A model generated the notes under the pieces. That model ran no database searches, was not told the origin of the DNA, and saw nothing but the letters and a program-made list of their open reading frames with translations. DNA of 64,000 bases. It comes from Thermodesulfobacteriota bacterium (GTDB taxonomy: Bacteria > Desulfobacterota_D > UBA1144 > Nemesobacterales > Nemesobacteraceae). The stretch lies in contig OZ241855.1 of the NCBI GenBank assembly GCA_965202785.1, forward strand, positions 1,312,001 through 1,376,000. The letters run 5' to 3'. Each line of letters starts with the position of its first letter. Position 1 is the first letter of the stretch. The position numbers were made by a program, and so were the translations under genes. Positions 1 through 64,000 of the stretch are shown here, one piece after another.

Positions 1-1759
1 CGCCGGTTTCCATGCTGGGGGCATTCTGCCGCAGCCATGCACGTGAACGATCGTCAAGATCGATCTTCTCCTTGCTGGACATGCTTTTCACTGAGACCGT
101 TACGCGTGTTGATCTCCGGTCATGGTCGATCAGATTGTTAAGGTCGCGGCCTATCGGGAGAGAAAATTCGTAAAGCAAAAGGTACTGCGCGGCAAGTTCG
201 GGGTCGTCGGGAAGCGCGTAGTAATCCGGGTTATCGCCATGCAGGTTCTTGTTCAGACGCTTCATGATGTCGGCAATTGAGAAGATATGGACAAATTCCG
301 GTTGCTCCCGGTACCAATCTGCAAACGCTTCGACCTGTTTTAGGTATTCTATGTCCGTTACGGCGCCTTCACGGCCGGAATCGAGAGAGTACTCATAGGT
401 CTCCACGCCAGGGAAATTCTCGCTCAGAAAATCTGCGGATTGCCGGAACTCGTAACTCTCATCGAGAACCTCAAGCCAGTTCTCCCTGAGTTCGATTTTG
501 GAGATGCCGACAACCAGAAAGACAGTCAGAATGCCGGAGAAGCACAGAAGGATCGTACGATAGGAGATGACAAAACGGCTGAGACGATCGAAAAAATCCT
601 GTTTGTTTTCGGGCATCTTCCTGGGACGAATGGGTAATATTGACAGGAATGCGGGCAATAGGGTTACCGAAAAGACAAAAGCGCACATGGAACCGAACGC
701 CACGATGTTGCCCATGACCTTAAACGGCGGCATATCTACGAAATTCAGGCTCAGAAATCCGATTGCAGTTGTGAACGAGGTAAGGAAAATAGGCCACACG
801 TCCACTCGCACGGCATGGATTGCCGCTTCTGTTCTCGTCATGCCCTGGCGTAAGCCCCCGGCCATTGCCTCAATAATGTGCACGGAGTGAGCGACGGTCA
901 CAGCCATCAGTACAAACAGCGCTGCACCGCTTTCACCAAACAGCTTTGAGCCTGTCCACCCGGCAAAGCCCAGCGCGGATGTGATGACGGCAAAAATCAT
1001 CAGCACGATCGCAAGTGTTCCCCATATCGAACGTATCAGGACCAAGGCGACAAGCAGCATGGTTCCAAGAGCAATGGGCCCAAGGATGGCCGTTTCATCG
1101 TCAAGTGCGTCACCTATGACACGATTGAGAATGAGTTCACCTAAAAGATGGTAGTCGATGGATGTGTATTTCTCCCGGGCGTCGGCAGCAGTTTCATACA
1201 GATAGTCGGTAACTTCTCGCTTAGCCGTTTCCCGATTTTCATCAGGAAGCGCAATACTGACAACCAGACCTGCAACTCGTCCGTCACGGGAAAAGAATCT
1301 TCCGGCAATTTCCTCAGTATCGAATGCGATATCCCTGATTCGTTCTATATCGGCGTCGCTCAGGGAATCGGCTTCGTCGATAAGCGGCTCAACAACCAGC
1401 TCGTCTTCAAACCCCTCGCTATGCGTATAGTTTGAAATAGAATCGACGCGGGTGGCGTACGGGGTGCGCCAAAGCTGCTCAGTCAGCTCTTCAATGGCAA
1501 CAAGCGTTTCCCGTGTGAAAATGGTGCCGTTATGTGGCGCCATGGCAACCAACGCAACATCGGATAGTGCATATGTCTCTTCAAGCTGTTCGAGTGCAAC
1601 GAGGTGTGGGTCGGATTCATTAAAGTGATTATGAAAGTCTACATCCACCACAATCAAGCGCGTGGCTCCCGCGGCAAGGGCCAGCATAACAAGCAAAGAG
1701 ATCAAAATGGTCAGCCAGCGACGGGTGACGATCGTCGAGATACAGGGTTCCAAGTTCAT
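1..1759 (-). CDS. MMPL/RND-family lipid transporter, 3' end runs off the window
   Basis: Absent from the ORF track (no stop in window). Manual translation from ATG 1759: MNLEPCISTIVTRRWLTILISLLVML...PIFLTSFTTAIGFLSLNF...ELAAQYLLLYEFSLP...; collinear paralog of 23575-25956. Confidence 0.9.
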   Translation of the reverse strand, partial: MNLEPCISTIVTRRWLTILISLLVMLALAAGATRLIVVDVDFHNHFNESDPHLVALEQLEETYALSDVALVAMAPHNGTIFTRETLVAIEELTEQLWRTPYATRVDSISNYTHSEGFEDELVVEPLIDEADSLSDADIERIRDIAFDTEEIAGRFFSRDGRVAGLVVSIALPDENRETAKREVTDYLYETAADAREKYTSIDYHLLGELILNRVIGDALDDETAILGPIALGTMLLVALVLIRSIWGTLAIVLMIFAVITSALGFAGWTGSKLFGESGAALFVLMAVTVAHSVHIIEAMAGGLRQGMTRTEAAIHAVRVDVWPIFLTSFTTAIGFLSLNFVDMPPFKVMGNIVAFGSMCAFVFSVTLLPAFLSILPIRPRKMPENKQDFFDRLSRFVISYRTILLCFSGILTVFLVVGISKIELRENWLEVLDESYEFRQSADFLSENFPGVETYEYSLDSGREGAVTDIEYLKQVEAFADWYREQPEFVHIFSIADIMKRLNKNLHGDNPDYYALPDDPELAAQYLLLYEFSLPIGRDLNNLIDHDRRSTRVTVSVKSMSSKEKIDLDDRSRAWLRQNAPSMETG

Positions 1760-1873
1760 AAGATCATGCCGAATTATAAATATGTCTAGATTTCAGATCT
1801 GGCATTTCCTCTTCACTTTGCCACGTCGAACCCTGTTCACCTTTACAGTGCTATATTACTGAACACAGGAATA

Positions 1874-1990
1874 ATTATAGCGCGACAATCAAGATGAAAT
1901 GGCTGCGACAATCAAGACGAAATTCATGTCGCAATAAAGAAGACAATACCGGGATATTTCGGGGGACGCAACCCTGGGAATCCGGGATTG
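1874..1990 (-). repeat. Left arm of a long imperfect inverted repeat; includes a 19-bp tandem repeat and an outward-facing TATAAT
   Basis: 1939-1990 matches the reverse complement of 4096-4147 at 48/52. GCGACAATCAAGA(T/C)GAAAT occurs at 1882-1900 and 1905-1923. Minus strand reads TTGATTGTCGC-GC-TATAAT. Confidence 0.85.
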
Positions 1991-2204
1991 CACGGGTATA
2001 GGTGTCCACTTTTCCCGTTATACTTTATATGTTTTTCGAGGTTGTCAAAGTTTTTGAAGATTGGGAGTTATATGATGATAAAGTCAAAATCTTTATACAA
2101 TCAAAGAATAAAACACTTAAACTTAGGGAATTATGTATTTAGGTTGACAAGACTTCCTGCTCTAATTTTTGTGTGAGGTGATAAGGCGTTTGACAAAGCA
2201 GACA

Positions 2205-2256
2205 GCGACATCCGGCTTGAGAAACCGGTGCTCTTTCCGAACTGAGCTACGGAGGG
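2205..2256 (-). pseudogene. tRNA-like 5' fragment (acceptor 5' strand, D arm, anticodon arm with CTC), no T arm
   Basis: Minus strand: CCCTCCG TA GCTC AGTTCGGAAA GAGC A CCGGT TTCTCAA GCCGG ATGTC GC, after which similarity stops. Confidence 0.6.
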
Positions 2257-2332
2257 TTTACTAACGATTATACCTTGCTTGGTTGCTCAGGCAATCGGCG
2301 GGGTTCTTTATTCAAAGGGCTGGCAGGCATGG

Positions 2333-2380
2333 CCTACATATTGCACTAGGAAGATGCGGGTTCGAGTCCCGCCAACCGCT
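2333..2380 (+). pseudogene. tRNA-like 3' fragment (degenerate anticodon arm, intact T arm)
   Basis: GCGGG TTCGAGT CCCGC CAACCGCT at 2356-2380, preceded by CCTA...TTGCAC TAGG AAGAT. No matching 5' acceptor strand. Confidence 0.5.
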
Positions 2381-3399
2381 TATATGGTTTCTTCGAAAGA
2401 CTCCCCTGGATAGAACTGCTGATACCACTTGCGCATTTTGTTCAGAAGAACAACGTCATCTCCCTTGATCTCCGGAGGGAAGGATTTCTGGTAAATCTTC
2501 CTTTTCCATATCTCCATGTCCTGCTGGTATTGCCAGATCCAGTTCCTAACCACGAAGGAAGGAAGTATTCGCAGTACACGCCGGGGGGCGAACCACCGGA
2601 AATTCACTTGTTGCCGAAGCGCTTCAAGGGGAGTATGCGTCTGGAACATTATTATCTCACCGATTCTCGGAAGGTTGAACTCGAATTTTATAACGCTCCC
2701 GGGACCGAGAAGGGTAACCAGCACCTGGGACTTCACGCTCTCGTAAGCCCGGCCTTTTATCTTAAGCGTTGACTCGACTCTGAGATAGGCAACATGCTCA
2801 AGCGTGTCATCGAGAAACCACGACGGCTTGTGTCGAACTTTTAGCCAGGGCAGCTTTATGTTTATCCAGGGGATGATGCCGGTTCCGTGGATATGAAAGA
2901 AATGACTGAAATCTACGGTGTTCTCGGCAAATTCTATAATGTGCATTTCCGCATCCAGGCTGTACTGACCGCGGTGAACCAGCTGCCGGCTGTCGATCTT
3001 CGGCTCAGCCGGCAGCTGGTACGGCGGCTGCTTGCCTTGCGCTGAATGATAAATCATGACCATGCCGTAGTGCTCGATCACTTCCCAGTGCCGATGAACG
3101 AGCTCGGTGTAGGATGACGGATTGCAGACCCTGCCTTCTCCGTTCAGTTGCCACCCGTGAAAAGGACATTGCAGCAAGTCCCCCTTGACTTCACCATAGG
3201 CCAGGTTTGCTCCCAAGTGCGGGCAGAATGCGTCTAAAGCCGAAAGCCGGCCGGTTGTCCGGCTGCGAAACAGGGCGATTTGCTCCCCCAGGCATTGAAC
3301 ATGCTTTACTTTTCCCGGTTTGATTTCCCTGGATGCCGCTATCCTGTACCAGCCGTCTGGAAACGGCGGCGGGTAGGTCTGTTCTCTCGCTTTATCCAT
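2380..3399 (-). CDS. Rieske non-heme iron oxygenase, Neverland/DAF-36 cholesterol 7-desaturase / KshA-like
   Basis: PPPFPDGWY N-terminus; Rieske CPHLGA...CPFHGW; mononuclear iron motif ENTVDFSHFFHIH; C-terminal DMEIW and RKWYQQFY; RBS AAGGAG. Confidence 0.85.
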   Translation of the reverse strand: MDKAREQTYPPPFPDGWYRIAASREIKPGKVKHVQCLGEQIALFRSRTTGRLSALDAFCPHLGANLAYGEVKGDLLQCPFHGWQLNGEGRVCNPSSYTELVHRHWEVIEHYGMVMIYHSAQGKQPPYQLPAEPKIDSRQLVHRGQYSLDAEMHIIEFAENTVDFSHFFHIHGTGIIPWINIKLPWLKVRHKPSWFLDDTLEHVAYLRVESTLKIKGRAYESVKSQVLVTLLGPGSVIKFEFNLPRIGEIIMFQTHTPLEALRQQVNFRWFAPRRVLRILPSFVVRNWIWQYQQDMEIWKRKIYQKSFPPEIKGDDVVLLNKMRKWYQQFYPGESFEETI

Positions 3400-3433
3400 G
3401 TTTTTTTCTCCTTATGGGCTACGGAAGCAAAGC

Positions 3434-3893
3434 CATCTGCCTACCCCGCTTCCCTTGCGGGGCTTTCCCCCGACATAGGTTTCATCAGCTTCTACTATCC
3501 CTGCAGCAGTCCGGTTTCCTTCGTCTGTTCCGCCGCCATCTGGGCACGGATACGCTGTTGCATAAACCACGCTGTTTTCTGATTGAGTTCTAAATCACGG
3601 GCAAGCTGGCAACTGGACAGGCTTTTATTTGCGTTTACGATAAGCCCTATGGCGAGAAACCATTTCTGAAGGGGAATCTTTGTCTTTTCAAAGATAGTGC
3701 CGGAAAGTACATTGAAGCTTGACTTGCAATCGTGGCAGTTCCAACGGCCTATCCGGTTGCCGTCATGCTTACGGGCAACTTTGACGCTTCCACAGTGCGG
3801 GCAAGAGGGCGTGTCCTTAAACCGGATGTCCTCAAGGTGCTCTATGCAAGCTTCTTGGTCTGGGAACCTCTTGAAAATCTTGATTAAATTCAT
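3434..3893 (-). pseudogene. IS1595-family transposase, frameshifted and truncated
   Basis: Zn ribbon CPHCGS...CHDC, GTIFEKTKIPLQKWF and an HTH. In-frame stop at 3495, but the shifted frame continues IVEADETYVGGKPRKG (first DDE motif) and the rest is missing. Confidence 0.9.
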
Positions 3894-4095
3894 TTTCTAA
3901 TTTCCTTATAATAATATTGTGTCTGGGGTTAGAATGAATGTCAAGCCCCTAACTACTTATTAGGTTGTTATATTTATCTGGTATTTGTCTTTCATTCCTA
4001 TTATGTCCTTGTAATTCTTGTGACTGGTTACGGGGGCAATTCCCATATATGAAGTTTTCTGCTTGATAAAGGGCAGAAAGTTCCCGGCACCTGCA

Positions 4096-4191
4096 CAATT
4101 CGGGATTCTCAGGGTTGCGTCCCCCGAAATATTCCGGTATTGTCTTCGCCATTGCTATATAAAAGTTCTATCTTGATTGTCACTCTATAGT
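4096..4191 (+). repeat. Right arm of the long imperfect inverted repeat, with an outward-facing -10 upstream of the STAS gene
   Basis: Reverse complement of the 1874-1990 region; TTGATTGTCAC-TC-TATAGT at 4173-4191. Confidence 0.85.
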
Positions 4192-4221
4192 CAGATAGAT
4201 TGTTACTGTTATAGGTGGAGA

Positions 4222-4581
4222 ATGAGCACTCAAAACAACCAACTTGAGTTACAGGCCGATCAGATTGAAGGGATCCTGATAATAAGCGTAACTGGCCGGA
4301 TTGATGGTATGAACGCGCAGGAGTTCCACGAAAATCTGGACAAGGAAATTGGCGGTTCTGACAATCCCGTAGTTCTGGATCTTGAAAAGCTGTCCTATAT
4401 CAGTAGTGCGGGATTGCGTTCAATCCTGCTTATTGCAAAGACGCTCCAAGGTAAAAAGACGAGATTCATGCTTTGTTCCTTGCCCGGTCCCATAAAGGAA
4501 ATCTTCGAGATCGCGGGTTTTGACAAAATCATTAATGTGCTCGAATCTCGCTCTGATGCTATAGCTACAATAACGGGTTAA
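4222..4581 (+). CDS. STAS-domain anti-sigma factor antagonist (RsbV/SpoIIAA-like)
   Basis: GRID...VVLDLEKLSYISSAGLR with the phosphorylatable Ser. Start moved to ATG 4222 after a GGTGGAG RBS. Confidence 0.93.
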   Translation: MSTQNNQLELQADQIEGILIISVTGRIDGMNAQEFHENLDKEIGGSDNPVVLDLEKLSYISSAGLRSILLIAKTLQGKKTRFMLCSLPGPIKEIFEIAGFDKIINVLESRSDAIATITG

Positions 4582-4587
4582 ACCCTG

Positions 4588-6813
4588 TTACAAAGAAGCA
4601 GTTGCCGAATCCTCGCCTTCTGTCCCCTCTTCTGAAGTATCAATTACTTGGTTAGCCTCGGGGTCAAGCGGCAAGACAACAATCATATCTGTATATTCGC
4701 CTTCCTCCGTTTCTACGCGAAACTCACCACCGTGCTGTCGTACTATGTCGTTGGACAGCGATAATCCCAGGCCTGTCCCTTTATCCGTGGGCTTTGTTGT
4801 ATAGAACGGATTAAAGATACGCTCCAATGCAGATTGGGGAATGCCGGTTCCATTGTCACGAACGTGCACCTCAATATGGTCATCGACCAACCGCGTACTC
4901 AAATTAAGCGTCGGTTGATAATCCTTCTTTGACGCATCGTCGGCAGCAGCCAGCATTTTTCGTTTTTCGTCCGCGGCATAGCAGGCATTGGTTACCAGAT
5001 TTAGGAAAACCCGGCCAATGTCTTGCGGTTGCACCGTGATCTCTCCTATATCCGGCGAATAGTCTTCTTGTATTTCCAGCTGGAAGTCAGAGTCGGCGGC
5101 ACGAGCACTGTGGAACGCAAGCAACGCATGCTCGTTAAGCAATATGTTGAGGTCAGTTGGTTGCCATTCCCCGCCACCACGACCCATCTTGAGCATGTCT
5201 GTTATAATTCGGTTCGCACGAGTTCCGTGCTCGTGGATGCGCTTCAAATTTCCTGTCAAATCCTCGGCTACTTCCTCTACCAACTCTGGATCGTATTCCT
5301 CTTTCGCGTCCCCGTTAGCCTCCATTTTGGCTACCTCTTCCAGCAGTTCTTCCAGCAGCTCTTGTGAAACCTCTGAGAAGTTCATGATGAAGTTCATTGG
5401 ATTCTTGATTTCGTGCGCGACCCCGGCTGTCAACTGGCCAAGCGCAGCAAGCTTCTCCCGCATCACGATCTGGTCCTGCGCCCGTTTCAACTCTTCGTTA
5501 GTATGAGCCAGTTCCTCGTTCTTTTCTTGCAGTTGGTTAGCGAGCGTTTCTACAAGATTAAGGCGCTGTACTTCCAGTGCGTTATATCGGAACACTTCAA
5601 GCGCCTTGGCTAATTGCGCGATTTCGTCATTACCTCTGGTGTCGACGGTTATTTCTAGGTTGCCATCAGCCATTTCTTGCATTTGACTCGATATCCTCTC
5701 CAGACGCCGAATCAGACGGCGTTGTACAAGCAGCCATCCCAACAAGATTCCACCGCTTATACTAGCGATATTGAAAGCCAGCAGGACCTTCGTGCTGGTA
5801 GCAGTTACTGCAGCCGCTTTGCTCGCCATCTCCCCTGCAGCCATGCTTGAATCATTTACAACACTTTCTACTCGCGCTACGATGTCAATTCCTAAGGCCT
5901 GGTTCTCGAGAAGTAGGGCGGATAATTCATCGTCAACTGCAAGTTCCCGACTGCGCAGGTCGAATCCGTTGTTTTCCCTTCTGCCGAATGAGATCAGGTC
6001 TTCGAAAATCCCGGACAGCTGGCCATGAAGGTCGCCTCCCTCCTGTTCGTATTTTTCAAGCGCATCAAGCGACCGGCTGGTGCTGCCGGCTGCGGCTTCA
6101 AACCGTTCTCGCAATGGCTGAAGCATGGCCGCCTCGGTCACTACAAACGTGGTTGCAAGCAGCTGCGAAGCGACTACAGCCGCTTCGCGGAGTTCAAACA
6201 AGCGACGATAGATCAGGAATTCCGGTTCGGAGAAATGAACCGAGCGGGGAGATCGTGTTGCATCAAGAGACCGGTGTCCGGTCATTAGATAGAACATCTG
6301 ATTGTCGATCTCGTTAATCATAATCGGCGTTATTTTACTTTGGATACCCTGAAGCTCGTCTCTAAGATTGAGACTGCTCTCGCGAAGGTCAAAACGTTCC
6401 CTGACAAGCAATTTGATTCGCTCAATGTTCTGGATTATGGCGACCCCGTCAGATTGAATCTGCCGCGCTTGTTCGCTTTCTCCTTGATTTTCCATCATTA
6501 CCGAGAGTTGTGTTTTAAATGCATCCGCCTGCAGGTCGACCGTTCTGGATACGGTCCTGAACTGCTCAGGCGTGCTCGCGGTGAGTCGGGGAGCGGCGGC
6601 TACGAGCATGGCTGTCTGCTGGGCAATTGCAAACGCCGATGTCATCTCGGGTATGTTCTTTTCATTAACGGTTTGCTGAACTTTGCCGATTTGCCTAAGG
6701 AAGAAAAGAGCCATCAAACTGACGATGATGATGAGTACTACAGCACCTGCGTAACTTATATAAAGTTGCGTAGAAATTTGCGTAGAAATTCGGTTCCAGA
6801 GTTTTGAAAACAT
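4588..6813 (-). CDS. Membrane sensor histidine kinase (helical periplasmic domain, HAMP, HisKA, HATPase)
   Basis: Two TM segments; HAMP DEIAQLA; H-box LTAGVAHEIKNP; N-box NLVTNA; DNGTGI; FYTTK; GTGLGL. Confidence 0.93.
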   Translation of the reverse strand: MFSKLWNRISTQISTQLYISYAGAVVLIIIVSLMALFFLRQIGKVQQTVNEKNIPEMTSAFAIAQQTAMLVAAAPRLTASTPEQFRTVSRTVDLQADAFKTQLSVMMENQGESEQARQIQSDGVAIIQNIERIKLLVRERFDLRESSLNLRDELQGIQSKITPIMINEIDNQMFYLMTGHRSLDATRSPRSVHFSEPEFLIYRRLFELREAAVVASQLLATTFVVTEAAMLQPLRERFEAAAGSTSRSLDALEKYEQEGGDLHGQLSGIFEDLISFGRRENNGFDLRSRELAVDDELSALLLENQALGIDIVARVESVVNDSSMAAGEMASKAAAVTATSTKVLLAFNIASISGGILLGWLLVQRRLIRRLERISSQMQEMADGNLEITVDTRGNDEIAQLAKALEVFRYNALEVQRLNLVETLANQLQEKNEELAHTNEELKRAQDQIVMREKLAALGQLTAGVAHEIKNPMNFIMNFSEVSQELLEELLEEVAKMEANGDAKEEYDPELVEEVAEDLTGNLKRIHEHGTRANRIITDMLKMGRGGGEWQPTDLNILLNEHALLAFHSARAADSDFQLEIQEDYSPDIGEITVQPQDIGRVFLNLVTNACYAADEKRKMLAAADDASKKDYQPTLNLSTRLVDDHIEVHVRDNGTGIPQSALERIFNPFYTTKPTDKGTGLGLSLSNDIVRQHGGEFRVETEEGEYTDMIVVLPLDPEANQVIDTSEEGTEGEDSATASL

Positions 6814-6853
6814 TCCGCTTATCTCAATGTCTTTTGCATATGCAAAACGTCCG

Positions 6854-8053
6854 TCAGTATCGTCGTGTTAGAGCCGTGAGAGGCGTATACTGGCCATCAG
6901 GACCAATAATCGTCAAGAACACGCTGTCTGAACCTTGATTATCATTCTTGCTATATCGCAAGGTGAAGCCGTCCAAATTAATGTCGTTGCCAGTCCGCAG
7001 CACCGCATCGATGCAATCACGGTTAACCTGGTTGCCGCAATTATCTACTACATAAATAGCCAAACGCCCTGCTAAATATCCTTCATACGATATAAATCCG
7101 GGTTTTGCCGCCGGATCGTACGCCCTGAGCGCAGCACGATAGGAAGCGGAAGCAGGCACCGTGTTTCCGGTTGGAAAAGGAACCACCTGCGTAACTAGAA
7201 CTCCGGCCCCTTGATCACCCAGTTCGCTTGCCAAGGCATTACTGCCTACGAAAGAAAGTGTCATAAAAATGGAATTCATACCGATGTGGCGTGCCCACTT
7301 GATAAATGTCGCAGTTGGCTTGTAGGGACCAATAATAATCACAGCTTCCGGTCCGGTAGCGTGCAAATCAACAAGTGCCGTTTTTATCGCGACGGTATTG
7401 CGAGGAAATATCCCTGTTCCGATAGCAGAAAGTTTGCGACGCTCAAGAGCAAGAAGTATCCCTTGCAACCCGGCGCGACCGAATGAATCATCCTGATGGA
7501 GAATGGCAATGCGATTAATTCCGAGATCAGTCGTCAATCGTTCTACCATCTCCTCGGTTTCTTGATAATACGAAGCCCGAAGATTGATTACTGTCCGGCG
7601 TGCGTTGTCACGCAGGAATTCTGCACCAGTCATAGGTGCTATGTAAGGTACATCGTGTTGCTCCGCGACAGGTACCGCAGCTTTGGAGGTAGGAGTGCCA
7701 ACTGCGCCGATGAGTGCGAAAACATTTTCACCAATCAGTCGCTGTGTATTTACAATTGCCGCTTCCGGTTCGTATGCGTCATCCATTGACTGCAGTTCCA
7801 GACGACGTCCGTTAATGCCACCCCGGTCATTAACCTCTTTAAACGCGGAAAGAATGCCGGCTTTCATGCCTTTACCAAGTTCGCCGGCCGGACCACTAAA
7901 GGCAGCGGACTGCCCAAACACAATACGATCACTGTATACGCCCGGCACAGTGTGTGTTTGTTGCTGGGCTTCCCCTGACGCTGCGGTTGCCAGTATTGCA
8001 ACTATTGAAGCGGCAACCACTTTTTTGAGAGACAGTCTGCTTAGTAACCGCAT
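6854..8053 (-). CDS. Periplasmic ligand-binding protein, Leu/Ile/Val (PBP1) type; no transporter genes nearby
   Basis: Signal peptide; GQSAAFSGPA; GGINGRRLEL; DDAYEP; LRASY. Confidence 0.88.
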   Translation of the reverse strand: MRLLSRLSLKKVVAASIVAILATAASGEAQQQTHTVPGVYSDRIVFGQSAAFSGPAGELGKGMKAGILSAFKEVNDRGGINGRRLELQSMDDAYEPEAAIVNTQRLIGENVFALIGAVGTPTSKAAVPVAEQHDVPYIAPMTGAEFLRDNARRTVINLRASYYQETEEMVERLTTDLGINRIAILHQDDSFGRAGLQGILLALERRKLSAIGTGIFPRNTVAIKTALVDLHATGPEAVIIIGPYKPTATFIKWARHIGMNSIFMTLSFVGSNALASELGDQGAGVLVTQVVPFPTGNTVPASASYRAALRAYDPAAKPGFISYEGYLAGRLAIYVVDNCGNQVNRDCIDAVLRTGNDINLDGFTLRYSKNDNQGSDSVFLTIIGPDGQYTPLTALTRRY

Positions 8054-8056
8054 TTG

Positions 8057-8491
8057 CTAAATTTTCTTGATCATAGTCAGATGATTACGATCACTGTTGC
8101 GCTGATAGCGTACCTCTGTCATCAGTTGCTTCGCCAGCATTATTCCTGCTCCACCAATACGGCGGTCTTCAAGCGAACTTTCGACATCAAGCTCCGGCGC
8201 GTCTTCTAGGGGATTAAAGGGATATCCGTCATCCAGTATCTCAACAGTCATGGTTTCACCTTCTCTCGAGAAAATGATTTCCACTTCATGTTCCTGATCA
8301 TCATCATGCGCATAGCTTGCCACGTTGGTGAAAATCTCCTCCAGGGACAGTTGCGTGGGAAACAATGCTTCAGAGGGGATGTCCTGCTGTTCAAAGAATT
8401 CCTCCAGCGCTACTGTGATCGTTCGGATTTCTTCCATCCGATTGGGAACGATCAACGTATGTGAAGCTTGCATCTTACCGTCTTTGCTCAT
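8057..8491 (-). CDS. Anti-sigma factor Ser/Thr kinase (RsbW-like)
   Basis: LEEIFTNVASYA; DDGYPFNP; RRIGGAGI. Confidence 0.9.
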   Translation of the reverse strand: MSKDGKMQASHTLIVPNRMEEIRTITVALEEFFEQQDIPSEALFPTQLSLEEIFTNVASYAHDDDQEHEVEIIFSREGETMTVEILDDGYPFNPLEDAPELDVESSLEDRRIGGAGIMLAKQLMTEVRYQRNSDRNHLTMIKKI

Positions 8492-9649
8492 TTATGTGGT
8501 TCGCAGGACAAGACAGGTTATATCGTCAGATTGCGGATTTTCACCAGCGAACTCTTTGACCGTCTCGAATACCTCATTCGTAACTTCCTCGGAGTTCTTG
8601 AAAGTGCCGCTTTGGAAAATTTCGCAAAACCTGTCCATTTCGAATAATTCCTTATCTTCTTTTTCAGCTTCCACCACTCCGTCAGTGTAAAATACAATCG
8701 TGGAACCCGGCTCAATGGCGACTGTATTTTCCTCATATTTGAAATTCGGCATCACGCCCAGAGCAACTCCGCCCGTTGACTCCAGTAGTTCAGTTGTCAG
8801 ATTCGGTTTGACGATGACTGGCGGATTATGTCCGCCGTTTGCGTAGACGAATTCTTTCGTTCCAGGATCGTAAATGCCATATAAAAGGGTTACGAATGTC
8901 ATGGCATCGTTGTCCTCCGACAACATCGTATTTACCTGTTCCAGCACGGCGGCCGGAGATGTGGAAATTGCCGCGCAAGCCTTCAACAATGTACGACTGG
9001 CCATCATGAACATTGCCGCGGGCACTCCTTTACCCGACACATCAGCTATCGCAACTCCAACCCGGCCATCACTAAATTCATAAACGTCGAAAAAGTCGCC
9101 GCCTACGGAAAGAGCCGGAACCATGCTTGCGTACAGATCAAATGCTTCAGAATCCGGAAAGGATTTCGGAAGAATGTCCTGCTGCATCGTCCGTGCCACA
9201 TCAAGCTCGTTCTGGAGAGCTACAAGTTTGTCTCGCGCGCTCAGCGCATTACGCCACAGAGTAAGGTTTTCAATCGTACGTTCAATTGTAGTCTTGAGGT
9301 CCGTGAAATCTATCGGCTTGGTAACGAAGTCGAATGCCCCGCGGTTCATGGCAGTCCGTATGTTCTCCATATCGCCGTACGCGGAGACCATTACGGCACG
9401 AATATCAGGGTCTATTTCCGGTATCTGTGCCAACAATGTCAACCCGTCCATAACGGGCATGTTGATATCAGACAGCACGATATCGAATCCGTTGTCTTTG
9501 CGTAGACGTTCGAGGGCTTCCACGCCGTTGTGCGCAAATTCGAATTCGTAACGACCGCGGCGAACTTCGCGCCGCATTCTCTGCAGCATAAGCTGTTCTA
9601 AATCTATTTCATCATCGACAACTAAAATTCGGATTTTGCCGTTATCCAT
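8492..9649 (-). CDS. Response regulator with PP2C/SpoIIE phosphatase (RsbU-like)
   Basis: REC domain ILVVDDE...SDINMP...KP; SpoIIE motifs VGGDFFD, DVSGKG, NGGH, YTDGV, DDIT. Confidence 0.94.
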   Translation of the reverse strand: MDNGKIRILVVDDEIDLEQLMLQRMRREVRRGRYEFEFAHNGVEALERLRKDNGFDIVLSDINMPVMDGLTLLAQIPEIDPDIRAVMVSAYGDMENIRTAMNRGAFDFVTKPIDFTDLKTTIERTIENLTLWRNALSARDKLVALQNELDVARTMQQDILPKSFPDSEAFDLYASMVPALSVGGDFFDVYEFSDGRVGVAIADVSGKGVPAAMFMMASRTLLKACAAISTSPAAVLEQVNTMLSEDNDAMTFVTLLYGIYDPGTKEFVYANGGHNPPVIVKPNLTTELLESTGGVALGVMPNFKYEENTVAIEPGSTIVFYTDGVVEAEKEDKELFEMDRFCEIFQSGTFKNSEEVTNEVFETVKEFAGENPQSDDITCLVLRTT

Positions 9650-10074
9650 TTAGAACCTACCTTGCCATTTAGGGCCTAAATTAATTACTAAATCAGTAAT
9701 TATATACCTGATTACACGAAGCTATGTATAGGGAATCATGTACTTGATTCGGCAAAACATCTGTGTCGAACACTAACAAGTCCACGGAAACCACAGTTGT
9801 TTTACGGCAACCGCATTAGGGAGAACTTCCGTAAAGGCATTTCCTTCATCAAACTGTTCCAGTTCAAAATCTTTATACTCTTTGCCCATAGTGGCATATT
9901 CTGCTGTTGTTTGTTTGGCGAATCCAGATCAGCCGGATGCGGCGCTTTTTTTCAAAACCTCCGCATACCAGGTTTGAATATAATTCTTGTGGTTGGTATT
10001 CTACATAGCGTTGCCCGAACTGGTGTACGACCGTTCGGTTCTATTGCAGATGCCAATTACTCTGGAATAGTTAA

Positions 10075-10866
10075 ATGAAAAGTCGGAATAAATACTATCT
10101 AGTTAATGCGATCTGTCTGTTTTTTTCCTGCTGTCTGGCTTTTGTGTACGCCTTGGCACTGGTCGGTGTCGCCCACGCAAAAACCATTGACGAGGCAAAG
10201 GCGGCCTATGCGCAGGGGCGATTCGCCGAGGCGGCCAGGATCGGTGAAAGCCTCGGGACTTCACAGGGGTTCGCGTTCTCTGCAATGTCGCTTTCGGTTC
10301 ATGCCAACTACATCGCTAAAGAGGGCGAGAAGAAAGAGTTGCTTGAGCACGCAGTGACGCTGGCGAGAAAGGCGGTTATCTCCGACCCCAATAATGCAGA
10401 GGCCCATCTGCAGCTGGCGCGTGCAATCGGACGGCGCGCGGAGACTGTCGGCGTATTCGAAGCAGCGGGCGAAGCGGAAAAAATACGCGAATCCACGGAA
10501 AATGCGCTTCGAATTAATCCCAAGCTGGTATCAGCATATCTCAGCTTGGGGCGGTGGCATTCGGAATTGGTTGGCGCAATGGGTTCATTCATGGCCCGCA
10601 CCCTCTACGGTGCGCGGAAGAAGGATGGCATTGCCTCTTTCGAAAAGGCTCTTGTCCTGGCTCCCAATGCAAAAGATGTCCCTCTGCAATACGCACTCGG
10701 CTTAATAGCGCTGGATGATTACCAGTACCAGGAGAAGGCGCGGGACCTGCTGACGCGCGCCATCGGGTTGCCGGCGAAGAATGCTTACGAACGGATACTG
10801 CACATAGAAGCGGTCGAGGCTCTAAATAGCCTCAATGAATCCGACGATGACGATGACGACTACTGA
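10075..10866 (+). CDS. Exported TPR-like helical-repeat protein with acidic tail
   Basis: Signal peptide ending AHA; TPR-like repeats (DPNNAEAHLQLARAIG, NPKLVSAYLSLG, FEKALVLAP); ends SDDDDDDY. Confidence 0.75.
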   Translation: MKSRNKYYLVNAICLFFSCCLAFVYALALVGVAHAKTIDEAKAAYAQGRFAEAARIGESLGTSQGFAFSAMSLSVHANYIAKEGEKKELLEHAVTLARKAVISDPNNAEAHLQLARAIGRRAETVGVFEAAGEAEKIRESTENALRINPKLVSAYLSLGRWHSELVGAMGSFMARTLYGARKKDGIASFEKALVLAPNAKDVPLQYALGLIALDDYQYQEKARDLLTRAIGLPAKNAYERILHIEAVEALNSLNESDDDDDDY

Positions 10867-10907
10867 CGACTTGCCGCACCTCCTGGAACCGGGATGCCGG
10901 GGCTGTC

Positions 10908-12302
10908 CTATGCCTTTCTGAGGCGCCAGCCGTACATCATACGTCCGTAGAAGTTAAACCACTTCCTCGCTTCGGAGTCCTGAAAGGGATAGTCCGCTCC
11001 AAGTTGTCTTGCTGTAACGAGGCCAGAGACGAAACATGTTTCTTGGCTGTTGATCAGAGTGTGGGCGCCACAGTGCCAGGTTCTTTTCCTGCCCTGAACG
11101 AAACCAAACAGATTAATCAGAAAAGCTGTGTGGAACACATCGTGTACGATATGCTGAAACCACCATTTCTTTACGATTTTTTCTTCGTTGATACGGCTGA
11201 TCGGGTTGTAGGTTACAAGACATGGTTTGTCCGATTTCTTTGCCCAGGGTTGTTGGTTGTGCATGATGTAGGTGATTTCATAGTTATCTGGTCTCACACC
11301 GTACTGTTCAATGTAGTTGCTCCGGGTCTCGAGGGGCTTGACCTCGTTATCCGGGAGGACCGAGGCATCCGAATGGACAACCGTATGGTTATGCAATTCG
11401 CTCTCGTAACGAACCGAAGAGAGAAGGAAGCTCTCCAGGAAGGTCGGGTTGTCGAGAATCATCAATGTCTGGTTCGCGTTGCACGCAAAGACCACATCGT
11501 CAAATGTCTCGGTGATTCCGTTTTCATCTTCAATGACCACGCCGGATGCCCGCCGATACACTTTCTTCACGGGCCTGTTTAGGTATATCTTGTCCCGAAA
11601 TCCGGCTGACATTTCCTCGTATATACGCCGCGTACCCCTATCCCATGTTTGCATTGGTGTTGCGGTCTCTATATCAAAGAACTCCAGATACCGGGCAAAC
11701 AGTGACGCGGGCATGTCGAACACGTTTGTTGCCATCAGGAAATTGACGAACATCGGCTTCAGAACCTTGTACCTGAAGTCTCCTGAGAACCTGCCCCAGT
11801 TGAGAATCGTACCCATGCTGATGTAGTTAAAGGGATTGAGAGCATTGATCAGCAGGGATCTGGAGTGGTTAAGTCGGCCGAACCACTTGAGACGCTTAAG
11901 GAGTTTCTGGAACTTGACAATTTCCGGTTGCAACTGACTCTTGATATCTGAGTCGAAATCGTGTGCATAGATTTCGCCACGGTACTTTACGCTGTAGTTG
12001 AATTTGGTGTCTAACAGATCAATGCCGTGTTGCTGCAAGAACAGCACCATATGATGGTATGCCGATGGAATGCACGCGGTAACGGAAATATCGAACGGGA
12101 TTGAGGTTCCGTTTTCTTGAGGCATGTCGGCTGTTATGGCATTGCCGCCGAGCTGAGACTGTGCTTCAAAAATTCGAAACTCAAACAGATCAGGGTGTCG
12201 GTCCAGAGCCCAAGCCACTCCCAACCCGGATACTCCACCACCGATAATGGCAACTTTTCTCATTTTTCCAGTGTCCTCCGTTTCATTCATAGCCGACGCC
12301 AT
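10908..12302 (-). CDS. FAD/NAD(P)-binding oxidoreductase, COG2907/amine oxidase-like
   Basis: Rossmann motif VAIIGGGVSG; FEAQSQLGGNA; FDDVVFAC; C-terminal QGRKRTWHCGA...SGLVTARQLG. Confidence 0.8.
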   Translation of the reverse strand: MASAMNETEDTGKMRKVAIIGGGVSGLGVAWALDRHPDLFEFRIFEAQSQLGGNAITADMPQENGTSIPFDISVTACIPSAYHHMVLFLQQHGIDLLDTKFNYSVKYRGEIYAHDFDSDIKSQLQPEIVKFQKLLKRLKWFGRLNHSRSLLINALNPFNYISMGTILNWGRFSGDFRYKVLKPMFVNFLMATNVFDMPASLFARYLEFFDIETATPMQTWDRGTRRIYEEMSAGFRDKIYLNRPVKKVYRRASGVVIEDENGITETFDDVVFACNANQTLMILDNPTFLESFLLSSVRYESELHNHTVVHSDASVLPDNEVKPLETRSNYIEQYGVRPDNYEITYIMHNQQPWAKKSDKPCLVTYNPISRINEEKIVKKWWFQHIVHDVFHTAFLINLFGFVQGRKRTWHCGAHTLINSQETCFVSGLVTARQLGADYPFQDSEARKWFNFYGRMMYGWRLRKA

Positions 12303-12435
12303 GGCCTCTTAATTTGCTTGTCCATTATAGCACTCTGTCAGCCGGGTGTAAAACAAGGGTGAACAGACATTAGGAGGAAGCCCATAGCTGAAATTCGATC
12401 CCCGCTACGTCAATATCTTCAGGGACCGTGGCACA

Positions 12436-14454
12436 TCAGACGGGCAGTTCGCGTTTCTGTTCGGCGATATGAAACTTGAGCTTCTTCTTCGGCTTCATTG
12501 ATGGAAACGCGGCGATCCCAAGCTTATAGTCTTCGGGGTATACGCGAAGAGTAAAGTAATGCGCTATGATCAACAGGTTAACAGCCATATGAAGTGTCAT
12601 CCACCGGGCGCCGAGGCACATGTGCGAGCCCAGTCCGTATGGGGCGTATCCGGGGTTTTTATGCTCATTGCGAGGCGGCAGGTAGCGGTCGATATCAAAT
12701 GAAAGAGGATCCGGGAAGGAATCTTCCATATAGTGCGGGGCGGTTTGTGCGATGTTTATTCTGGACCCCCGCAGTATTTCATAGCCCTCGACCGTGAACG
12801 TATTCACGACGTCACGCATAATCATTGGAACAACCGGGTACATTCGAAGGCATTCATTGATGAAGCGGTCGGTGACTTCTATGTTGGCGGGAGAGAAGTC
12901 TTTTCCGGTTGGATCACCGTTTGAAAACAGTGCGTCGGCTTCACTTCGAATTTTGTCGTAAAGCTCAGGGTGTGACGCCATGGCATAAAGGGCGAAGTTA
13001 AAGCCGTCACCCAGGTACATGCTGGCAAGCACCACTGCCGATAGAGCGAAACTCAGATTCGACTCGGGCATCAATAGCGGGTAGTTCGCATTGAGGCTTA
13101 GCAGATCATCCACAAAGTTTCGCGGACAACCGGCCCGTTGGGCTGATGTATGGGCACTTTGTACCCGCTCCATCAAAACGCCTATTGCCTTGGCCCTGCG
13201 TTTCATTCCCGGTGTTTTCAGCATGAATTTTGGCAGGATGTTTAAGAGATGGGTGCTGAGTGCCCGCTCCTTGTAAGCAATTATATCGTCCATGATATCC
13301 TGCGTATCAATACTCATGGATAGAGATGACATCTGAGCGTTAATCATTTTTCGGCACAGATCCCTTGCAGGATAGCTTTCGCCCACTTTCCAATTTGCCA
13401 TGTATTCGCGAGCCTTGCTGTAGACCACATCGATCTGTCCTTCCAGTCTCCCACGGGAGTAGGCTGGAGTCATGGTTTTTCGATACCGGAAATGGTCTGC
13501 GCCATCCAGGGCAGGCAATATGCCTACCGCCCCATACACTTTCTCAAAGTCGCCAAAGAGATTCTTGGATGTCAGGTACTTCCGTCCGTGTCGACGTACC
13601 CAGCGGTTTATTTCTGGTCCGGAAAGAAAAATATTTGGCTTTGAAAAAGGAGGAGCGATTTCAAAGACCGGGCCGTACTGCTTTGTCAAATCCGCAAAAA
13701 GTGCCGGAAGGTTCCCGGTACGAGCATGTGGGTTGAGCAGTAGTCGATGAAGTGAAACGCGCGGAATCTTCTTGCTAAGAAGAGAACTTCCAAACAGAGG
13801 ATTATTGATGTTCTGTTCGACCGCGTCCCCCATTGAACGGCCGATTAGGTCCATCCTGCAGATAAGCTCGATCCGCTCTTCCGCCTTTTTGTCGAGCTTA
13901 AACATTAGGGGAAAGATATCGCATGTCTTGATCAGGCAAATGATGATAATATCTCGCGGATCCGGAATGTCGTCTGAAAAGATGTCTTTGCCGACTCTGA
14001 TTCTGATGAACTGACTTAAACTTGCATCTTCATCGTCGCCGTTTGCACTTGCGTATAGTTTGCCAGGTGCCACTGTCCAGAAATCACCCTCGTGATGTTC
14101 CAGAAATTCCAGATTAACCAGGTTCTCTAAGGTCAAATCAGTGATTGTTTCCGCATGGCTGATGAGCTTTTCAATCCAGTATTGGGCGTTGTACTTAACT
14201 GGCTCATCGACGATTTCCTTGAGAATCAGGTCCAGGCTGGGGTTGCCCGTTTCTGTCGGATTCAGAACGTGAAGTGACTCCAAGTCCGTGTCGATACGTG
14301 AAAGGAGAGCGAGTTCCGCGAGTGCCGCGCCGATGACAGCGCAATTTATTCCCCGTCCGGGTATTTGGTAAAAGTAGCCAGTGTCCTCGTTGAGGAGCAT
14401 CAGTATGAACTCGTCGAGCAACCTCAGTGGCTGGTTCTCAACAGGATCATTCAT
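12436..14454 (-). CDS. GPP34 (GOLPH3-like) domain-cytochrome P450 fusion, copy A
   Basis: N-terminal LLDEFILMLL...GAALAELALLSRID...PTETGNPSLD resembles GPP34. P450 K-helix ECLR, meander FDIDRY, heme loop YGLGSHMCLG. Confidence 0.85.
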   Translation of the reverse strand: MNDPVENQPLRLLDEFILMLLNEDTGYFYQIPGRGINCAVIGAALAELALLSRIDTDLESLHVLNPTETGNPSLDLILKEIVDEPVKYNAQYWIEKLISHAETITDLTLENLVNLEFLEHHEGDFWTVAPGKLYASANGDDEDASLSQFIRIRVGKDIFSDDIPDPRDIIIICLIKTCDIFPLMFKLDKKAEERIELICRMDLIGRSMGDAVEQNINNPLFGSSLLSKKIPRVSLHRLLLNPHARTGNLPALFADLTKQYGPVFEIAPPFSKPNIFLSGPEINRWVRRHGRKYLTSKNLFGDFEKVYGAVGILPALDGADHFRYRKTMTPAYSRGRLEGQIDVVYSKAREYMANWKVGESYPARDLCRKMINAQMSSLSMSIDTQDIMDDIIAYKERALSTHLLNILPKFMLKTPGMKRRAKAIGVLMERVQSAHTSAQRAGCPRNFVDDLLSLNANYPLLMPESNLSFALSAVVLASMYLGDGFNFALYAMASHPELYDKIRSEADALFSNGDPTGKDFSPANIEVTDRFINECLRMYPVVPMIMRDVVNTFTVEGYEILRGSRINIAQTAPHYMEDSFPDPLSFDIDRYLPPRNEHKNPGYAPYGLGSHMCLGARWMTLHMAVNLLIIAHYFTLRVYPEDYKLGIAAFPSMKPKKKLKFHIAEQKRELPV

Positions 14455-14589
14455 CAGCTGTTGCCTCCTTCAATCCGAATCTGTGACGCGGTTTGGACTT
14501 CGGAGAATCTTTATGACCTGATCATTCGAAAATGACTGAAGGAAATTGCAAGGCCTACAATCAAGGTCCGTCCGGTCAGTACTATAAAA

Positions 14590-14630
14590 ATAGTATATTC
14601 AAACCGAGACGTAATCAAATCTAATTTATG
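14590..14630 (-). promoter_or_regulatory. Putative sigma70-type promoter of P450 copy A within the shared island motif
   Basis: TTGATT-17-TACTAT, preceded by CATAAATTAGAT. Confidence 0.5.
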
Positions 14631-14809
14631 GTGGCATGATCAAGCGACGGCCTGATTCTCTGATTTCACCGCAACCTTCTGTAGGGTAAAGCTGAGGCTG
14701 TTCAACGAATGAACGAAAAAAGATTCACGGGTATCACCTTGAGGGGCATTATCCCGGAAAACTAAAGTTCGATCCCCACCGCGTCAACGTATTCAGGGAC
14801 CGTGGCACA

Positions 14810-16828
14810 TCAGACGGGCAGTTCGCGTTTCTGTTCGGCGATATGAAATTTAAGCTTCTTGTTCGGCTTCATTGATGGAAACGCGGCGATCCCGAGCTTA
14901 TAGTCTTCTGGGTATACGCGAAGGGTAAAGTAATGCGCTATGATCAACAGGTTGACAGCCATATGAAGTGTCATCCACCGGGCGCCGAGGCACGTGTGCG
15001 GGCCCAGTCCGTATGGGGCGTATCCGGGTTTTCTATGCTCATTGCGAGGCGGCAGGTAGCGGTCGATATCAAATGAAAGAGGATCCGGGAAGGAATCTTC
15101 CATATAGTGCGGGGCGGTCTGTGCGATGTTTATTCTGGACCCCCGCAGTATTTCATAGCCCTCGACCGTGAACGTATTCACGACGTCACGCATAGTCATT
15201 GGAACAACCGGGTACACTCGAAGGCATTCATTGATGAAGCGGTCGGTGACTTCTATGTTGGCGGGAGAGAAGTCTTTTCCGGTTGGATCACCGTTTGAAA
15301 ACAGTGCGTCGGCTTCACTTCGAATTTTGTCGTAAAGCTCAGGGTGTGACGCCATGGCATAAAGGGCGAAGTTAAAGCCGTCACCCAGGTACATGCTGGC
15401 AAGCACCACTGCCGATAGAGCGAAACTCAGATTCGACTCGGGCATCAATAGCGGGTAGTTCGCATTGAGGCTTAGCAGATCATCCACGAAGTTTCGCGGA
15501 CAACCGGCCCGTTGGGCTGATGTATGGACACTTTGTACCCGCTCCATCAAAACGCCTATGGCCTTGGCCCTGCGTTTCATTCCCGGTGTTTTCAGCATGA
15601 ATTTTGGCAGGATGTTTAAGAGATGGGTGCTGAGTGCCCGCTCCTTGTAGGCAATTATATCGTCCATGATATCCTGCGTATCAATACTCATGGATAGAGA
15701 TGACATCTGAGCGTTAATCATTTTTCGGCACAGATCCCTTGCAGGATAGCTTTCGCCCACTTTCCAATTTGCCATGTATTCGCGAGCCTTGCTGTAGACC
15801 ACATCGATCTGTCCTTCCAGTCTCCCGCGGGAGTAGGCTGGAGTCATGGTTTTTCGATACCGGAAATGGTCTGCGCCATCCAGGGCAGGCAATATGCCTA
15901 CCGCCCCATACACTTTCTCAAAGTCGCCAAAGAGATTCTTGGATGTCAGGTACTTCCGTCCGTGTCGACGTACCCAGTGGTTTATTTCTGGTCCGGAAAG
16001 AAAAATATTTGGCTTTGAAAAAGGAGGAGCGATTTCAAAGACCGGGCCGTACTGCTTTGTCAAATCCGCAAAAAGTGCCGGAAGGTTCCCGGTACGAGCA
16101 TGTGGGTTGAGCAGTAGCCGATGAAGTGAAACGCGCGGGATTTTCTTGCTGACATGAGAAGTTGCAAGCAGCGGATTATTGATGTTTTCTTTGACCGCAT
16201 CCGCCATTGAACGGCCGATTAGGTCCATCCTGCAGATAAGCTCGATCCGCTCTTCCGCCTTTTTGTCGAGCTTAAACATTAGGGGAAAGATATCGCATGT
16301 CTCGATCAGGCAAATGATGATAATATCTCGCGGATCCGGAATGTCGTCTGAAAAGATGTCTTTGCCGACTCTGATTCTGATGAACTGACTTAAACTTGCA
16401 TCTTCATCGTCGCCGTTTACATCCGCGTACAGTTTGCCAGCTGCCACTGTCCAGAAATCACCCTGGTGATGTTCCAGAATTCCCATATTAACCAGATTCT
16501 CTAAGGTCAAATCAGTGATTGTTTCCGCATGGCTGATGAGCTTTTCAATCCAGTATTGGGCGTTGTGCTTAACTGGCTCATCGACGATTTCCTTGAGAAT
16601 TATGTCCAAGCTGGGGTTGCCCGTTTCTGTTGGGTCCAGGAGGAGAAGAGACTCGACATCTGTGTCGATACGAGAAAGCAGAGAGAGTTCCGCGAGTGCC
16701 GCACCGATAATAGCGCAGTTCATTTTGTGGGCGGCTATTTGGTAGAAGTAACCGCTCTCCTCGTCGAGGAGCATCAGTATGAACTCGTCGAGCAAGCTCA
16801 GTGGCTGGCTCTCAATAGGATCATTCAT
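14810..16828 (-). CDS. GPP34 (GOLPH3-like) domain-cytochrome P450 fusion, copy B
   Basis: Tandem paralog of 12436-14454 with the same length (672 aa); heme loop YGLGPHTCLG. Confidence 0.85.
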   Translation of the reverse strand: MNDPIESQPLSLLDEFILMLLDEESGYFYQIAAHKMNCAIIGAALAELSLLSRIDTDVESLLLLDPTETGNPSLDIILKEIVDEPVKHNAQYWIEKLISHAETITDLTLENLVNMGILEHHQGDFWTVAAGKLYADVNGDDEDASLSQFIRIRVGKDIFSDDIPDPRDIIIICLIETCDIFPLMFKLDKKAEERIELICRMDLIGRSMADAVKENINNPLLATSHVSKKIPRVSLHRLLLNPHARTGNLPALFADLTKQYGPVFEIAPPFSKPNIFLSGPEINHWVRRHGRKYLTSKNLFGDFEKVYGAVGILPALDGADHFRYRKTMTPAYSRGRLEGQIDVVYSKAREYMANWKVGESYPARDLCRKMINAQMSSLSMSIDTQDIMDDIIAYKERALSTHLLNILPKFMLKTPGMKRRAKAIGVLMERVQSVHTSAQRAGCPRNFVDDLLSLNANYPLLMPESNLSFALSAVVLASMYLGDGFNFALYAMASHPELYDKIRSEADALFSNGDPTGKDFSPANIEVTDRFINECLRVYPVVPMTMRDVVNTFTVEGYEILRGSRINIAQTAPHYMEDSFPDPLSFDIDRYLPPRNEHRKPGYAPYGLGPHTCLGARWMTLHMAVNLLIIAHYFTLRVYPEDYKLGIAAFPSMKPNKKLKFHIAEQKRELPV

Positions 16829-16916
16829 CAGCCGGCGCCTCCTTCAATCTGAATCCGTGGCGCGGTAATGGTTACAGGAAATTGTAAAACCTACAATCAT
16901 AGTTCCTAACATTGAA

Positions 16917-16957
16917 ACTGTATATTCCGACCGTGATATAGTCAAATCTGCTGTATG
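16917..16957 (-). promoter_or_regulatory. Putative sigma70-type promoter of P450 copy B within the shared island motif
   Basis: CATACAGCAGAT-TTGACT-17-TACAGT. Confidence 0.55.
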
Positions 16958-17179
16958 TTGAATAAGACCGGAGTTTAGACTCATGAGTCTTTGAATTTAG
17001 ACTGAAGAGATACCGAAGACTTGAATTTGCGAAAAATTCCAAACACTACCCTTCTATATAACATGATATATAATCTATATGCTACGAATATTATTTAAAT
17101 TCCAGTGTCGTGTGTTATTGGTCTTTTCTGTGACCGTATCCATAAGTGACCGCTTCACTGCAGGAAGGGGGATTCTGTT

Positions 17180-18319
17180 ATGATTGAATGGCTTGGTATT
17201 AGCCACCTTTTTGAGCTTTCCCAGAGGGAAGCGATTGCGGGGTTTTTCACCCCGCTGGTGATTTTTGCCGTGTTTTTCCTGGCGCAGATTATACTGCCTG
17301 GAAGATGGGTTCCTGGCTACGTCATCAATCCGGAGACCGGCGAGCCCCGCAAGTATAGGCTGAACGGTCTTTTGGTATTCGCGGTTGCGCTGATCGTGTG
17401 GGCTTTCGAGCTTACCGGCATGCCGCGTGAGTGGTTCTACCGGTCCTCGATCTATGCCGTGGTTGGCGGAACAGTTTTTACCACAATCTTTGCGATCATA
17501 GCGGTCTTCAGTCAGCCGCAAGGCAAGATAAAGAACCCGCTTCTGGCGCTTTGGGACGGGCGGGCGCAGGAGATGTCGTTCTTCAACGAGCGCTTCGATG
17601 TGAAGATGTATTTCTATGTTGTCGGCGGGACGATGCTGGCGCTCAACGCCTTGTCCGGAGCCGCATACAACTATGAACTCTTTGGCGAGAACTACAATCC
17701 GGGCGTTTTCCTGTATGCGGCATTCTACACATACTACATACTGGATTACTTTATCTTTGAGCGCGTCCAGCTATATACCTACGATCTGATCCATGAGGGC
17801 ATCGGCTTCAAAATGTTCTGGGGAGGCCTCGTGATCTACGGGTGGCTGTTTATCCTCCCGTTGTGGGGCATGGCTGCTTACCCGTCTCCCGGATTCTCGT
17901 CGGCGTGGACGTATGTCTGGCTAATCGGAACGCCTGTGCTGTTCCTGTTCGGGTGGGGCATCTCGCGCGGCGCTAACATGCAGAAATACACATTCAAGCG
18001 ATGGCCCGACCGCAAATTTCTCGGGATCATCGAGCCTGAGTACATCCAGGCCGGCGACCGCAAGATCCTGTGCAGTGGCTTCTGGGGTGCCGCTCGCCAC
18101 TTCAACTACCTGGGCGAAGGCTTCCTTGGTCTTTCAATTGCCCTGGCATTCGGCTACTTCACTAATCTCTGGGCGTGGACCTACTTTATCTTCGTCGTAA
18201 CGTTTTTTACCTTCCGTCAACGTTTTGACGATGCATACTGTGCCGAGAAATACGGCGCCGAAAAGTGGGCGGAGTATCAGGCACGGGTGAAATACCGGAT
18301 TTTTCCCGGCATTTATTGA
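17180..18319 (+). CDS. ERG4/ERG24-family membrane sterol reductase (Delta14, Delta7 or Delta24(28) type)
   Basis: Multiple TM helices; family signatures LCSGFWGAARHFNYLGE and DDAYCAEKYG...WAEYQARVKYRIFPGIY; N-terminal YRLNG. Confidence 0.9.
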   Translation: MIEWLGISHLFELSQREAIAGFFTPLVIFAVFFLAQIILPGRWVPGYVINPETGEPRKYRLNGLLVFAVALIVWAFELTGMPREWFYRSSIYAVVGGTVFTTIFAIIAVFSQPQGKIKNPLLALWDGRAQEMSFFNERFDVKMYFYVVGGTMLALNALSGAAYNYELFGENYNPGVFLYAAFYTYYILDYFIFERVQLYTYDLIHEGIGFKMFWGGLVIYGWLFILPLWGMAAYPSPGFSSAWTYVWLIGTPVLFLFGWGISRGANMQKYTFKRWPDRKFLGIIEPEYIQAGDRKILCSGFWGAARHFNYLGEGFLGLSIALAFGYFTNLWAWTYFIFVVTFFTFRQRFDDAYCAEKYGAEKWAEYQARVKYRIFPGIY

Positions 18320-18403
18320 GGAGATTTCCTGCGAGTCCATACAGGGTGATTACGATCGCCGCCTGCCCGCATTGTGCTTGAGTTGTACAGATTACTCTAC
18401 GGG

Positions 18404-19405
18404 TCAACCCGGTTTGCGCGCCTTGTGGTAGTACATGGGCGTAACAATTCCCAGACGTCCTGCGGCCAGGAGGCTGTCGGCCACGACATTAATAATTTTC
18501 CGTGCCTCGGACGACCCCTTGGGTACGGCGCGCACGCCTTCCAGAACGGGCAGAACCGCCGCGGCGATTTTGCGGCCAAGGGCCGTTCTCGAGAAACTTC
18601 TCAGATTCAGGCTGCCCCCTTCCAGCGGTCCATACCACGGCGTCTTGGGGTCGGCGTCAAGAGCGCGGTCATGCGCCTCGACAAGTTCGAAACCGACTGC
18701 CCGCAGACTGTCGTCTACCTCCGTGAATGAAGCGATTTCCGGAAGAGCGGAGACGTATTCGTTTATTTCCTTGAGTTCCCGGTGCTTGGGGTTTCCGCCG
18801 TCGTAAAGCGGGGTCGTGCACACGTCGTAGCCGACGAAGACCGCACCGGGGCGCAATACGCGGAATATCTCGGCAAAGGCTGCGGTCTTATCCGGCGCAT
18901 GACACAAGGCCTCGATATGGTAGGCCGCGTCGAAACTTCCGTCTTCCGCCGGTATATTCAGGAAATCGCCGTGCAGGACGCTGCAGAGATCGTCCAGGCC
19001 AGCCTCGCTGTTATACGCAGAGCACTTCCCGAGCTGATATTTGTTGATGTTGAGGCCCACGATTGAAGCGCCGAACTTTCTTGCGAGGGAGCGCTGGGGT
19101 CCACCCACGCCGCACCCGACATCCAGCACCTTCATACCCGGTCTCAATCCAATGGCTTCGCCCAGAAAATACTCATGGTTGGCAATGGATTCCTCGAAAG
19201 ACACCCCCGGCTCCATCAGTGCGAAGTGAATCGACTGTCCCCATCCACGCTCGCAAAATTCGGTAATGAGATTATAAAACGCCGTTACCGTGTTGGCGTA
19301 CTCTTCCTTGCTCATCCCCTGGCTTCTGCGGTACTTCGATAGCCTTTCCACAATATCATCCCGCTGAACTGCATTTGAAGCTGAGTTATGGGAGTCATCT
19401 GCCAC
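18404..19405 (-). CDS. Sterol 24-C-methyltransferase (ERG6/SMT family), variant active site
   Basis: SAM motif VLDVGCGVGGP; Region I FCERGWGQSIHFA; Region III IEALCHAP; C-terminal GIVTPMY. Confidence 0.9.
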   Translation of the reverse strand: MADDSHNSASNAVQRDDIVERLSKYRRSQGMSKEEYANTVTAFYNLITEFCERGWGQSIHFALMEPGVSFEESIANHEYFLGEAIGLRPGMKVLDVGCGVGGPQRSLARKFGASIVGLNINKYQLGKCSAYNSEAGLDDLCSVLHGDFLNIPAEDGSFDAAYHIEALCHAPDKTAAFAEIFRVLRPGAVFVGYDVCTTPLYDGGNPKHRELKEINEYVSALPEIASFTEVDDSLRAVGFELVEAHDRALDADPKTPWYGPLEGGSLNLRSFSRTALGRKIAAAVLPVLEGVRAVPKGSSEARKIINVVADSLLAAGRLGIVTPMYYHKARKPG

Positions 19406-19636
19406 TTGCGTTTTCCTCTGTAGAATCTTCTATATGAAAGATTCCTTATCACTTTCTGATTTTTCTTCTAAGTTTTGGGAAACCATCTTATCCACTCTAC
19501 ATAAGGGGGTCAAAAACATTTTTTGGATCGCCAAGCCCGCTTCTTTCTGAACCTCAATAAAACCAGATTTGAATATAATTCCGGTTCAAGACTTGGAACG
19601 CGGGAATTTAGGTTACTATATTCCTAAGTAAAAGGC

Positions 19637-20998
19637 TTGCGCACTAGCATCATGTTATCTGAAAAGACCCAGCGCCGAATTCTCAAAAATCCGTTCACCG
19701 CACCCGGTGGGGGCGGCAAGAGCGTTCCGGCTTCACTTCTCCCAGCGATTTTAGCGGTGGTGCTGTGGGTGCTTGTTTCAGTGCTCCCGACCGTAGCGTA
19801 CCCGGCCGGCTTCACCGACGAGGTTGATATCTCCGGGCGCCTCTCGACTGAGGCTTGGCTGTATCCCCAGAGTGCCGAGTATCCTGACCAGCGTTCATAT
19901 GCTGGCGGGCTTGCACTTGAGACAACGTTCTATGTTGAGAGCGAGGAAGGCACAAGCATAACGGTGACTCCCTTTTTGCGGTACGATGCCGGGGACCCGG
20001 ACCGCACGTACGGTGATTTCCGTGAGGCCTATCTGCTTATGTACGGCGATATTGGCAACGGCGAATGGGAATTGCGTCTGGGCATCGATCGGGTCTTTTG
20101 GGGCGTCACGGAACTGCGTTCCCTGGTGGATATCATCAATCAGACCGATGTTATTGAACACCCGAACGAAAAGATAAAGATGGGTCAGCCAATGGCCCAT
20201 CTCACCTGGTCGGGTGACTGGGGAGCACTGGAATTTTTCGCGACGACATGGCACCGTGCGCGCACCTATCCGGGCCCGCGTGGTCGCCAGCGGTATGAGT
20301 TCATTGTGGACCAGGATATGGTTTCATACGAATCCGGCGCGAAAAAGTGGAATATTGATCTTGCCAGCAGGTACAGCGGCTTATTAGGGCCGCTCGAGAT
20401 TGGTCTCAGCGTGTTCAACGGTACGAACCGAGAGCCCACACTCTTGCCGATATTTCTCGACTCCAGATTGGTTCTGGCCCCACATTACGAGAAGATTCGC
20501 CAATTCGGTGTGGATGCCCAGCTTACAAGGGGGTCCCTGCTGCTCAAGCTGGAAGCAATCTACCGCGCTGGCGCGAGGAACAGCAGGTACATTCAACACC
20601 TCAATACTTTAGAGGAAGAGGACTACACGGCTTTTATCTTGGGTAGCGAGTACACGCTCTATTCCATATTGGGTTCGAACTCTGATCTGGTCCTGTTTGC
20701 CGAATGGGCTTACGACGGACGTGGCCGGTGGGCAACCAATGCATTCGAGAACGACCTGTTCATTGCCGCGCGTCTCGGGTTGAACGATCCGCATGGCACC
20801 GAATTTGTCATCAGCGTTTTAGGTTCCCTCAACAAGAGCAGTCGCGTCCTCGCAGGCGAGTTCAAACGTCGCCTTTCTTCGGACAACTGGCTTCTGCATA
20901 TTGAGACCTCAGCTTTTCTGGATATTGACGAAGACGACTTCATATACTACGTGCGGCGCGACAGCTACGTAAAGATCAATCTAGCCTACAGTTTCTGA
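19637..20998 (+). CDS. Putative outer-membrane beta-barrel protein, partner of the LolA-like and MMPL proteins; start uncertain
   Basis: Signal-like N-terminus; amphipathic beta strands; C-terminal YVKINLAYSF ending in Phe (BAM signal); FREAY, RVFWG and LVDIINQ motifs. Confidence 0.7.
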   Translation: MRTSIMLSEKTQRRILKNPFTAPGGGGKSVPASLLPAILAVVLWVLVSVLPTVAYPAGFTDEVDISGRLSTEAWLYPQSAEYPDQRSYAGGLALETTFYVESEEGTSITVTPFLRYDAGDPDRTYGDFREAYLLMYGDIGNGEWELRLGIDRVFWGVTELRSLVDIINQTDVIEHPNEKIKMGQPMAHLTWSGDWGALEFFATTWHRARTYPGPRGRQRYEFIVDQDMVSYESGAKKWNIDLASRYSGLLGPLEIGLSVFNGTNREPTLLPIFLDSRLVLAPHYEKIRQFGVDAQLTRGSLLLKLEAIYRAGARNSRYIQHLNTLEEEDYTAFILGSEYTLYSILGSNSDLVLFAEWAYDGRGRWATNAFENDLFIAARLGLNDPHGTEFVISVLGSLNKSSRVLAGEFKRRLSSDNWLLHIETSAFLDIDEDDFIYYVRRDSYVKINLAYSF

Positions 20999-21272
20999 AT
21001 CGAACCAGAACCTGAAAGCAACTCGACAGTGACTTTTTAGTACTTGCCTTGTCAGAGTTGCCGAGACGCGAAACGTGGGTCAATTGAGGCGGTGTCCGAA
21101 TACGGATTGAGGTTTTTCATGAGAGTGGCAGGAAATATGTTGTCATAGGGCGGAACGGTTCTGTCTATGTGTGGTCTGCTTTGTCAGGTAAATAATCACG
21201 TAAAGATGCGCAAGTGATACCGGCAATTTTATCCGGACTATCGGGCCAATGACTTGGCCGAGGGAAACACGA

Positions 21273-22274
21273 ATGGCGGCTAACTTCCATAACCCAATTT
21301 CGAAAGCAATTCGGCCGGAGGACACGGCGGAGACGCTGTCGAAGTACCGCAGAAGCCAGGGCCGGGGCAAGAAAGAGTACGCTCGCATGGTGACGGCGTT
21401 TTACGACCTCGTTACCGACTTTTATGAGTATGGATGGGGACAGTCGTTTCACTTCGCACCGATGAAGGTAGGGGAGTCTTTCGAGGAATCCATTGTCGGC
21501 CACGAGCATTTTCTCGGCGAAGCCATTGGATTGAGACCGGGTATGAAGGTGCTGGATGTCGGATGCGGCGTGGGAGGACCCCAGCGCTACCTCGCAAGAA
21601 AGTTCGGCGCTTCGATCGTGGGCCTAAACATCAGCGAATATCAGATCGGGAAGTGCTCTGCGTATAACAGCAAGGCTGGCCTGGACGATCTCTGCGGCGT
21701 CCTGCACGGCGATTTCCTGAATATACCGGCGGAAGACGGAAGCTTCGACGCGGCCTACCATATCGAGGCCATGCCTCATGCGCCCGATAAAGCCGCCGCC
21801 TATGCCGAGATATTCCGCGTATTGCGCCCCGGTGGGGTCTTCGCCGGCTACGACTGGTGCATGACCCCGCTTTACGACGGCGCAAACCCTGAGCATCGGG
21901 AACTCAAGAAAGGAATCGAATATGGCAACGCTCTTCCCGAAATCGCCTCATTCACGGAGGTAGACGACAGTCTGCGGGCAGTCGGTTTCGAACTTGTCGA
22001 GGCGCATGACCGCGCTCTTGACGCCGACCCCAAGACGCCGTGGTATCGACCGCTGGAAGGGGGCAGTCTGAAGCTGAGGAGTTTGCCGAGAACGGCCCTT
22101 GGCCGCAAAATTACCTCGGTAACCCTGAGCGTTCTGGAAAGCTTACGCGCCGTACCCAAGGGGTCGTCCGAGGTACGGAAAATTCTCAGTATCGCGGCCG
22201 ACAGTTGCGTGGCCGCAGGACGTCTTGGGATTTTTACGCCCATGTACTACCACAAGGCGCGCAAACCGGATTGA
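21273..22274 (+). CDS. Sterol 24-C-methyltransferase (ERG6/SMT family), canonical Region I
   Basis: FYDLVTDFYEYGWGQSFHFA; VLDVGCGVGGP; IEAMPHAP; GYDWC; IEYGNALP; GIFTPMY. Start 21273 gives 333 aa, equal to its paralog. Confidence 0.95.
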   Translation: MAANFHNPISKAIRPEDTAETLSKYRRSQGRGKKEYARMVTAFYDLVTDFYEYGWGQSFHFAPMKVGESFEESIVGHEHFLGEAIGLRPGMKVLDVGCGVGGPQRYLARKFGASIVGLNISEYQIGKCSAYNSKAGLDDLCGVLHGDFLNIPAEDGSFDAAYHIEAMPHAPDKAAAYAEIFRVLRPGGVFAGYDWCMTPLYDGANPEHRELKKGIEYGNALPEIASFTEVDDSLRAVGFELVEAHDRALDADPKTPWYRPLEGGSLKLRSLPRTALGRKITSVTLSVLESLRAVPKGSSEVRKILSIAADSCVAAGRLGIFTPMYYHKARKPD

Positions 22275-22531
22275 CCCGTACGGTAATCGGGTCCAACGCA
22301 AGCACGATGCGGGCCTGCGGCGACTGTGTCGGTAAGCTGCCAGCCGCGGTCCAATTCGCTCGGTTGCGGTCCTACCTATTCTCCAACGTGTGCCGCTCGA
22401 TATGGAGCAGCACCAAGCCTATATGGAATCGATGTGGAATCGCACAATCAGGCCATTGCTTTATCATGCCCCCATACACCAGATTTGACTATATCTCCGG
22501 TTTTGTTTATATCCATTAACAGGAGGAACCA

Positions 22532-23353
22532 ATGATTCGGTCTTCGATCCCACGCATAATACTTACGGTCCTCGGAAGCTTTCTTGCAATTTGTTTCTGG
22601 CCGGCTGAGTCGTATTCTGATCTGCTGAGTGGTACCGCTGAGGAAGTGGGTCTCAAGGTTGCAACCGAAGCTCGTGAGAACCAGAAGGGTTTCGGCAATT
22701 TCACCGCAAACCTGACCATGACGCTACGTAACAAGCAGGGGAAGGAAACCCAGCGCTCACTCCGTCTCAAACTCATCGAAATCCCGGAGGACGGCGATCG
22801 AACTCTGTTTGTGTTTGACCACCCAAAGGATGTCAAAGGGACCGCTTTTCTCGTCCATGCCCATAAGGAGGGGCCAGACCAACAGTGGCTCTATCTTCCC
22901 GCACTGAAGCGGGTGAAAGGCATCAGCGCCTCGAAACAATCCGGCTCTTTCATGGGCAGCGAATTCTCCTATGAGGACATGGGAGCGGTCGAGGTCGGGA
23001 AATTTACTCACCGGTTCCTTCGTGAAGAGCCCTGCGGTGATCTCAAGTGCCTGGTTCTGGAGCGTATCCCGAAAAGTCAGGATTCCGGGTACTCACGCCA
23101 AGTGGTTTGGCTCGACCGGGAGGAACTTCGAACAATTCAGGTCCACTACTTCGACCGCAGGAATGAGCACCTCAAGACTATGGTCGTAGAGGGCTATGCA
23201 AAATACCTCGATCGGTTTTGGCGGAGCAGCACTATAACGATGACAAACCTGCTGACTGGCAAGAGTACCGTGCTGCTATGGTCAGACTACAAGTTTGGGA
23301 CTGACCTGGACACCAAGGACTTTACCCGAACAGCGCTAAAGCGAATACGGTAG
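22532..23353 (+). CDS. Outer membrane lipoprotein-sorting (LolA-like) periplasmic protein
   Basis: Signal peptide; PKDVKGTAFL; QWLYLPALKRVK; SFMGSEFSYEDM; RBS AGGAGG. Confidence 0.88.
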   Translation: MIRSSIPRIILTVLGSFLAICFWPAESYSDLLSGTAEEVGLKVATEARENQKGFGNFTANLTMTLRNKQGKETQRSLRLKLIEIPEDGDRTLFVFDHPKDVKGTAFLVHAHKEGPDQQWLYLPALKRVKGISASKQSGSFMGSEFSYEDMGAVEVGKFTHRFLREEPCGDLKCLVLERIPKSQDSGYSRQVVWLDREELRTIQVHYFDRRNEHLKTMVVEGYAKYLDRFWRSSTITMTNLLTGKSTVLLWSDYKFGTDLDTKDFTRTALKRIR

Positions 23354-23574
23354 AGAGGTTTCTAGACTGCCTCGCCCGGTTCACCACCCGCCGGAGTGAC
23401 TGCAACTGAAATTGGGTGAGTATACTACGCAACGAACGGAGAGCTTCCGTAAGTTGGATTGATCAAGCCCATGAAAAACGGCGGAATACCGATGTCCTCG
23501 AACACTCCTACAACCCATGACCCAGAAAGTGGGGATGTGTCCCTTAGTCTTGAGCGCAAGCCAAATTCCCTGTT

Positions 23575-25956
23575 TTGGCAATAATGAAATTGCTGAGTGA
23601 TATAGAGTCACGGTTGGGCAACTGGGTCATCAAGCTTCGGTGGCCGATCATCGTTGCTGCCATTGTCTTAACCGGGATTGCAACAAGCGGCACGTTGTTG
23701 CTTGAGTTCTCAACCGACCACCGCGTCTACTTTTCCGAAAACAATCCTCAGCTTCTGGCGTACCAGGAGATGGAGGACATGTACGGCAAGAGCGACAACG
23801 TCTTTTTTGCCATCGTGCCGGAGGACCGAGATGCCACATCGTCTCTCGCCCTTGAAGCTACGGAGTGGCTCACCGAAAAGGCTTGGCAGACCCCATTCGC
23901 AAGCCGTGTCGATTCCGTTACCAACTTTCAGCATACCAAAGCCGACGGCGATGAGGTATTGGTGCGTGAACTGGTGGACGAGAGTGCCTACAGCGATGCC
24001 GAAGAGCGGTCACGGATTCGCGAAATTGCCTTGGCGGAACCGGTTCTCGCGGGGCGCCTGCTGGCACGCGACGGCGGTGTTTCGGGAATCAACGTCACAT
24101 TGCAGTTGCCGGGCGAGGACCAAATGCGCGAAGGTGCAGAGGTTGCTGAACACTCACGCAAACTTGCGAATGAATTTCGAGAACGTTTCCCCGGCATTGA
24201 CGTACTGTTGTCTGGAATGGTGATTTTTAACCAGGCCTTTATGGAGGTGTCTCTGGACGATCTTAGGACGCTCATCCCGGTGAGTTTCTTGGCAATGGCG
24301 TTCATGCTGCTGCTTCTGACGCGGGGATTTTCAGGAACGTTCGCAATAATGCTCGTCGTGGTGATGTCGGTAATGACCGCCGTGGGTCTCGGGGGCTGGG
24401 CAGGACTTCCAATGACGTCGCCTTCGGCGGTCTCCCCGGTCGTCGTGCTGACAGTGGCTATTGCCAACTGCGTCCACATCTATTCCACCATTGTCAGCTA
24501 TATGCACGATGCAGCGTCCGGCACGTCTGAGGATCGCGGCAGCAGAACTAGGCAGGATGCGATTGTCGAGTCGATTCGGGTGAACCTTCAGCCGGTCTTC
24601 CTGTCGAGTCTGACTACCACGCTTGGCTTTTTGAGCTTGAACTTCTCCGATTCGCCCCCTTTTCGTCATTTGGGCATCTTCGTTGCATTTGGGGTCGGTG
24701 CGGCATTCGTGCTTTCCGTAACTTTTCTGCCGGCGTTGCTCTCGCTGCTGCCGGTTCGGGTACGCGCATCCCTGTCCCGAGAGAATTCTCTGATAGAAAT
24801 GTTCGGCAGGTTCGTTGTACGCCGAAGCCGCCAACTGCTCTGGGGCTCCGGGCTGATCGTGGTAGTGCTCGTGGCGTCAATTTTCCAGAACGAGCTAAAC
24901 GACGTTTTCCTCCACTATTTTGACGAGAGCGTCGAATTCCGAAAAGACTCTGAATTCATCGTGGATAACCTCACCGGTTTGTATGCCATGGAGTACTCGC
25001 TCCCATCGCGCTCCCCGGGTGGGATCAGCGACCCGGCGTATCTCTCAGATGTCGAAGCGTTTGCCGAGTGGTACAGGGGGCAGCCTGAAACGATACACGT
25101 AAACGTCATCACCGATACCTTCCGACGGCTAAACAAGAGCATGAACGGGGGCGATCCGGACTATTACCGGCTACCCACAGACCGGGAACTTGCCGCGCAG
25201 TATCTGCTTCTCTACGAAATCTCTCTACCCTATGGCCTTGATCTGAACAACCAGATCGCCGTCGACAAGTCAGCCACCCGGATGATAGTGAGAACGCGGA
25301 CGCTCTCTTCAAACGAAGTGATCGCACTTGATCAGCGCGCGCAGCAATGGCTCGCAGGCCACGGGCCGAATATTTCCGGTCCGGTGAGTGCCGGTACCAC
25401 GTTGATGTTTGCCAATCTCGGTCGGCGAAATATCATCTCCATGCTTGCTGGAACCACGCTCGCCCTCGTTGGAATTTCTTTCATCCTCATCTTCGCACTG
25501 CGATCATGGCGACTCGGAATAACGAGCATGGTCCCAAACCTGATTCCCGGGGCATTGGGCTTCGGTATATGGGGTTTGACAGTCGGAGAAGTGGGAGTAT
25601 CACTTTCGATGGTAACGGCCATGACATTGGGTATCGTGGTCGACGATACTGTCCACTTTCTCAGCAGGTACAAGCGGAACCGGCACGAACTCGGTTGCAC
25701 TTCTCCTGAAGCGGTACTGGTTTCCTTCCGAACCGTGGGTCAGGCACTGCTTACGACCTCGCTTGTGCTAGTGGCAGGCTTTGTTGTGGTGAGTTTTTCC
25801 AATTTCGAACTCAATTCAGCGATGGGCAAGCTCACAGCGCTTGTAATCACTTTGGCCCTGATGGCCGATTTCCTTCTCCTGCCGCCGCTTCTCATGAAGT
25901 TCGACGCGAATGCTGACGGCGCCTGCCTTCTTTCGGAAATGGTAACCAAGGCGTGA
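23575..25956 (+). CDS. MMPL/RND-family lipid transporter
   Basis: Two repeats of TM-periplasmic loop-5TM; PVFLSSLTTTLGFLSL; GIVVDDTVHF. Start may be ATG 23584. Confidence 0.92.
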   Translation: MAIMKLLSDIESRLGNWVIKLRWPIIVAAIVLTGIATSGTLLLEFSTDHRVYFSENNPQLLAYQEMEDMYGKSDNVFFAIVPEDRDATSSLALEATEWLTEKAWQTPFASRVDSVTNFQHTKADGDEVLVRELVDESAYSDAEERSRIREIALAEPVLAGRLLARDGGVSGINVTLQLPGEDQMREGAEVAEHSRKLANEFRERFPGIDVLLSGMVIFNQAFMEVSLDDLRTLIPVSFLAMAFMLLLLTRGFSGTFAIMLVVVMSVMTAVGLGGWAGLPMTSPSAVSPVVVLTVAIANCVHIYSTIVSYMHDAASGTSEDRGSRTRQDAIVESIRVNLQPVFLSSLTTTLGFLSLNFSDSPPFRHLGIFVAFGVGAAFVLSVTFLPALLSLLPVRVRASLSRENSLIEMFGRFVVRRSRQLLWGSGLIVVVLVASIFQNELNDVFLHYFDESVEFRKDSEFIVDNLTGLYAMEYSLPSRSPGGISDPAYLSDVEAFAEWYRGQPETIHVNVITDTFRRLNKSMNGGDPDYYRLPTDRELAAQYLLLYEISLPYGLDLNNQIAVDKSATRMIVRTRTLSSNEVIALDQRAQQWLAGHGPNISGPVSAGTTLMFANLGRRNIISMLAGTTLALVGISFILIFALRSWRLGITSMVPNLIPGALGFGIWGLTVGEVGVSLSMVTAMTLGIVVDDTVHFLSRYKRNRHELGCTSPEAVLVSFRTVGQALLTTSLVLVAGFVVVSFSNFELNSAMGKLTALVITLALMADFLLLPPLLMKFDANADGACLLSEMVTKA

Positions 25957-25991
25957 AGGGTAATTCACCGAAAAATCATCCAAGGGCTAGC

Positions 25992-26045
25992 TTCATCCTG
26001 ATTGTCATAAAATTTAAGTTGATTGTCGCTGTATAATAACCTGTG
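25992..26045 (+). promoter_or_regulatory. Orphan copy of the TGATTGTC repeat/TATAAT element
   Basis: TTCATCCTGATTGTC...TTGATTGTCGC-TG-TATAAT..CCTGTG, similar to the minus strand of ~1864-1923. Confidence 0.5.
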
Positions 26046-26072
26046 AGAAAATCAGCCCATATGCCCTGCAAT

Positions 26073-27202
26073 TTATTGAGTTATTACCTTGGTGGCAAAA
26101 AAGCTCCCGACAAATGCGCTTCGGCTCCCATCTGGCTGAGTAAATTGCACCCCTAAGGTCCCCGCGGCAAGACGGTCTGAAAACTTGCCGCCCCAGTTGC
26201 CTTGATTGTCAAGAGTTTCAAAGTTGATTCCAAGCCTCTCATCGCCTATGACGACTACCAAGTTTGTGCCTTGAAACATTCCTTGCTGAATCCGGACAGG
26301 GGAGAACTTGACAGAGGCAAGGCTTAGATTGGTATAAAGTTCGCTTCGGTTTCCATTAGTATCTATCGTGGCCCCGGTAGTTTCCTGGTTCTCAACGCAC
26401 CCGAGGCATCCTTCTATAGTCCTATTTGTAAAATCAACCTTGAGTGCAACTATGCCGGAGAACTCCCCCGTCTCTTTAAGCCCATCTACAAGGCGGGGAT
26501 CCAGAGGCTCCCACGACGGCCCATAAAAAGACGTGTACATACCCGATGCGTAACCTCGGTAGATGACTATGCCGGTTGTCGGCAAATGGGGGGGGGGGTA
26601 TCAGCAAGCTCAGGACCGTGGACGAAAGTTCCAATTTCCGCATTCGTAACTGGTCCCGCGGCAAGGTCTCCATCGAGGCGCATCCAGTAACCGCTTGTAA
26701 AGAAATCTCTCACGTCTTCGTTATGCCAGCTGGCCGTAATATTGCCAATCCAAGTGTGAGATTCCGTAGAATCAAATAACGACCACCTGGTTAAATGGTG
26801 GCGGCGAATCGGCGGAATGGGCAATGGACGTTTGATCAGTGGATCTTTCACTGATTGTTCAGTGGAGTCAAAAACCAGTTGCTTGCCATCTTCGGTGGCA
26901 ACTGTGAGTTTGACGCTGGGATTCCTGACCTCCAAGCGGGTGAAAGGTGTGGAAACATCTAGGACTCCGGCGTCAGAAGATTTAAAGATGCTGGTACCGG
27001 TAAAGCTTGGCTCAGCGGCTACAACTCGTGTAACTGCCATTTCCACAACTTCGTGATGCGCGGTCCGGGCATCATTGAGCGGAGAGAAAGCTGTCTTAAC
27101 TGGATCATTCGGAACGATGTTGCTTATAGTGTTTTTCTCTATTATCTGGCAAGCAGCAACCATAAAAATAACTGTGAGAATGCAGGAAAAGCGCGTAATC
27201 AT
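26073..27202 (-). pseudogene. Surface lipoprotein (transferrin-binding-like beta-barrel style), frameshifted at a poly-C tract
   Basis: Lipobox MITRFSCILTVIFMVAAC. The two overlapping ORFs meet at G11 (26588-26598); C9 or C12 would fuse them. Confidence 0.75.
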
Positions 27203-27550
27203 TTTCACTATACCTCTAACTGAAATAGATATTGCCATCACCGACCCCCGGTCTGTTGATGTGCTCCTTTAACTATATAACAAAATAGGACCAAATGGTA
27301 GGTCTTTACAATGAGAGGCATTTGCGTTGTAACGGGATCCCATTTATCTGATTACCTAGTCGTGTTTTTGCATCTTTTTCCTGTCGTCCTCTGGATGGTC
27401 CAGCCGAAAAAAGGATAAGCGATTCTCTTCCCTTACAGATGGTCCTCACAATAGTGCAGGACAATGAAATGAATCAGGTGTTTTTGCCTTTTAAAGAGGG
27501 GTGAATTAAAATTTCTATATACCCAAATACTAAAAAGGGAATCGTACACC

Positions 27551-28699
27551 ATGCTCGCTTCGTCTCTTACGCAAGAGCAGCGTCTAATTAAAAATCTGGC
27601 CTCGGAGTTTGCCGAAAAAGAAATCAAACCGGTTGCCTCCGAAATTGACAAAACCAGCACTTTTCCCTCAGAAATCGTGGAAAAGCTGTTTGACCTGGGC
27701 TTTATGGGCCATTTCATTGAAGAGCGCTACGGCGGAAGCGGTCTCGATTGCCTCTCATACGTGATAGCCATTGAGGAGATATCCCGGGCCTGCGCTTCAA
27801 CCGGGACGATAGTTATGGCCCATAATTCCCTTGCGTGCGCTCCGATTATTGATTTCGGCACCGAGGAGCAGAAGGAAGAATACCTGCCGCGGATGTGCCG
27901 GGGCGCCATAGGGTGCTTCGCTCTTAGTGAACCCGAGTCGGGCTCGGATGCGGCAGGCATAAAGGCAAGCGCCGTGAAAAAAAGCGGGGTTTACATACTT
28001 AACGGAACGAAAAGCTGGGTTACGAACGGTCGCGAGGCGAAAGTCGCCGTAGTTTTCGCAAAGACCGACAAGACGGAACGAAGCGGTGGGATCACGGCAT
28101 TTATCATTGATCTTGACGCTCCTGGAATCTCTCTTGGAAAGTCGGAGAGCAAGCTCGGAATAAAGGGGACGAGTACCTCGCAGATTGTCTTTGAGAACTG
28201 CGAGGTGCCGGCGAGCCGGGTCCTCGGCAAAGAGGAAGAGGGTTTTAAGGTCGCCATGAAAACGCTTGATGCGGGAAGAATAGGGGTCGCGGCCCAGGCT
28301 GTGGGCATAGCCCAGGCGGTCCTTGACTCCTCGACGCGGTATTCCCGGGAAAGGGAGGCTTTCGGCAAGAAGATCTCGGATTTTCAGGGTATACAGTTCA
28401 TGCTTGCCGACATGGCGACCAGGATCGAGGCCTCGAGGCTGCTTACCTGCAAGGCGGCCTTGATGAAGGATCGCGGAGAAAAATACGCCAAGCACTCCTC
28501 CATGGCCAAGCTCTACGCTTCGGAGACCGCGATGTGGGTGGCGACCAAGGGCATTCAGATACACGGAGGAAACGGATATACGACCGATTATCCGGTGGAA
28601 CGGCATTTCCGCGACGCCAAGATAACGGAGATATATGAAGGAACCTCTGAGATACAGAGGATCGTTATCGCCAGGCAGGTTCTTTCCGAGTCGCTCTAA
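27551..28699 (+). CDS. Acyl-CoA dehydrogenase (short-chain/butyryl-CoA type)
   Basis: [12 protein letters not shown]; [11 protein letters not shown]; IQIHGGNGY; [10 protein letters not shown]. Confidence 0.95.
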
Positions 28700-28729
28700 G
28701 CTGTTATAATTCAGGGTCCATAATCAGTT

Positions 28730-29614
28730 ATGAGTCAGGAGAAAAGCATGTCCGAGTCAAACATAAACACTGTAGGTATCGTGGGGGCTGGCACTATGGG
28801 TTCAGGCATAGCGGAGCTTGTCGCCTCAGCGGGGAAAAACGTCGTTCTTTTGGATATTGAAAAAGATATCGCGGAGGATGCAGTCGCAAAAATAGGAAAA
28901 AGTCTTGGCAGACTGGCGCGAAGAGGCAAAATCGACGAGGAGCAGGTCACCTTGATCGTCTCAAGGCTTCACCCGACCGAAGACTACGGTGATTTCCGCG
29001 ACGCGGACATAGTGATTGAGGCCGCAAGCGAGGATATAGACCTTAAAAAGGCGGTTTTCGCCAAGATCGAGGAGAACACCGGAGAAGACACAATTATCGC
29101 AACTAACACATCGACCCTCTCGGTTACGGAGCTTGCCATGGGTACCTCTAGGCCCGAAAAAGTTGTTGGAATGCACTTTTTTAATCCCGCACCGATAATG
29201 AAGCTGGTTGAAGTGATCAATACTGCCAAAACATCGCCTGAGATCCTTGAGGAGACGATGGAATTCGCGAGGAGTCTTGATAAATATCCGATTATGGCAA
29301 AAGACAGAGCCGGATTCGTTGTAAACAGGATTCTGCTGCCGATGATAAACGAAGCGATTTTCACCCTTGATGAGGGCATTGCCGCGGCGGCAGAGATCGA
29401 TAACGCCATGAAACTCGGAGCAAATCATCCCATAGGGCCGCTTGCGCTTGCGGACCTCATAGGGCTTGACGTCACCCTGAGCGTACTTGACGTTCTCTAC
29501 ACAGAATATGGAGACCAGAAGTTCAGACCCGCTCCGCTTCTTAAGGAAATGGTGAGGGCAGGGAATCTGGGCAGAAAGACAGGAAAAGGCTTTTTTGAAT
29601 ATGGCAGAAAGTAA
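28730..29614 (+). CDS. hbd: 3-hydroxybutyryl/3-hydroxyacyl-CoA dehydrogenase
   Basis: GAGTMGSGIA; TNTSTLS; GMHFFNP; GFVVNR; GANHPIGPL. Confidence 0.92.
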   Translation: MSQEKSMSESNINTVGIVGAGTMGSGIAELVASAGKNVVLLDIEKDIAEDAVAKIGKSLGRLARRGKIDEEQVTLIVSRLHPTEDYGDFRDADIVIEAASEDIDLKKAVFAKIEENTGEDTIIATNTSTLSVTELAMGTSRPEKVVGMHFFNPAPIMKLVEVINTAKTSPEILEETMEFARSLDKYPIMAKDRAGFVVNRILLPMINEAIFTLDEGIAAAAEIDNAMKLGANHPIGPLALADLIGLDVTLSVLDVLYTEYGDQKFRPAPLLKEMVRAGNLGRKTGKGFFEYGRK

Positions 29615-29625
29615 AGGAGGCATAA

Positions 29626-30408
29626 ATGTACAAGGATCTTTTGTTTGAAAGCACTGATGACGGCGTGGGAGTGTTGACGATTAACAAAGAGAGGTCTATG
29701 AATGTCCTCAATGGCGAAACCGTAGGGCAGCTCAAAGACTTTGTGACCGAAAAGCTGCCCGCCGAGAACATTAAGGTGCTGGTTGTGACCGGAGCCGGAG
29801 GAAAGGCTTTTGTGGCCGGGGCCGACGTAAGACAGATGAGTCAGATGACAACGGACGACTTCAAGGATTACTGTGCCCTGGGAAGAGGGGCTTTTGACTA
29901 CCTGGAGCAGGCATCTTTTCCGGTTATAGCCGCGATAAACGGATATGCCTTGGGAGGAGGGCTTGAATTTGCGCTTGCATGCGATATAAGAGTCGCCTCC
30001 GAAAATGCCCGCGTGGGTTTTCCCGAAACCAAGCTCGGTCTCTTTCCCTGCTGGGGAGGAACCCAGAGATCAACCAAACTTATAGGACCCGGAAAGACCA
30101 AGAAACTGATTTTTACCGGGGAGATGGTCACCGCTGCTGAAGCGCTTGCTCTCGGGCTTGTGGATAAGGTTGTAGAACAGGGAGAACTTATGGATGAGGT
30201 TATGAAAATAGCCCAGCAGATCGCGCGCAACAGCCCGCTTGCCGTCAGTTACGCCAAAAAAGCGATAAACCAGGGATCCGAGACAGGGCTTTCCGAAGGA
30301 CTTGCGTACGAGATGGAAACGGGATTTCAGTGTTTTGATTCCTATGACAGGGTTGAGGGGATGAGTGCATTTGTTGAGAAGAGGACAGCTGAGTTCAAAG
30401 GAGAGTAG
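29626..30408 (+). CDS. crt: Enoyl-CoA hydratase (crotonase)
   Basis: AFVAGADV; AINGYALGGGLEFALACDIR; FPETKLG. Confidence 0.9.
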   Translation: MYKDLLFESTDDGVGVLTINKERSMNVLNGETVGQLKDFVTEKLPAENIKVLVVTGAGGKAFVAGADVRQMSQMTTDDFKDYCALGRGAFDYLEQASFPVIAAINGYALGGGLEFALACDIRVASENARVGFPETKLGLFPCWGGTQRSTKLIGPGKTKKLIFTGEMVTAAEALALGLVDKVVEQGELMDEVMKIAQQIARNSPLAVSYAKKAINQGSETGLSEGLAYEMETGFQCFDSYDRVEGMSAFVEKRTAEFKGE

Positions 30409-30410
30409 CA

Positions 30411-31601
30411 ATGGAAAAAGTCGTGCTTTCAGAACCACTTAGAACCGCGATAGGGACATTTGGAGGAACGCTTAAGGATGTTTCCGCGGTCGATCTCGGG
30501 ACGGCGGTCGTCAAGGAGATTATAAGCAGGGCGTCCCTGCCGCCCGAACAGGTGGATGACTGTATAATGGGCAATATACTGGGAGCGGGACAAGGGCAGA
30601 ATCCGGCGAGACAGGTATCGATTAATTCCGGATTAAAAGCTGAGACCCCCGCGATTACCGTTAACAGGGTCTGTGGTTCGGGCCTTCAGTCCGTCGTGAA
30701 TGCCGCCCAGGCCATAAAGTCCGGCGACTGCGGATGCGTTGTGGCGGGAGGGATGGAAAGCATGAGCGTGGCTCCCTTCTATCTTCGGAAAGCCAGATGG
30801 GGATACAAGATGTCAACGCCTTCGGATGAGCTTGTGGACGGAATTCTGTGTGACGGGCTCATGGATGCGTTTAACGATTACCACATGGGCGTTACGGCGG
30901 AGAACCTTGCGGAGAAATATGAAATATCAAGAGAGCGCCAGGACGAGTTCGCTTACTCAAGCCAGATGAAAGCCAAAGCCGCTATGGAGGGCGGGAAATT
31001 CACCTCCCAGATAGTTCCGGTGTCTGTTCCCGGGCGAAGGGGCAGTTCTGTTCAGTTTGACACTGACGAGCATCCGAGGCCGGATGTTACGCTTGAGAAT
31101 ATCTCGAAGTTAAGACCGGTTTTCAAGAAAGACGGTACGGTAACAGCGGCGAACTCCTCGGGCATTAACGACGGAGCCGCCGCCTTGATCGTCACGTCCG
31201 AGAGCAAAGCGGAAAAACTGGGCCTGAATGCGCTTGCGTCGATTAAGTCCTACGCGATTTCCGGTGTTGACCCTGCGATCATGGGGATCGGTCCGGTTCC
31301 CGCAATGCGCATGGCTCTTGATAAAGCCGGACTCGGAATCGACGACATCGATCTGGTTGAACTCAACGAGGCCTTCGCGGCGCAGTCCCTCGCCGTACTG
31401 AGCGATTTTCCCATTGCGGAGGAGAAACTGAACATAAACGGCGGAGCCATAGCGCTCGGGCACCCAGTTGGGGCTACGGGGGCGGTGCTGCTCGTAAAAC
31501 TTCTTCATGAATTTGAAAACGTCCGCCCCGGCGGGTACGGAATGGTTTCTCTGTGCATGGGCGGCGGCATGGGTATAGCAATGATTGTCGAAAAAATGTA
31601 A
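30411..31601 (+). CDS. Acetyl-CoA C-acetyltransferase (thiolase)
   Basis: NRVCGSG; NEAFAAQ; GGAIALGHP; CMGGGMG. Confidence 0.95.
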   Translation: MEKVVLSEPLRTAIGTFGGTLKDVSAVDLGTAVVKEIISRASLPPEQVDDCIMGNILGAGQGQNPARQVSINSGLKAETPAITVNRVCGSGLQSVVNAAQAIKSGDCGCVVAGGMESMSVAPFYLRKARWGYKMSTPSDELVDGILCDGLMDAFNDYHMGVTAENLAEKYEISRERQDEFAYSSQMKAKAAMEGGKFTSQIVPVSVPGRRGSSVQFDTDEHPRPDVTLENISKLRPVFKKDGTVTAANSSGINDGAAALIVTSESKAEKLGLNALASIKSYAISGVDPAIMGIGPVPAMRMALDKAGLGIDDIDLVELNEAFAAQSLAVLSDFPIAEEKLNINGGAIALGHPVGATGAVLLVKLLHEFENVRPGGYGMVSLCMGGGMGIAMIVEKM

Positions 31602-31660
31602 ACTCAGACATAAACGGTGGCTGTCCGAGTGGGCGAATTACCTTAACCAATAGGCCCGAT

Positions 31661-32068
31661 ATGAGCGAAAAAATCAAAATAGAGATCATGGATGACGGTC
31701 CCCTGATTGTAAGCGACCTCGAGTTGCTTGAAGACGGGGAAGGGAACGGGGTTGCGATAAAAAAGAAAACCGCTCTTTGCCGCTGCGGGACCTCTGGAAA
31801 CAAGCCGTTTTGCGATGGTTCGCACAGGGGGGCGGGGTTTAAGAGCAGTCTTCCGTCCGGCGAATCTTCTGCTCCCGCCAAGGAAGGGGATGCCGTTATA
31901 AGGTCGCTTAAAAACGGTCCCTACGAGGTTTGCGGAGATATTGAACTTTGCGTTGAGGATGATTCGGGGCTCTCGGGGGATGATCCTTACTATCTCTGCC
32001 GCTGCGGGGCTTCTGAGAACAAGCCGTTTTGCGACGGTTCACACAAGCGGATCGGTTTCACTGACTAA
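31661..32068 (+). CDS. Double CDGSH iron-sulfur domain protein
   Basis: Two LCRCGxSxNKPFCDGSH motifs; start moved to ATG 31661. Confidence 0.92.
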   Translation: MSEKIKIEIMDDGPLIVSDLELLEDGEGNGVAIKKKTALCRCGTSGNKPFCDGSHRGAGFKSSLPSGESSAPAKEGDAVIRSLKNGPYEVCGDIELCVEDDSGLSGDDPYYLCRCGASENKPFCDGSHKRIGFTD

Positions 32069-32096
32069 TAACCTAAGAACCAGGAGAAGATAAAAA

Positions 32097-32651
32097 ATGG
32101 TCAAGACTCTATCGACGATGATTCCCTTGGGGAGCGAGGCTCCTGACTTCCGGTTGCCGGATGTTGTAAGCGGTAGCGAACTGTCGCTTGGCGATCTCAA
32201 GTCGGATGTTGCAACGGTGCTTATGTTTATATGCAACCACTGTCCTTACGTAAAGCACCTGCAGGGTGGGCTGGTGGAAGTTGCCGATGAGTACATTTCC
32301 AAGGGAGTTTCCTTCATAGCGATAAATTCAAACGATGTTGAGAACTACCCTGATGATTCTCCCGAGAGAATGAAGGAAGTCGCAGAGAAAAAGGGATACT
32401 CGTTTCCCTATCTGTTCGATGAGACGCAGGAAATCGCCAAGGCCTATGACGCCGCCTGCACCCCCGACTTTTTCGTTTATGACCGCGACCTGAAATGCAT
32501 ATACAGGGGACAGTTTGACGACTCGAGACCCGGAAACGGAAAACCGGTTACCGGTAAGGATATGCGTATGGCACTCGATTCCATTATAGCGGGCCAGACA
32601 ATTGAATGGGAGCAGATTCCGAGCATCGGGTGCAACATAAAATGGAAATAG
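32097..32651 (+). CDS. Thioredoxin-family (AhpC/TSA-like) protein
   Basis: FICNHCPYV; ACTPDFF; SIGCNIKW. Confidence 0.92.
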
Positions 32652-32760
32652 TGCGGTTTTCCCTGCCACGTGGGACCGTCCGGAAGGAAAAAGAGGGCCA
32701 CCCAGTGTCCGCAACTTGGAACTTCATCCTCTTGTTCTGTGGGTGTTTTCGCGCATAACC

Positions 32761-34461
32761 ATGAAATCAAAGACGGACAAAGATGGATCCCCGGAATCCG
32801 AGGATTTCATAAGAGCCAGAATAAGAAGCGATCTTCAGGCTGGTATTGCAAAGCCCGTTACCCGTTTTCCGCCCGAGCCCAACGGCTATCTCCATATAGG
32901 CCATGCGAAATCCATATGTCTTAATTTCGGTATAGCCGAGGAATTCGGCGGAACATGCAACCTGCGTTTTGACGATACCAACCCCTCAAAGGAAGACGTA
33001 AGATATGAAGAGGCTATTAGGGAAGACGTCAAGTGGCTCGGGTTTGACTGGGAAGACAGGACCTATTACGCCTCTGATTATTTCGAGCAGCTCTATGAAT
33101 ACGCCCTGAGGCTGATAAGCGAGGGGAAAGCCTATGTTGACGACCTGAGTGCTGAGGAAATAAGAGAATACCGGGGAACACTTTCGGAACCCGGCAGGGA
33201 GAGTCCTTCAAGGGGAAGATCCGTTGAGGAGAACCTGAAGCTTTTCCAGGCGATGAGAGACGGGGATTTCGACGATGGACAGTACGTGCTCCGGGCGAAA
33301 ATAGACATGGCTTCGGGCAATATGAACATGCGCGACCCGGTCATGTACCGGATAATGAAGAAGTCCCACGCCCGTGCCAGGGATTACTGGTCCATTTATC
33401 CGATGTATGACTGGGCCCACGGGCAGAGCGACTCCATTGAGGGCATAACACATTCGCTCTGCACTCTTGAGTTTGAGGACCACCGGCCTCTTTACGACTG
33501 GTTTATCGCCCAGCTCGGCATATACCATTCCCAGCAGATCGAGTTCGCGAGACTCAACCTCAGCTACACGGTTCTCAGCAAAAGAAATCTCATGAAGCTG
33601 GTTTCCGAGGGATATGTAAGCGGGTGGGACGATCCTAGGATGCCCACGATCTCGGGATTGCGCAGAAGAGGGTACACGCCTGAGTCGATAAGGGATTTCT
33701 GCCGAAAAATAGGTATCACGAAACAGGACAGCGTGATAGACATGGAGCTTCTCGAGCACAGCGTAAGGGAAGATCTTAACAAGAGGGCGCAGAGGGTTAT
33801 GGCGGTGCTTGACCCTCTGAAAGTGGTGATAATTAATTATCCCGAAGATGCAGGAGAGGAGCTCGAAGCGGTAAACAATCCGGAAGATCCCTCCATGGGA
33901 AAAAGAAAGGTTCCTTTTTCAAAAGAGCTTTTCATTGAAAGGGATGACTTCATGGAGGATCCGCCGAAAAAGTTCTACAGGCTCTCACCGGGTTCCGAAG
34001 TGCGCCTGCGCTACGCATACATAGTGAGGTGCGTGGGTTTTGAGCGCGACCCGACGACCGGAGAAGTAACCGAGGTTCACTGTGAATACGACCCAGAGAC
34101 AAGAGGCGGGAGCGCGCCTGACGGGAGGAAGGTAAGAGGCACCATACACTGGGTGTGCGCGAAAAACGCCTCAAGTGTTACCGTAAGGCTCTACGACAGA
34201 CTTTTCACCGTCCCGAACCCAATGGCTGACAAGCAGAGGGAATTCACCGAATTTCTAAATCCCGATTCCCTTAAGACACTTGAGAACTGCGCGGCCGAAC
34301 CGGCTCTTGGGGACTGTTCAGGGGAGACTAACTACCAGTTTGAAAGAAAGGGGTATTTCATCCTTGATTCCGTGGATTCGCAACCTGGCGCGTCCGTTTT
34401 TAACAGAACGGTTTCTCTTAGGGATTCATGGAGCCGCCGCTCGGAGGGCAAAACGGCCTGA
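32761..34461 (+). CDS. glnS: Glutamine--tRNA ligase
   Basis: [19 protein letters not shown]; [12 protein letters not shown]; LSKR; FERKGYF; [11 protein letters not shown]. Confidence 0.97.
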
Positions 34462-34491
34462 TTTCGGCTTTCGCGCGGATGGAGAAACGTT

Positions 34492-35268
34492 ATGAGTTGG
34501 GAAATTAAAAGAATTGGTGACGTAGCGGTCGTGCACATGAACTCAAACCCGATGAACGTCATGGGAGAGGGTTTTTTCAGCGATCTTCAAGAGGCTTTCG
34601 CAACGCTTGAGAGCGATCACACGGAAAGCCCCGTGGTACTTACCTCTTCTCAAAGGGCTTTTTCCGCGGGCCTTGATCTTAAGTACCATCTTTCGCTTTT
34701 TAGCGCCGGGGACGAAGAGGAAATCTGGCAGTGGTACAAGCGTTTTTGCGGGGCCTTGCTTCGGGTTTTTACTTATGAAAGACCTGTTGTGGCTGCGGTA
34801 AACGGTCACGCGATAGCAGGTGGGCTTATACTGGCGCTCTGCTGCGATTACAGGGTATGCGTTGATTCAGGAGCAAGATTCGGTCTTAATGAAATCACCA
34901 TAGGTTTTCCTATTCCTTCGGCGATAGCGCAGATCGTGCTTTACGTGCTGGGTACGGCAATCGCGCAGCAGGTGATGACGACAGGTTTTCTTTACGAACC
35001 CCGCGATGCCGTCAGACTCGGCTTTTTCGATGAAAGCCGCGAAGCGGACGAGCTTCTCTCTCACTGCGTTGAGTTCGCGGGACAGTACGGTCCGTCGCTT
35101 ATTCCCGGCTACGCCTTCTCTAAAAGGGCTCTTCGCCGCGAGGTCGTGGCGAATATGGAAGGAACCTGTACCGAGGTTGACAGGGAACTTCCGAAAATTC
35201 TGCGCAGCCCGGGGGTTTTGGAGAGCCTCGGGGCTCTGGTTGAAGCTCTGGGGAAAAAGAAACAATGA
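34492..35268 (+). CDS. Enoyl-CoA hydratase/isomerase family protein
   Basis: FSAGLDL; AVNGHAIAGG; GLNEITIG. Confidence 0.88.
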   Translation: MSWEIKRIGDVAVVHMNSNPMNVMGEGFFSDLQEAFATLESDHTESPVVLTSSQRAFSAGLDLKYHLSLFSAGDEEEIWQWYKRFCGALLRVFTYERPVVAAVNGHAIAGGLILALCCDYRVCVDSGARFGLNEITIGFPIPSAIAQIVLYVLGTAIAQQVMTTGFLYEPRDAVRLGFFDESREADELLSHCVEFAGQYGPSLIPGYAFSKRALRREVVANMEGTCTEVDRELPKILRSPGVLESLGALVEALGKKKQ

Positions 35269-35287
35269 TAATTTTGCAGGAAGAACT

Positions 35288-35776
35288 TTGAAAGAAGTCA
35301 CCGTAAGAAAAGCCACTGGCGAGGATGCGGAGGCGATGGCCCTGATACTGAGAGAGATCGGCTGGTCTGAGAGAAGGAATTCCCTTCCGATTGAAGAAGT
35401 ATCGTCTCCGATTCGGGATCTCATACTTCAAACCGACGGGGATCCGGAAGGACACACAATGTACGTGGCCTGTGATTCCGGGGGAAGAGTCCTCGGGTTC
35501 ACTACCGTGCACTGGGTACCGTTCGTTATGCTCGGAAGCTACGAGGGCTATGTCTCGGACCTGTTCGTAAGTCCTTCGGCAAGTGGAATGGGAGCCGGGA
35601 GCCGCCTTATCGAGGCAGTTATGGAAGAGGGCAAAAAAAGGGATGTTTACCGTCTGATGGTGACCAACGGCAAGGACAAGCCATCGTATTTGCGGGGCTT
35701 TTACAGAAAAAAAGGGTGGACGGAACGGCCTAAGGTCGCTAACTTTACCTACTACTACAAGGAACCTTGGTCATAG
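35288..35776 (+). CDS. GNAT-family N-acetyltransferase
   Basis: VRKATGEDA; LFVSPSASGMGAGSRL; GFYRKKGW. TTG start inferred. Confidence 0.85.
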   Translation: MKEVTVRKATGEDAEAMALILREIGWSERRNSLPIEEVSSPIRDLILQTDGDPEGHTMYVACDSGGRVLGFTTVHWVPFVMLGSYEGYVSDLFVSPSASGMGAGSRLIEAVMEEGKKRDVYRLMVTNGKDKPSYLRGFYRKKGWTERPKVANFTYYYKEPWS

Positions 35777-35825
35777 CCTTACAGGCAGAAGCAATCAAAA
35801 ACCAGGAAACGGATTTTAACTGAAA

Positions 35826-36695
35826 ATGGCGGAAAAACAGGAAGAAGCAATTCTGCTGGTGCACTCCCCGGACCGTCCCGGTCTTGTTAATGCGGTCACC
35901 AACTTTATATTCGAATACGGGGGTAATATCCACGCGCTGCAGCATTGTGTTGACACGAACGACATGGTGACCTTTATCCGGGCCAAGTGGGGGATGGACG
36001 GCTTTACTCTCTCCCGCGAGGAGACGGAGGAAATTTTCCGCGAGAAAGTAGCGAAGAAACTCGACATGAAATTCGAGGTTTTCTTTACGGGAGACATCCC
36101 GCGCATGGCAGTTTTCGTTTCCAAGCTTCCCCACTGCCTTTCGGACATAATTTACAGACTCCGCGCCAGGGAATGGAACGTTGAGATGCCTCTTGTGATA
36201 AGCAATCATCCGGATCTCAGGGATGTGGCAGGCCTTCATGGAGCGGATTTCTACGTGTTCGAGAACGTTCGGAAGAACAAGGAAGAGGTGGAGGCAGAGC
36301 AGCTTGAACTTCTTCGCGCCTACAATGTGGATTTCATAGTGCTTGCAAGGTATATGCAGATTTTTACCGAGAATTTCGTATCGCATTACCCCAACAGAAT
36401 AATGAATATCCATCATTCGTTTCTTCCGGCCTTTCCCGGGGCGCGCCCTTATCACTCCGCGTATGAAAGGGGGGTTAAGGTGGTCGGAGCAACTTGTCAT
36501 TACGTAACCGAGGAACTCGATTCGGGACCCATAATAGAGCAGGATGTCATAAAGGTTAACTATGATGATTCGATAGACGACCTCAAAAGAAAGGGGCAGG
36601 ATCTTGAGAAGTTGGTTCTTTCAAATGCGATCTGGTCCCATATAAACCGGGAAATTTTGATTTACAAAAACAGGACAATCGTATTCAATAAGTAG
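35826..36695 (+). CDS. purU: Formyltetrahydrofolate deformylase
   Basis: N-terminal ACT domain; VLARYMQI; NIHHSFLPAF; GVKVVGATCHYV. Confidence 0.96.
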   Translation: MAEKQEEAILLVHSPDRPGLVNAVTNFIFEYGGNIHALQHCVDTNDMVTFIRAKWGMDGFTLSREETEEIFREKVAKKLDMKFEVFFTGDIPRMAVFVSKLPHCLSDIIYRLRAREWNVEMPLVISNHPDLRDVAGLHGADFYVFENVRKNKEEVEAEQLELLRAYNVDFIVLARYMQIFTENFVSHYPNRIMNIHHSFLPAFPGARPYHSAYERGVKVVGATCHYVTEELDSGPIIEQDVIKVNYDDSIDDLKRKGQDLEKLVLSNAIWSHINREILIYKNRTIVFNK

Positions 36696-36731
36696 GGGAA
36701 GTTTTTGCGATTCCCTACGGGTGGGTGAAAA

Positions 36732-37568
36732 ATGAAGTTCAAAGGCACAAACGATTACATAGCCACAAACGACTTGGCCGTGGCCGTTAACGCGGCCATT
36801 ACGCTTGAGCGTCCGCTTCTTGTTAAGGGCGAACCGGGAACGGGCAAGACCATGCTCGCGTTTGAGGTCGCAAAAGCCCTTGGAAAGTCGCTTATAACCT
36901 GGCACATAAAGTCCACCACAACTGCCCAGCAGGGTCTCTACGAATACGACGCCGTTGCCAGACTTCGCGACTCTCAGCTCGGAGACGAGAGGGTAAACGA
37001 TATCTCAAACTACATAAAGAAAGGAAAGCTCTGGGAGGCTTTCGAGAATCCCGAACAGGTAGTGCTTCTGATTGACGAGATAGACAAGGCGGACATAGAG
37101 TTTCCAAACGACCTTCTTTTGGAGCTCGACAGGATGGAGTTTTACTGCTACGAGCTCAAAAAAACCGTAAAGGCGGTTAAAAGAGTCATAGTGATAATTA
37201 CCTCGAATAACGAAAAGGAACTTCCGGACGCCTTTTTGAGAAGGTGCTTTTTTCACTACATAGCTTTTCCCGACCGAAAGACTCTTGAGAAAATAGTTAA
37301 GGTGCATTACCCCGATCTCGAGCGAAAGCTCATGGATAACGCGCTCACCCTCTTTTATTCCGTAAGGGAAATTGACGGCCTTAAGAAAAAACCCTCCACG
37401 AGCGAACTTATAGACTGGATAAAGCTGCTTGCGGCCGACCGCGTGGCCGCCGGAGAACTCCCCGAAGTGGATATTGAAGAGAACCTCCCGCCTTACTCGG
37501 GTGCGCTTATCAAGAACGAGGCGGACTACGAGATGCTCGAGGCGATCAGGCGAAGATTCAGAAGGTAG
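36732..37568 (+). CDS. MoxR-family AAA+ ATPase
   Basis: GEPGTGKT; LIDEIDKA; ELPDAFLRRC. Confidence 0.93.
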   Translation: MKFKGTNDYIATNDLAVAVNAAITLERPLLVKGEPGTGKTMLAFEVAKALGKSLITWHIKSTTTAQQGLYEYDAVARLRDSQLGDERVNDISNYIKKGKLWEAFENPEQVVLLIDEIDKADIEFPNDLLLELDRMEFYCYELKKTVKAVKRVIVIITSNNEKELPDAFLRRCFFHYIAFPDRKTLEKIVKVHYPDLERKLMDNALTLFYSVREIDGLKKKPSTSELIDWIKLLAADRVAAGELPEVDIEENLPPYSGALIKNEADYEMLEAIRRRFRR

Positions 37569-37579
37569 GGGATAAGTTC

Positions 37580-38794
37580 ATGTTTCTTGATTTCTTCCTG
37601 CTGCTTAAAAACGACGGATTTCCCGTCACCCTAAAAGAGTATCTTACTTTTCTCGAAGCCCTTGACCGCGACGTGATCGGTTACGACACGACCGATTTCT
37701 ACTATCTAAGCCGTTGCGTAATGGTGAAGGACGAGCGGCATCTGGACAGATTCGACAAGCTTTTTTCCGCTTATTTCAGAGGGGCTCAGCTCGCCGATAC
37801 CGAGCAGTTCATGCAGATTCCGCTTGAGTGGCTGCGCAAAAACTTTGAGAATGTCCTCTCCGAAGAGGATAAGCAGATGATTCGTTCCATGGGCGGGCTT
37901 GAAGAACTGATGGAGAGATTGAGGGAGATTTTCGAGAAGCAGAAAAAACGCCACCAAGGCGGGAACAGGTGGATAGGCACGGGCGGCACTTCTCCCTACG
38001 GAGCATACGGTTACAATCCCGCCGGTGTTCGAATAGGGCAGGACGGAGGTAGGCAGAGGCGGGCAGTCAAGGTGTGGGACAAAAGAGAGTTTCGCGATCT
38101 TGACGATTCGGTGGAATTAAACGTGAGGAACATGAAAATGGCCCTGAGAAAGCTCAGGGTTCTCACGAGAGAGGGGGTGGGGGAGGAGCTTGACATTGAC
38201 AAGACGGTCGACAGGACTTCAAAAAACGCTGGGCTGCTTGACCTTGAGTTTGTCCCTTCGCGTAAAAACAACGTCAAGGTTCTTATGTTCTTTGACGTCG
38301 GAGGTTCAATGGAAGATCATGTTGAGCTTTGCTCGAGGCTTTTCTCTGCCGCCAAGCATGAGTTCAAGCACCTTGAATTCTACTACTTTCACAACTGCAT
38401 ATACGAGGCCGTATGGAAAGACAACGCAAGACGCTTCAGCGAGAGGATTCCCACTTTCTCGGTGCTCAACAAATACAACGGCGATTACAAGTGCGTTATA
38501 GTCGGTGACGCCTCCATGTCCCCGTGGGAACTTGTGTATCCCAACGGAAGCGTTGAACACAATAACGATGAGCCGGGCCTTCTGTGGCTTAACAGGATAA
38601 AGGCGAAATATCCTTTTACGGTGTGGCTTAACCCAGTGCCGCAAGATGAATGGAAGTGGACTGAAAGCATAGGCATGCTGAACGATTTTTACGAAGGCAA
38701 CATGTTTCCCCTTACGCTCTCGGGCATAAAGGACGCTATTCTGACTCTCAAGCGGCGCCCCGGCCACCGCGGTGCGTCGGAACTCCCGGCGTGA
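37580..38794 (+). CDS. VWA-domain protein (MoxR partner, CoxE-like)
   Basis: MIDAS-like DVGGSM; IGTGGTSPYG; VGDASMSP; WLNP. Confidence 0.88.
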   Translation: MFLDFFLLLKNDGFPVTLKEYLTFLEALDRDVIGYDTTDFYYLSRCVMVKDERHLDRFDKLFSAYFRGAQLADTEQFMQIPLEWLRKNFENVLSEEDKQMIRSMGGLEELMERLREIFEKQKKRHQGGNRWIGTGGTSPYGAYGYNPAGVRIGQDGGRQRRAVKVWDKREFRDLDDSVELNVRNMKMALRKLRVLTREGVGEELDIDKTVDRTSKNAGLLDLEFVPSRKNNVKVLMFFDVGGSMEDHVELCSRLFSAAKHEFKHLEFYYFHNCIYEAVWKDNARRFSERIPTFSVLNKYNGDYKCVIVGDASMSPWELVYPNGSVEHNNDEPGLLWLNRIKAKYPFTVWLNPVPQDEWKWTESIGMLNDFYEGNMFPLTLSGIKDAILTLKRRPGHRGASELPA

Positions 38795-39585
38795 TGAGGG
38801 TATACACCGTTGATGCTTTTACCGACGGGCCGAATTCCGGGAATCCGGCCGCCGTGTGCATTCTTGAAAAAGAAATACCGGATCGGACGAAACAGCAGAT
38901 CGCTTCCCGGGTAAACCTCTCGGAGACGGCTTTTTTACTCAAAAGAGGAGGTCTTTTTGAACTCAGATGGTTTACTCCCAAGATGGAAGTTGACCTTTGC
39001 GGGCACGCCACCCTTGCAAGCGCCCATATCCTTTTCACTCTCGGCATCCTTCCCGATATGGAAGACGCTGTGTTTTCCACAAAAAGCGGGATTCTTACCG
39101 CGAGGAGAAAAAACGATCTTATAGAGATGGATTTTCCCTCTGAGGACCCTTGGGAAGTTGAGATGCCGGAAGACCTGCTCATGGCAATTCCCCAAGTTCC
39201 CATCTACGTGGGCAGAAACCGCTTTGATTACATAGCTCTTTACGAGAGCGAAGAGACGGTGAGAAACGCTGTCCCGGAACTCACCCACATCAGGAACCTT
39301 GATTCCAGGGGACTTATAATAACGAGCGTCTCAAGTTCTCACCGTTATGATTTCGTATCGCGTTTTTTCGCTCCTAACGCCGGGATAGAGGAGGATCCGG
39401 TTACGGGGTCTGCTCACTGCTGCCTTTGTCCTTTCTGGAGCCGGAGGCTAGGGAAAAAAGAACTCGCGGGCTATCAGGCGTCAGAAAGAGGAGGCCTTGT
39501 TAATACAAGACTTCTTGAGAAAAGAGTCTCTCTGTCGGGGAAGGCGGTTATTGATGGAAGCTTCGAAATCAATCCGGAGTCATAA
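38791..39585 (+). CDS. PhzF-family epimerase/isomerase
   Basis: VDAFT; GNPAAV; NLSETAF; EVDLCGHAT; EDPVTGSAH. Confidence 0.94.
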   Translation: MMRVYTVDAFTDGPNSGNPAAVCILEKEIPDRTKQQIASRVNLSETAFLLKRGGLFELRWFTPKMEVDLCGHATLASAHILFTLGILPDMEDAVFSTKSGILTARRKNDLIEMDFPSEDPWEVEMPEDLLMAIPQVPIYVGRNRFDYIALYESEETVRNAVPELTHIRNLDSRGLIITSVSSSHRYDFVSRFFAPNAGIEEDPVTGSAHCCLCPFWSRRLGKKELAGYQASERGGLVNTRLLEKRVSLSGKAVIDGSFEINPES

Positions 39586-39661
39586 GGGAACTTGGATCTG
39601 CCGCTTGCCAGAATTCACAAAACTTTTTTTTTCGGTAGAATTTAAAATCCCATGTTACAGG

Positions 39662-39736
39662 GGCGGCGTAGCCAAGAGGTAAGGCAACGGTCTGCAAAAC
39701 CGTCATACCCCGGTTCGATTCCGGGCGCCGCCTCCA
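39662..39736 (+). tRNA. tRNA-Cys(GCA)
   Basis: Full cloverleaf GGCGGCG...ACGGT CTGCAAA ACCGT...CCCGG TTCGATT CCGGG CGCCGCC T CCA. Confidence 0.97.
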
Positions 39737-39760
39737 GTTCTGAACTCCGTTCAGCGTAAT

Positions 39761-39845
39761 GCCCGGGTGGCGGAATTGGTAGACGCAAGGGACTTAAAAT
39801 CCCTCGGGAGTATCTCCCGTGCCGGTTCGAGTCCGGCCCTGGGCA
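39761..39845 (+). tRNA. tRNA-Leu(TAA), CCA not encoded
   Basis: GCCCGGG...AGGGA CTTAAAA TCCCT, long variable arm, GCCGG TTCGAGT CCGGC CCTGGGC A. Confidence 0.96.
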
Positions 39846-39948
39846 CTTTTTTCTACCAAATTCCAAAACGAATGTGTTAGAATGTGAGATATTATGTAAC
39901 GAATAGTACTAGTTACGACAAACGGCTGATTTCAAGGAGGCTTTGGAG

Positions 39949-42420
39949 ATGAATTTTAGAACTCAGTTTAGTGCTGTTATTTTTGCATTGGTTTTCTCGT
40001 TTGCGCTGGTTTTTTCGCTAAATGCTGTTGCCCAAGATGGGCAGGGAAGCCAGGATGAACAGAAAGAAAATCTCAGTGCGTTGGAAGAGGGCAGTTACAC
40101 ACTTCGGAAAATGCTTGTGACCGCCACCAAGCGCGTTCAGCTTGCTCAGGATGTGCCTTTTTCCCTGAATGTCCAGTCAGAGGAGGATATCAAACGTCTT
40201 AACACCACTGACTTGGAGGATCTTTCCCGCAACGTTGCCGGACTCTCCATACAGAACCTCGGACCGGGCCAAAGCGTGGTTACCATCCGCGGCATTTCTT
40301 CCGGACAGATAGTGCGGGACCAGCCCGGCGTAAAGGAGCAGGTTGGCGTCTATCTTGACGAAACGCCTATATCATTGTCGCTTTTTACTCCTGACATCGA
40401 TCTTTTCGACCTTAACCGTGTGGAAACTCTGAGGGGACCTCAGGGCACGCTCTTCGGATCAGGCTCGATCGGCGGTACCGTTCGCTATATAACCAACCAG
40501 CCGCTTCTAGGTGTAAACGAGGTTAAAGTCGAGATTGACGGTAACTATATTGATGAAGGTTCCACGGGGGGTCATCTCAAAACTGCCCTCAATGTTCCTC
40601 TGGGTGATGACGCGGCCGTTCGACTGGTTGCTTATGGCACCAGATACGGCGGTTTCATCGATGCGCACAAAGAAGGGGGCGCTGTGGATGAGGATGTAAA
40701 CGACGGCACCCGTCACGGTGGGCGTATTTCCCTTTTATGGGAGCCAACCGAAAACTTGTCCATTACTCCGCGAGTTATATATCAGAACATTGATCTTGGA
40801 GGTTTTAACCGCGACGAGGTATTTAACCTTTTTGCAAACCCCTATACTGATCCCGCCATACGTACCCCAATCACGCTTGGTGAGAGGGAACAGTTTTTGC
40901 TGCTTGATGAGGCTTTTGAAGACGAAACCTTGATTCTAGACGCAGTAGTGGAGTGGGAGATAGAAGATTTTTTTGATGTGACCTACTCGGCAAGCTATAT
41001 AAACCGCGATCTTCTGGTTAGCCGCGACAGCAGTGCGCTGACCGGAAGCGTGGGCGTAAACCCATTCGGTTCAGGCCCATTTACTTTTCCAGAAGCCCAA
41101 GTCTCAATCCCTGGCAATCTGCGTGATACTACCGACTTGGAGCAGATGACCCATGAACTGCGCTTAAGTTCAGACGACGACAGTGCACTTCAGTGGCTTG
41201 CGGGTGTTTTCTACGCGAATGTGGAGCGTGATTATTCGCAGCGCAATCTCACTCCAGGTTATGACGCTCTAGCTCTTGAACATGTTCTTAGCAATATAGG
41301 TTTGGCACTGGAAGATATCAGCAATGGCTTCCCCGATGTAGATTCTAACTATAGTTCCGATCTTACGTACGATTTGAGGCAGGTCGCGATTTTCGGAGAA
41401 GCGACCTACACGTTGCTTGAACGTCTGGACGTAACGGCAGGTCTACGCTGGTATGACTGGGAAGAGGATAAAACTTTCAAATCGGGTGGTGTTTTTTCAA
41501 ATTGGGACGCACAGAATCAGGACATAACGGTTTCCTCCGACGGATTCACGCCTAGATTCATGGTGAGCTACGACGCTAACGACAATGTTACGATTAATGC
41601 CCAAGCTTCCCGTGGATTTCGTCTGGGTGGCATAAATGACCCACTTAACCAAGCCCTTTGCGGAGACGCCTATGATACTTACAGGGTTTATCAGGAGTTT
41701 GAGGATGAGACTCTCTGGAACTATGAGGTTGGTTTTAAATCATCGTTTGAGGTCGTCACGCTTAATGGCTCGGTATTTTATACTGACATTGAGAATCTAG
41801 GTGTAAACGTTGATGCGGGACCGTGCTCATCGCGGGTTTCAATCAGCGTACCAGAATCTCACACTGTGGGAGCGGAACTTGAGTTGTCTATTCAGCCGAC
41901 AAGGTCTTTGTTGCTCGCTTTTGCCGGAAGTTATATCGAAGCAGAGTTTGATTCCACTATCAGAACGGCAGATGGGGATGTGGTTGAGGGAATAGAGGAT
42001 GGTAACAGAATACCTTCGGTTCCTGACTGGCAATTGTCGGGGTCCGCGACCTATACTCTCCCAGGTCTTCTAAGTGCTAGAGAAAGCTATATATCAGGCT
42101 CATGGCAGTTTGTAGGCGATAGCCTAACGCAGTCAGGAGATCAAGTGTCCGGCAAGGGGGTTTTTACACATAATCTTCCCTATGCGGGTATCCCTGCCGA
42201 CCAGACTACAGAAGTTGATCTGCTGCTTGATTCATACCACCTGTTTAATCTTTCCGCGGGCTTGGTATATGACAATATAGAATTCACGGCTTACGTAAAG
42301 AATATTACGGATGAAAACGTTAAGCTTTCGTTTGACCGCGAGCGGGGAGGACGGGCCCGTCTTGCCTACAGAGTGGGTCAGCCCCGTACTTTCGGCGTGG
42401 TTACGCGCATGCGCTTCTGA
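39949..42420 (+). CDS. TonB-dependent receptor
   Basis: Signal peptide; TonB-box region LVTATKR; plug RVETLRGPQGTLFG; C-terminal PRTFGVVTRMRF; RBS AGGAGG. Confidence 0.94.
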   Translation: MNFRTQFSAVIFALVFSFALVFSLNAVAQDGQGSQDEQKENLSALEEGSYTLRKMLVTATKRVQLAQDVPFSLNVQSEEDIKRLNTTDLEDLSRNVAGLSIQNLGPGQSVVTIRGISSGQIVRDQPGVKEQVGVYLDETPISLSLFTPDIDLFDLNRVETLRGPQGTLFGSGSIGGTVRYITNQPLLGVNEVKVEIDGNYIDEGSTGGHLKTALNVPLGDDAAVRLVAYGTRYGGFIDAHKEGGAVDEDVNDGTRHGGRISLLWEPTENLSITPRVIYQNIDLGGFNRDEVFNLFANPYTDPAIRTPITLGEREQFLLLDEAFEDETLILDAVVEWEIEDFFDVTYSASYINRDLLVSRDSSALTGSVGVNPFGSGPFTFPEAQVSIPGNLRDTTDLEQMTHELRLSSDDDSALQWLAGVFYANVERDYSQRNLTPGYDALALEHVLSNIGLALEDISNGFPDVDSNYSSDLTYDLRQVAIFGEATYTLLERLDVTAGLRWYDWEEDKTFKSGGVFSNWDAQNQDITVSSDGFTPRFMVSYDANDNVTINAQASRGFRLGGINDPLNQALCGDAYDTYRVYQEFEDETLWNYEVGFKSSFEVVTLNGSVFYTDIENLGVNVDAGPCSSRVSISVPESHTVGAELELSIQPTRSLLLAFAGSYIEAEFDSTIRTADGDVVEGIEDGNRIPSVPDWQLSGSATYTLPGLLSARESYISGSWQFVGDSLTQSGDQVSGKGVFTHNLPYAGIPADQTTEVDLLLDSYHLFNLSAGLVYDNIEFTAYVKNITDENVKLSFDRERGGRARLAYRVGQPRTFGVVTRMRF

Positions 42421-42478
42421 TGAGATAGCTGGGAAGGTGTATTAAGCTCATCTTCCTTGTTAAAAATGAGACTTGCAC

Positions 42479-42513
42479 CTTGCAATTGCGGTATTTAATG
42501 CCGCAATTGCAAG
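42479..42513. terminator. Long hairpin between convergent genes, probable terminator
   Basis: CTTGCAATTGCGGTATT-T-AATGCCGCAATTGCAAG: 17-nt arms with one G.U pair. Confidence 0.6.
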
Positions 42514-42696
42514 TATGGTCGCTGAGAATACACAAATCAGATTTAGACCAACTTGCATATTTCCTGCTTGGAAATAGCACCCGGAATCTTAGATGTAACC
42601 GTGAATTAGTTCTTAGTGAATCGGGTCTTAGGGACCCGGTCCGGGGATTTTTTCTGCCAAGGCAAATCGGTTTTACGTTGCCGGTTTGGCTTTCAC

Positions 42697-42897
42697 TCAG
42701 TGAAGTACTCTTTTTCTTTTCTCTTCCCCTGTAATATCCTCGGAATCGTCATCGTAATAAAGGTAATTCATTTCTTCAAAGAGTTCGTCGAACTCATCCG
42801 CAAATTCATCCTCAAGCTCATCATCTTCGTCAAAAGTGTCGGAGATGTCTAAAGGGTAGTGAAAGTCTTCATCATCTTTTTTGATAAATTTGAGCAT
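42697..42897 (-). CDS. Small highly acidic hypothetical protein
   Basis: GGAGG RBS; upstream TTGACT-16-TAGCTT; 27 of 66 residues are D or E. Confidence 0.55.
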   Translation of the reverse strand: MLKFIKKDDEDFHYPLDISDTFDEDDELEDEFADEFDELFEEMNYLYYDDDSEDITGEEKRKRVLH

Positions 42898-43015
42898 GAT
42901 TGCCTCCGGGGGGAATTTTTTTCAACCAAAAGCTACACCCCGGTTATCAAAAGTCAACATCCCGAGGTTAAGTTTCGGTTAAGTGACACAACTACTTTTA
43001 TTCATGACCTTTCCA

Positions 43016-43816
43016 TCACAGCGGTTTTAAAAGAAAAGAGACGTTCTCAAGGATAAAATCGGGTTTTATTGCATTGCCCTCAAGATCGGTTTTTTTAGTA
43101 ACTCCGGTCATTACAAGTGCCGTGCTGTACCCCGCTTTTTCCCCTCCGGCAATGTCGGTTCGGAGACTGTCTCCGACCAGAAGGGTTTTCTTCGTCGGCG
43201 CCACCCCGCTTTTCTTCAGAAGATCAAACATGTATTTCCCGGGCTTTCCGGCTGTGATCGCTTTCTTTCCCGATGCGGCTTCCACCGAAGCGAGGAGGGC
43301 TCCTGTCGCAGGGGCCCGGCCGTGTTCGCAAGGGTAGAAGAAGTCTGCGTTTGTGCCTATGAAGTCTGATCCGTTTCCGATTGCCATGGAAGCGGTCTTT
43401 ATCTCCTCAAGGTTAAATTCCGGGTGGCTTCCTATCACCACGAGGTCTGCTCCGAGAGAATCATTCCCTGAAACCTCAACCAGTCCCGTTTTCCTTATCT
43501 CGTTCTTTAGGTAATCGCTTCCGGCTATGAAGACCGTTTTCCATTTCTTCGATGAAAGGTTTTCCCTTATCATAGAAGCGGTTGCCATTGGGGAGGTTAC
43601 GAACTCGCTATCGTGCGAGCGAATTCCGAGTTCTTTGAGTTTCTCGGCATAGTCAGAAGGAGACCGCGAGGGGTTGTTGGTTATGAAGCGTATCTCTTTT
43701 TTATTCTTTCTTAACGCCTCTAACACTCTAGGGGAGTTACCGATGGCCTTTTCGCCGGAATATATAACCCCGTCTAGGTCAAAGACAAAATGATCAAACG
43801 AATTTTGAAAATCCAT
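43016..43816 (-). CDS. HAD-IIA family hydrolase (NagD-like)
   Basis: FDLDGV; FITNN; GKP; VGDSLRTDI. Confidence 0.93.
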   Translation of the reverse strand: MDFQNSFDHFVFDLDGVIYSGEKAIGNSPRVLEALRKNKKEIRFITNNPSRSPSDYAEKLKELGIRSHDSEFVTSPMATASMIRENLSSKKWKTVFIAGSDYLKNEIRKTGLVEVSGNDSLGADLVVIGSHPEFNLEEIKTASMAIGNGSDFIGTNADFFYPCEHGRAPATGALLASVEAASGKKAITAGKPGKYMFDLLKKSGVAPTKKTLLVGDSLRTDIAGGEKAGYSTALVMTGVTKKTDLEGNAIKPDFILENVSFLLKPL

Positions 43817-43849
43817 AACAGGGACCGGAACTTTACGGGGGAGGCTGTT

Positions 43850-44173
43850 CTATCCCCAGATACTCTTTTTGAGTTCTTCCTGAAGATTGGAGTCGTAATT
43901 AGACTTCATTATCCTGACCAGTTTGTTTTCCCTGTCTTCAAAAAACTCAACTCCCATGAAGGTAAGCACGTCAAACGCAGCCCTTTTGTACCCTTCGTAA
44001 AACTCTTCTATCTCTCCCGAAGCCCTGACGGTCTTTGAATCAAGGTAAAGGGCTATTGCTGCGATTTCATCCTTTATCTCGGGGGATATCTCGATCTGAA
44101 ACCCCTCAAGTTCGCCCTGAAGGAGATGATTCGTGTACATCTCGATTACGGCGTCAAGTGTGTGTACGTCCAT
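43850..44173 (-). CDS. Hypothetical protein
   Basis: 107-aa ORF with GAGG RBS, co-oriented within the rpoN operon. Confidence 0.7.
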   Translation of the reverse strand: MDVHTLDAVIEMYTNHLLQGELEGFQIEISPEIKDEIAAIALYLDSKTVRASGEIEEFYEGYKRAAFDVLTFMGVEFFEDRENKLVRIMKSNYDSNLQEELKKSIWG

Positions 44174-44196
44174 TTAATCGTCCTCTCCGGCGTATT

Positions 44197-44607
44197 CTAA
44201 CCGTTTTTACTAAGAAGTTCACTTGCCACTATTATGTTGTCTCTTCCTGCCTTGGCCGCCAGCTGCACTGCTTCTTTTAGAGTGGTTTTTTCCTCAACGG
44301 TGCCGAGTTTTAAAAGCATTGGCAGGTTCACCCCTGAAATCACCTCCATTTCGCCGCTTTCAAGAAACATCAGGCTTATGTTGGAAGGAGTTCCTCCGAA
44401 CATGTCAGTTACAAGCAGTATTCCGTCTCCCTCGTCAACGGTATCGACTGAAGCCCTCACCTTTTTTTCAAAATCCTTGGAGTCTTTTGAGGCGTCTATT
44501 GAGACCGCGGTCATCTTGACCCTGGGTTCTTGGGGCAGAATGAAGTTCACTGCCGATATAAGCTCCTTCGCGAGCTCTCCGTGCGTGACCACCACTATGG
44601 AAAACAT
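44197..44607 (-). CDS. PTS EIIA component, mannose/fructose family
   Basis: VVTHG; TDMFGGTPSN; GVNLPML. Confidence 0.93.
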   Translation of the reverse strand: MFSIVVVTHGELAKELISAVNFILPQEPRVKMTAVSIDASKDSKDFEKKVRASVDTVDEGDGILLVTDMFGGTPSNISLMFLESGEMEVISGVNLPMLLKLGTVEEKTTLKEAVQLAAKAGRDNIIVASELLSKNG

Positions 44608-44614
44608 AGGATTT

Positions 44615-45472
44615 TTATAGCTTATTTATATCCCTGTGTCTAATAATCGCGGAATATTCTGAAAGGCTTTCGCCGAGGGCGTCAGCAATGACTACCGAGC
44701 GGTGCTTCCCTCCGGTGCACCCTATCCCCAAGGTAAGGTATGATTTTCCTTCCTCGGAATATTTCGGGATTAAAAAACGCAGAAAAGAGCACAGCTTCTC
44801 AAGAAACTCCTGCGAAGCTTTATCCGACATGACGAAGTCCACGATTTCGCTTCTGGTTCCGTCAAGGGCCCTCAGGGCTTCTGTAAAGTGGGGGTTTTTC
44901 AGAAACCGAACGTCGAAAACCAGATCTGCGTCTTCGGGAACCCCGTACTTGTAGCCGAAGGAGAGAAGGGTAATAAGAGGGGTTCGCTTGTCGGTTGTCC
45001 CGGCAATCTTTGCTATGATCGCTTTTAGATCGTGAACGCTGAGGGCACTTGTGTCTATGCGCTTGTCCGAGAGTTCTCGTATGTCCGCCAGGATTCGTTT
45101 TTCCTCTGATATTCCTTCGATAAGAGTCTTCTGGCTTCCAAGCGGATGAATTCTCCTTGTCTCCTTGTATCTCTTAACGATTGTCTCATCCGAGCATTCA
45201 AGAAACACAAGGTCGACTTTTTCGGCTGATTTTCTTATTTTTTCCAGCACCTTTTCGAAATCATAAAGTGTATCTTTTACCGGTATCCGTATATCAATGA
45301 CTGCGACCGCTTTTTTTATCTGCGTAAGAGATTTCCCGCAAAGGTCGATAAAAGAGAAAAGAAGCTCAGGAGGCAGATTGTCAACGCAGAAAAAACCCAG
45401 ATCTTCGAGCACCTCTGCCGCCGTGCTTTTTCCCGAACCGGAAAGTCCGCTCAGTATTATTATCCGTTCCAT
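44615..45472 (-). CDS. rapZ: RNase adapter RapZ (YvcJ)
   Basis: GLSGSGKS; VDNLP; SFGYKYG; FDVRFL; GCTGGKHRSV. Confidence 0.96.
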   Translation of the reverse strand: MERIIILSGLSGSGKSTAAEVLEDLGFFCVDNLPPELLFSFIDLCGKSLTQIKKAVAVIDIRIPVKDTLYDFEKVLEKIRKSAEKVDLVFLECSDETIVKRYKETRRIHPLGSQKTLIEGISEEKRILADIRELSDKRIDTSALSVHDLKAIIAKIAGTTDKRTPLITLLSFGYKYGVPEDADLVFDVRFLKNPHFTEALRALDGTRSEIVDFVMSDKASQEFLEKLCSFLRFLIPKYSEEGKSYLTLGIGCTGGKHRSVVIADALGESLSEYSAIIRHRDINKL

Positions 45473-46410
45473 TATTCTCGAGTGCCTGACGGAATCTCGA
45501 TCTTCTTGCCGGTCTCCTTAAGTATCTGGTTTCGCACTGCCACGTCTATTACGGAAGCCATGTTTCTTCCCGGACTCACAGGCAGCACGATGTACGGCAG
45601 TTCTATGTCGAGTATGGAGTATGTCTTCGTGTCCAAGCCCAGGCGGTCGTACTCTGTTTCGGAGTTCCACTGGTGAAGTTCTATAACCATGTCGATTTCT
45701 CTTTTTTCCATAACGCAGGTGGTTCCGAAAAGATCCTTTATGTTCACTATGCCTATTCCCCTTACTTCCACAAGGTACCTTATGTTCTCTGGGCCAACTC
45801 CGACGAGTGTCTGGGAACCTATCTTCCTTATTTCGACTACGTCGTCCGCTATAAGCTTGGAACCCTGTATTATGAGGTCGATCGCGCATTCGCTCTTCCC
45901 GATTCCGCTTTTCCCGAGAATCAGGACTCCCGTATGATGTACGTCCAGGAGTACTCCATGAACCGTTATGCAGGTTGCGAATTCCTCGGCGAGCAGTTCA
46001 TTGAGAATAGTTATGAATTTCCCCGTCCCCAAGGTCGTTGTAAAAAGCGGGACCCCCTTTTTTTCAAAATGATCGGCAAGGGATTTTCCTGGGCGAGCTC
46101 CCTTTGAGAGTATGTAGCAGGGAATATCGTTTGACAGAAGATTTGATATTATCTTTTCTTGGGTTTTGTCGGGAAACCCGTTTATGTAGGAGATTTCCGT
46201 TCTGCCGAGCACTTGTATGTTTCCTTGCTCGAGTTCTATTTTCTCTTCTATCATCCTTAATCCCGGTTTCTTGGCGCTCGGTGAAATAATGCGCCTTTCG
46301 AGCCCGTTCTCCCCGGAAACAGGTTCAAGACAGAGCTTTTCTCCGAACTTTCCGTAAAAGTCCCCGACCGAGAGGGAGTGGCTGTTCTCAGAGTTTTTCA
46401 TCTTCTTCAA
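45472..46410 (-). CDS. hprK: HPr(Ser) kinase/phosphorylase
   Basis: VHGVL; GKSGIGKSE; LIADD; EVRGIGI; PGRN. Start may be 46401. Confidence 0.95.
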   Translation of the reverse strand: MKKMKNSENSHSLSVGDFYGKFGEKLCLEPVSGENGLERRIISPSAKKPGLRMIEEKIELEQGNIQVLGRTEISYINGFPDKTQEKIISNLLSNDIPCYILSKGARPGKSLADHFEKKGVPLFTTTLGTGKFITILNELLAEEFATCITVHGVLLDVHHTGVLILGKSGIGKSECAIDLIIQGSKLIADDVVEIRKIGSQTLVGVGPENIRYLVEVRGIGIVNIKDLFGTTCVMEKREIDMVIELHQWNSETEYDRLGLDTKTYSILDIELPYIVLPVSPGRNMASVIDVAVRNQILKETGKKIEIPSGTRE

Positions 46411-46852
46411 TCAGCAGGTTATAAATATCAGAAGCCTCATTTGACGCAATAAGTTTTGACCTTACGTCGTTTTGCCGGAGTATTCTGCATATCCGTGCAA
46501 GCAGGGTTATCCAGGTTTCCGTGGGACAGTTCTCAGGGGTTATCAAAACGGCGAAAAGATAGGTCTTTTCTCCGTCTAGCGAGTCAAAGTCAACCCCCGT
46601 CTCACTTCTGGCAAAAGCTATGGTTATATCCGGAATATCAAGGAGTTTTACGTGTGGAATCGCCACTCCGGAATCAATTGCCGTGCTACATAGCCCTTCT
46701 CGTTCAACTAGGGTTTCGTTGAGCCTCTGTACGTTAAGCCTGGGGACGGCTTCTGCGACTTTTTCCGAAAGCTCTTGCAGCACGTCCGGTTTTGTCGTCG
46801 AAACGAGTTGGGGAAATACGGAATTTTTCTCCAGGCATTCAGAAATTCTCAC
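46388..46852 (-). CDS. ptsN: PTS EIIA, nitrogen-regulatory type
   Basis: ERE..STAIDSGVAIPH; GVDFDSLDG; rpoN operon context. Confidence 0.88.
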   Translation of the reverse strand: MRISECLEKNSVFPQLVSTTKPDVLQELSEKVAEAVPRLNVQRLNETLVEREGLCSTAIDSGVAIPHVKLLDIPDITIAFARSETGVDFDSLDGEKTYLFAVLITPENCPTETWITLLARICRILRQNDVRSKLIASNEASDIYNLLIEEDEKL

Positions 46853-46868
46853 TTTTCTTCTTCCGCAG

Positions 46869-47411
46869 TCACGGGGTAAGAAGTCCTACCTTTTTCGAGT
46901 CGGTTTTTTTGTAAACAACATTCATCTCAAGCGTTTCGCTGTTTCTAAAAGCCACGAAATCCTCTTCGGATGCGTCAAGCTGCAGCAGTGCCTCACCAAC
47001 ACTCATGGGCTTGGGACTCAGGTACTGGTGATCTATCCTCAGGTTGTTTTCCGTCTCGGACCTCTGCGCGCGTGCGGCGGAAGGGGTCTTCGATACATTT
47101 CTTCTTCTCAGGCTCACCTGTTTATCTGTCCTTCTCCGCAACTGCTTTATTATCGTGTCGAAAAGCTTGTCTATGGCTGAGTGCATTTCCTCCGTTTCTA
47201 CCGAAGCGGCTGCTTTTAGGGGTCCCGAGCTGATTGTTATTTCCGCATTATTTCTAAGCTTCTCTGCTGAAAGAACTATTTTTGCTTCCGAGGGGTTTCT
47301 CTCCGGGTCTACGTACCTCTGGAGCTTTGGCATTTTCTTCATTGCGTAGCGTTTGAAATGCTCCGACTTTCTTTTGTCGGGAATGTTTTTCGTGATGATA
47401 TCGGTTTTCAT
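46869..47411 (-). CDS. hpf: Ribosome hibernation promoting factor, long form
   Basis: MHSAIDK; C-terminal KPMSVGEALLQL...FRN...NVVY; lies downstream of rpoN. Confidence 0.9.
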   Translation of the reverse strand: MKTDIITKNIPDKRKSEHFKRYAMKKMPKLQRYVDPERNPSEAKIVLSAEKLRNNAEITISSGPLKAAASVETEEMHSAIDKLFDTIIKQLRRRTDKQVSLRRRNVSKTPSAARAQRSETENNLRIDHQYLSPKPMSVGEALLQLDASEEDFVAFRNSETLEMNVVYKKTDSKKVGLLTP

Positions 47412-47414
47412 GGT

Positions 47415-48836
47415 TCAAACCTCCTTTGAGAGTCTTTTTGATGAATTGGGTATGCCAAGTATTTTCCTGTATTTTGCAACCGTTCTTCTCGCGACTTTTA
47501 TGTTTTTCATGGAAAGTATCCTGGATATATCTTCGTCCGAGAATGCGCACTCTGCCGGTTCTTCATCAACTATTTCCCTGATCATTGATTTTATCTTTTC
47601 AAGCGAAACCTTTTGTCCGTTGGATGAGCGGATTCCTCTTGAGAAAAGCTTTTTAAGTTCTATCACTCCTTGGGGGCATTGTATGTATTTTCTGCTTGTT
47701 ATGCGGCTCACGGTTGATTCATGAATGCCCACTGTATCAGCCACATCCTTTAGCTTCAGGGGTTTTATGTGAGAACTGCCGTGATCGAAAAACTCCCTTT
47801 GCTCATCGACGATTTTCTCCATAACTTTGCGTATTGTAGTCTCTCGCTCTTCGATACAGCGGACGATTCTCTGGGCTACCTCGATTTTTTCCCGCAGATA
47901 GTCCGTGGTTTCTCCCGTTAGGTTCGCGCGGTCGGCGAGAATCTTTCTGCAGTAGGAACTTATCCTGAGTTTCGGAAAACTTCTGTTTGACTGCATCTGC
48001 AGGTTGTCTCCCACCTTGTACACATAAAAGTCGGGAACGATGTTTCTGGTTGCGTCCTTAGTGTAATAGGGTCGACCGGGCTTTGGCTCAAGGGAAGTTA
48101 TTACGGCTTCGATTTCCAGTATCTCTTCCCTGCTTATGTCAAGTTCAGTGCAAATCTTGTTGTAATCTTTTCTGCCGAGATCGTCGATATGGTTCTCCAC
48201 CAACCGCACAAGAACACTTTCCCTTTTATAACCGAGATCCAGAGCCTGTGCGGCGAGACACTCGGGGAGGGAGCGGGAACCGACCCCGATGGGATCAAAC
48301 GTGGTGCGTATATTCTCAGCTACCCGTATTATCTCCGCCATACGGCCACCGTCTGCCTCGGATGAGCCTTCTACGTCAAGCAGTCTTGCTATTTCCTCAA
48401 GTTCGATCTCAAGGTATCCGTCTTCATTTATGTTGCCGATTATAAGCGAAGCTATCTGCTTTTGCCGTTCGCTGAAATCGGTCATTGACAACTGCCAGTG
48501 GAGATGCTCAAACAGAGAGTCCTGATTAGGAATCTGGTTTTCCCAGGTGGTTTCCTCGCTTATTTCCGCCGAGAACTCTTCGGGTGCCGGATAGTCAGTT
48601 TCCGTCGGACCGAGATCGTTTAGAAGGGATTCTCCCGGATCTTCTTTCTCCGTTTCAGAAGATGAGTTGGGGTCTTCTTCCAAGGCAGGGTTCTCTATGA
48701 GCTGCTCCTCAAGGTATTCCCTGAGTTCAACAGTGTTCATCTGTACCAGGCTTAGAAAAAGCCTGAGATGCTGGGTGAGTATGAGCTTTTGCTTCTGTGC
48801 TACATTAGGGGTCTGCGAAAGACCGAATCCGCTCAT
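47415..48836 (-). CDS. rpoN: RNA polymerase sigma-54 factor
   Basis: IHESTVSR; RpoN box ARRTVAKYR. Confidence 0.97.
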   Translation of the reverse strand: MSGFGLSQTPNVAQKQKLILTQHLRLFLSLVQMNTVELREYLEEQLIENPALEEDPNSSSETEKEDPGESLLNDLGPTETDYPAPEEFSAEISEETTWENQIPNQDSLFEHLHWQLSMTDFSERQKQIASLIIGNINEDGYLEIELEEIARLLDVEGSSEADGGRMAEIIRVAENIRTTFDPIGVGSRSLPECLAAQALDLGYKRESVLVRLVENHIDDLGRKDYNKICTELDISREEILEIEAVITSLEPKPGRPYYTKDATRNIVPDFYVYKVGDNLQMQSNRSFPKLRISSYCRKILADRANLTGETTDYLREKIEVAQRIVRCIEERETTIRKVMEKIVDEQREFFDHGSSHIKPLKLKDVADTVGIHESTVSRITSRKYIQCPQGVIELKKLFSRGIRSSNGQKVSLEKIKSMIREIVDEEPAECAFSDEDISRILSMKNIKVARRTVAKYRKILGIPNSSKRLSKEV

Positions 48837-49098
48837 TTAAATGATTCTCTCCTTTTCCTGTTTCCCAAACCCTGTAAAACCAACCCATTTAAATTATAAC
48901 ACCATTTGAGCCGTTATTTAATTTTAAGCCTGCATAGTATCAACAGGGAAGAGTCACACCGGGAGTGATTGTTTGGAGAAGGCTGCCGCGGGGGCGCAGA
49001 AAACAGCAGGGGATTGGCCGAGGAAAACTGTTTGGCCGCGCTTACCGGTTTATATGTAGAATCCAGATCCAGAGTCCGCTGCGTGACGGCGGATCGTG

Positions 49099-50826
49099 TT
49101 ACTCCCGGTACCACTCGTGGATATTCCACAGTTCGGAGTCCCATCCGTTTACTCGTACTCCCTTTAGGTTGCTACTGAAAGCCGAGACGAAGGCGCGGTG
49201 AACCAAGGGAATAACTACATGGTTCTGAATCAACATGTCATTCATTCGGATGACCAGGTTTTCGCGGTCCGGGCCGATAGGGGTTTGCTTCAGTTCCTCG
49301 TAGAGATCGTCATATTCTTGGTTGGACCAGCGGGATACATTACCGCCCAACCAGTCGTTTTCGGAACCGGGAATCTCCGTGGTTAGCCAGCTTGACAGAT
49401 AGTTCCGCGGATCAATGGAGGATGTTCCGTTGGCATACATTTCAATGTCGGCATAAAATCTCCAGAGGTTGTCGGGATTATCCGGATTGCTGCTGAAGAA
49501 AACACCTGCGTTAATGCTCTTCAACTCGGTTTCCACCCCTATATCCCTCCACCATCCCTGAATCAGTTCCTGGGTACCTTGGCGAACCGGGTTGGTAGAG
49601 GTCTGGTATAGAATTTTCAGACGGACTCCATCTTTTTCCCGGATGCCATCGTTGCCTGGTATCCATCCGGCCTGATCAAGCAGGGTTCTTGCTTCCTCGA
49701 TATCCTGGGTCAGGCAGTCTTCGTTATTTGGTGAAGCGTATTGGGTAGGCGCCGGAATAACATTGCAGGTTATCCTGCCTGCGGCGCCGTAAAGCTGTTC
49801 GACGATATGTCCACGATCAATTGCTAAAGACAAAGCCCTGCGCACTGCCGGGTCGGTCAGGAAGGGGTGAGGGTTGTTGCCGTCTGACCACTCGGAGCGC
49901 CGGTCTCCCAGAGCTGGATCGGTATTAGTGAAGTTGACTACCAAATGCTCAATAAGGGATGCGAAGGCTGGCCGAACTGTCCCCTTGCCGATTTCCTGCA
50001 AAGATTCCAGAGTCTGAGGGTCTATTTGCAGGTTCCAGCCATAGTCGGCTTCCCCCTTCTCCAAAACTGCCCGCGCGGCGGTGACGGCGTCCCCTCCGCC
50101 TTTTATTATCACTTTGGAGAACAGTCTTTCGGTTGCGCGGAAATGTTCGTTGGTTTCATAGGTAAGAACAGAGGTAGTTTCGGCATCCGATTCACTGATT
50201 GTGAAATCGGTGATTTTATAAGGCCCTGTGCCAACGGGGTGTAGGTTTTCCATATGGCACCCCTGAGCTGCCTCGCCGACGCAGTTTGCAAACTGCGCTT
50301 TTTGCAGAATAGGGGAAGAGGCCCCGACAAAGAGAATATATGGATAGACTTCGGGAGTGGTGAAGGTAATTCTGACACTTAGTGGGGAATCCTCGACGGG
50401 GTCCACATTCCCTATGGGTACGGAACCACACACATCTTCCGTTCCCGGCAGAGAACACAAGTATCTATGGGTAAATATAATATCTTCGACCGTTAGAGGA
50501 GTGCCATCAGACCAAAGGATTCCTTCCTTGAGCTTCCAGGTAATCGTGGTCATATCTTCTGATATGCCGCCATTGTCCGCGGTCGGAATTTCCTCGGCTA
50601 GTCGAGGCACCAGCCTTCCTTCCTCATCATAGTTAGCCAAGGGCTCTAGGATCAAAGCGCTGGCATCAACATCCTTAGTCCCGCCGGCGATATAAGGATT
50701 GGCTATAGTAGGAGCCTGCCAGTAAAGTATGGTCAGGGTTTCATCATCATCGTCATCTCCACAGGAAATTATGAAGAGTCCCGCAACTATCATGGCCAAG
50801 ACTAGAAACGTTTTTTTGTATTTCAT
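49099..50826 (-). CDS. Peptide/nickel ABC transporter substrate-binding lipoprotein (family 5), orphan
   Basis: Lipobox IISC; PRLAE; WSDGTPLT; PVGTGPY; VRRALSLAIDR. Confidence 0.9.
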   Translation of the reverse strand: MKYKKTFLVLAMIVAGLFIISCGDDDDDETLTILYWQAPTIANPYIAGGTKDVDASALILEPLANYDEEGRLVPRLAEEIPTADNGGISEDMTTITWKLKEGILWSDGTPLTVEDIIFTHRYLCSLPGTEDVCGSVPIGNVDPVEDSPLSVRITFTTPEVYPYILFVGASSPILQKAQFANCVGEAAQGCHMENLHPVGTGPYKITDFTISESDAETTSVLTYETNEHFRATERLFSKVIIKGGGDAVTAARAVLEKGEADYGWNLQIDPQTLESLQEIGKGTVRPAFASLIEHLVVNFTNTDPALGDRRSEWSDGNNPHPFLTDPAVRRALSLAIDRGHIVEQLYGAAGRITCNVIPAPTQYASPNNEDCLTQDIEEARTLLDQAGWIPGNDGIREKDGVRLKILYQTSTNPVRQGTQELIQGWWRDIGVETELKSINAGVFFSSNPDNPDNLWRFYADIEMYANGTSSIDPRNYLSSWLTTEIPGSENDWLGGNVSRWSNQEYDDLYEELKQTPIGPDRENLVIRMNDMLIQNHVVIPLVHRAFVSAFSSNLKGVRVNGWDSELWNIHEWYRE

Positions 50827-51001
50827 CTGAATCTCTCCTGAGAGGTTATTAGTACTACTTAAGGTTTTAGAATTTCCCTATTATTACCAAGAAACATTTG
50901 GAACGCAATCGTTATCGGGGATCATCAATTGAGAGTGCTCGGAAAAGCCCTGAGACTGCGGAGAATTTCTCAATTGTTTTTATGCGGTTATCTTTTTTTG
51001 T

Positions 51002-51223
51002 GTGAACGTAAGCGAAGCCGGAAGAATCATAATCATTCTCGGTGCGGTGCTAATAGCGCTCGGAGTCATGCTGCCTTATGTGGCGAAACTTGATTTCTTC
51101 GGGAAACTTCCTGGGGATATCAAAATCGAAAAAGAGAACTTCAGTTTCTATTTTCCGATCGCAACCTGCATAGTGCTGAGCATCCTGCTCACGCTTCTGG
51201 GCAATCTTTTCTTCAGAAAATAA
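51002..51223 (+). CDS. DUF2905-family small membrane protein
   Basis: GKLPGDIKIE...FYFPIATCIVLS. Confidence 0.88.
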   Translation: MNVSEAGRIIIILGAVLIALGVMLPYVAKLDFFGKLPGDIKIEKENFSFYFPIATCIVLSILLTLLGNLFFRK

Positions 51224-51246
51224 AAACGGGGGAGGTTGGACGGGGA

Positions 51247-51873
51247 TTAAAGGCTTCTCCGCTCGTCAGGAAGAACCCACTCTCTTTCGTTCACGAAAAG
51301 TTTTTCATATTTTTCTATGCTGTTTTCTAACTCAAGGGTCTGCGATATGTCATCAAGCCCTTCAAGAAGCACTTTTCTTTTGAAATCGTCTATCTCAAAT
51401 GAAAAACTTATCCCTTTCCCCGTTACGGATTTTTCAACCAAGTCAACCTCAAGGGAATAACCTTCATTTTCCCATACAATGTGGAATAACTCATCTGTTC
51501 TGTCCTTGGAAAGGACTATGGGAAGTATCGAGTTCTTAAAACAGTTGTTGTAGAAAATATCTGCGAAGGAAGGAGCCAGAATTACCCTGAACCCCGCTTC
51601 CCTTATCGCCCAGGGAGCGTGTTCCCTAGAGCTTCCGCTTCCAAAATTCTCCCGGGTCAGAAGTATGCATGCGTCCGCGTATCTCGTCTGGTTGAGCTCG
51701 AAATCCTCGTTTAATGTTCCGTCGTCGTTATATTTCCAGTCGAAAAACAGAAATTCTCCGAATCCCGTTCTCTCGATGCGTTTTAGGAACTGCTTTGGGA
51801 TTACCTGGTCGGTGTCGACGTTCATTCTGTCAAGAGCCGCTACTTTTCCCGATACTTTTTGAAGTTTCTCCAT
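51247..51873 (-). CDS. leuD: 3-isopropylmalate dehydratase small subunit
   Basis: NVDTDQVIPKQFL; NFGSGSSREHAPW; SFADIF. Confidence 0.97.
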   Translation of the reverse strand: MEKLQKVSGKVAALDRMNVDTDQVIPKQFLKRIERTGFGEFLFFDWKYNDDGTLNEDFELNQTRYADACILLTRENFGSGSSREHAPWAIREAGFRVILAPSFADIFYNNCFKNSILPIVLSKDRTDELFHIVWENEGYSLEVDLVEKSVTGKGISFSFEIDDFKRKVLLEGLDDISQTLELENSIEKYEKLFVNEREWVLPDERRSL

Positions 51874-51876
51874 GTT

Positions 51877-53301
51877 TCAGATCCCCTTTTCCATTTCCCA
51901 GCCCCGCACGTCCACAAAATGTCCCGTGATTGCCGCTGCGGCCGCCATTATGGGGCTTACCAGATGGGTTCTTCCCCCTTTACCCTGGCGACCCTCGAAA
52001 TTTCTATTGGACGTGCTGGCACATCTTTCCCCGGGCGCCAGTATGTCCGGGTTCATTCCAAGACACATGCTGCATCCCGACTCGCGCCACTCAAATCCGG
52101 CCTCGGTAAATATCTTGTGAAGTTCCATTTCCTCTGCTTTTTTCTTTACGAGTTGGGAGCCTGGAACCACCATTGCGTTTACTCCATCGGCTACTTTCCT
52201 GCCTTTTACAAGCTTCGCAACCGCCAGCAGATCTTCCATTCTGGAATTCGTGCAGGAACCTATAAACACCCTGTCAACGTGTATGTCCGTTATCGGGGTG
52301 TTTGCCTTGAGGTCCATGTATTCAAGAGCCTGTTCCATTGATTTTTTCTTGCTTGGATCTTCGCACTCCCTGGGGTCGGGCACTTTTGAAGTTACGTCCG
52401 TTACCATTCCCGGGTTGGTTCCCCAGCTTACCTGCGGAGCTATCTTGCGGGCGTCAAGAGTGACTGATTTGTCGAAAACGGCGTCTGGGTCCGTGCGGAG
52501 AGTCTGCCAGTGTTCGAGGGCTTTTTCGTAATTGCTGTTTTTCGGTGCGTACCGGCGGCCCTTCACGTACTCGAAGGTCTTTTGATCGGGCGCTATCATT
52601 CCGGCCCTGGCCCCTCCCTCTATCGACATGTTGCACACCGTCATCCTTTCTTCCATGGAAAGAGCCTCTATCGCTTCTCCTCGGTATTCGACCACGGTCC
52701 CGGTGGCCCCTGCGGTTCCTATATGTCCGATTATGCCCAGAATTATATCTTTTGCCGTGACCCCGTACTGGCGTTCGCCCTCGACCCTTATTTCAAACAC
52801 CTTCGGACGGTTCTGTCTTAGGCACTGCGTCGCCAGAACATGCTCCACTTCGCTTGTTCCTATGCCGAAGGCGAGTGCTCCGAATGCTCCGTGGGTGGAA
52901 GTGTGACTGTCTCCGCACACTATGGTCATCCCGGGTTTTGTAAGGCCGAGTTCGGGACCTATAACGTGCACAATGCCCTGAGAGTGGTTGTTTATTCTTA
53001 TTCCGAAGAGCGTTACTCCGAAATCTTTGCAGTTCTGTCGCAGGGCTTCTATCTGTTTTGCGGATATGGGATCCGAAATTGGTCCGCTGCGGTCAGTGGT
53101 CGGCACGTTATGATCCATAGTGGCAAAAGTAAGATCGGGCCTTCTTACTTCTCGTCCCGTAATTCTCAGCCCTTCAAACGCCTGTGGAGAGGTAACTTCG
53201 TGAACGAGGTGAAGATCTATGTAGAGAAGGGACGGCTTGCCTTCTTCTTCGTGCACGAGGTGCGATTCCCAGATTTTATCAAAAAGAGTTTTTCCCGCCA
53301 T
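51877..53301 (-). CDS. leuC: 3-isopropylmalate dehydratase large subunit
   Basis: HEVTSPQAF; DSHT; GSCTNSR; CSMCLGMN; [12 protein letters not shown]. Start at MAGKTLFDK. Confidence 0.97.
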
Positions 53302-53303
53302 CG

Positions 53304-54803
<1,500 letters not shown>

Positions 54804-54881
54804 TCAGCTTGGGGCCTGCAAGGTTTCAATTCATCATGATTCGACAGTTCCGCCGCCCTTTATTGAGTTGTTGCTCAAAGA

Positions 54882-54984
54882 TGTAATGTATCTTACAATA
54901 GGTAGAGAAAATTTTTTTCGGCAATTGTGTAATCCGGCATTATTTTAGGATTAGTCTCAACACGAACACTGGAAAGCATTATGC
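54882..54984 (+). promoter_or_regulatory. Putative sigma54 promoter with upstream palindromic activator site for amt
   Basis: TGTAA-TGTATC-TTACA at 54882-54897; TGGAAAGCATTATGC (GG-N10-GC) at 54970-54984. Confidence 0.45.
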
Positions 54985-55034
54985 TCTCTCGTTGCGTGGC
55001 CGCTGTCCATCGTAGAAGGAGGTAAAAAGCAGCT

Positions 55035-56429
55035 ATGATCACCCATTACTTTCGGTTATTTAGAGACTCTCGGAGTTCTGCCGCCTGGGTTGTGACCAGA
55101 TTCGGCATTGTTGCGATACTAATGGCTTGTGTCTTGTCGCCCGCGTCCGCATGGGCCGCCATCGAAGGTGAGGCGCAGTTCGTCTTCAACACGTTTGGGT
55201 TCCTTGTGTGGGGTGCCCTCGTGATGTGGATGGCAGCGGGCTTCACAATGCTCGAGGCGGGTTCGGTACGAACGAAGAACGCCTCGGTCATTTGCTTGAA
55301 GAACATTGGTCTCTACTCCATTGCCGGACTGGCATACTACCTGATCGGTTTCAACATCATGTATGTCGGCGTCGAGCCGGGCGGCTGGTTTGGTTCGCTC
55401 GAACTCCTGTACGGCACGACTGCCGATGAAGTGGCGCTGCTGGGCGGCGAGGAGACAGCTACCGCGGCAGTTGTCGAGAGTGGCTACTCGGCGATGTCGT
55501 ACTGGTTTTTCCAAATGGTGTTCGTGGCGACCACGGCTTCGATTGTCTCGGGTGCTTTGGCCGAGCGCGTGAGGTTGTGGTCTTTCTTCGTTTTCATCGC
55601 CGTGTTGACCTCGGTCATCTACCCGGTCGTTGGCGCTTGGACCTGGGGTGGGGGCTGGTTGGCTGAATTGGGGTTCAAGGACTTCGCCGGTTCCACTGTG
55701 GTCCACTCCACGGGAGGTTGGGCGGCACTTGCGGGAGCTATCATGGTTGGGCCGCGCTCGGGCAAGTTCCGGGCTGATGGCAGTGTCAAGTCGACTCCTC
55801 CATCCAATGTTCCGGTCGTCACTCTAGGAGTCTTTATCCTGTGGATGGGCTGGTTCGGCTTCAACGGCGGTTCGCAGCTTGCCCTAAGCGGCGCACTTGA
55901 TGCCGTGGCGGTGGGCAATATCTTCTCAAACACCAACCTGGCCGCGGCGGCTGGGGTCTTGGCGGCCCTGACTCTATCCCGCCCCGTACTGGGCCGTGTC
56001 GATCTGTTTGCCGGACTTAATGGCGCTCTGGCCGGTCTCGTCGCGATCACAGCGGCCCCGGATATCGTCCAGCATCTCTGGGCGGTAGTGATCGGAGCGA
56101 TCGGGGGCATGGTTTGCCTGTTGTCCATGAAGGGTTTTGAAATGATAAAGGTCGACGACGTCGTGGGTGCTGTCCCGGTTCATCTATGCACTGGCATCTG
56201 GGGGACGTTGGCGGTCTGCATCGCCGCCGGTGGAAGCCTTTTTGCTCAGATCATAGGCATTCTGGCCATAGGCGCGTTTGTGTTTGGGCTTTCGATGCTG
56301 TTGTGGTTCCTCATCGACCGGACCTTGGGGTTGCGGGTCTCAAAGGATGTCGAGGCCATCGGCCAGGATGTGGGCGAACTGGGCATTGAAGCCTATCCAG
56401 AGTTCGTGATGATGCCGGAAGAGGACTGA
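55035..56429 (+). CDS. amt: Ammonium transporter, copy 1
   Basis: FFQMVF; SGALAER; DFAGSTVVH; WFGFNGGS; DDVVGAVPVH. Confidence 0.96.
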   Translation: MITHYFRLFRDSRSSAAWVVTRFGIVAILMACVLSPASAWAAIEGEAQFVFNTFGFLVWGALVMWMAAGFTMLEAGSVRTKNASVICLKNIGLYSIAGLAYYLIGFNIMYVGVEPGGWFGSLELLYGTTADEVALLGGEETATAAVVESGYSAMSYWFFQMVFVATTASIVSGALAERVRLWSFFVFIAVLTSVIYPVVGAWTWGGGWLAELGFKDFAGSTVVHSTGGWAALAGAIMVGPRSGKFRADGSVKSTPPSNVPVVTLGVFILWMGWFGFNGGSQLALSGALDAVAVGNIFSNTNLAAAAGVLAALTLSRPVLGRVDLFAGLNGALAGLVAITAAPDIVQHLWAVVIGAIGGMVCLLSMKGFEMIKVDDVVGAVPVHLCTGIWGTLAVCIAAGGSLFAQIIGILAIGAFVFGLSMLLWFLIDRTLGLRVSKDVEAIGQDVGELGIEAYPEFVMMPEED

Positions 56430-56646
56430 ATAGAGAAGAGCTCTAGGGCAATCCTCCAGTCTGGACCGCGGCCGTCCGTTCAGAGACAGGCTACAACCCG
56501 GTTGCGTCCTCAAGCAGGATTTTCCAAGCTGCGGCTTTGCGAATGCAGCACGGGCTGTATACTTAGAACCCATTTTTGCAGCCTGATCAGGCCGGGGTTT
56601 CCTCAATCGCGAGCCATGTCAGTCAAAAGGAGAATAAAAAGCAGCT

Positions 56647-58041
56647 ATGACCATCCATGATTTCCGGTTGTTTAAGGGCTGTCGGAGTTCTGCCGCCTGG
56701 GTTGTGACTAGATTCGGCATTGTCGCGATACTAATGGCTTGTGTCTTGTCGCCTGTGCCTGCATGGGCAGCCATCGAAGGTGAGGCGCAGTTCGTCTTCA
56801 ACACATTTGGGTTCCTTGTGTGGGGCGCCCTCGTGATGTGGATGGGAGCAGGCTTCACAATGATCGAAGTGGGTTCGGTACGGACGAAGAACGCTTCGGT
56901 CATCTGCCTGAAGAACATTGGTCTTTACTCCATTGCCGGACTGATGTACTACCTGATCGGCTTTAACATCATGCATGTTGGCGTTGAGCCGGGCGGCTGG
57001 TTTGGTTCGCTGGAACTCCTGTACGGCACGACTGCCGATGAAGTGGTACTGCTGGGCGGCAAGGAAACAGCCACCGCTGCTGTCGTCAAGAGCGGCCACT
57101 CGGCGATGTCGTACTGGTTTTTCCAAATGGTATTCGTGGCGACCACGGCCTCAATTGTCTCCGACGCTTTGGCCGAGCGCGTGAAGTTGTTGTCTTTTTT
57201 CGTTTTTATCGCCGTGTTGACTTCGGTCGTCTACCCAGTCGTTGGCGCCTGGGCTTGGGGTGGGGGCTGGCTGGCTGAATTGGGGTTCAAGGACTTCGCC
57301 GGTTCCACCGTGGTCCACTCCACGGGAGGCTGGGCGGCACTCGCGGGGGCTATCATGGTTGGGCCGCGCTCGGGCAAGTTCCGGGCTGATGGCAGTGTCA
57401 AGCCGACCCCTCCATCCAATGTTCCGGTCGTCACTCTCGGCGTCTTTATCCTGTGGATGGGCTGGTTCGGCTTCAACGGCGGTTCGCATCTGGCCCTCAG
57501 CGGCGCATTCGATGCCGTGGCGGTGAGCAATATCTTCTCAAACATTAACCTGGCCGCGGCGGCTGGGGTTATGGCAGCTCTGAGCCTCTCCCGTCTCGTA
57601 CTGGGCCGTGTCGACCTGCTCGCCGGACTTAACGGCGCCCTGGCTGGTCTCGTCGCGATCACAGCGGCGCCGTATATTGTCCAGCATCACTGGGCAATAG
57701 TGATCGGAGCGATTGCGGGCATGATTTGCCTGTTGTCCATGAAGTCTTTGGAAATGATAAAGATCGACGATGTCGTGGGTGCTGTCCCGGTTCATCTCTG
57801 CACTGGCATCTGGGGGACATTGGCGGTCTGCATTGCCGCCGGTGGAAGCTTTTTTGCTCAGATCATCGGCATTCTGGCCATAGGCGCGTTTGTGTTCGGG
57901 TCATCAATGCTGTTGTGGCTTGTCATCGACCGGACCTTGGGGTTGCGGGTCTCAAGGGATGTCGAGGCCATCGGCCAGGATGTGGGCAATCTGGGCATCG
58001 AAGCCTATCCAGAGTTTGTGACGATGCCGGAAGAGGACTGA
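56647..58041 (+). CDS. amt: Ammonium transporter, copy 2 (tandem paralog with altered conserved residues)
   Basis: Same length as copy 1; twin His retained; SDALAER replaces SGALAER. Confidence 0.93.
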   Translation: MTIHDFRLFKGCRSSAAWVVTRFGIVAILMACVLSPVPAWAAIEGEAQFVFNTFGFLVWGALVMWMGAGFTMIEVGSVRTKNASVICLKNIGLYSIAGLMYYLIGFNIMHVGVEPGGWFGSLELLYGTTADEVVLLGGKETATAAVVKSGHSAMSYWFFQMVFVATTASIVSDALAERVKLLSFFVFIAVLTSVVYPVVGAWAWGGGWLAELGFKDFAGSTVVHSTGGWAALAGAIMVGPRSGKFRADGSVKPTPPSNVPVVTLGVFILWMGWFGFNGGSHLALSGAFDAVAVSNIFSNINLAAAAGVMAALSLSRLVLGRVDLLAGLNGALAGLVAITAAPYIVQHHWAIVIGAIAGMICLLSMKSLEMIKIDDVVGAVPVHLCTGIWGTLAVCIAAGGSFFAQIIGILAIGAFVFGSSMLLWLVIDRTLGLRVSRDVEAIGQDVGNLGIEAYPEFVTMPEED

Positions 58042-58146
58042 TTAGAGCGCTAGGGTAATCATCCAGTCCGGACCGCAGGCGTCCAGTTGCGTTCTCAATC
58101 GGGATGCCCCAGGCTTTGGAGTCACGACTTGCTATGGGCGACAGAG

Positions 58147-58842
58147 CTAAATCGGGCCGCTCGGTCTGTCCTTGATGATCTCCCCGTCCTTCAGGTTTAT
58201 TACTCTCTTTGAGCGAGAAGCTATGTCTTCTTCGTGCGTTATCATTACTATCGTTTTTCCCTGTTCGTTCAGTTCTTTGAATATCTTCATTATTTCGTAA
58301 CTCGTTGCCGTATCCAGGTTTCCGGTTGGTTCATCTGCCAGTATCATCCTCGGGTTGTTTACAACCGCCCTGGCTATTGCCACCCTCTGCTGCTGTCCCC
58401 CCGAGAGCTGGTTGGGAAGATGATCCGCTCTGTCTGCGAGTCCCACGAGAGAAAGTGCGGCTGAGGCAAGCTTCTTTCTCTGGGCTCCCGGGATGCCTGA
58501 GTAGACCAGAGGCAGTTCCACGTTTTCAAGCGCAGTGGTTCGCGCCAGCAGGTTAAAGCTCTGGAAGACAAAGCCAATCTTCGTGCTCCGTATTTCCGCC
58601 TTCTCATCGCTTTCGAGTTCCATTATATCGGTACCGTCAAGCATGTAGTCTCCACTGCTCTGCGTGTCGAGACAGCCGAGAATGTTCATAAGGGTGCTTT
58701 TGCCGGACCCCGAAGATCCCATAATGGCGACGAATTCTCCTTGTGCAACCTCAAGGTTTATGGATCGAAGCGCCTCAACCTCGACTTTTCCGTTCGAGTA
58801 GGTTTTACCGATGTTCTTAAGCTTGATTACGGGTGGTGTCAT
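58147..58842 (-). CDS. ABC transporter ATP-binding protein (MacB/LolD-like)
   Basis: GSSGSGKST; [14 protein letters not shown]; ADEPTGNLD. Confidence 0.95.
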
Positions 58843-59978
58843 CAGAATCTTTTCGGCTGGGGAAGGGCGAAGCCCGGTCCTTTGTTGTTTCCGCCGGAAA
58901 TTGTGTACTCAACCACTATTTCGTCTCCTTCGGAAAGCGGACCGCTTAGAATCTCTGTGTGGAAGTCGTCGCTTATCCCGGTTTCTATACCTACGGGGGA
59001 GAGCTTTCCTTGTCTAAGGATCCAGACGTTTTCGCCCGCCTCGGTGGTGGGGGCAGAAGATCTTGGAGGAATGAAACGAAGCGCTGCGGTAGGAACTTTA
59101 AGCACGTCTTTTTTTGTTGATATGACTATTTTGACTTCGGCGGTCATCCCAGGTTTAAGCTCGAGTTCCGGGTTCTCCACAAGGCACGTTACGTCGTAGG
59201 TAACGACGTCGTTTTTTATGCTCGGAGAGTTTGCCACCTGTTTCACCTTCGCGCTGAAATTCTTCCCGGGGAAGGCGTCAACCCTGAAAAGGGCGTCCTG
59301 CCCCTTCTTTATCTTTCCTATGTCGGCTTCGCTTACATTTGAAACCAGGTGAAGAATTCGGGGGTTTTCAGCAAGTACGTAAAGGGGGGCGGATTTGTTC
59401 GGATGTATCTGCTCGCCGATTATGATGTTCTTTTCAAGCACCATCCCATCGAGCATGGAAGTGATTCGGGTCGCGTCAAGTTTTCTCTGTGCCGTTTCCA
59501 GGTCGGCCTGGGCTTTCTCGCGTGCAGCGATTGCCGCGCTGTGTTCTGAGAGAGATAAGTTGAACTCCTCCCGGGAAATAAGCTCTTTTTCGTAGAGCCT
59601 CTTGTTTGCCCCGTGCGAGTTGGTTGAAATCTCAAGGTCGGTTGTGGTCTTCTTAAGTATCTCCTTGAAGTATTGGACGTCTCCTGAGAGGCCCTCCGGC
59701 TCTTCCATAAGGGCCAGCACCTGGCCCTTTTTGACCTCGTCGTTCACTTCGGAGCGGACTTCCTTTATCGTTCCGTTTATTTGTGAATATATTTTTGCTT
59801 CCTTAGTCGGTTTCAAGGTTCCCGAGGCTCTTACAAGGGAAGTTATGTCTCCTCTCTCGATTTTCTGCGTTACGTACCTTATCTCGCCTTCCTTTCCTCC
59901 GAAAAAGATGAAGTATCCTGCGATAACGACTACGGCGGCGAGGGCGTAGAGAAGATTTGAGCGGGGGAAATTTTTCAT
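58842..59978 (-). CDS. Efflux periplasmic adaptor (MacA-like)
   Basis: N-terminal TM; VKKGQVLA; VSEADIG; LKPGMTA. Confidence 0.92.
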   Translation of the reverse strand: MKNFPRSNLLYALAAVVVIAGYFIFFGGKEGEIRYVTQKIERGDITSLVRASGTLKPTKEAKIYSQINGTIKEVRSEVNDEVKKGQVLALMEEPEGLSGDVQYFKEILKKTTTDLEISTNSHGANKRLYEKELISREEFNLSLSEHSAAIAAREKAQADLETAQRKLDATRITSMLDGMVLEKNIIIGEQIHPNKSAPLYVLAENPRILHLVSNVSEADIGKIKKGQDALFRVDAFPGKNFSAKVKQVANSPSIKNDVVTYDVTCLVENPELELKPGMTAEVKIVISTKKDVLKVPTAALRFIPPRSSAPTTEAGENVWILRQGKLSPVGIETGISDDFHTEILSGPLSEGDEIVVEYTISGGNNKGPGFALPQPKRF

Positions 59979-61204
59979 TTTATCTCTTTTCCGCAGAGAC
60001 TTAGCAGCCTTAGCCTTACTATTTTATAGTCATATATGGAGTTTTTGTAGTCCGCTACCGCTTCTTGGTAAAGCGTCTGCGCTCGGGCAAATTCTATTTT
60101 CGAAGCGCTTCGCGACTCGTATCTTTCCTTGACCAGAAGCAGGTTTTTCTCCGATATCGATTCTGAATCCTCAAGTATTTTTATTTTTTTCTCAAGGTGC
60201 TTGAGTTTGAGATAGAGTTCCCCGACCGAAAGAATGATCCTGTTTCTGAGCAGCTCGGTCTGCGCCTCATTCCTTGTGAGCTCACCCTTTGACTGCGCCA
60301 TCTGGCCGAACCTTGAAAATCCCTCAAAGATGGGAATCTTAACGCCGAGCCCGGCTATAAAAGCCGGCGTCTCGGCGCCTGCTCCTTCAAATCTGTACGC
60401 TGCCCTGCCGAATATCGACGGAAGAAATCTCCCCCTGTTCTCTGAAATCGAGGCCTTTATTCCGTCGCGGTCCGCCAGGAGGCTCTTTATATCCGTGTTT
60501 GCGGAAAGGGCGAAGCTGACAAGATCTTCTCTGGTTTCGTATACCTTCTCATAGGCAAGATCCTCACGGATGTCGAATTGCCCGAGTGAGGGGTCGTTCA
60601 TCAGATGTTTTAGGTTGAGCATGGCGAGTTCGTAGGAGTTTTCTCTTGAAACCAATTCAAGTTTTGCCTGTTGCAGGTCGATTTCCGCCTGGCTTAGCTG
60701 CTGGGCGGATTTTTTCCCGACGGCGAAAAGCTCTTCTGTTTTTTCAAGGAGCCATTCCCTGCGCTTGGTTTCTGTAGCTGCTCCGTCGAGCCGGTTTTTC
60801 TCGGAAAGTGCCTGATAGTAGGCGATGCGCGTGTCGCGCACAAGCATTGTTTCTGAGCCCGTAAGCAAGTATCTCGCGGATTCCAGGTGATGTCCCCTTG
60901 CCCTTATCCTGGCTTTTGTCTTCCCGAAATCCCATATCATCTGGTCGACGTAAAAACCGGACTCCCTTCCCACAAACGGCACTACGAGTTTTCCGCTAAG
61001 CTGGGGATAAAGGGGGGCTTTCGCCTGCCTGAGTATTGATTTCGAGATATCGACCTCGGAACGGGAAATCCGGAGCTCCGGGCTGTTGAGCAGCGCTATC
61101 TCGACGGCCCGTTCAACCGGGATTACTTCCTGTGCCCAAGTGGTCTGGGAAAGCAGCAGCAGTGAACTGAGAAGAAGAAGGAGATTTTTCGGTATACTCA
61201 TCAT
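59975..61204 (-). CDS. TolC-family outer membrane protein
   Basis: Signal peptide; AL..SPEL; IWDFG and PIFEG repeats; helical coiled-coil pattern. Confidence 0.88.
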   Translation of the reverse strand: MMSIPKNLLLLLSSLLLLSQTTWAQEVIPVERAVEIALLNSPELRISRSEVDISKSILRQAKAPLYPQLSGKLVVPFVGRESGFYVDQMIWDFGKTKARIRARGHHLESARYLLTGSETMLVRDTRIAYYQALSEKNRLDGAATETKRREWLLEKTEELFAVGKKSAQQLSQAEIDLQQAKLELVSRENSYELAMLNLKHLMNDPSLGQFDIREDLAYEKVYETREDLVSFALSANTDIKSLLADRDGIKASISENRGRFLPSIFGRAAYRFEGAGAETPAFIAGLGVKIPIFEGFSRFGQMAQSKGELTRNEAQTELLRNRIILSVGELYLKLKHLEKKIKILEDSESISEKNLLLVKERYESRSASKIEFARAQTLYQEAVADYKNSIYDYKIVRLRLLSLCGKEIK

Positions 61205-61230
61205 GTGGCAACCGCCGGTGTGCCGCTTGA

Positions 61231-62418
61231 GTGCGGATGAAACAGAATATCAATAAAGACCAGACGCCTCTTGGCGTATATGTCCATATTCCCTACTGTC
61301 TTACCAAATGTCCGTATTGTGATTTTAACTCCTATGGGACTAATGGCAACTTTCCGGAAGATGATTACGTCCGTGCCCTGGAGCGGGAAATTGAAAGTTT
61401 CCGGGGCATTATTGAAGGCAAAGAGATAAGCACGGTGTTTTTCGGGGGAGGGACCCCGTCACTTTTAAAGCCCGGAAGCGTAGGGATGGTAATGGAGAAA
61501 CTCGCCTCGATTGCTTCCTTCTCGCCCAAGGTGGAAGTGAGCCTCGAGGTAAACCCGAGAACCGCCGACAGGGAAAAGCTTGTTTCCCTCATGCGCTCTG
61601 GGGTAAACAGGATAAGCGTCGGCGTGCAGTCTTTTTCGCAGAGAAAACTTGATTTCTACGGGAGATTCACCACTCCGGATGACTGTGTCCGCGCGCTTGT
61701 TGACGTCCGGGACGCCGGTTTTCACAACTATAATCTTGATCTTATATACGGAAGCTCGCAGGAAACCCGGGAAGAGTTTGAAGAAGATATCCGCACTGCC
61801 CTGAGCTTCTCGCCGACCCACATATCCGCCTATTGCCTTACGATTGAGCCCGGTACCGAGTTTGCGACGCTTCGGCGCAAAGGGAAACTCTCTGTTCCCG
61901 ATGATTCGGTTCTGGTCGGGTTCATGCGGAGCGCGCGGGAGATTCTTGAAGCAGAAGGGTACGGCAATTACGAAGTATCGAATTTTGCCCGGCGCGGCTA
62001 TGAGTGCAGGCATAACCTTATTTACTGGAACTGTCATGATTACTTGGGCGTGGGTGCCGGGGCTCATTCCCACATCAGCTGTGGAGGAGAGGGATGGGGA
62101 AGAAGATGGTCAAACGTAAGGAATCCCGAACTTTACATAAAGCGAGTTGCGGGGGACGGAAATGCCGTCTGTGTCTCTTATGATCTATCGCGGACAACGG
62201 CCCTTGAAGACACTCTTCTTATGGGGCTTCGGCTAAGCGACGGGATAGGGATTGAAGACGTAAAGAAACGCTTCGGCTGCGAACCTGATGCCTCCGGCCT
62301 CGAATACCTTGAATCTGACGGTTTTATTCTCACCGACGGCGGCCGTCTCAGGCTGACAGCCAAGGGAAGGGTATTCACCGATGAGTTGGTTGCAAGGGTG
62401 TGCGGGGCTTTTCACTGA
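61231..62418 (+). CDS. hemW: Radical SAM heme chaperone HemW (HemN-like)
   Basis: YVHIPYCLTKCPYCDF; FFGGGTPS; YEVSNFA; HNLIYW. Confidence 0.9.
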   Translation: MRMKQNINKDQTPLGVYVHIPYCLTKCPYCDFNSYGTNGNFPEDDYVRALEREIESFRGIIEGKEISTVFFGGGTPSLLKPGSVGMVMEKLASIASFSPKVEVSLEVNPRTADREKLVSLMRSGVNRISVGVQSFSQRKLDFYGRFTTPDDCVRALVDVRDAGFHNYNLDLIYGSSQETREEFEEDIRTALSFSPTHISAYCLTIEPGTEFATLRRKGKLSVPDDSVLVGFMRSAREILEAEGYGNYEVSNFARRGYECRHNLIYWNCHDYLGVGAGAHSHISCGGEGWGRRWSNVRNPELYIKRVAGDGNAVCVSYDLSRTTALEDTLLMGLRLSDGIGIEDVKKRFGCEPDASGLEYLESDGFILTDGGRLRLTAKGRVFTDELVARVCGAFH

Positions 62419-62420
62419 AA

Positions 62421-63098
62421 CTACAAAGATACAATCAGCAGACGGTCGTTGCACTTTTGTAACGGACGTGCATTGTGTCCGAACATCCGCTCAAAGCTTG
62501 CGACCTGTTCTGCACTCACCTCAATTACGTCTGGAAAAATGAACCAGTGTACTCCCTCGCTGCAAGGAGGGGTGGTGAGCGACCCCTTGTAATGGAAGTA
62601 GCCGGTGGTCGCGGGCAGTATCGCGGATGCATCCACTGTCGTGTCCGCAACATCAACTTCTATTCCTGCCTCGGCCGGTACGTTGTCAAACACCGCATCC
62701 AAGGCATGGTTTTGTGCGCCTATTTCCATCATAACGCCAACCACTGCCAGTACGCCTGCCGGGTTTTTGTGTACGAAATGTGCCTCCATTGCCGCGTGCG
62801 AACCATCAAAAGCGTGCTCGCTCGGGACGTGAAAGTGAAACTGCAACAGTTCGTAAATTTCACCTGCTGCGGTCAGCGTGCTGCCGGGTGCGTAATTTAC
62901 CTGGAGGGTGTGTCCGGTGTTTAGAATCTTCAGAGAAGAGGGCTTGTAATCAAATTTCAGCGCCGGTCCCTTGACGGGAAAGGCACCGGTGATGTCAATC
63001 GGTGACTGCATGCGCCCGATGGTGCAGGTCGCGTAATCCGGGGAGAGCGAGCCCCAGTTGTCGGGACCTTCGGCCCCGGTATACCCCCAGCAAGTCAA
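62421..63098 (-). CDS. Alpha-class carbonic anhydrase, no signal peptide
   Basis: WGY..GPDNW; QSPIDI; QFHFH..SEH; EAHFVH; GSLTTPPCSEGV. Likely TTG start at 63098 after GGAGG. Confidence 0.93.
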   Translation of the reverse strand: MTCWGYTGAEGPDNWGSLSPDYATCTIGRMQSPIDITGAFPVKGPALKFDYKPSSLKILNTGHTLQVNYAPGSTLTAAGEIYELLQFHFHVPSEHAFDGSHAAMEAHFVHKNPAGVLAVVGVMMEIGAQNHALDAVFDNVPAEAGIEVDVADTTVDASAILPATTGYFHYKGSLTTPPCSEGVHWFIFPDVIEVSAEQVASFERMFGHNARPLQKCNDRLLIVSL

Positions 63099-63266
63099 CT
63101 TAGTCCTCCATGACGCATTCCCGTATGGGTTTTCGTGAGTGCGGATATCACTAGCATAATACGCGGTTTTATGGCCTGCACTGCAAACCTGTTTTCTGAG
63201 CAGATGGGGCCGATAATTTGCAAAGACAGCGTAACCCATGCCTCAAAATGTTTCAAACAAACCTAA

Positions 63267-63728
63267 TTAGACGGTTCTTGAGTTGTGGTGCAGATAGGAC
63301 CTGCTCCGTCCGGATTCCAGGTAAAAGCCTTTCTCGTCTTTTCCTGCGTATTTCATTAGTTCGTAGTAGGCCGCGCTAAGAAGCCTAGCCTCGAATTTCC
63401 CGTTCTTTACCTTTACGTAAGGTATGTTCTGCTCGGCTATGGTGAGAGTCGTCAAATCCAGTTCTTCCCCGGATTCGTCGTTTAACCTTATGGAAAAACC
63501 GTTCTCCGTTTTGGTGACCATAGTAACAACAAAAGGGGTATCCTCGCACTCGACGTAAACCCTGCTCCCTTGTTCTTCGACGAAAAGCCTTCCGTCTGCG
63601 TCCACGTCGAGGTTCTTGTTGTTCTCAAGGTATGTCCACCTGTGGGTTATTCTGACCCCGTCGTGAAACCACCTGCCGCGACTGTCTATGAATATTCTGG
63701 GTTTTTTGCTCTCTTGTCTGTTTTTCAT
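63267..63728 (-). CDS. DUF1285-like hypothetical protein
   Basis: [13 protein letters not shown]; [10 protein letters not shown]; [11 protein letters not shown]. Confidence 0.75.
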
Positions 63729-64000
63729 ATCCCGATAGCTTTCACTACCACCCTTTTTCTTCTTCTTCCGTCAAACTCCCCGTAGAAGATTTCCTGCCAA
63801 GGGCCGAGGTCAAGGTCTCCTTCCGTCACGGGAACCATCACCTGGTGGTGCATGAGGAGATTTTTCAGGTGAGCGTCGCCGTTGTCTTCCCCAGTGCGGT
63901 GATGTTTGTAATCTTCCCTGAAGGGGGAGATGCCTTCAAGCCACTCCCATATGTCTTCGAAAAGCCCCTGCTCGAGGTCATTTACGAAGACAGAAGCCGT
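63725..64000 (-). CDS. yjbQ: YjbQ-family protein (secondary thiamine-phosphate synthase), 5' end outside the window
   Basis: Manual translation TASVFVND...[14 protein letters not shown]...[16 protein letters not shown]...VKAIGI*; TGA overlaps the next ATG. Confidence 0.9.

Follow-up and report, generated by a model that had tools for sequence, protein, structure and literature searches.

A probable sterol-processing island without early pathway genes in a genome-reduced, sponge-associated bacterium

We analysed a window of 64,000 nucleotides from a small, sponge-associated bacterial genome that consists of one contig of 1.64 Mb and is about 96% complete. The reading that we favour, with fair but far from full confidence, is that the window holds most of the sterol-processing island of a genome-reduced bacterium, that this island is a trimmed derivative of a sterol cluster moving horizontally among sponge-symbiont phyla, and that the bacterium takes up external sterols, supplied by the sponge or by co-symbionts with a cyclase, and finishes them. 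The closest relatives are Candidatus Dadabacteria MAGs, many of which have isolate labels that resemble those of sponge MAGs, and the sequencing runs with relatives are mostly labelled 'sponge metagenome'.

Gene content of the island

Every type of gene that the initial annotation had named for positions 1-25956 was found by Pfam searches, the barrel with a match under the cut-off, and all 17 ORFs listed in Table 1 are open. The island runs on upstream of the window, where there are a third SMT (SMT_3), two more Rieske/KshA_C oxygenases, a second and canonical ERG4/24 gene (ERG4b), and a 3beta-HSD-like SDR. Since about 73 kb of the 1.64 Mb hold the full set of P450 (two), ERG4/24 (two), SMT (three), and KshA_C-Rieske (three) genes of the genome, their clustering is not due to chance. 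A beta-oxidation operon lies after the island at 27551-31601.

Table 1. Features of the window
Feature	Coordinates	Strand	Profile evidence
MMPL_A, MMPL-family RND pump with sterol-sensing-domain match	2..1759 (cut by window edge)	-	Pfam MMPL 73 bits, Sterol-sensing 23 bits
Rieske_1, Rieske [2Fe-2S] + KshA_C non-haem-iron oxygenase	2380..3399	-	Pfam Rieske 72 bits, KshA_C 68 bits
IS1595-type transposase zinc-ribbon fragment	3495..3893	-	Pfam Zn_ribbon_IS1595 41 bits
HAMP sensor histidine kinase	4588..6813	-	Pfam HATPase_c, HAMP, HisKA
Periplasmic binding protein Peripla_BP_6	6854..8053	-	Pfam 178 bits
RsbW-like anti-sigma serine kinase	8057..8491	-	Pfam HATPase_c_2 93 bits
Response-regulator receiver-SpoIIE/PP2C phosphatase fusion, partner-switching output	8492..9649	-	Pfam SpoIIE 191 bits, Response_reg 86 bits
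TPR protein, 263 aa, island-conserved	10075..10866	+	weak Pfam TPR matches
FlavoAO, Amine-oxidase-family flavoprotein	10908..12302	-	Pfam Amino_oxidase 53 bits; PDB LkcE 82 bits
GPP34-P450 fusion copy 1, 672 aa	12436..14454	-	Pfam GPP34 87 bits, p450 133 bits
GPP34-P450 fusion copy 2, 672 aa	14810..16828	-	Pfam GPP34 + p450
ERG4a, divergent ERG4/ERG24-family sterol reductase	17180..18319	+	Pfam ERG4_ERG24 110 bits, cut-off 27
SMT_1, sterol methyltransferase, deviant Region I FCERGWG	18404..19405	-	Pfam Sterol_MT_C 53 bits, Methyltransf_11 76 bits
Porin-like outer-membrane beta-barrel, distantly DUF1302-like	19637..20998	+	Pfam DUF1302 19.8 bits, under cut-off 23.2
SMT_2, sterol methyltransferase, canonical Region I FYEYGWG	21249..22274	+	Pfam Sterol_MT_C 70 bits
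LolA-like periplasmic lipid carrier	22532..23353	+	Pfam LolA_like 201 bits
MMPL_B, HAE3-type RND pump with sterol-sensing-domain match	23575..25956	+	Pfam MMPL 101 bits, Sterol-sensing 38 bits

SMT_2 shares 78% identity with SMT_1 and 93% with SMT_3, and the deviant Region I of SMT_1 is kept in 11 loci of relatives. Products up to C30 had been suggested for these enzymes; C30 sterols are not predicted because the position reported to be essential for propylation is, by offset counting, Asn or Ser in the SMTs and not Gly. No enzyme of the island could be linked to an SMT tested in print, since the contig that the preprint names was not among the 80 loci listed. ERG4a has as PDB match the Delta14-sterol reductase 4quv (115 bits).

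The top PDB match of Rieske_1 is KshA (105 bits), and a paralog that is 67% identical lies beside SMT_3. Rieske_1 was rejected as an SdmA because its score with the NCBIfam model for SdmA, 59 bits, is under the cut-off of 600. The GPP34-P450 copies are in tandem and 93% identical, with 35 of their 44 differences within the GPP34 domain. This duplication is lineage-specific and close relatives have a single copy (joint 12279 to 14733). The GPP34-P450 fusion starts with an acidic stretch in which no signal peptide can be seen, and all 120 protein clusters among the matches listed, 64-95% identical, have the same GPP34 + P450 architecture. The P450 belongs to a family of its own. It retains the haem cysteine and EXXR, and its atypical I-helix has neither the acid-alcohol pair nor the conserved threonine. 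The assignments drawn from the initial annotation, C-7 desaturation as in Neverland for the Rieske oxygenase and C-22 desaturation as in CYP61/CYP710 for the P450, are not supported. Since this threonine is missing, the fusion may not be an ordinary monooxygenase. A profile search of the genome found no NAD_binding_1 (KshB/FNR-type) reductase domain, which leaves the electron supply of the three Rieske oxygenases and two P450s unexplained.

The complete MMPL_A gene (G000:C1:1311429-1313759) encodes 776 aa and its product is 39% identical to MMPL_B, which scored 139 bits on the NCBIfam HAE3 model and 81 bits on HpnN, each under the cut-off. HAE3/MMPL pumps usually act in export. The barrel protein starts with a hydrophobic segment, and its last residues are ...AYSF. 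AlphaFold models it as all-beta, though with low confidence (mean pLDDT 58), and the top Foldseek matches of this model are outer-membrane porins with E about 1e-8. Homologs of MMPL_A (49-56% identity) adjoin GPP34-P450 genes in four of 20 loci from other phyla, and homologs of the barrel (52-54%) adjoin LolA-like genes in four other-phylum loci. The pumps, carrier, and barrel probably have a role in sterol transport, judging by this synteny and by co-occurrence, although genomes of one genus do not count as independent cases and gain or loss of the whole island at once could also explain the latter.

The sensing genes that the initial annotation had counted as part of the island are present at 4588-9649, but they are neighbours of it in the genus only and in none of the 20 other-phylum loci. 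The histidine kinase is within the island in 13 of the 15 closest Dadabacteria-type loci (76-96%), the Peripla_BP_6 gene is syntenic among relatives, and its product is probably the ligand sensor of the kinase. The kinase and partner-switching genes might have some role in the sterol island. The block from the kinase to the P450 is inverted between two arrangements among relatives, and the IS1595 fragment lies where gene order varies between species. The TPR protein had only generic TPR matches in PDB; a homolog (44%) lies between the GPP34-P450 and MMPL genes in one other-phylum locus, L189.

Conservation and the cross-phylum cluster

The neighbourhood is repeated in 16 loci of relatives. Within the genus ERG4a is present in 24 and the LolA-like gene in 26 of 35 other genomes, the latter in all 24 with ERG4a and missing from nine of the 11 without it. 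Of the 24 genomes of the genus that were sampled, 15 have close SMTs. Co-occurrence in relatives, on which the proposal of an island had been staked, is therefore borne out and the loci are syntenic. Across the phylum ERG4_ERG24 was found in 25 of 120 genomes, every one of them in the source genus.

The neighbourhood is also partly repeated in 18 of the 20 GPP34-P450 loci from other phyla, which have at least one homolog of Rieske_3 (16 loci), SMT (12), FlavoAO (11), or ERG4b (four), and the remaining two adjoin a cyclase gene. The FlavoAO homologs that adjoin GPP34-P450 in these 11 loci are 70-82% identical and, judged from these neighbourhoods, FlavoAO belongs to the core of the sterol cluster shared across phyla. 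Its matches with 79% identity or higher include at least 120 protein clusters, which are unnamed or have generic names such as 'FAD-dependent oxidoreductase'. The Binatia locus L178 is a complete cluster and has, in this order, a Rieske gene, GPP34-P450, an ERG24-type reductase, CYP51, an SE-cyclase fusion, an EXPERA-like gene, two SMTs, homologs of SdmA (412 bits) and SdmB (303 bits), FlavoAO, GPP34-P450, and Rieske. The epoxidase-cyclase fusion, CYP51, and SdmA/SdmB homologs are likewise part of the Nitrospirales version. That homologs of the island genes lie beside these genes in another phylum upholds their assignment to a sterol pathway.

ERG4a has 445 relatives in genome contigs. The best 80 of these 445 cover about 10 phyla, and identity between phyla is 78-97%. 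The ERG4a tree is star-like, with relatives of the source genome in one clade. Compared with other-phylum copies, ERG4a is 78-85% and FlavoAO 70-82% identical, whereas RpoN of the window is 34-41% identical to that of the same genomes. Identities so far above that of RpoN, together with the star-like tree, point to horizontal transfer.

Missing early pathway and its relics

Profile searches found no cyclase, epoxidase, or CYP51 in the window, and the own genome gave no matches for SQHop_cyclase_C, SQHop_cyclase_N, SE, SQS_PSY, or EBP. FA_hydroxylase had one sub-threshold match of 33 residues, and the only PF00067 proteins are the two fusion P450s. The whole-genome search that had been called for thus found no cyclase, squalene epoxidase, or CYP51 in this nearly complete contig. 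The cyclase was likewise found in none of 120 genomes of the phylum and none of 10 related island-carrying chromosomes. Since the early pathway is absent from the genome and no cyclase was found in the 120 genomes of the phylum, the substrate must come from outside. This supports the exogenous substrate that had been proposed, but it does not single out the host as the source because co-resident bacteria could supply it too.

Relics of early genes are present. Directly upstream of ERG4b there is an sdmA relic that covers, in two frames, only residues 212-361 of a 362-aa SdmA homolog. In the relatives G010 and G011, ERG4b is followed by an intact CYP51 that bears the AGQHTS signature, but neither has a cyclase, and in G002 both CYP51 and ERG4b are fragments. 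A gene in the own genome is 60% identical to the EXPERA-like gene beside the SE-cyclase fusion, an assignment that is weak (Pfam EBP E=0.06 and an atlas lead). On our preferred reading, the genes for squalene synthesis and C-4 demethylation and the epoxidase-cyclase fusion are lost or in ruins in the genus, as are those for C-14 demethylation in most of its species, and the late genes have been kept and partly duplicated.

Proposed route and alternative explanations

We propose that sterol would be shuttled, in one direction or the other, from membrane to membrane through the periplasm by the porin-like barrel, the pair of MMPL/SSD RND pumps, and the LolA-like carrier. The SMTs, of which SMT_2 and SMT_3 are canonical and SMT_1 is a conserved variant, would alkylate C-24 at the inner membrane to give predicted C28/C29 sterols. 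ERG4a would then reduce a double bond, most likely Delta24(28) or a ring bond, and the steps of desaturation, oxidation, or reduction that remain would fall to the flavoprotein, the GPP34-P450 fusions, and the Rieske/KshA_C oxygenases. The GPP34 domain may keep the soluble P450 on the sterol-bearing membrane.

The substrates may instead be sterol intermediates of co-resident cyclase-bearing sponge bacteria and not end-product sterols of the host, so that the pathway is split between species; we regard this as possible but not likely. Two species of the genus have an intact CYP51 and an ERG24-type reductase without a cyclase, and keeping CYP51 is sensible only if 14-methyl sterols are available externally. 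Genomes of Binatia, Nitrospirales, and further groups, with isolate labels resembling those of sponge MAGs, carry the complete cluster with the SE-cyclase fusion, and the own EXPERA-like gene, for all the weakness of its assignment, would fit such a split. However, the own genome has no CYP51 and its SdmA homolog is fragmentary, so that its substrates could be 4,14-desmethyl sterols only, and these are available from the sponge as well. It is unlikely that the fusion is a host-directed effector that, as has been published, binds host PI4P and blocks phagosome maturation, with the sterol neighbours incidental or serving this role. In PMC11706023 the GPP34-P450 fusion is reported from sponge symbionts exclusively and binding of PI4P is proposed, and the concentration of copy differences in the GPP34 domain is expected of a domain facing a variable target. 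Yet the fusion has sterol genes as neighbours in the relatives of the source genome and in 18 of the 20 other-phylum loci, an ERG4/24-family reductase adjoins it here and in L177 and L178, the acidic N-terminus shows no signal peptide, and a P450 depends on haem, O2, and a redox partner. That paper has 0 occurrences of the word 'sterol', so the sterol context was not weighed in it.

That the island no longer functions and is what remains of a formerly complete pathway, now being lost, is very unlikely. The sdmA, CYP51, and ERG4b pseudogene relics in the genus, the absence of the island from about nine of 35 other genus genomes, and the IS fragment inside it would be in keeping with decay, but all 17 ORFs are open, orthologs are 85-97% identical over at least 24 species, the P450 and SMT were recently duplicated, and cross-phylum conservation far exceeds that of the housekeeping gene RpoN. 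In addition, contigs of relatives spanning Flavo, P450, ERG4a, SMT_1, and the barrel are in three RNA libraries from three studies, where DNA carry-over is possible. Most improbable of all is uptake of sterol for carbon with breakdown of the rings or side chain. Three KshA-family Rieske oxygenases, the beta-oxidation operon, and the uptake-type MMPL and LolA-like genes would suit it, but there is no spare KstD candidate in the genome, where the only full-length FAD_binding_2 proteins are of 578 and 533 aa, nor a KshB-type reductase domain. Moreover, SMTs and ERG4/24 reductases are anabolic and the same genes are within a de novo biosynthetic cluster of another phylum.

Our preferred reading, the finishing of external sterols by a trimmed cluster, differs from what has been reported. 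Hoshino and Gaucher 2021 (PMC8237579) credit Dadabacteria with a steroid pathway that is complete and eukaryote-like, whereas none was found in the 120 genomes searched here. The view that no characterised locus has this combination has to be qualified because its parts are in print, namely, bacterial SMTs, steroid clusters in sponge MAGs, and the GPP34-P450 fusion. What we found in no paper is the link of the published "sponge-symbiosis" GPP34-P450 fusion to a sterol cluster.

Gene content of the island, early-pathway searches and relics

The initial annotation had described the first 26 kb of the window as a candidate sterol-remodelling island, and this observation is confirmed because every gene type that it named at positions 1-25956 was found there by ORF listing and Pfam searches. 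The island opens with an MMPL/sterol-sensing RND pump that is cut by the window edge, followed by a Rieske + KshA_C oxygenase (Rieske_1), an IS1595 zinc-ribbon fragment, a HAMP histidine kinase, a Peripla_BP_6 binding protein, an RsbW-like kinase, a receiver-SpoIIE phosphatase, and a TPR protein. Then come an amine-oxidase-family flavoprotein, two tandem 672-aa proteins with GPP34 at the N-terminus and P450 at the C-terminus, an ERG4/ERG24 reductase (ERG4a), a sterol methyltransferase (SMT_1), a 453-aa protein, a second SMT (SMT_2), a LolA-like protein, and a second MMPL/SSD pump (MMPL_B). The island extends upstream of the window, where a third SMT (SMT_3, 93% identical to SMT_2) adjoins a second Rieske/KshA_C gene (Rieske_2), and a 3beta-HSD-like SDR with DUF2867 adjoins a third one (Rieske_3). 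A second, canonical ERG4/24 gene (ERG4b, 230 bits) also lies there, and the sterol genes of the window and of the upstream part are all inside about 73 kb. The genome is a single contig of 1,643,464 bases rated 95.97% complete; the nearest public loci are titled as Candidatus Dadabacteria or Thermodesulfobacteriota MAGs, and the sequencing runs that contain the stretch are mostly labelled sponge metagenome.

The window from 26 to 64 kb carries housekeeping genes (a beta-oxidation operon, GlnRS, PurU, a TonB receptor, rpoN, and others). The beta-oxidation set directly after the island consists of acyl-CoA dehydrogenase, 3-hydroxyacyl-CoA dehydrogenase, enoyl-CoA hydratase, and thiolase, and the acyl-CoA dehydrogenase keeps its position in relatives at 91-95% identity. 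Just past the island are two small ORFs, one that matches the TbpB beta-barrel lobe weakly, at a sub-threshold 22.5 bits, and one with no family match, and at the thresholds used neither had a homolog in any relative's locus.

Locations of features in the window (plain positions), elsewhere in the same genome (G000, contig C1), and in genomes or loci of other bacteria
Feature	Location	Strand
Rieske_1	2380-3399	-
Flavoprotein	10908-12302	-
Two GPP34-P450 fusion copies	12436-16828	
ERG4a	17180-18319	+
SMT_1	18404-19405	-
SMT_2	21249-22274	+
MMPL_B	23575-25956	+
Two small ORFs past the island	26073-27241	-
Beta-oxidation set	27551-31601	+
Fragment of SdmA homolog	G000:C1:1288713-1289166	
244-aa membrane protein	G000:C1:780100-780834	-
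Intact CYP51, genus relative G010	L198:2016-3389	
Intact CYP51, genus relative G011	L196:10674-12050	
SMT/ERG4a/LolA segment, genus relative G020, one copy	G020:C1:88528-93645	
SMT/ERG4a/LolA segment, genus relative G020, other copy	G020:C1:2234073-2239190	
Epoxidase-cyclase fusion, Binatia MAG	L178:~6350-9745	
Epoxidase-cyclase fusion, Nitrospirales MAG	L180:15559-19128	

Whole-genome searches gave no match to either of the cyclase domains, squalene epoxidase, SQS_PSY, or EBP, and a single sub-threshold match of 33 residues to FA_hydroxylase. The only P450s are the two GPP34 fusions and there is no true CYP51. The oxidosqualene cyclase, squalene epoxidase, and squalene synthase that together would mark a de novo sterol cluster are not found in this genome, and the cyclase is found in none of the 120 species genomes of the phylum (32 genera). 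Relics of the early part are present. Directly upstream of ERG4b and about 23 kb upstream of the window start is a fragment of an SdmA homolog that covers only residues 212-361 of 362, split over two frames, and the same fragment is in two relatives, G007 and G010, so that sdmA occurs in these three genomes as fragments only. CYP51 is intact after ERG4b in two species, G010 and G011, with no cyclase following it in either, and fragmentary in a third, G002, where only residues 358-458 are left together with a fragment of ERG4b. The CYP51 of G011 has 459 aa, the AGQHTS I-helix, a YEFTVPIFGRGVAYD loop, and the haem loop FGGGKHRCMG. Because of these relics of SdmA, CYP51, and ERG4b, we read the genus as undergoing stepwise loss of the early part after receiving a fuller cluster.

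That the island is the remnant of an ancestral Dadabacteria pathway, at the level of the phylum, is rejected since no cyclase was found in the 120 genomes; the ancestral cluster was thus gained by horizontal transfer and not inherited vertically. The available text of PMC8237579 credits Dadabacteria with a steroid pathway that is complete and eukaryote-like, with which the absence of a cyclase from all 120 genomes is in conflict; the genomes meant there may now be classified elsewhere or may have been mis-binned. No relic of the cyclase gene itself was found. Two candidates for one were discarded by tblastx and six-frame translation: a 278-aa antisense ORF in the Binatia locus L178 and the apparent N-terminal epoxidase-cyclase fragment in G010 and G011 both lie opposite a conserved frame, which is CYP51 on the other strand. 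Both are artefacts of the longest-ORF rule.

ERG4_ERG24 is found in 25 of the 120 phylum genomes, all of this one genus. The initial annotation had set synteny and co-occurrence in relatives as a test, and both are present: among the 35 other genomes of the genus, ERG4a is in 24 and the LolA-like gene in 26, including all 24 with ERG4a, and nine genomes lack both. Since kin are not independent, we take this to be a single block that a genome either has or lacks. Relatives show two gene orders that differ by an inversion of the segment from the kinase to the P450, and the IS fragment sits at one border of this segment. A close SMT is in 15 of 24 sampled genus genomes, only the 40-50%-identical class is in three, and six have none. 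In G020 the SMT/ERG4a/LolA segment is present in two copies about 2.1 Mb apart on one contig, with an in-frame TGA in the SMTs of each copy; an assembly duplication is possible because this genome is rated 6% contaminated. The absence of the early genes, the synteny, and the relics together give good support to the view, put forward in the initial annotation, that a cyclase-less bacterium tailors exogenous sterols.

Across the genome collection, 445 relatives of ERG4a were found; the best 80 of the 445, at 78-97% identity, represent about 10 phyla, and many of them have isolate labels that look like sponge MAGs. As a control, RpoN of the window is 34-41% identical to that of the same 24 other-phylum genomes (17 with a match). 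A quick maximum-likelihood tree of ERG4a has short branches and a star-like shape. In it the 17 rows that are relatives of this genome group in a single clade (SH-aLRT 95), and 19 label changes are needed against a minimum of 9. With the 15 closest Dadabacteria-type loci left out, 63 of 65 loci had no other sterol-island gene within 10 kb of ERG4a, and no conserved neighbours of ERG4a were found in other phyla.

Contigs of relatives, mostly less than 95% alike to the window, were found in three RNA libraries from three studies, where they cover the kinase, the genes from binding protein to phosphatase, the flavoprotein, the P450, ERG4a, SMT_1, and the 453-aa putative barrel. As the contigs are assembled and may stem from carried-over DNA, they give no more than a weak hint of expression, and window parts that lack such cover are not to be taken as silent.

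Predicted tailoring enzymes and transport genes

ERG4a scores 110 bits against the Pfam ERG4/ERG24 cut-off of 27 and 115 bits against PDB 4quv over residues 28-379, and thus belongs to this family. By its domains Rieske_1 is a putative KshA/Neverland-type oxygenase (Pfam Rieske 72 and KshA_C 68 bits; PDB KshA 105 bits), which may act at C-7 like Neverland, at C-9 like KshA, or elsewhere on the sterol. An atlas search with it returned generic Rieske clusters only, and a cluster named 'cholesterol 7-desaturase family' at rank 9 is a lead only. The Rieske genes are not SdmA, because against NCBIfam NF052579 (cut-off 600 bits, full length) Rieske_1 and Rieske_2 score 59 each and Rieske_3 33 bits, with matches that span the Rieske domain only. 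Likewise, the SDR-DUF2867 protein encoded a short way upstream of the window is not SdmB (40 bits against NF052578, cut-off 600), and when the SdmB homolog of L178 was searched by tblastn against this genome the best match was a 31%-identical epimerase elsewhere. Despite three Rieske oxygenases and two P450s, the whole genome has no match to NAD_binding_1, the FNR/KshB-type domain expected in a KshB-type reductase partner, and another type of reductase may be the electron donor to the Rieske oxygenases. Full-length FAD_binding_2 proteins number only two in the genome. The flavoprotein of the island has LkcE as its nearest solved relative and many homologs at about 80% identity that carry generic names only.

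SMT_1 and SMT_2 have the domains of sterol methyltransferases, namely, Methyltransf_11 (76 bits) and Sterol_MT_C (53 and 70 bits, Pfam cut-off 21.7). Region I, the sterol-binding motif YEYGWG of ERG6/SMT, is canonical in SMT_2 and SMT_3, where it reads FYEYGWGQSFHF. In SMT_1 it reads FCERGWGQSIHF, with Cys and Arg at the places of the two tyrosines, and this deviation is kept in the loci of 11 relatives. [quoted passage not shown] The equivalent position was located by an offset of +168 from the Y81 equivalent, which holds for the yeast and Chlamydiae SMTs in the part of the preprint available. It is Asn227 in SMT_2, Asn also in SMT_3, and Ser in SMT_1, a provisional assignment since it is an offset count and an indel is possible. 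With Asn or Ser and not Gly at this provisionally placed position, the C30 products proposed in the initial annotation find no support. Among the 80 loci listed, none bore the published contig name of the propylating SMT.

The 453-aa protein between the two SMTs, the putative barrel, has a sub-threshold DUF1302 match, a hydrophobic N-terminal segment, and the C-terminus ...AYSF. When modelled by AlphaFold from 10 aligned sequences it is all-beta with low confidence (pLDDT 58), and its best Foldseek matches are outer-membrane porins (E ~1e-8, TM 0.4-0.5). MMPL_B scores as an HAE3 RND pump, below the NCBIfam cut-off for that family as well as those for HpnN, the hopanoid pump. A BstABC-type transporter, which consists of an MMPL RND pump, a Phosphonate-bd binder, and a TPR-like BstC, was not found in the island: the MMPL family alone is common to both, the periplasmic binding protein is of the Peripla_BP_6 family, and the TPR protein gave generic TPR matches only and no BstC match by sequence.

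GPP34-P450 fusions and their neighbours in other phyla

The two fusion copies have the architecture called GPP34_L, with 87 and 90 bits for GPP34 and 133 and 132 bits for p450 (Pfam), and both domains are present in all of the at least 120 fusion homologs listed. The P450 domain keeps the haem cysteine loop and EXXR. It is not CYP51, because the I-helix signature AG(Q/H)HTS is missing: in the alignment with 6mi0_A, a solved chain of Cytochrome P450 51, the fusion shows LASMYLGDG opposite FAGHHTSSG, and A-S-x-Y-L-G-D/S, with no threonine, is common to 24 of 24 aligned fusion paralogs, none of which has the CYP51 signature. The best match to a CYP51 structure is only about 70 bits. For a CYP61/CYP710 assignment the single indication is the neighbouring ERG4-family reductase. 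Of the 44 residues that distinguish the two copies, 35 fall in the GPP34 domain, which has 226 residues, and 9 in the P450 domain, so that most of the divergence is in the domain presumed to bind. Relatives have one fusion copy each.

GPP34-P450 spans most sponge-symbiont phyla and is so far read as a phagosome-evasion factor. In the available text of PMC11706023, GPP34_L is described as a GPP34 + P450 fusion exclusive to sponge symbionts and is proposed to act in PI4P binding and phagosome evasion, and the word 'sterol' does not occur there. The same source appears to report it in 56% of 16 sponge Dadabacteria genomes, a figure of uncertain reading because the columns are unlabelled. A literature search on GPP34, cytochrome P450, and fusion, limited to main texts, found besides the Microbiome paper only two unrelated ones, and in no paper found was a sterol tie drawn for the fusion or for the unnamed flavoprotein, which is about 80% identical across phyla.

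A full-length GPP34-P450 is present in 22 of the 24 other-phylum genomes. Twenty other-phylum loci around it were fetched and homologs of island genes were counted within 10 kb. Rieske_3 (53-66% identical) has a homolog in 16 of the 20, SMT in 12, the flavoprotein (70-82% identical) in 11, and ERG4b, MMPL, and the barrel together with the LolA-like gene in four each. At least one of Rieske_3, SMT, flavoprotein, and ERG4b is in 18 loci, and the remaining two adjoin a cyclase gene. Homologs of the kinase, binding protein, RsbW, and phosphatase genes were found within 10 kb in none of the 20, so that the link between sensing and sterol genes drawn in the initial annotation is not supported.

A complete cluster is found in L178, a Binatia locus. 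It begins with a Rieske gene, GPP34-P450, an ERG24-type reductase (73% identical to ERG4b), and CYP51, continues with a squalene-epoxidase/cyclase fusion, a 243-aa membrane protein, and two SMTs, and then has an SdmA homolog (412 bits, full length), an SdmB homolog (303 bits), the flavoprotein, a second GPP34-P450, and Rieske_3. The fusion has about 1,100-1,200 residues with Pfam SE and both cyclase domains. Its ORF as called probably starts about 140 codons too early; the fusion ORFs of L178 and of the Nitrospirales locus L180 measure 1189-1269 aa, and long frames like this fusion are in five more genomes. Because of the gene content of L178, the early steps have obvious candidates there, and the genes left without an assigned step are the set that our genome keeps, namely, Rieske oxygenases, fusion P450s, flavoprotein, and ERG4a. 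By elimination, we infer that the kept set holds candidates for the late steps, which are desaturation of the ring and of the side chain and reduction at Delta7 or Delta24(28). Our genome also has, far from the island, a 244-aa multi-pass membrane protein that is 60% identical to the 243-aa one following the fusion in L178. It may be a divergent sterol Delta8-Delta7 isomerase, as suggested by weak EXPERA/EBP leads (Pfam E=0.06) and by 22 of 30 atlas hits falling in EBP-carrying clusters, with EBP in 20% of the members of the best cluster.

A possible division of the pathway and known systems

Kelly et al. (2022, PMC9531527), in the part available, describe sponge-symbiont steroid clusters of ERG24, CYP51, and LSS that are flanked by SMT or FDFT1. 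These come from Ircinia MAGs that span 10 phyla, show purifying selection and transfer, and are read there as de novo synthesis; Dadabacteria are not mentioned in that part. According to the available text of Brown et al. (2023, PMC10070321), a pathway-less symbiont, a Chlamydiae MAG, may methylate host-acquired sterols. A literature search on Dadabacteria, sterol, and sponge, limited to main texts, found one genome note that draws no link between them. The specific chemistry of the earlier interpretation is not supported. We propose tentatively, and with somewhat less than even confidence, that a split sterol pathway makes part of the sterol diversity of sponges and that GPP34-P450 is a membrane-tethered sterol P450 of a new family. 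The host and cyclase-bearing symbionts would supply sterol cores, and cyclase-less symbionts such as these Dadabacteria would import the cores, alkylate, reduce, and oxidise them, and pass them on. GPP34-P450 would then not be a phagosome-evasion effector, or not only that.

The main value of this analysis lies in the link of GPP34-P450 to sterol clusters and in the possible division of a sterol pathway among members of the sponge holobiont. Side-chain-alkylated steranes are used as fossil evidence for early sponges and algae, and this use depends on knowing the makers of the sterol precursors. Since a cyclase-less bacterium keeps, duplicates, and shares genes of sterol tailoring and transport, the lack of a cyclase does not exclude a bacterium as a source of alkylated sterols. 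The proposal also gives a testable biochemical role to two families conserved across sponge-symbiont phyla, the GPP34-P450 fusion and the unnamed flavoprotein, and the graded relics within one genus offer a natural series for the dependence of symbionts on the sterols of others.

Sterol reductases are known from intracellular bacteria that make no sterol, namely, a Delta24 reductase of Coxiella and a reductase of Legionella drancourtii. They are also described in sponge chlamydiae in the available text of PMC9666466. The island resembles these cases in having an ERG4/24-family enzyme in a cyclase-less, host-associated bacterium with host sterol as the presumed substrate. It differs in that those are one or two genes whereas this is a conserved island of at least ten genes with predicted functions in alkylation, oxidation, and transport, and in that the relics show descent from a full pathway.

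As far as the available text of PMC9531527 goes, the island shares with the clusters of Kelly et al. the habitat labels, the enzyme families, and the signature of horizontal transfer and purifying selection, and L178 is like them in having an ERG24-type reductase, CYP51, and a cyclase side by side. Unlike them, our genome is without cyclase, CYP51, and squalene synthase and holds only late or unassigned enzymes and transport genes. The SMTs are like the bacterial SMTs in the available parts of PMC10070321 and the 2025 preprint in their pair of Methyltransf_11 and Sterol_MT_C domains and in the presence of several SMTs on one contig, but here they lie inside a multi-enzyme, transporter-linked island. 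As in BstA/BstB/BstC of Methylococcus capsulatus (PMC10942540, available part), an MMPL-family RND pump stands beside sterol-modifying genes, with an implied carrier in the periplasm and an implied component in the outer membrane; the carrier here, however, is LolA-like and not Phosphonate-bd, the outer-membrane part is a porin-like barrel, and the sterol that Bst exports is made by the cell itself, whereas here it has to be taken up first. Finally, the two 672-aa proteins have exactly the architecture of GPP34_L as given in PMC11706023, but in our genome and in 18 of the 20 loci from other phyla the fusion has sterol genes as neighbours, on which that paper, in its available text, is silent.

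Follow-up and report, generated by a model that had tools for sequence, protein, structure and literature searches.

Why would a bacterium keep two sterol methyltransferases (SMTs) of equal length a short distance apart, one canonical and one with its sterol-binding region rebuilt, and what might the rebuilt enzyme do? Side-chain-alkylated steranes such as 24-isopropylcholestane and 26-methylstigmastane serve as the earliest chemical evidence of animal life; it is disputed whether their precursors come from sponges or from the bacteria that live in them. The locus lies in a window of 64,000 nucleotides (the whole stretch of DNA analyzed; coordinates are counted from its first letter) from genome G000, a bacterium of the Candidatus Dadabacteria that is probably a sponge symbiont.

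Two SMT genes, and a third

The genes and the inverted repeat that they form are as follows.

18404..19405, minus strand: SMT-A, Erg6-type sterol methyltransferase with remodeled sterol-binding region (333 aa, GTG start; ORF and Pfam)
21273..22274, plus strand: SMT-B, canonical sterol methyltransferase (333 aa; ORF and Pfam; database protein P0016)
18390..19418: inverted repeat arm 1, SMT-A side (1029 nt, 87% complementary to arm 2)
21260..22288: inverted repeat arm 2, SMT-B side (1841 nt between the arms)

An earlier note on this DNA described two 333-residue SMT paralogs, and all five motif pairs that it quoted are found as written in the two ORFs: FYNLITEFCERGWGQSIHF in SMT-A versus FYDLVTDFYEYGWGQSFHF in SMT-B and, in the same order, IEALCH/IEAMPH, YDVC/YDWC, NEYVSALP/IEYGNALP, and GIVTP/GIFTP. 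It was also right that the SMT-A ORF is intact and the SAM motif unchanged (LDVGCGVGGP in both). At full length, the SMT-B ORF spans 21249..22274 (plus strand; 341 aa), and the ATG at 21273 yields the 333-residue protein. The proteins share 261/332 residues (79%; 86% positives and 0 gaps by BLASTP) and the genes 878/1002 nucleotides (87.6%), with homology ending where the coding sequence ends. Scores for Methyltransf_11 and Sterol_MT_C are above the Pfam cutoffs (21.2 and 21.7 bits) in SMT-A (76.2 and 52.6 bits) and in SMT-B (76.4 and 70.3 bits). The count of two holds for the locus but not for the genome, which has a third copy (Methyltransf_11, 72.5 bits; Sterol_MT_C, 75.0 bits).

G000:C1:1265110-1266126, minus strand: SMT-C, third SMT paralog (93% identical to SMT-B, with SMT-B motifs; 47 kb upstream)

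The sterol pocket of SMT-A

In yeast numbering, SMT-A carries the changes Y81C, Y83R, F89I, P198C, W225V, I245N, G248V, N249S, L341I, and F357V, so that pocket positions 81, 83, 89, 225, 245, 248, 249, and 357 are replaced, in line with the note's reading of a rebuilt sterol-binding site. Of the 25 residues reported as conserved across all SMTs found functional in vitro (10.64898/2025.12.19.695621), SMT-B and SMT-C keep 25/25, and the proposal of one canonical copy at the locus stands; SMT-A keeps 22/25, deviating at F89I, L341I, and F357V (C-terminal numbering was mapped via the identity and spacing of G333, L341, G352, F357, and P359 in SMT-B). The SAM-binding motif of Region II (DxGxGxxGP) and the five positions reported as essential for the yeast enzyme, H90, D125, G129, P133, and E195 (10.64898/2025.12.19.695621), are present in SMT-A, SMT-B, SMT-C, and every tabulated A-type ortholog.

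How unusual are these changes? C81, V225, N245, and V248 each occur in 0/103 diverse SMT representatives; F89 is found in 90/103 and W225 in 87/103, and position 81, Cys in SMT-A and Tyr in SMT-B and SMT-C, is Tyr or Phe in 93/103. One quoted pair reads the other way: in IEALCH versus IEAMPH, it is SMT-A that has the family-wide residue, position 198 being Cys in 79/103 representatives and Pro in 3. The claim that differences concentrate in motifs survives in part. Changes at otherwise conserved columns do fall in the motifs, but the densest stretches of the 72 differences are residues 1-60 and 271-330, which take in the poorly conserved N-terminal tail with its low pLDDT. An AlphaFold2 model of SMT-A has a mean pLDDT of 83.6, with a mean of only 60 in the Region I loop (residues 51-60).

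The 72 differences polarize as 34 A-derived, 6 B-derived, and 32 ambiguous, and columns at least 90% conserved in 84 homologs hold 13 A-derived versus 2 B-derived changes. The pocket changes of SMT-A fall on columns that are 86-100% conserved among these 84 homologs, and relative-rate tests find an excess of A-unique changes (P<0.05 with 13/15 reference proteins). Judged from these sequence comparisons, SMT-A is the derived copy.

Spread and selection of the A type

Is this derived copy decaying? A-type genes form a monophyletic clade (25/74 tree rows; SH-aLRT, 99) found in 18/36 genomes of the Candidatus Dadabacteria genus to which G000 belongs, and C81, I89, C198, V225, and S249 are present in 15/15 A-type genes from genome loci and 2/2 metagenome loci. 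The ratio dN/dS is 0.21-0.40 inside the A clade (13 comparisons) and 0.23-0.28 among close B-type genes. With the derived states fixed, these values answer the dN/dS check proposed in the earlier note: SMT-A is not evolving neutrally. The pairwise SMT-A/SMT-B ratio of 0.68 is inflated because gene conversion lowers dS (0.18 for SMT-A versus SMT-B; 0.43 for SMT-A versus a deeper A-type ortholog). The conversion tracts are as follows.

18632..18728, minus strand: gene-conversion tract in SMT-A (gene nt 678-774; 53 consecutive polymorphic sites identical to SMT-B)
21950..22046, plus strand: gene-conversion tract in SMT-B, counterpart of the SMT-A tract (gene nt 678-774)

By permutation test, conversion is significant between SMT-A and SMT-B within G000 (P=0.0003), and the run observed between SMT-B and SMT-C was reached in 0/3000 permutations; the A/B pair within locus L008 gave P=0.008, and cross-genome A/B pairs showed no significant signal (P=0.19 and 0.15). 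The derived A-type states persist beside tracts that homogenize the gene elsewhere.

When 14 A-clade genes are set against 4 B-clade genes, fixed differences number 17 replacement to 0 silent, in 14 codons, and are essentially the motif changes listed in the earlier note. Polymorphic differences number 254 replacement and 302 silent (Fisher P=2e-6), a contrast that is liberal, given that a control split inside the A clade is also in excess (10:2 versus 118:156; P=0.007), that the sequences come from different species, and that gene conversion breaks the assumptions of the test.

The company that A-type genes keep is varied. At least one further SMT homolog is present in 16/18 A-bearing genomes; just 5/18 also carry a B-type gene, which is 73-79% identical to A, and the usual partner is an SMT 40-50% identical and itself noncanonical. 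In G047, a complete single-contig genome (97% complete), the A type is the sole SMT. A recent origin of SMT-A as an offshoot of SMT-B is ruled out by the rarity of the B-type partner, by G047, and by the place of the A type as a conserved cluster resident. SMT-A orthologs are covered by contigs from four RNA libraries (three studies) at 92-97% identity, which does not by itself prove transcription. On the evidence of its sequence conservation, SMT-A is not a decaying copy.

A conserved cluster and the source of its sterols

The neighbors of the two SMT genes are as follows.

2..1759, minus strand: second MMPL transporter (runs past the window start)
2380..3399, minus strand: Rieske/KshA_C oxygenase (three such oxygenases in the island; likeness to SdmA weak, at 59 bits versus a cutoff of 600)
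10908..12302, minus strand: flavin amine-oxidase-family oxidoreductase, cluster end (Pfam)
12436..14454, minus strand: GPP34 and cytochrome P450 fusion, copy a (93.5% identical to copy b)
14810..16828, minus strand: GPP34 and cytochrome P450 fusion, copy b (Pfam)
17180..18319, plus strand: ERG4/ERG24-family sterol reductase (Pfam, 110 bits; convergent with SMT-A)
19637..20998, plus strand: putative outer-membrane protein between the SMT genes (DUF1302 likeness, 19.8 bits, below the cutoff of 23.2)
22532..23353, plus strand: LolA-like periplasmic or lipoprotein-sorting-type protein (Pfam LolA_like, 201 bits; synteny)
23575..25956, plus strand: MMPL/RND transporter with sterol-sensing-domain match (Pfam MMPL and Sterol-sensing; NCBIfam HAE3/HpnN-like below cutoffs)

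In most relatives, it is the A type, not the B type, that occupies the conserved cluster, in which P450, ERG4/24 reductase, and transporter genes accompany the SMT, and in 17/17 related cluster loci, the conserved-slot SMT is the gene on the reductase/P450 side. A B-type gene between the outer-membrane and LolA-like genes is found only in G000, L008, and L017; L013 has a 63-aa remnant there. The outer-membrane gene adjoins an SMT in 16/17 related loci, the reductase is present in 13/17, and the flavin amine-oxidase-family gene is kept in 16/17, the 17th stopping at a contig end before it. The clustered reductase is the divergent one of the genome's two (115 bits to the solved structure of Delta14-sterol reductase, 4quv; 224 for the second copy), and the two P450s are the only P450 matches in the genome. 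Recent duplication in this genome is seen outside the SMTs too, in these P450s (93.5% identity) and in ammonium transporters (90.1% identity).

Where would the sterols come from? PF13243, PF13249, PF08491, and PF00494 have 0 matches in G000 (a single contig, 96% complete); PF13243 has 0 matches in 36 genus genomes and 81 sampled class genomes, and a motif scan for cyclase found none. Oxidosqualene cyclase and squalene epoxidase, by which a de novo sterol cluster would be recognized, are missing from G000, as is squalene synthase. Because these three enzymes are absent, and on the strength of those absences, the SMTs probably work on imported host sterols.

Proposed role of SMT-A

In total, the observations outlined above lead us to favor, with some reserve, a model in which SMT-A is a working, selectively kept, SAM-dependent sterol side-chain methyltransferase whose rebuilt pocket handles another sterol, or yields another product, than SMT-B and SMT-C. 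With the SAM site and essential residues retained and the pocket rebuilt, SMT-A would differ in its substrate sterol or in what it makes, and SMT-B and SMT-C would serve as the canonical C-24 methyltransferases of the same genome. Mutating positions 81, 83, and 249 alters the number of methylations, and published docking models place 24-methylenecholesterol less than 5 Å from residues 81 and 249 (10.64898/2025.12.19.695621). We posit that the SMTs act on host-derived sterols together with the clustered ERG4/24 reductase, P450s, and Rieske oxygenases and that the RND, LolA-like, and outer-membrane set would form the transport part of this pathway.

Could SMT-A instead be the second of two sequential enzymes? 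On the reading of the earlier note, SMT-B (or, once the third copy is counted, SMT-C) would perform the first C-24 methylation, and SMT-A, its pocket enlarged by smaller residues, would extend the alkylated product to C29/C30 or larger side chains. We think this unlikely. It is true that a further SMT is present in most A-bearing genomes and that SMT-A lacks five bulky aromatics at or near positions shown or modeled to contact the side chain. Published mutagenesis argues against the simple enlarged-pocket idea, however: as summarized in the same preprint, 24-ethyl sterols were made when yeast Y81 was replaced by F but not when it was replaced by A, I, L, or V, and Leu replacements of soybean SMT1 Region I aromatics abolished the second methylation. 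Gly249 is reported as necessary for C30 products, and Ser or Asn at 249 still gave C29 in a tested Chlamydiae enzyme (10.64898/2025.12.19.695621). The Ser249 of SMT-A is compatible with C29 by that measure, but Gly249, required for C30, is in none of the three proteins, and neither is the propylating combination of Gly249 with Phe81 and/or Phe83 (S249/C81/R83 in SMT-A; N249/Y81/Y83 in SMT-B and SMT-C). Nor are two paralogs required for sequential alkylation: one bacterial SMT can carry out the three steps by itself, and copy number does not predict chain length. The usual partner is moreover noncanonical, the B type is mostly missing, and G047 has the A type alone.

We also doubt that SMT-A has lost sterol methyltransferase activity and is kept for another task, whether binding a sterol or SAM in a regulatory or chaperone-like role or methylating a nonsterol lipid. 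Under the preprint rule, deviation at any of the 25 residues marks a poor candidate for activity, and of 11 SMTs that showed no activity in vitro with desmosterol or 24-methylenecholesterol, 7 deviated in this way (10.64898/2025.12.19.695621); the lower Sterol_MT_C score of SMT-A fits this reading as well. Against it, all A-type genes examined have the SAM motif and the five essential residues whole, A-type genes are under purifying selection as strong as that on B-type genes, and the A type is the conserved SMT beside a sterol reductase and a sterol-sensing-domain transporter. The same preprint allows that inactive SMTs may merely require other substrates.

A more speculative form of the model, which we regard as a long shot, gives the A type a new regiochemistry on host sponge sterols, for example, C-26/C-27 methylation of Delta25 sterols such as (epi)codisterol, or a different quenching of the carbocation. 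If true, C-26/C-27 methylation would lead to side chains of the aplysterol or 26-methylstigmastane type. According to Brown et al. 2023 (PMC10070321), neither sponges nor bacteria have yielded a 26-SMT, and among the papers listed in a literature search covering 2018 onwards, none reports one.

Finally, it is highly improbable that SMT-A and SMT-B are redundant C-24 methyltransferases that drifted apart neutrally within lineages once duplicated or transferred: they share length and fold, the pairwise dN/dS could be read as relaxed constraint, and the genome has other recent duplicates, but that ratio is inflated, the changes sit at highly conserved columns with four states seen in no diverse representative, the changes are fixed across the A clade, all 17 fixed differences are replacements, and the changes survive next to conversion tracts.

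Returning to SMT-A as a working enzyme with an altered substrate or product, the locus offers clonable candidates, a canonical and a naturally remodeled SMT in one genome, and conservation of the remodeled type extends across a genus of symbionts lacking their own sterol synthesis. SMT-A is a candidate, open to experimental test, for an enzyme that gives rise to unusual sponge sterols. The A type also tests published rules of SMT function: the 25-residue rule predicts an inactive enzyme, yet evolution keeps it. If SMT-A is active on other substrates, those rules need revising, and sequence may then suffice to pick out enzymes for sponge side chains that lack an explanation. In a wider reading, if true, a cyclase-less symbiont genus with four differently built SMT pockets (the A, B, D, and E types) would contribute to the diversity of unconventional sterols in sponges.

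Comparison with known systems

The closest relatives are bacterial Erg6-type SMTs from sponge-symbiont and environmental metagenomes (PMC10070321; 10.64898/2025.12.19.695621), which belong to the same family (Methyltransf_11 and Sterol_MT_C) and, as here, come from uncultured bacteria, in which several SMTs can share a contig or genome and lie in clusters with other sterol genes. SMT-B and SMT-C resemble the tested methylating or ethylating bacterial enzymes (25/25 residues, Y81, N249). The A type differs in having small or aliphatic residues in place of Y81, F89, W225, and F357, and the main texts of these two papers make no mention of natural variants like it. The published clusters also contain a cyclase, whereas the Dadabacteria genus has none. 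Chl_SMT, a propylating enzyme from a drinking-water Chlamydiae MAG, likewise comes from a host-associated bacterium without other sterol-synthesis genes, and its proposed substrates are sterols acquired from the host; with Gly249 and Phe83, residues that none of the three SMTs here has, Chl_SMT makes 24-isopropyl sterols. In Saccharomyces cerevisiae Erg6 and plant SMT1, the site-directed mutants summarized in the preprint (10.64898/2025.12.19.695621) indicate that positions 81, 83, 89, 218, and 223-225 govern one versus two methylations; those are single laboratory aromatic-to-aliphatic swaps that lose function, whereas the A type is a natural, multisite, long-conserved combination.

A sequence search found no solved Erg6-type SMT structure. 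The nearest folds to the SMT-A model are the solved olefin C-methyltransferase TleD (5gm1/5gm2), geranyl diphosphate C-methyltransferase (4f84-4f86), and RebM/AtmM/MitM (Foldseek E values, 1e-19 to 1e-15; TM, 0.57-0.66 on the query; 14-26% identity), of which TleD and the geranyl diphosphate enzyme likewise methylate a C=C bond. For transport, a partial parallel is BstA/BstB/BstC, the sterol transport proteins of Methylococcus capsulatus (PMC10942540): there, an HpnN-related inner-membrane RND protein with periplasmic and outer-membrane parts stands beside sterol genes, with a PhnD-type periplasmic binder and a TatT-type outer-membrane-associated protein as partners where the MMPL/RND transporter here has LolA_like and DUF1302-like neighbors.

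Three SMT genes and their differences

The source genome, G000 (1,643,464 bases in one contig, 96% complete), contains the window and carries three genes for Erg6-type sterol methyltransferases (SMTs):

Window 18404-19405, minus strand: SMT-A, the remodelled copy, an ORF of 333 aa
Window 21273-22274, plus strand: SMT-B, canonical, 333 aa by the database gene call; the ORF opens at 21249
G000:C1:1265110-1266126 (13110-14126 of locus L024), minus strand: SMT-C, canonical, outside the window, 47 kb upstream

The SMT-A and SMT-B proteins are identical at 261 of 332 residues with no gaps, their genes at 878 of 1002 bases, and the two genes lie as an inverted repeat reaching no more than about 14 bases past the coding sequences. 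Both proteins match Methyltransf_11 and Sterol_MT_C above the Pfam cut-offs, and an ESM Atlas look-up agrees on the SMT family; NCBIfam holds no SMT model, and every match there lies far under cut-off. SMT-C is 93% identical to SMT-B, has the same motifs, and sits directly downstream of a Rieske/KshA_C oxygenase gene. A promoter and terminator scan of 17000-23600 returned 7 and 7 sites where 4.7 and 7.0 would be expected, and is thus uninformative.

An earlier note, made by a model from the sequence, had contrasted the window's two SMTs by a series of motif pairs around an unchanged SAM motif. Each quoted pair is found in SMT-A and SMT-B, the SAM motif is identical, and the observation overall is confirmed and extended here. 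One pair, IEAMPH/IEALCH, reads the other way round: among the 103 full-length SMT-family proteins that could be aligned from a scan of 1.84 billion representatives, the Cys of SMT-A at position 198 (yeast Erg6 numbering) is the family-wide state (79/103), and the Pro of SMT-B is a local oddity.

Direction of change and predicted activity

In the portions drawn on here, the preprint of Brown & Welander (2025; 10.64898/2025.12.19.695621) gives the yeast-numbered motifs 84GWGxxFHF91, 125DxGxGxxGP133, E195, G217, Y223, G333, L341, G352, F357 and P359. SMT-B has these residues, with identities and spacing alike (yeast numbers run 30 ahead of SMT-B as far as G268, which is B residue 238, then 29 ahead at W286 and 36 ahead across the C-terminal domain). 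On the same scale, SMT-A shows Y81C, Y83R, F89I, P198C, G218A, W225V, I245N, G248V, N249S, L341I and F357V. The preprint identifies 25 residues shared by all functional SMTs; SMT-B and SMT-C have the full 25, and SMT-A has 22.

When the 72 A/B differences are polarised against 84 more distant homologues, 34 are derived in A, 6 are derived in B, and 32 are ambiguous; at columns at least 90% conserved in those homologues, the count is 13 against 2. A-unique changes outnumber B-unique ones in a relative-rate count with 14 of 15 reference proteins, significantly so with 13. By these counts, SMT-A is the derived copy. Cys81, Val225, Asn245 and Val248 each occur in 0 of the 103 aligned representatives, with Phe89 present in 90 and Trp225 in 87.

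What would such a pocket do? The same portions of the preprint report that positions 81, 83 and 249 alter methylation number and that residues 81 and 249 lie <5 A from docked 24-methylenecholesterol in the authors' models. C30 products need Gly249, C29 products are still possible with S, N, A or T249, and C30 yield is higher with Phe at 81 or 83. In yeast, replacing Y81 by A, I, L or V leaves no 24-ethyl sterols, and in soybean SMT1 the second methylation is abolished when Region I aromatics are mutated to Leu. Deviation from the 25 conserved residues is described as marking SMTs inactive on desmosterol and 24-methylenecholesterol, for which other substrates may be needed. By these rules, SMT-B and SMT-C should methylate, perhaps ethylate, and not propylate, and we predict that SMT-A is a poor C-24 methyltransferase on standard substrates.

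Could the two paralogues act in sequence on the side chain, as the earlier note proposed? The changes in SMT-A do reach positions 81, 83 and 249, and the scheme is possible; set beside the yeast and soybean mutants, in which loss of an aromatic residue abolishes the later product, it is not the one we favour, and we think it unlikely.

The A-type lineage

The relatives are metagenome-assembled genomes titled Candidatus Dadabacteria or Thermodesulfobacteriota, and the named database entries in the A cluster bear no annotation beyond [quoted passage not shown] A-type genes (83-94% identical) are present in 18 of the 36 genus genomes. A maximum-likelihood tree built from 74 proteins places 25 rows in the A-type clade (SH-aLRT 99), which is nested among intermediates that have C81 and I89 without the later changes. 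C81, I89, C198, V225 and S249 are found in 15/15 A-type genes from genome loci and in 2/2 metagenome loci. The dN/dS of 13 A-clade orthologues against SMT-A is 0.21-0.40, similar to the 0.23-0.28 seen among close B-type genes. Judged from these comparisons, SMT-A is a conserved lineage rather than a decaying duplicate. Loss of sterol activity would fit the 22/25 residue count, and that outcome, weighed against the dN/dS of the clade, seems to us improbable. The poor activity predicted for SMT-A on standard substrates is at odds with the conservation of its lineage, and it is this mismatch that makes the enzyme interesting.

Gene conversion and fixed differences

Identity along the SMT-A/SMT-B gene is a mosaic. 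When runs of shared polymorphic sites were tested by permutation, the G000 SMT-A/SMT-B pair had a conversion run at nt 678-774 (P=0.0003), and the A/B pair of locus L008, in a related genome, gives P=0.008; cross-genome A/B pairs give P=0.19 and 0.15. Across gene nt 377-738, SMT-B and SMT-C do not differ; no run as long as this conversion tract arose in 3000 permutations. Since the within-genome runs are significant, paralogues in one genome exchange sequence.

The 14 genes of the A clade are separated from the 4 of the B clade by 17 fixed replacement and 0 fixed silent differences, against 254 replacement and 302 silent polymorphisms (Fisher P=2e-6). This test errs on the liberal side: splitting the A clade itself as a control yielded 10:2 against 118:156 (P=0.007). 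Fourteen codons are fixed (B numbering): G32S, M39T, D45N, Y51C, Y53R, F59I, P168C, W195V, I215N, G218V, N219S, V301A, A308V and F321V. These are essentially the motif list of the earlier note. We read the pattern as one in which selection would hold the fixed A/B sites apart and conversion would homogenise the remaining gene. Neutral redundancy of SMT-A and SMT-B, to which their pairwise dN/dS of 0.68 might seem to point, is very improbable, that ratio being misleading because dS between them is only 0.18, below the 0.43 between SMT-A and a deeper A-type orthologue.

Gene neighbourhood

Gene order is conserved in 17 related loci: an amine-oxidase-family flavoprotein, one or two GPP34-P450 fusions, an ERG4/24 reductase (13/17), an SMT, a DUF1302-like outer-membrane protein (16/17), a LolA-like protein, an MMPL/RND transporter and an acyl-CoA dehydrogenase. 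The SMT slot is held by an A-type gene or an A-type intermediate. A B-type gene between the outer-membrane and LolA-like genes is seen in just three cases: G000, L008 and L017 (the last a 70% copy); L013 has a 63-residue SMT remnant in that position. In this cluster, then, it is the "variant" that is resident, with the canonical gene present only occasionally. Three genes accompany the SMT in nearly all relatives:

Window 19637-20998: DUF1302-like outer-membrane protein
Window 22532-23353: LolA-like protein
Window 23575-25956: MMPL/RND protein with a sterol-sensing-domain match

Hoshino & Gaucher (2021), in the part of their paper used here, mention "three uncharacterized genes" often alongside bacterial SMT.

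The sterol genes of G000 extend over about 70 kb and include 3 SMTs, 2 ERG4/24 reductases, 2 P450s, 3 Rieske/KshA_C oxygenases and 2 MMPL transporters. The reductase beside SMT-A is the more divergent one, with 115 bits to a solved Delta14-sterol reductase versus 224 bits for the second copy. The oxygenases and P450s of this island are as follows:

Window 2380-3399, minus strand: Rieske/KshA_C oxygenase
G000:C1:1310684-1311325, plus strand: Rieske/KshA_C oxygenase
G000:C1:1266152-1266736, minus strand: Rieske/KshA_C oxygenase
Window 12436-14454, minus strand: GPP34-P450 fusion, 672 aa
Window 14810-16828, minus strand: GPP34-P450 fusion, 672 aa

In each fusion, a GPP34 (Golgi phosphoprotein 3) domain at the N terminus is followed by a cytochrome P450. 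The two are 93.5% identical, the 1.64-Mb genome gives no other P450 match, and the conserved SMT cluster of relatives holds one or two such genes. Elsewhere in the window are tandem ammonium transporter genes (55035-56429 and 56647-58041, both plus strand; 90.1% identical), a recent duplication in a reduced genome, and a eukaryotic-type (alpha) carbonic anhydrase (62421-63239, minus strand; Pfam Carb_anhydrase, 141 bits).

Other SMT types in the genus

At least one further SMT homologue occurs in 16 of the 18 A-bearing genomes: a B-type gene, 73-79% identical to A, in 5, and a more distant type, 39-50% identical, in 15. A is the only SMT in G010 (70 contigs) and in G047, a single contig that is 97% complete. 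Among the A-bearing genomes, G000 alone has exclusively B-type partners, and tblastn found no D- or E-type remnants in it. The distant types were read at these loci in relatives:

L029, L030, L032 and L016 11195-12226: D-type SMT
L027, L028 and L031: E-type SMT

D-type states are S78, M81, F83 or W83, L89, Q223, M225 and I249; E-type states are I81, Y83 and C225, with G249, which the preprint reports as necessary for 24-isopropyl formation, in 2 of the 3 genes read. These types are real SMTs by Pfam with non-canonical pockets, and thus the genus has four differently built SMT pockets.

Two relatives have damaged SMT genes. The one at L023 10001-10986 (genome G018) aligns with SMT-B as two pieces that overlap (residues 1-323 and 281-332), a pattern we read as a probable frameshift near the C terminus and SMT decay; a D-type gene at G024:C25:18775-19683 has one in-frame TAG.

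Sterol source, habitat and expression

Domain searches of G000 gave no match to squalene/oxidosqualene cyclase, squalene epoxidase or squalene/phytoene synthase and no ERG3/ERG25-type hydroxylase over cut-off. A motif scan of G000 found no cyclase; its "DDCTAE" match lies in an ORF judged by eye to be AMP-binding and acetyl-CoA-synthetase-like. The cyclase domain is found in 0/36 genus genomes and 0/81 sampled class genomes. Hoshino & Gaucher (2021), in the part used here, credit Dadabacteria with a eukaryote-like steroid pathway, which disagrees with this absence; their genomes may fall outside our sample. The simplest interpretation has these bacteria modifying externally obtained sterols.

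A sponge is the likely host of the G000 lineage. Dadabacteria genomes have been reported from Petrosia ficiformis, and contigs 88-97% like the locus occur in an RNA library labelled sponge metagenome; run shares <0.2 labelled "sponge metagenome" were left out of the habitat evidence. RNA contigs from four libraries in three studies (X16, labelled sponge metagenome; X21, coral; X22-X23, marine) match the reductase gene, orthologues of SMT-A and the genes for the outer-membrane and LolA-like proteins. Examples on SMT-A span 18415-18745 (17/331 letters differ) and 18312-19036 (60/725 differ); the contigs no more than hint at expression of the locus, RNA libraries being able to contain DNA. The single 331-nt contig piece over SMT-B (88% identity) is as far from SMT-B as SMT-A is and is therefore uninformative on SMT-B; stretches that no contig reaches were given no weight.

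Overall reading and comparison with known systems

In total, we lean toward the view that SMT-A is a functional sterol side-chain methyltransferase whose specificity has changed, and that its bacterium is a symbiont remodelling sterols that it acquires. A search of solved structures by sequence returned no Erg6-type SMT. The AlphaFold2 model of SMT-A (mean pLDDT 83.6, pTM 0.84; low confidence over residues 1-13 and over 51-60, the latter being the Region I loop with a mean of 60) has small-molecule methyltransferases as its nearest solved folds, among them two olefin C-methyltransferases, TleD and geranyl diphosphate methyltransferase. The three Rieske/KshA_C oxygenases bear only a weak likeness to the C-4 demethylase SdmA (33-59 bits, cut-off 600).

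As given in the parts of Brown et al. (2023; PMC10070321) drawn on here, enzymes of C-26 methylation are still unknown. No paper reporting one was among those listed by a literature search from 2018 onwards. The metagenome scan yielded just two A-type loci, and their contig names are absent from the main texts of that paper and of the preprint. SMT-A is a well-defined assay target. Among known systems, Brown et al. describe three methylations as achievable by a single SMT and suggest that one Chlamydiae SMT may act on host sterols.
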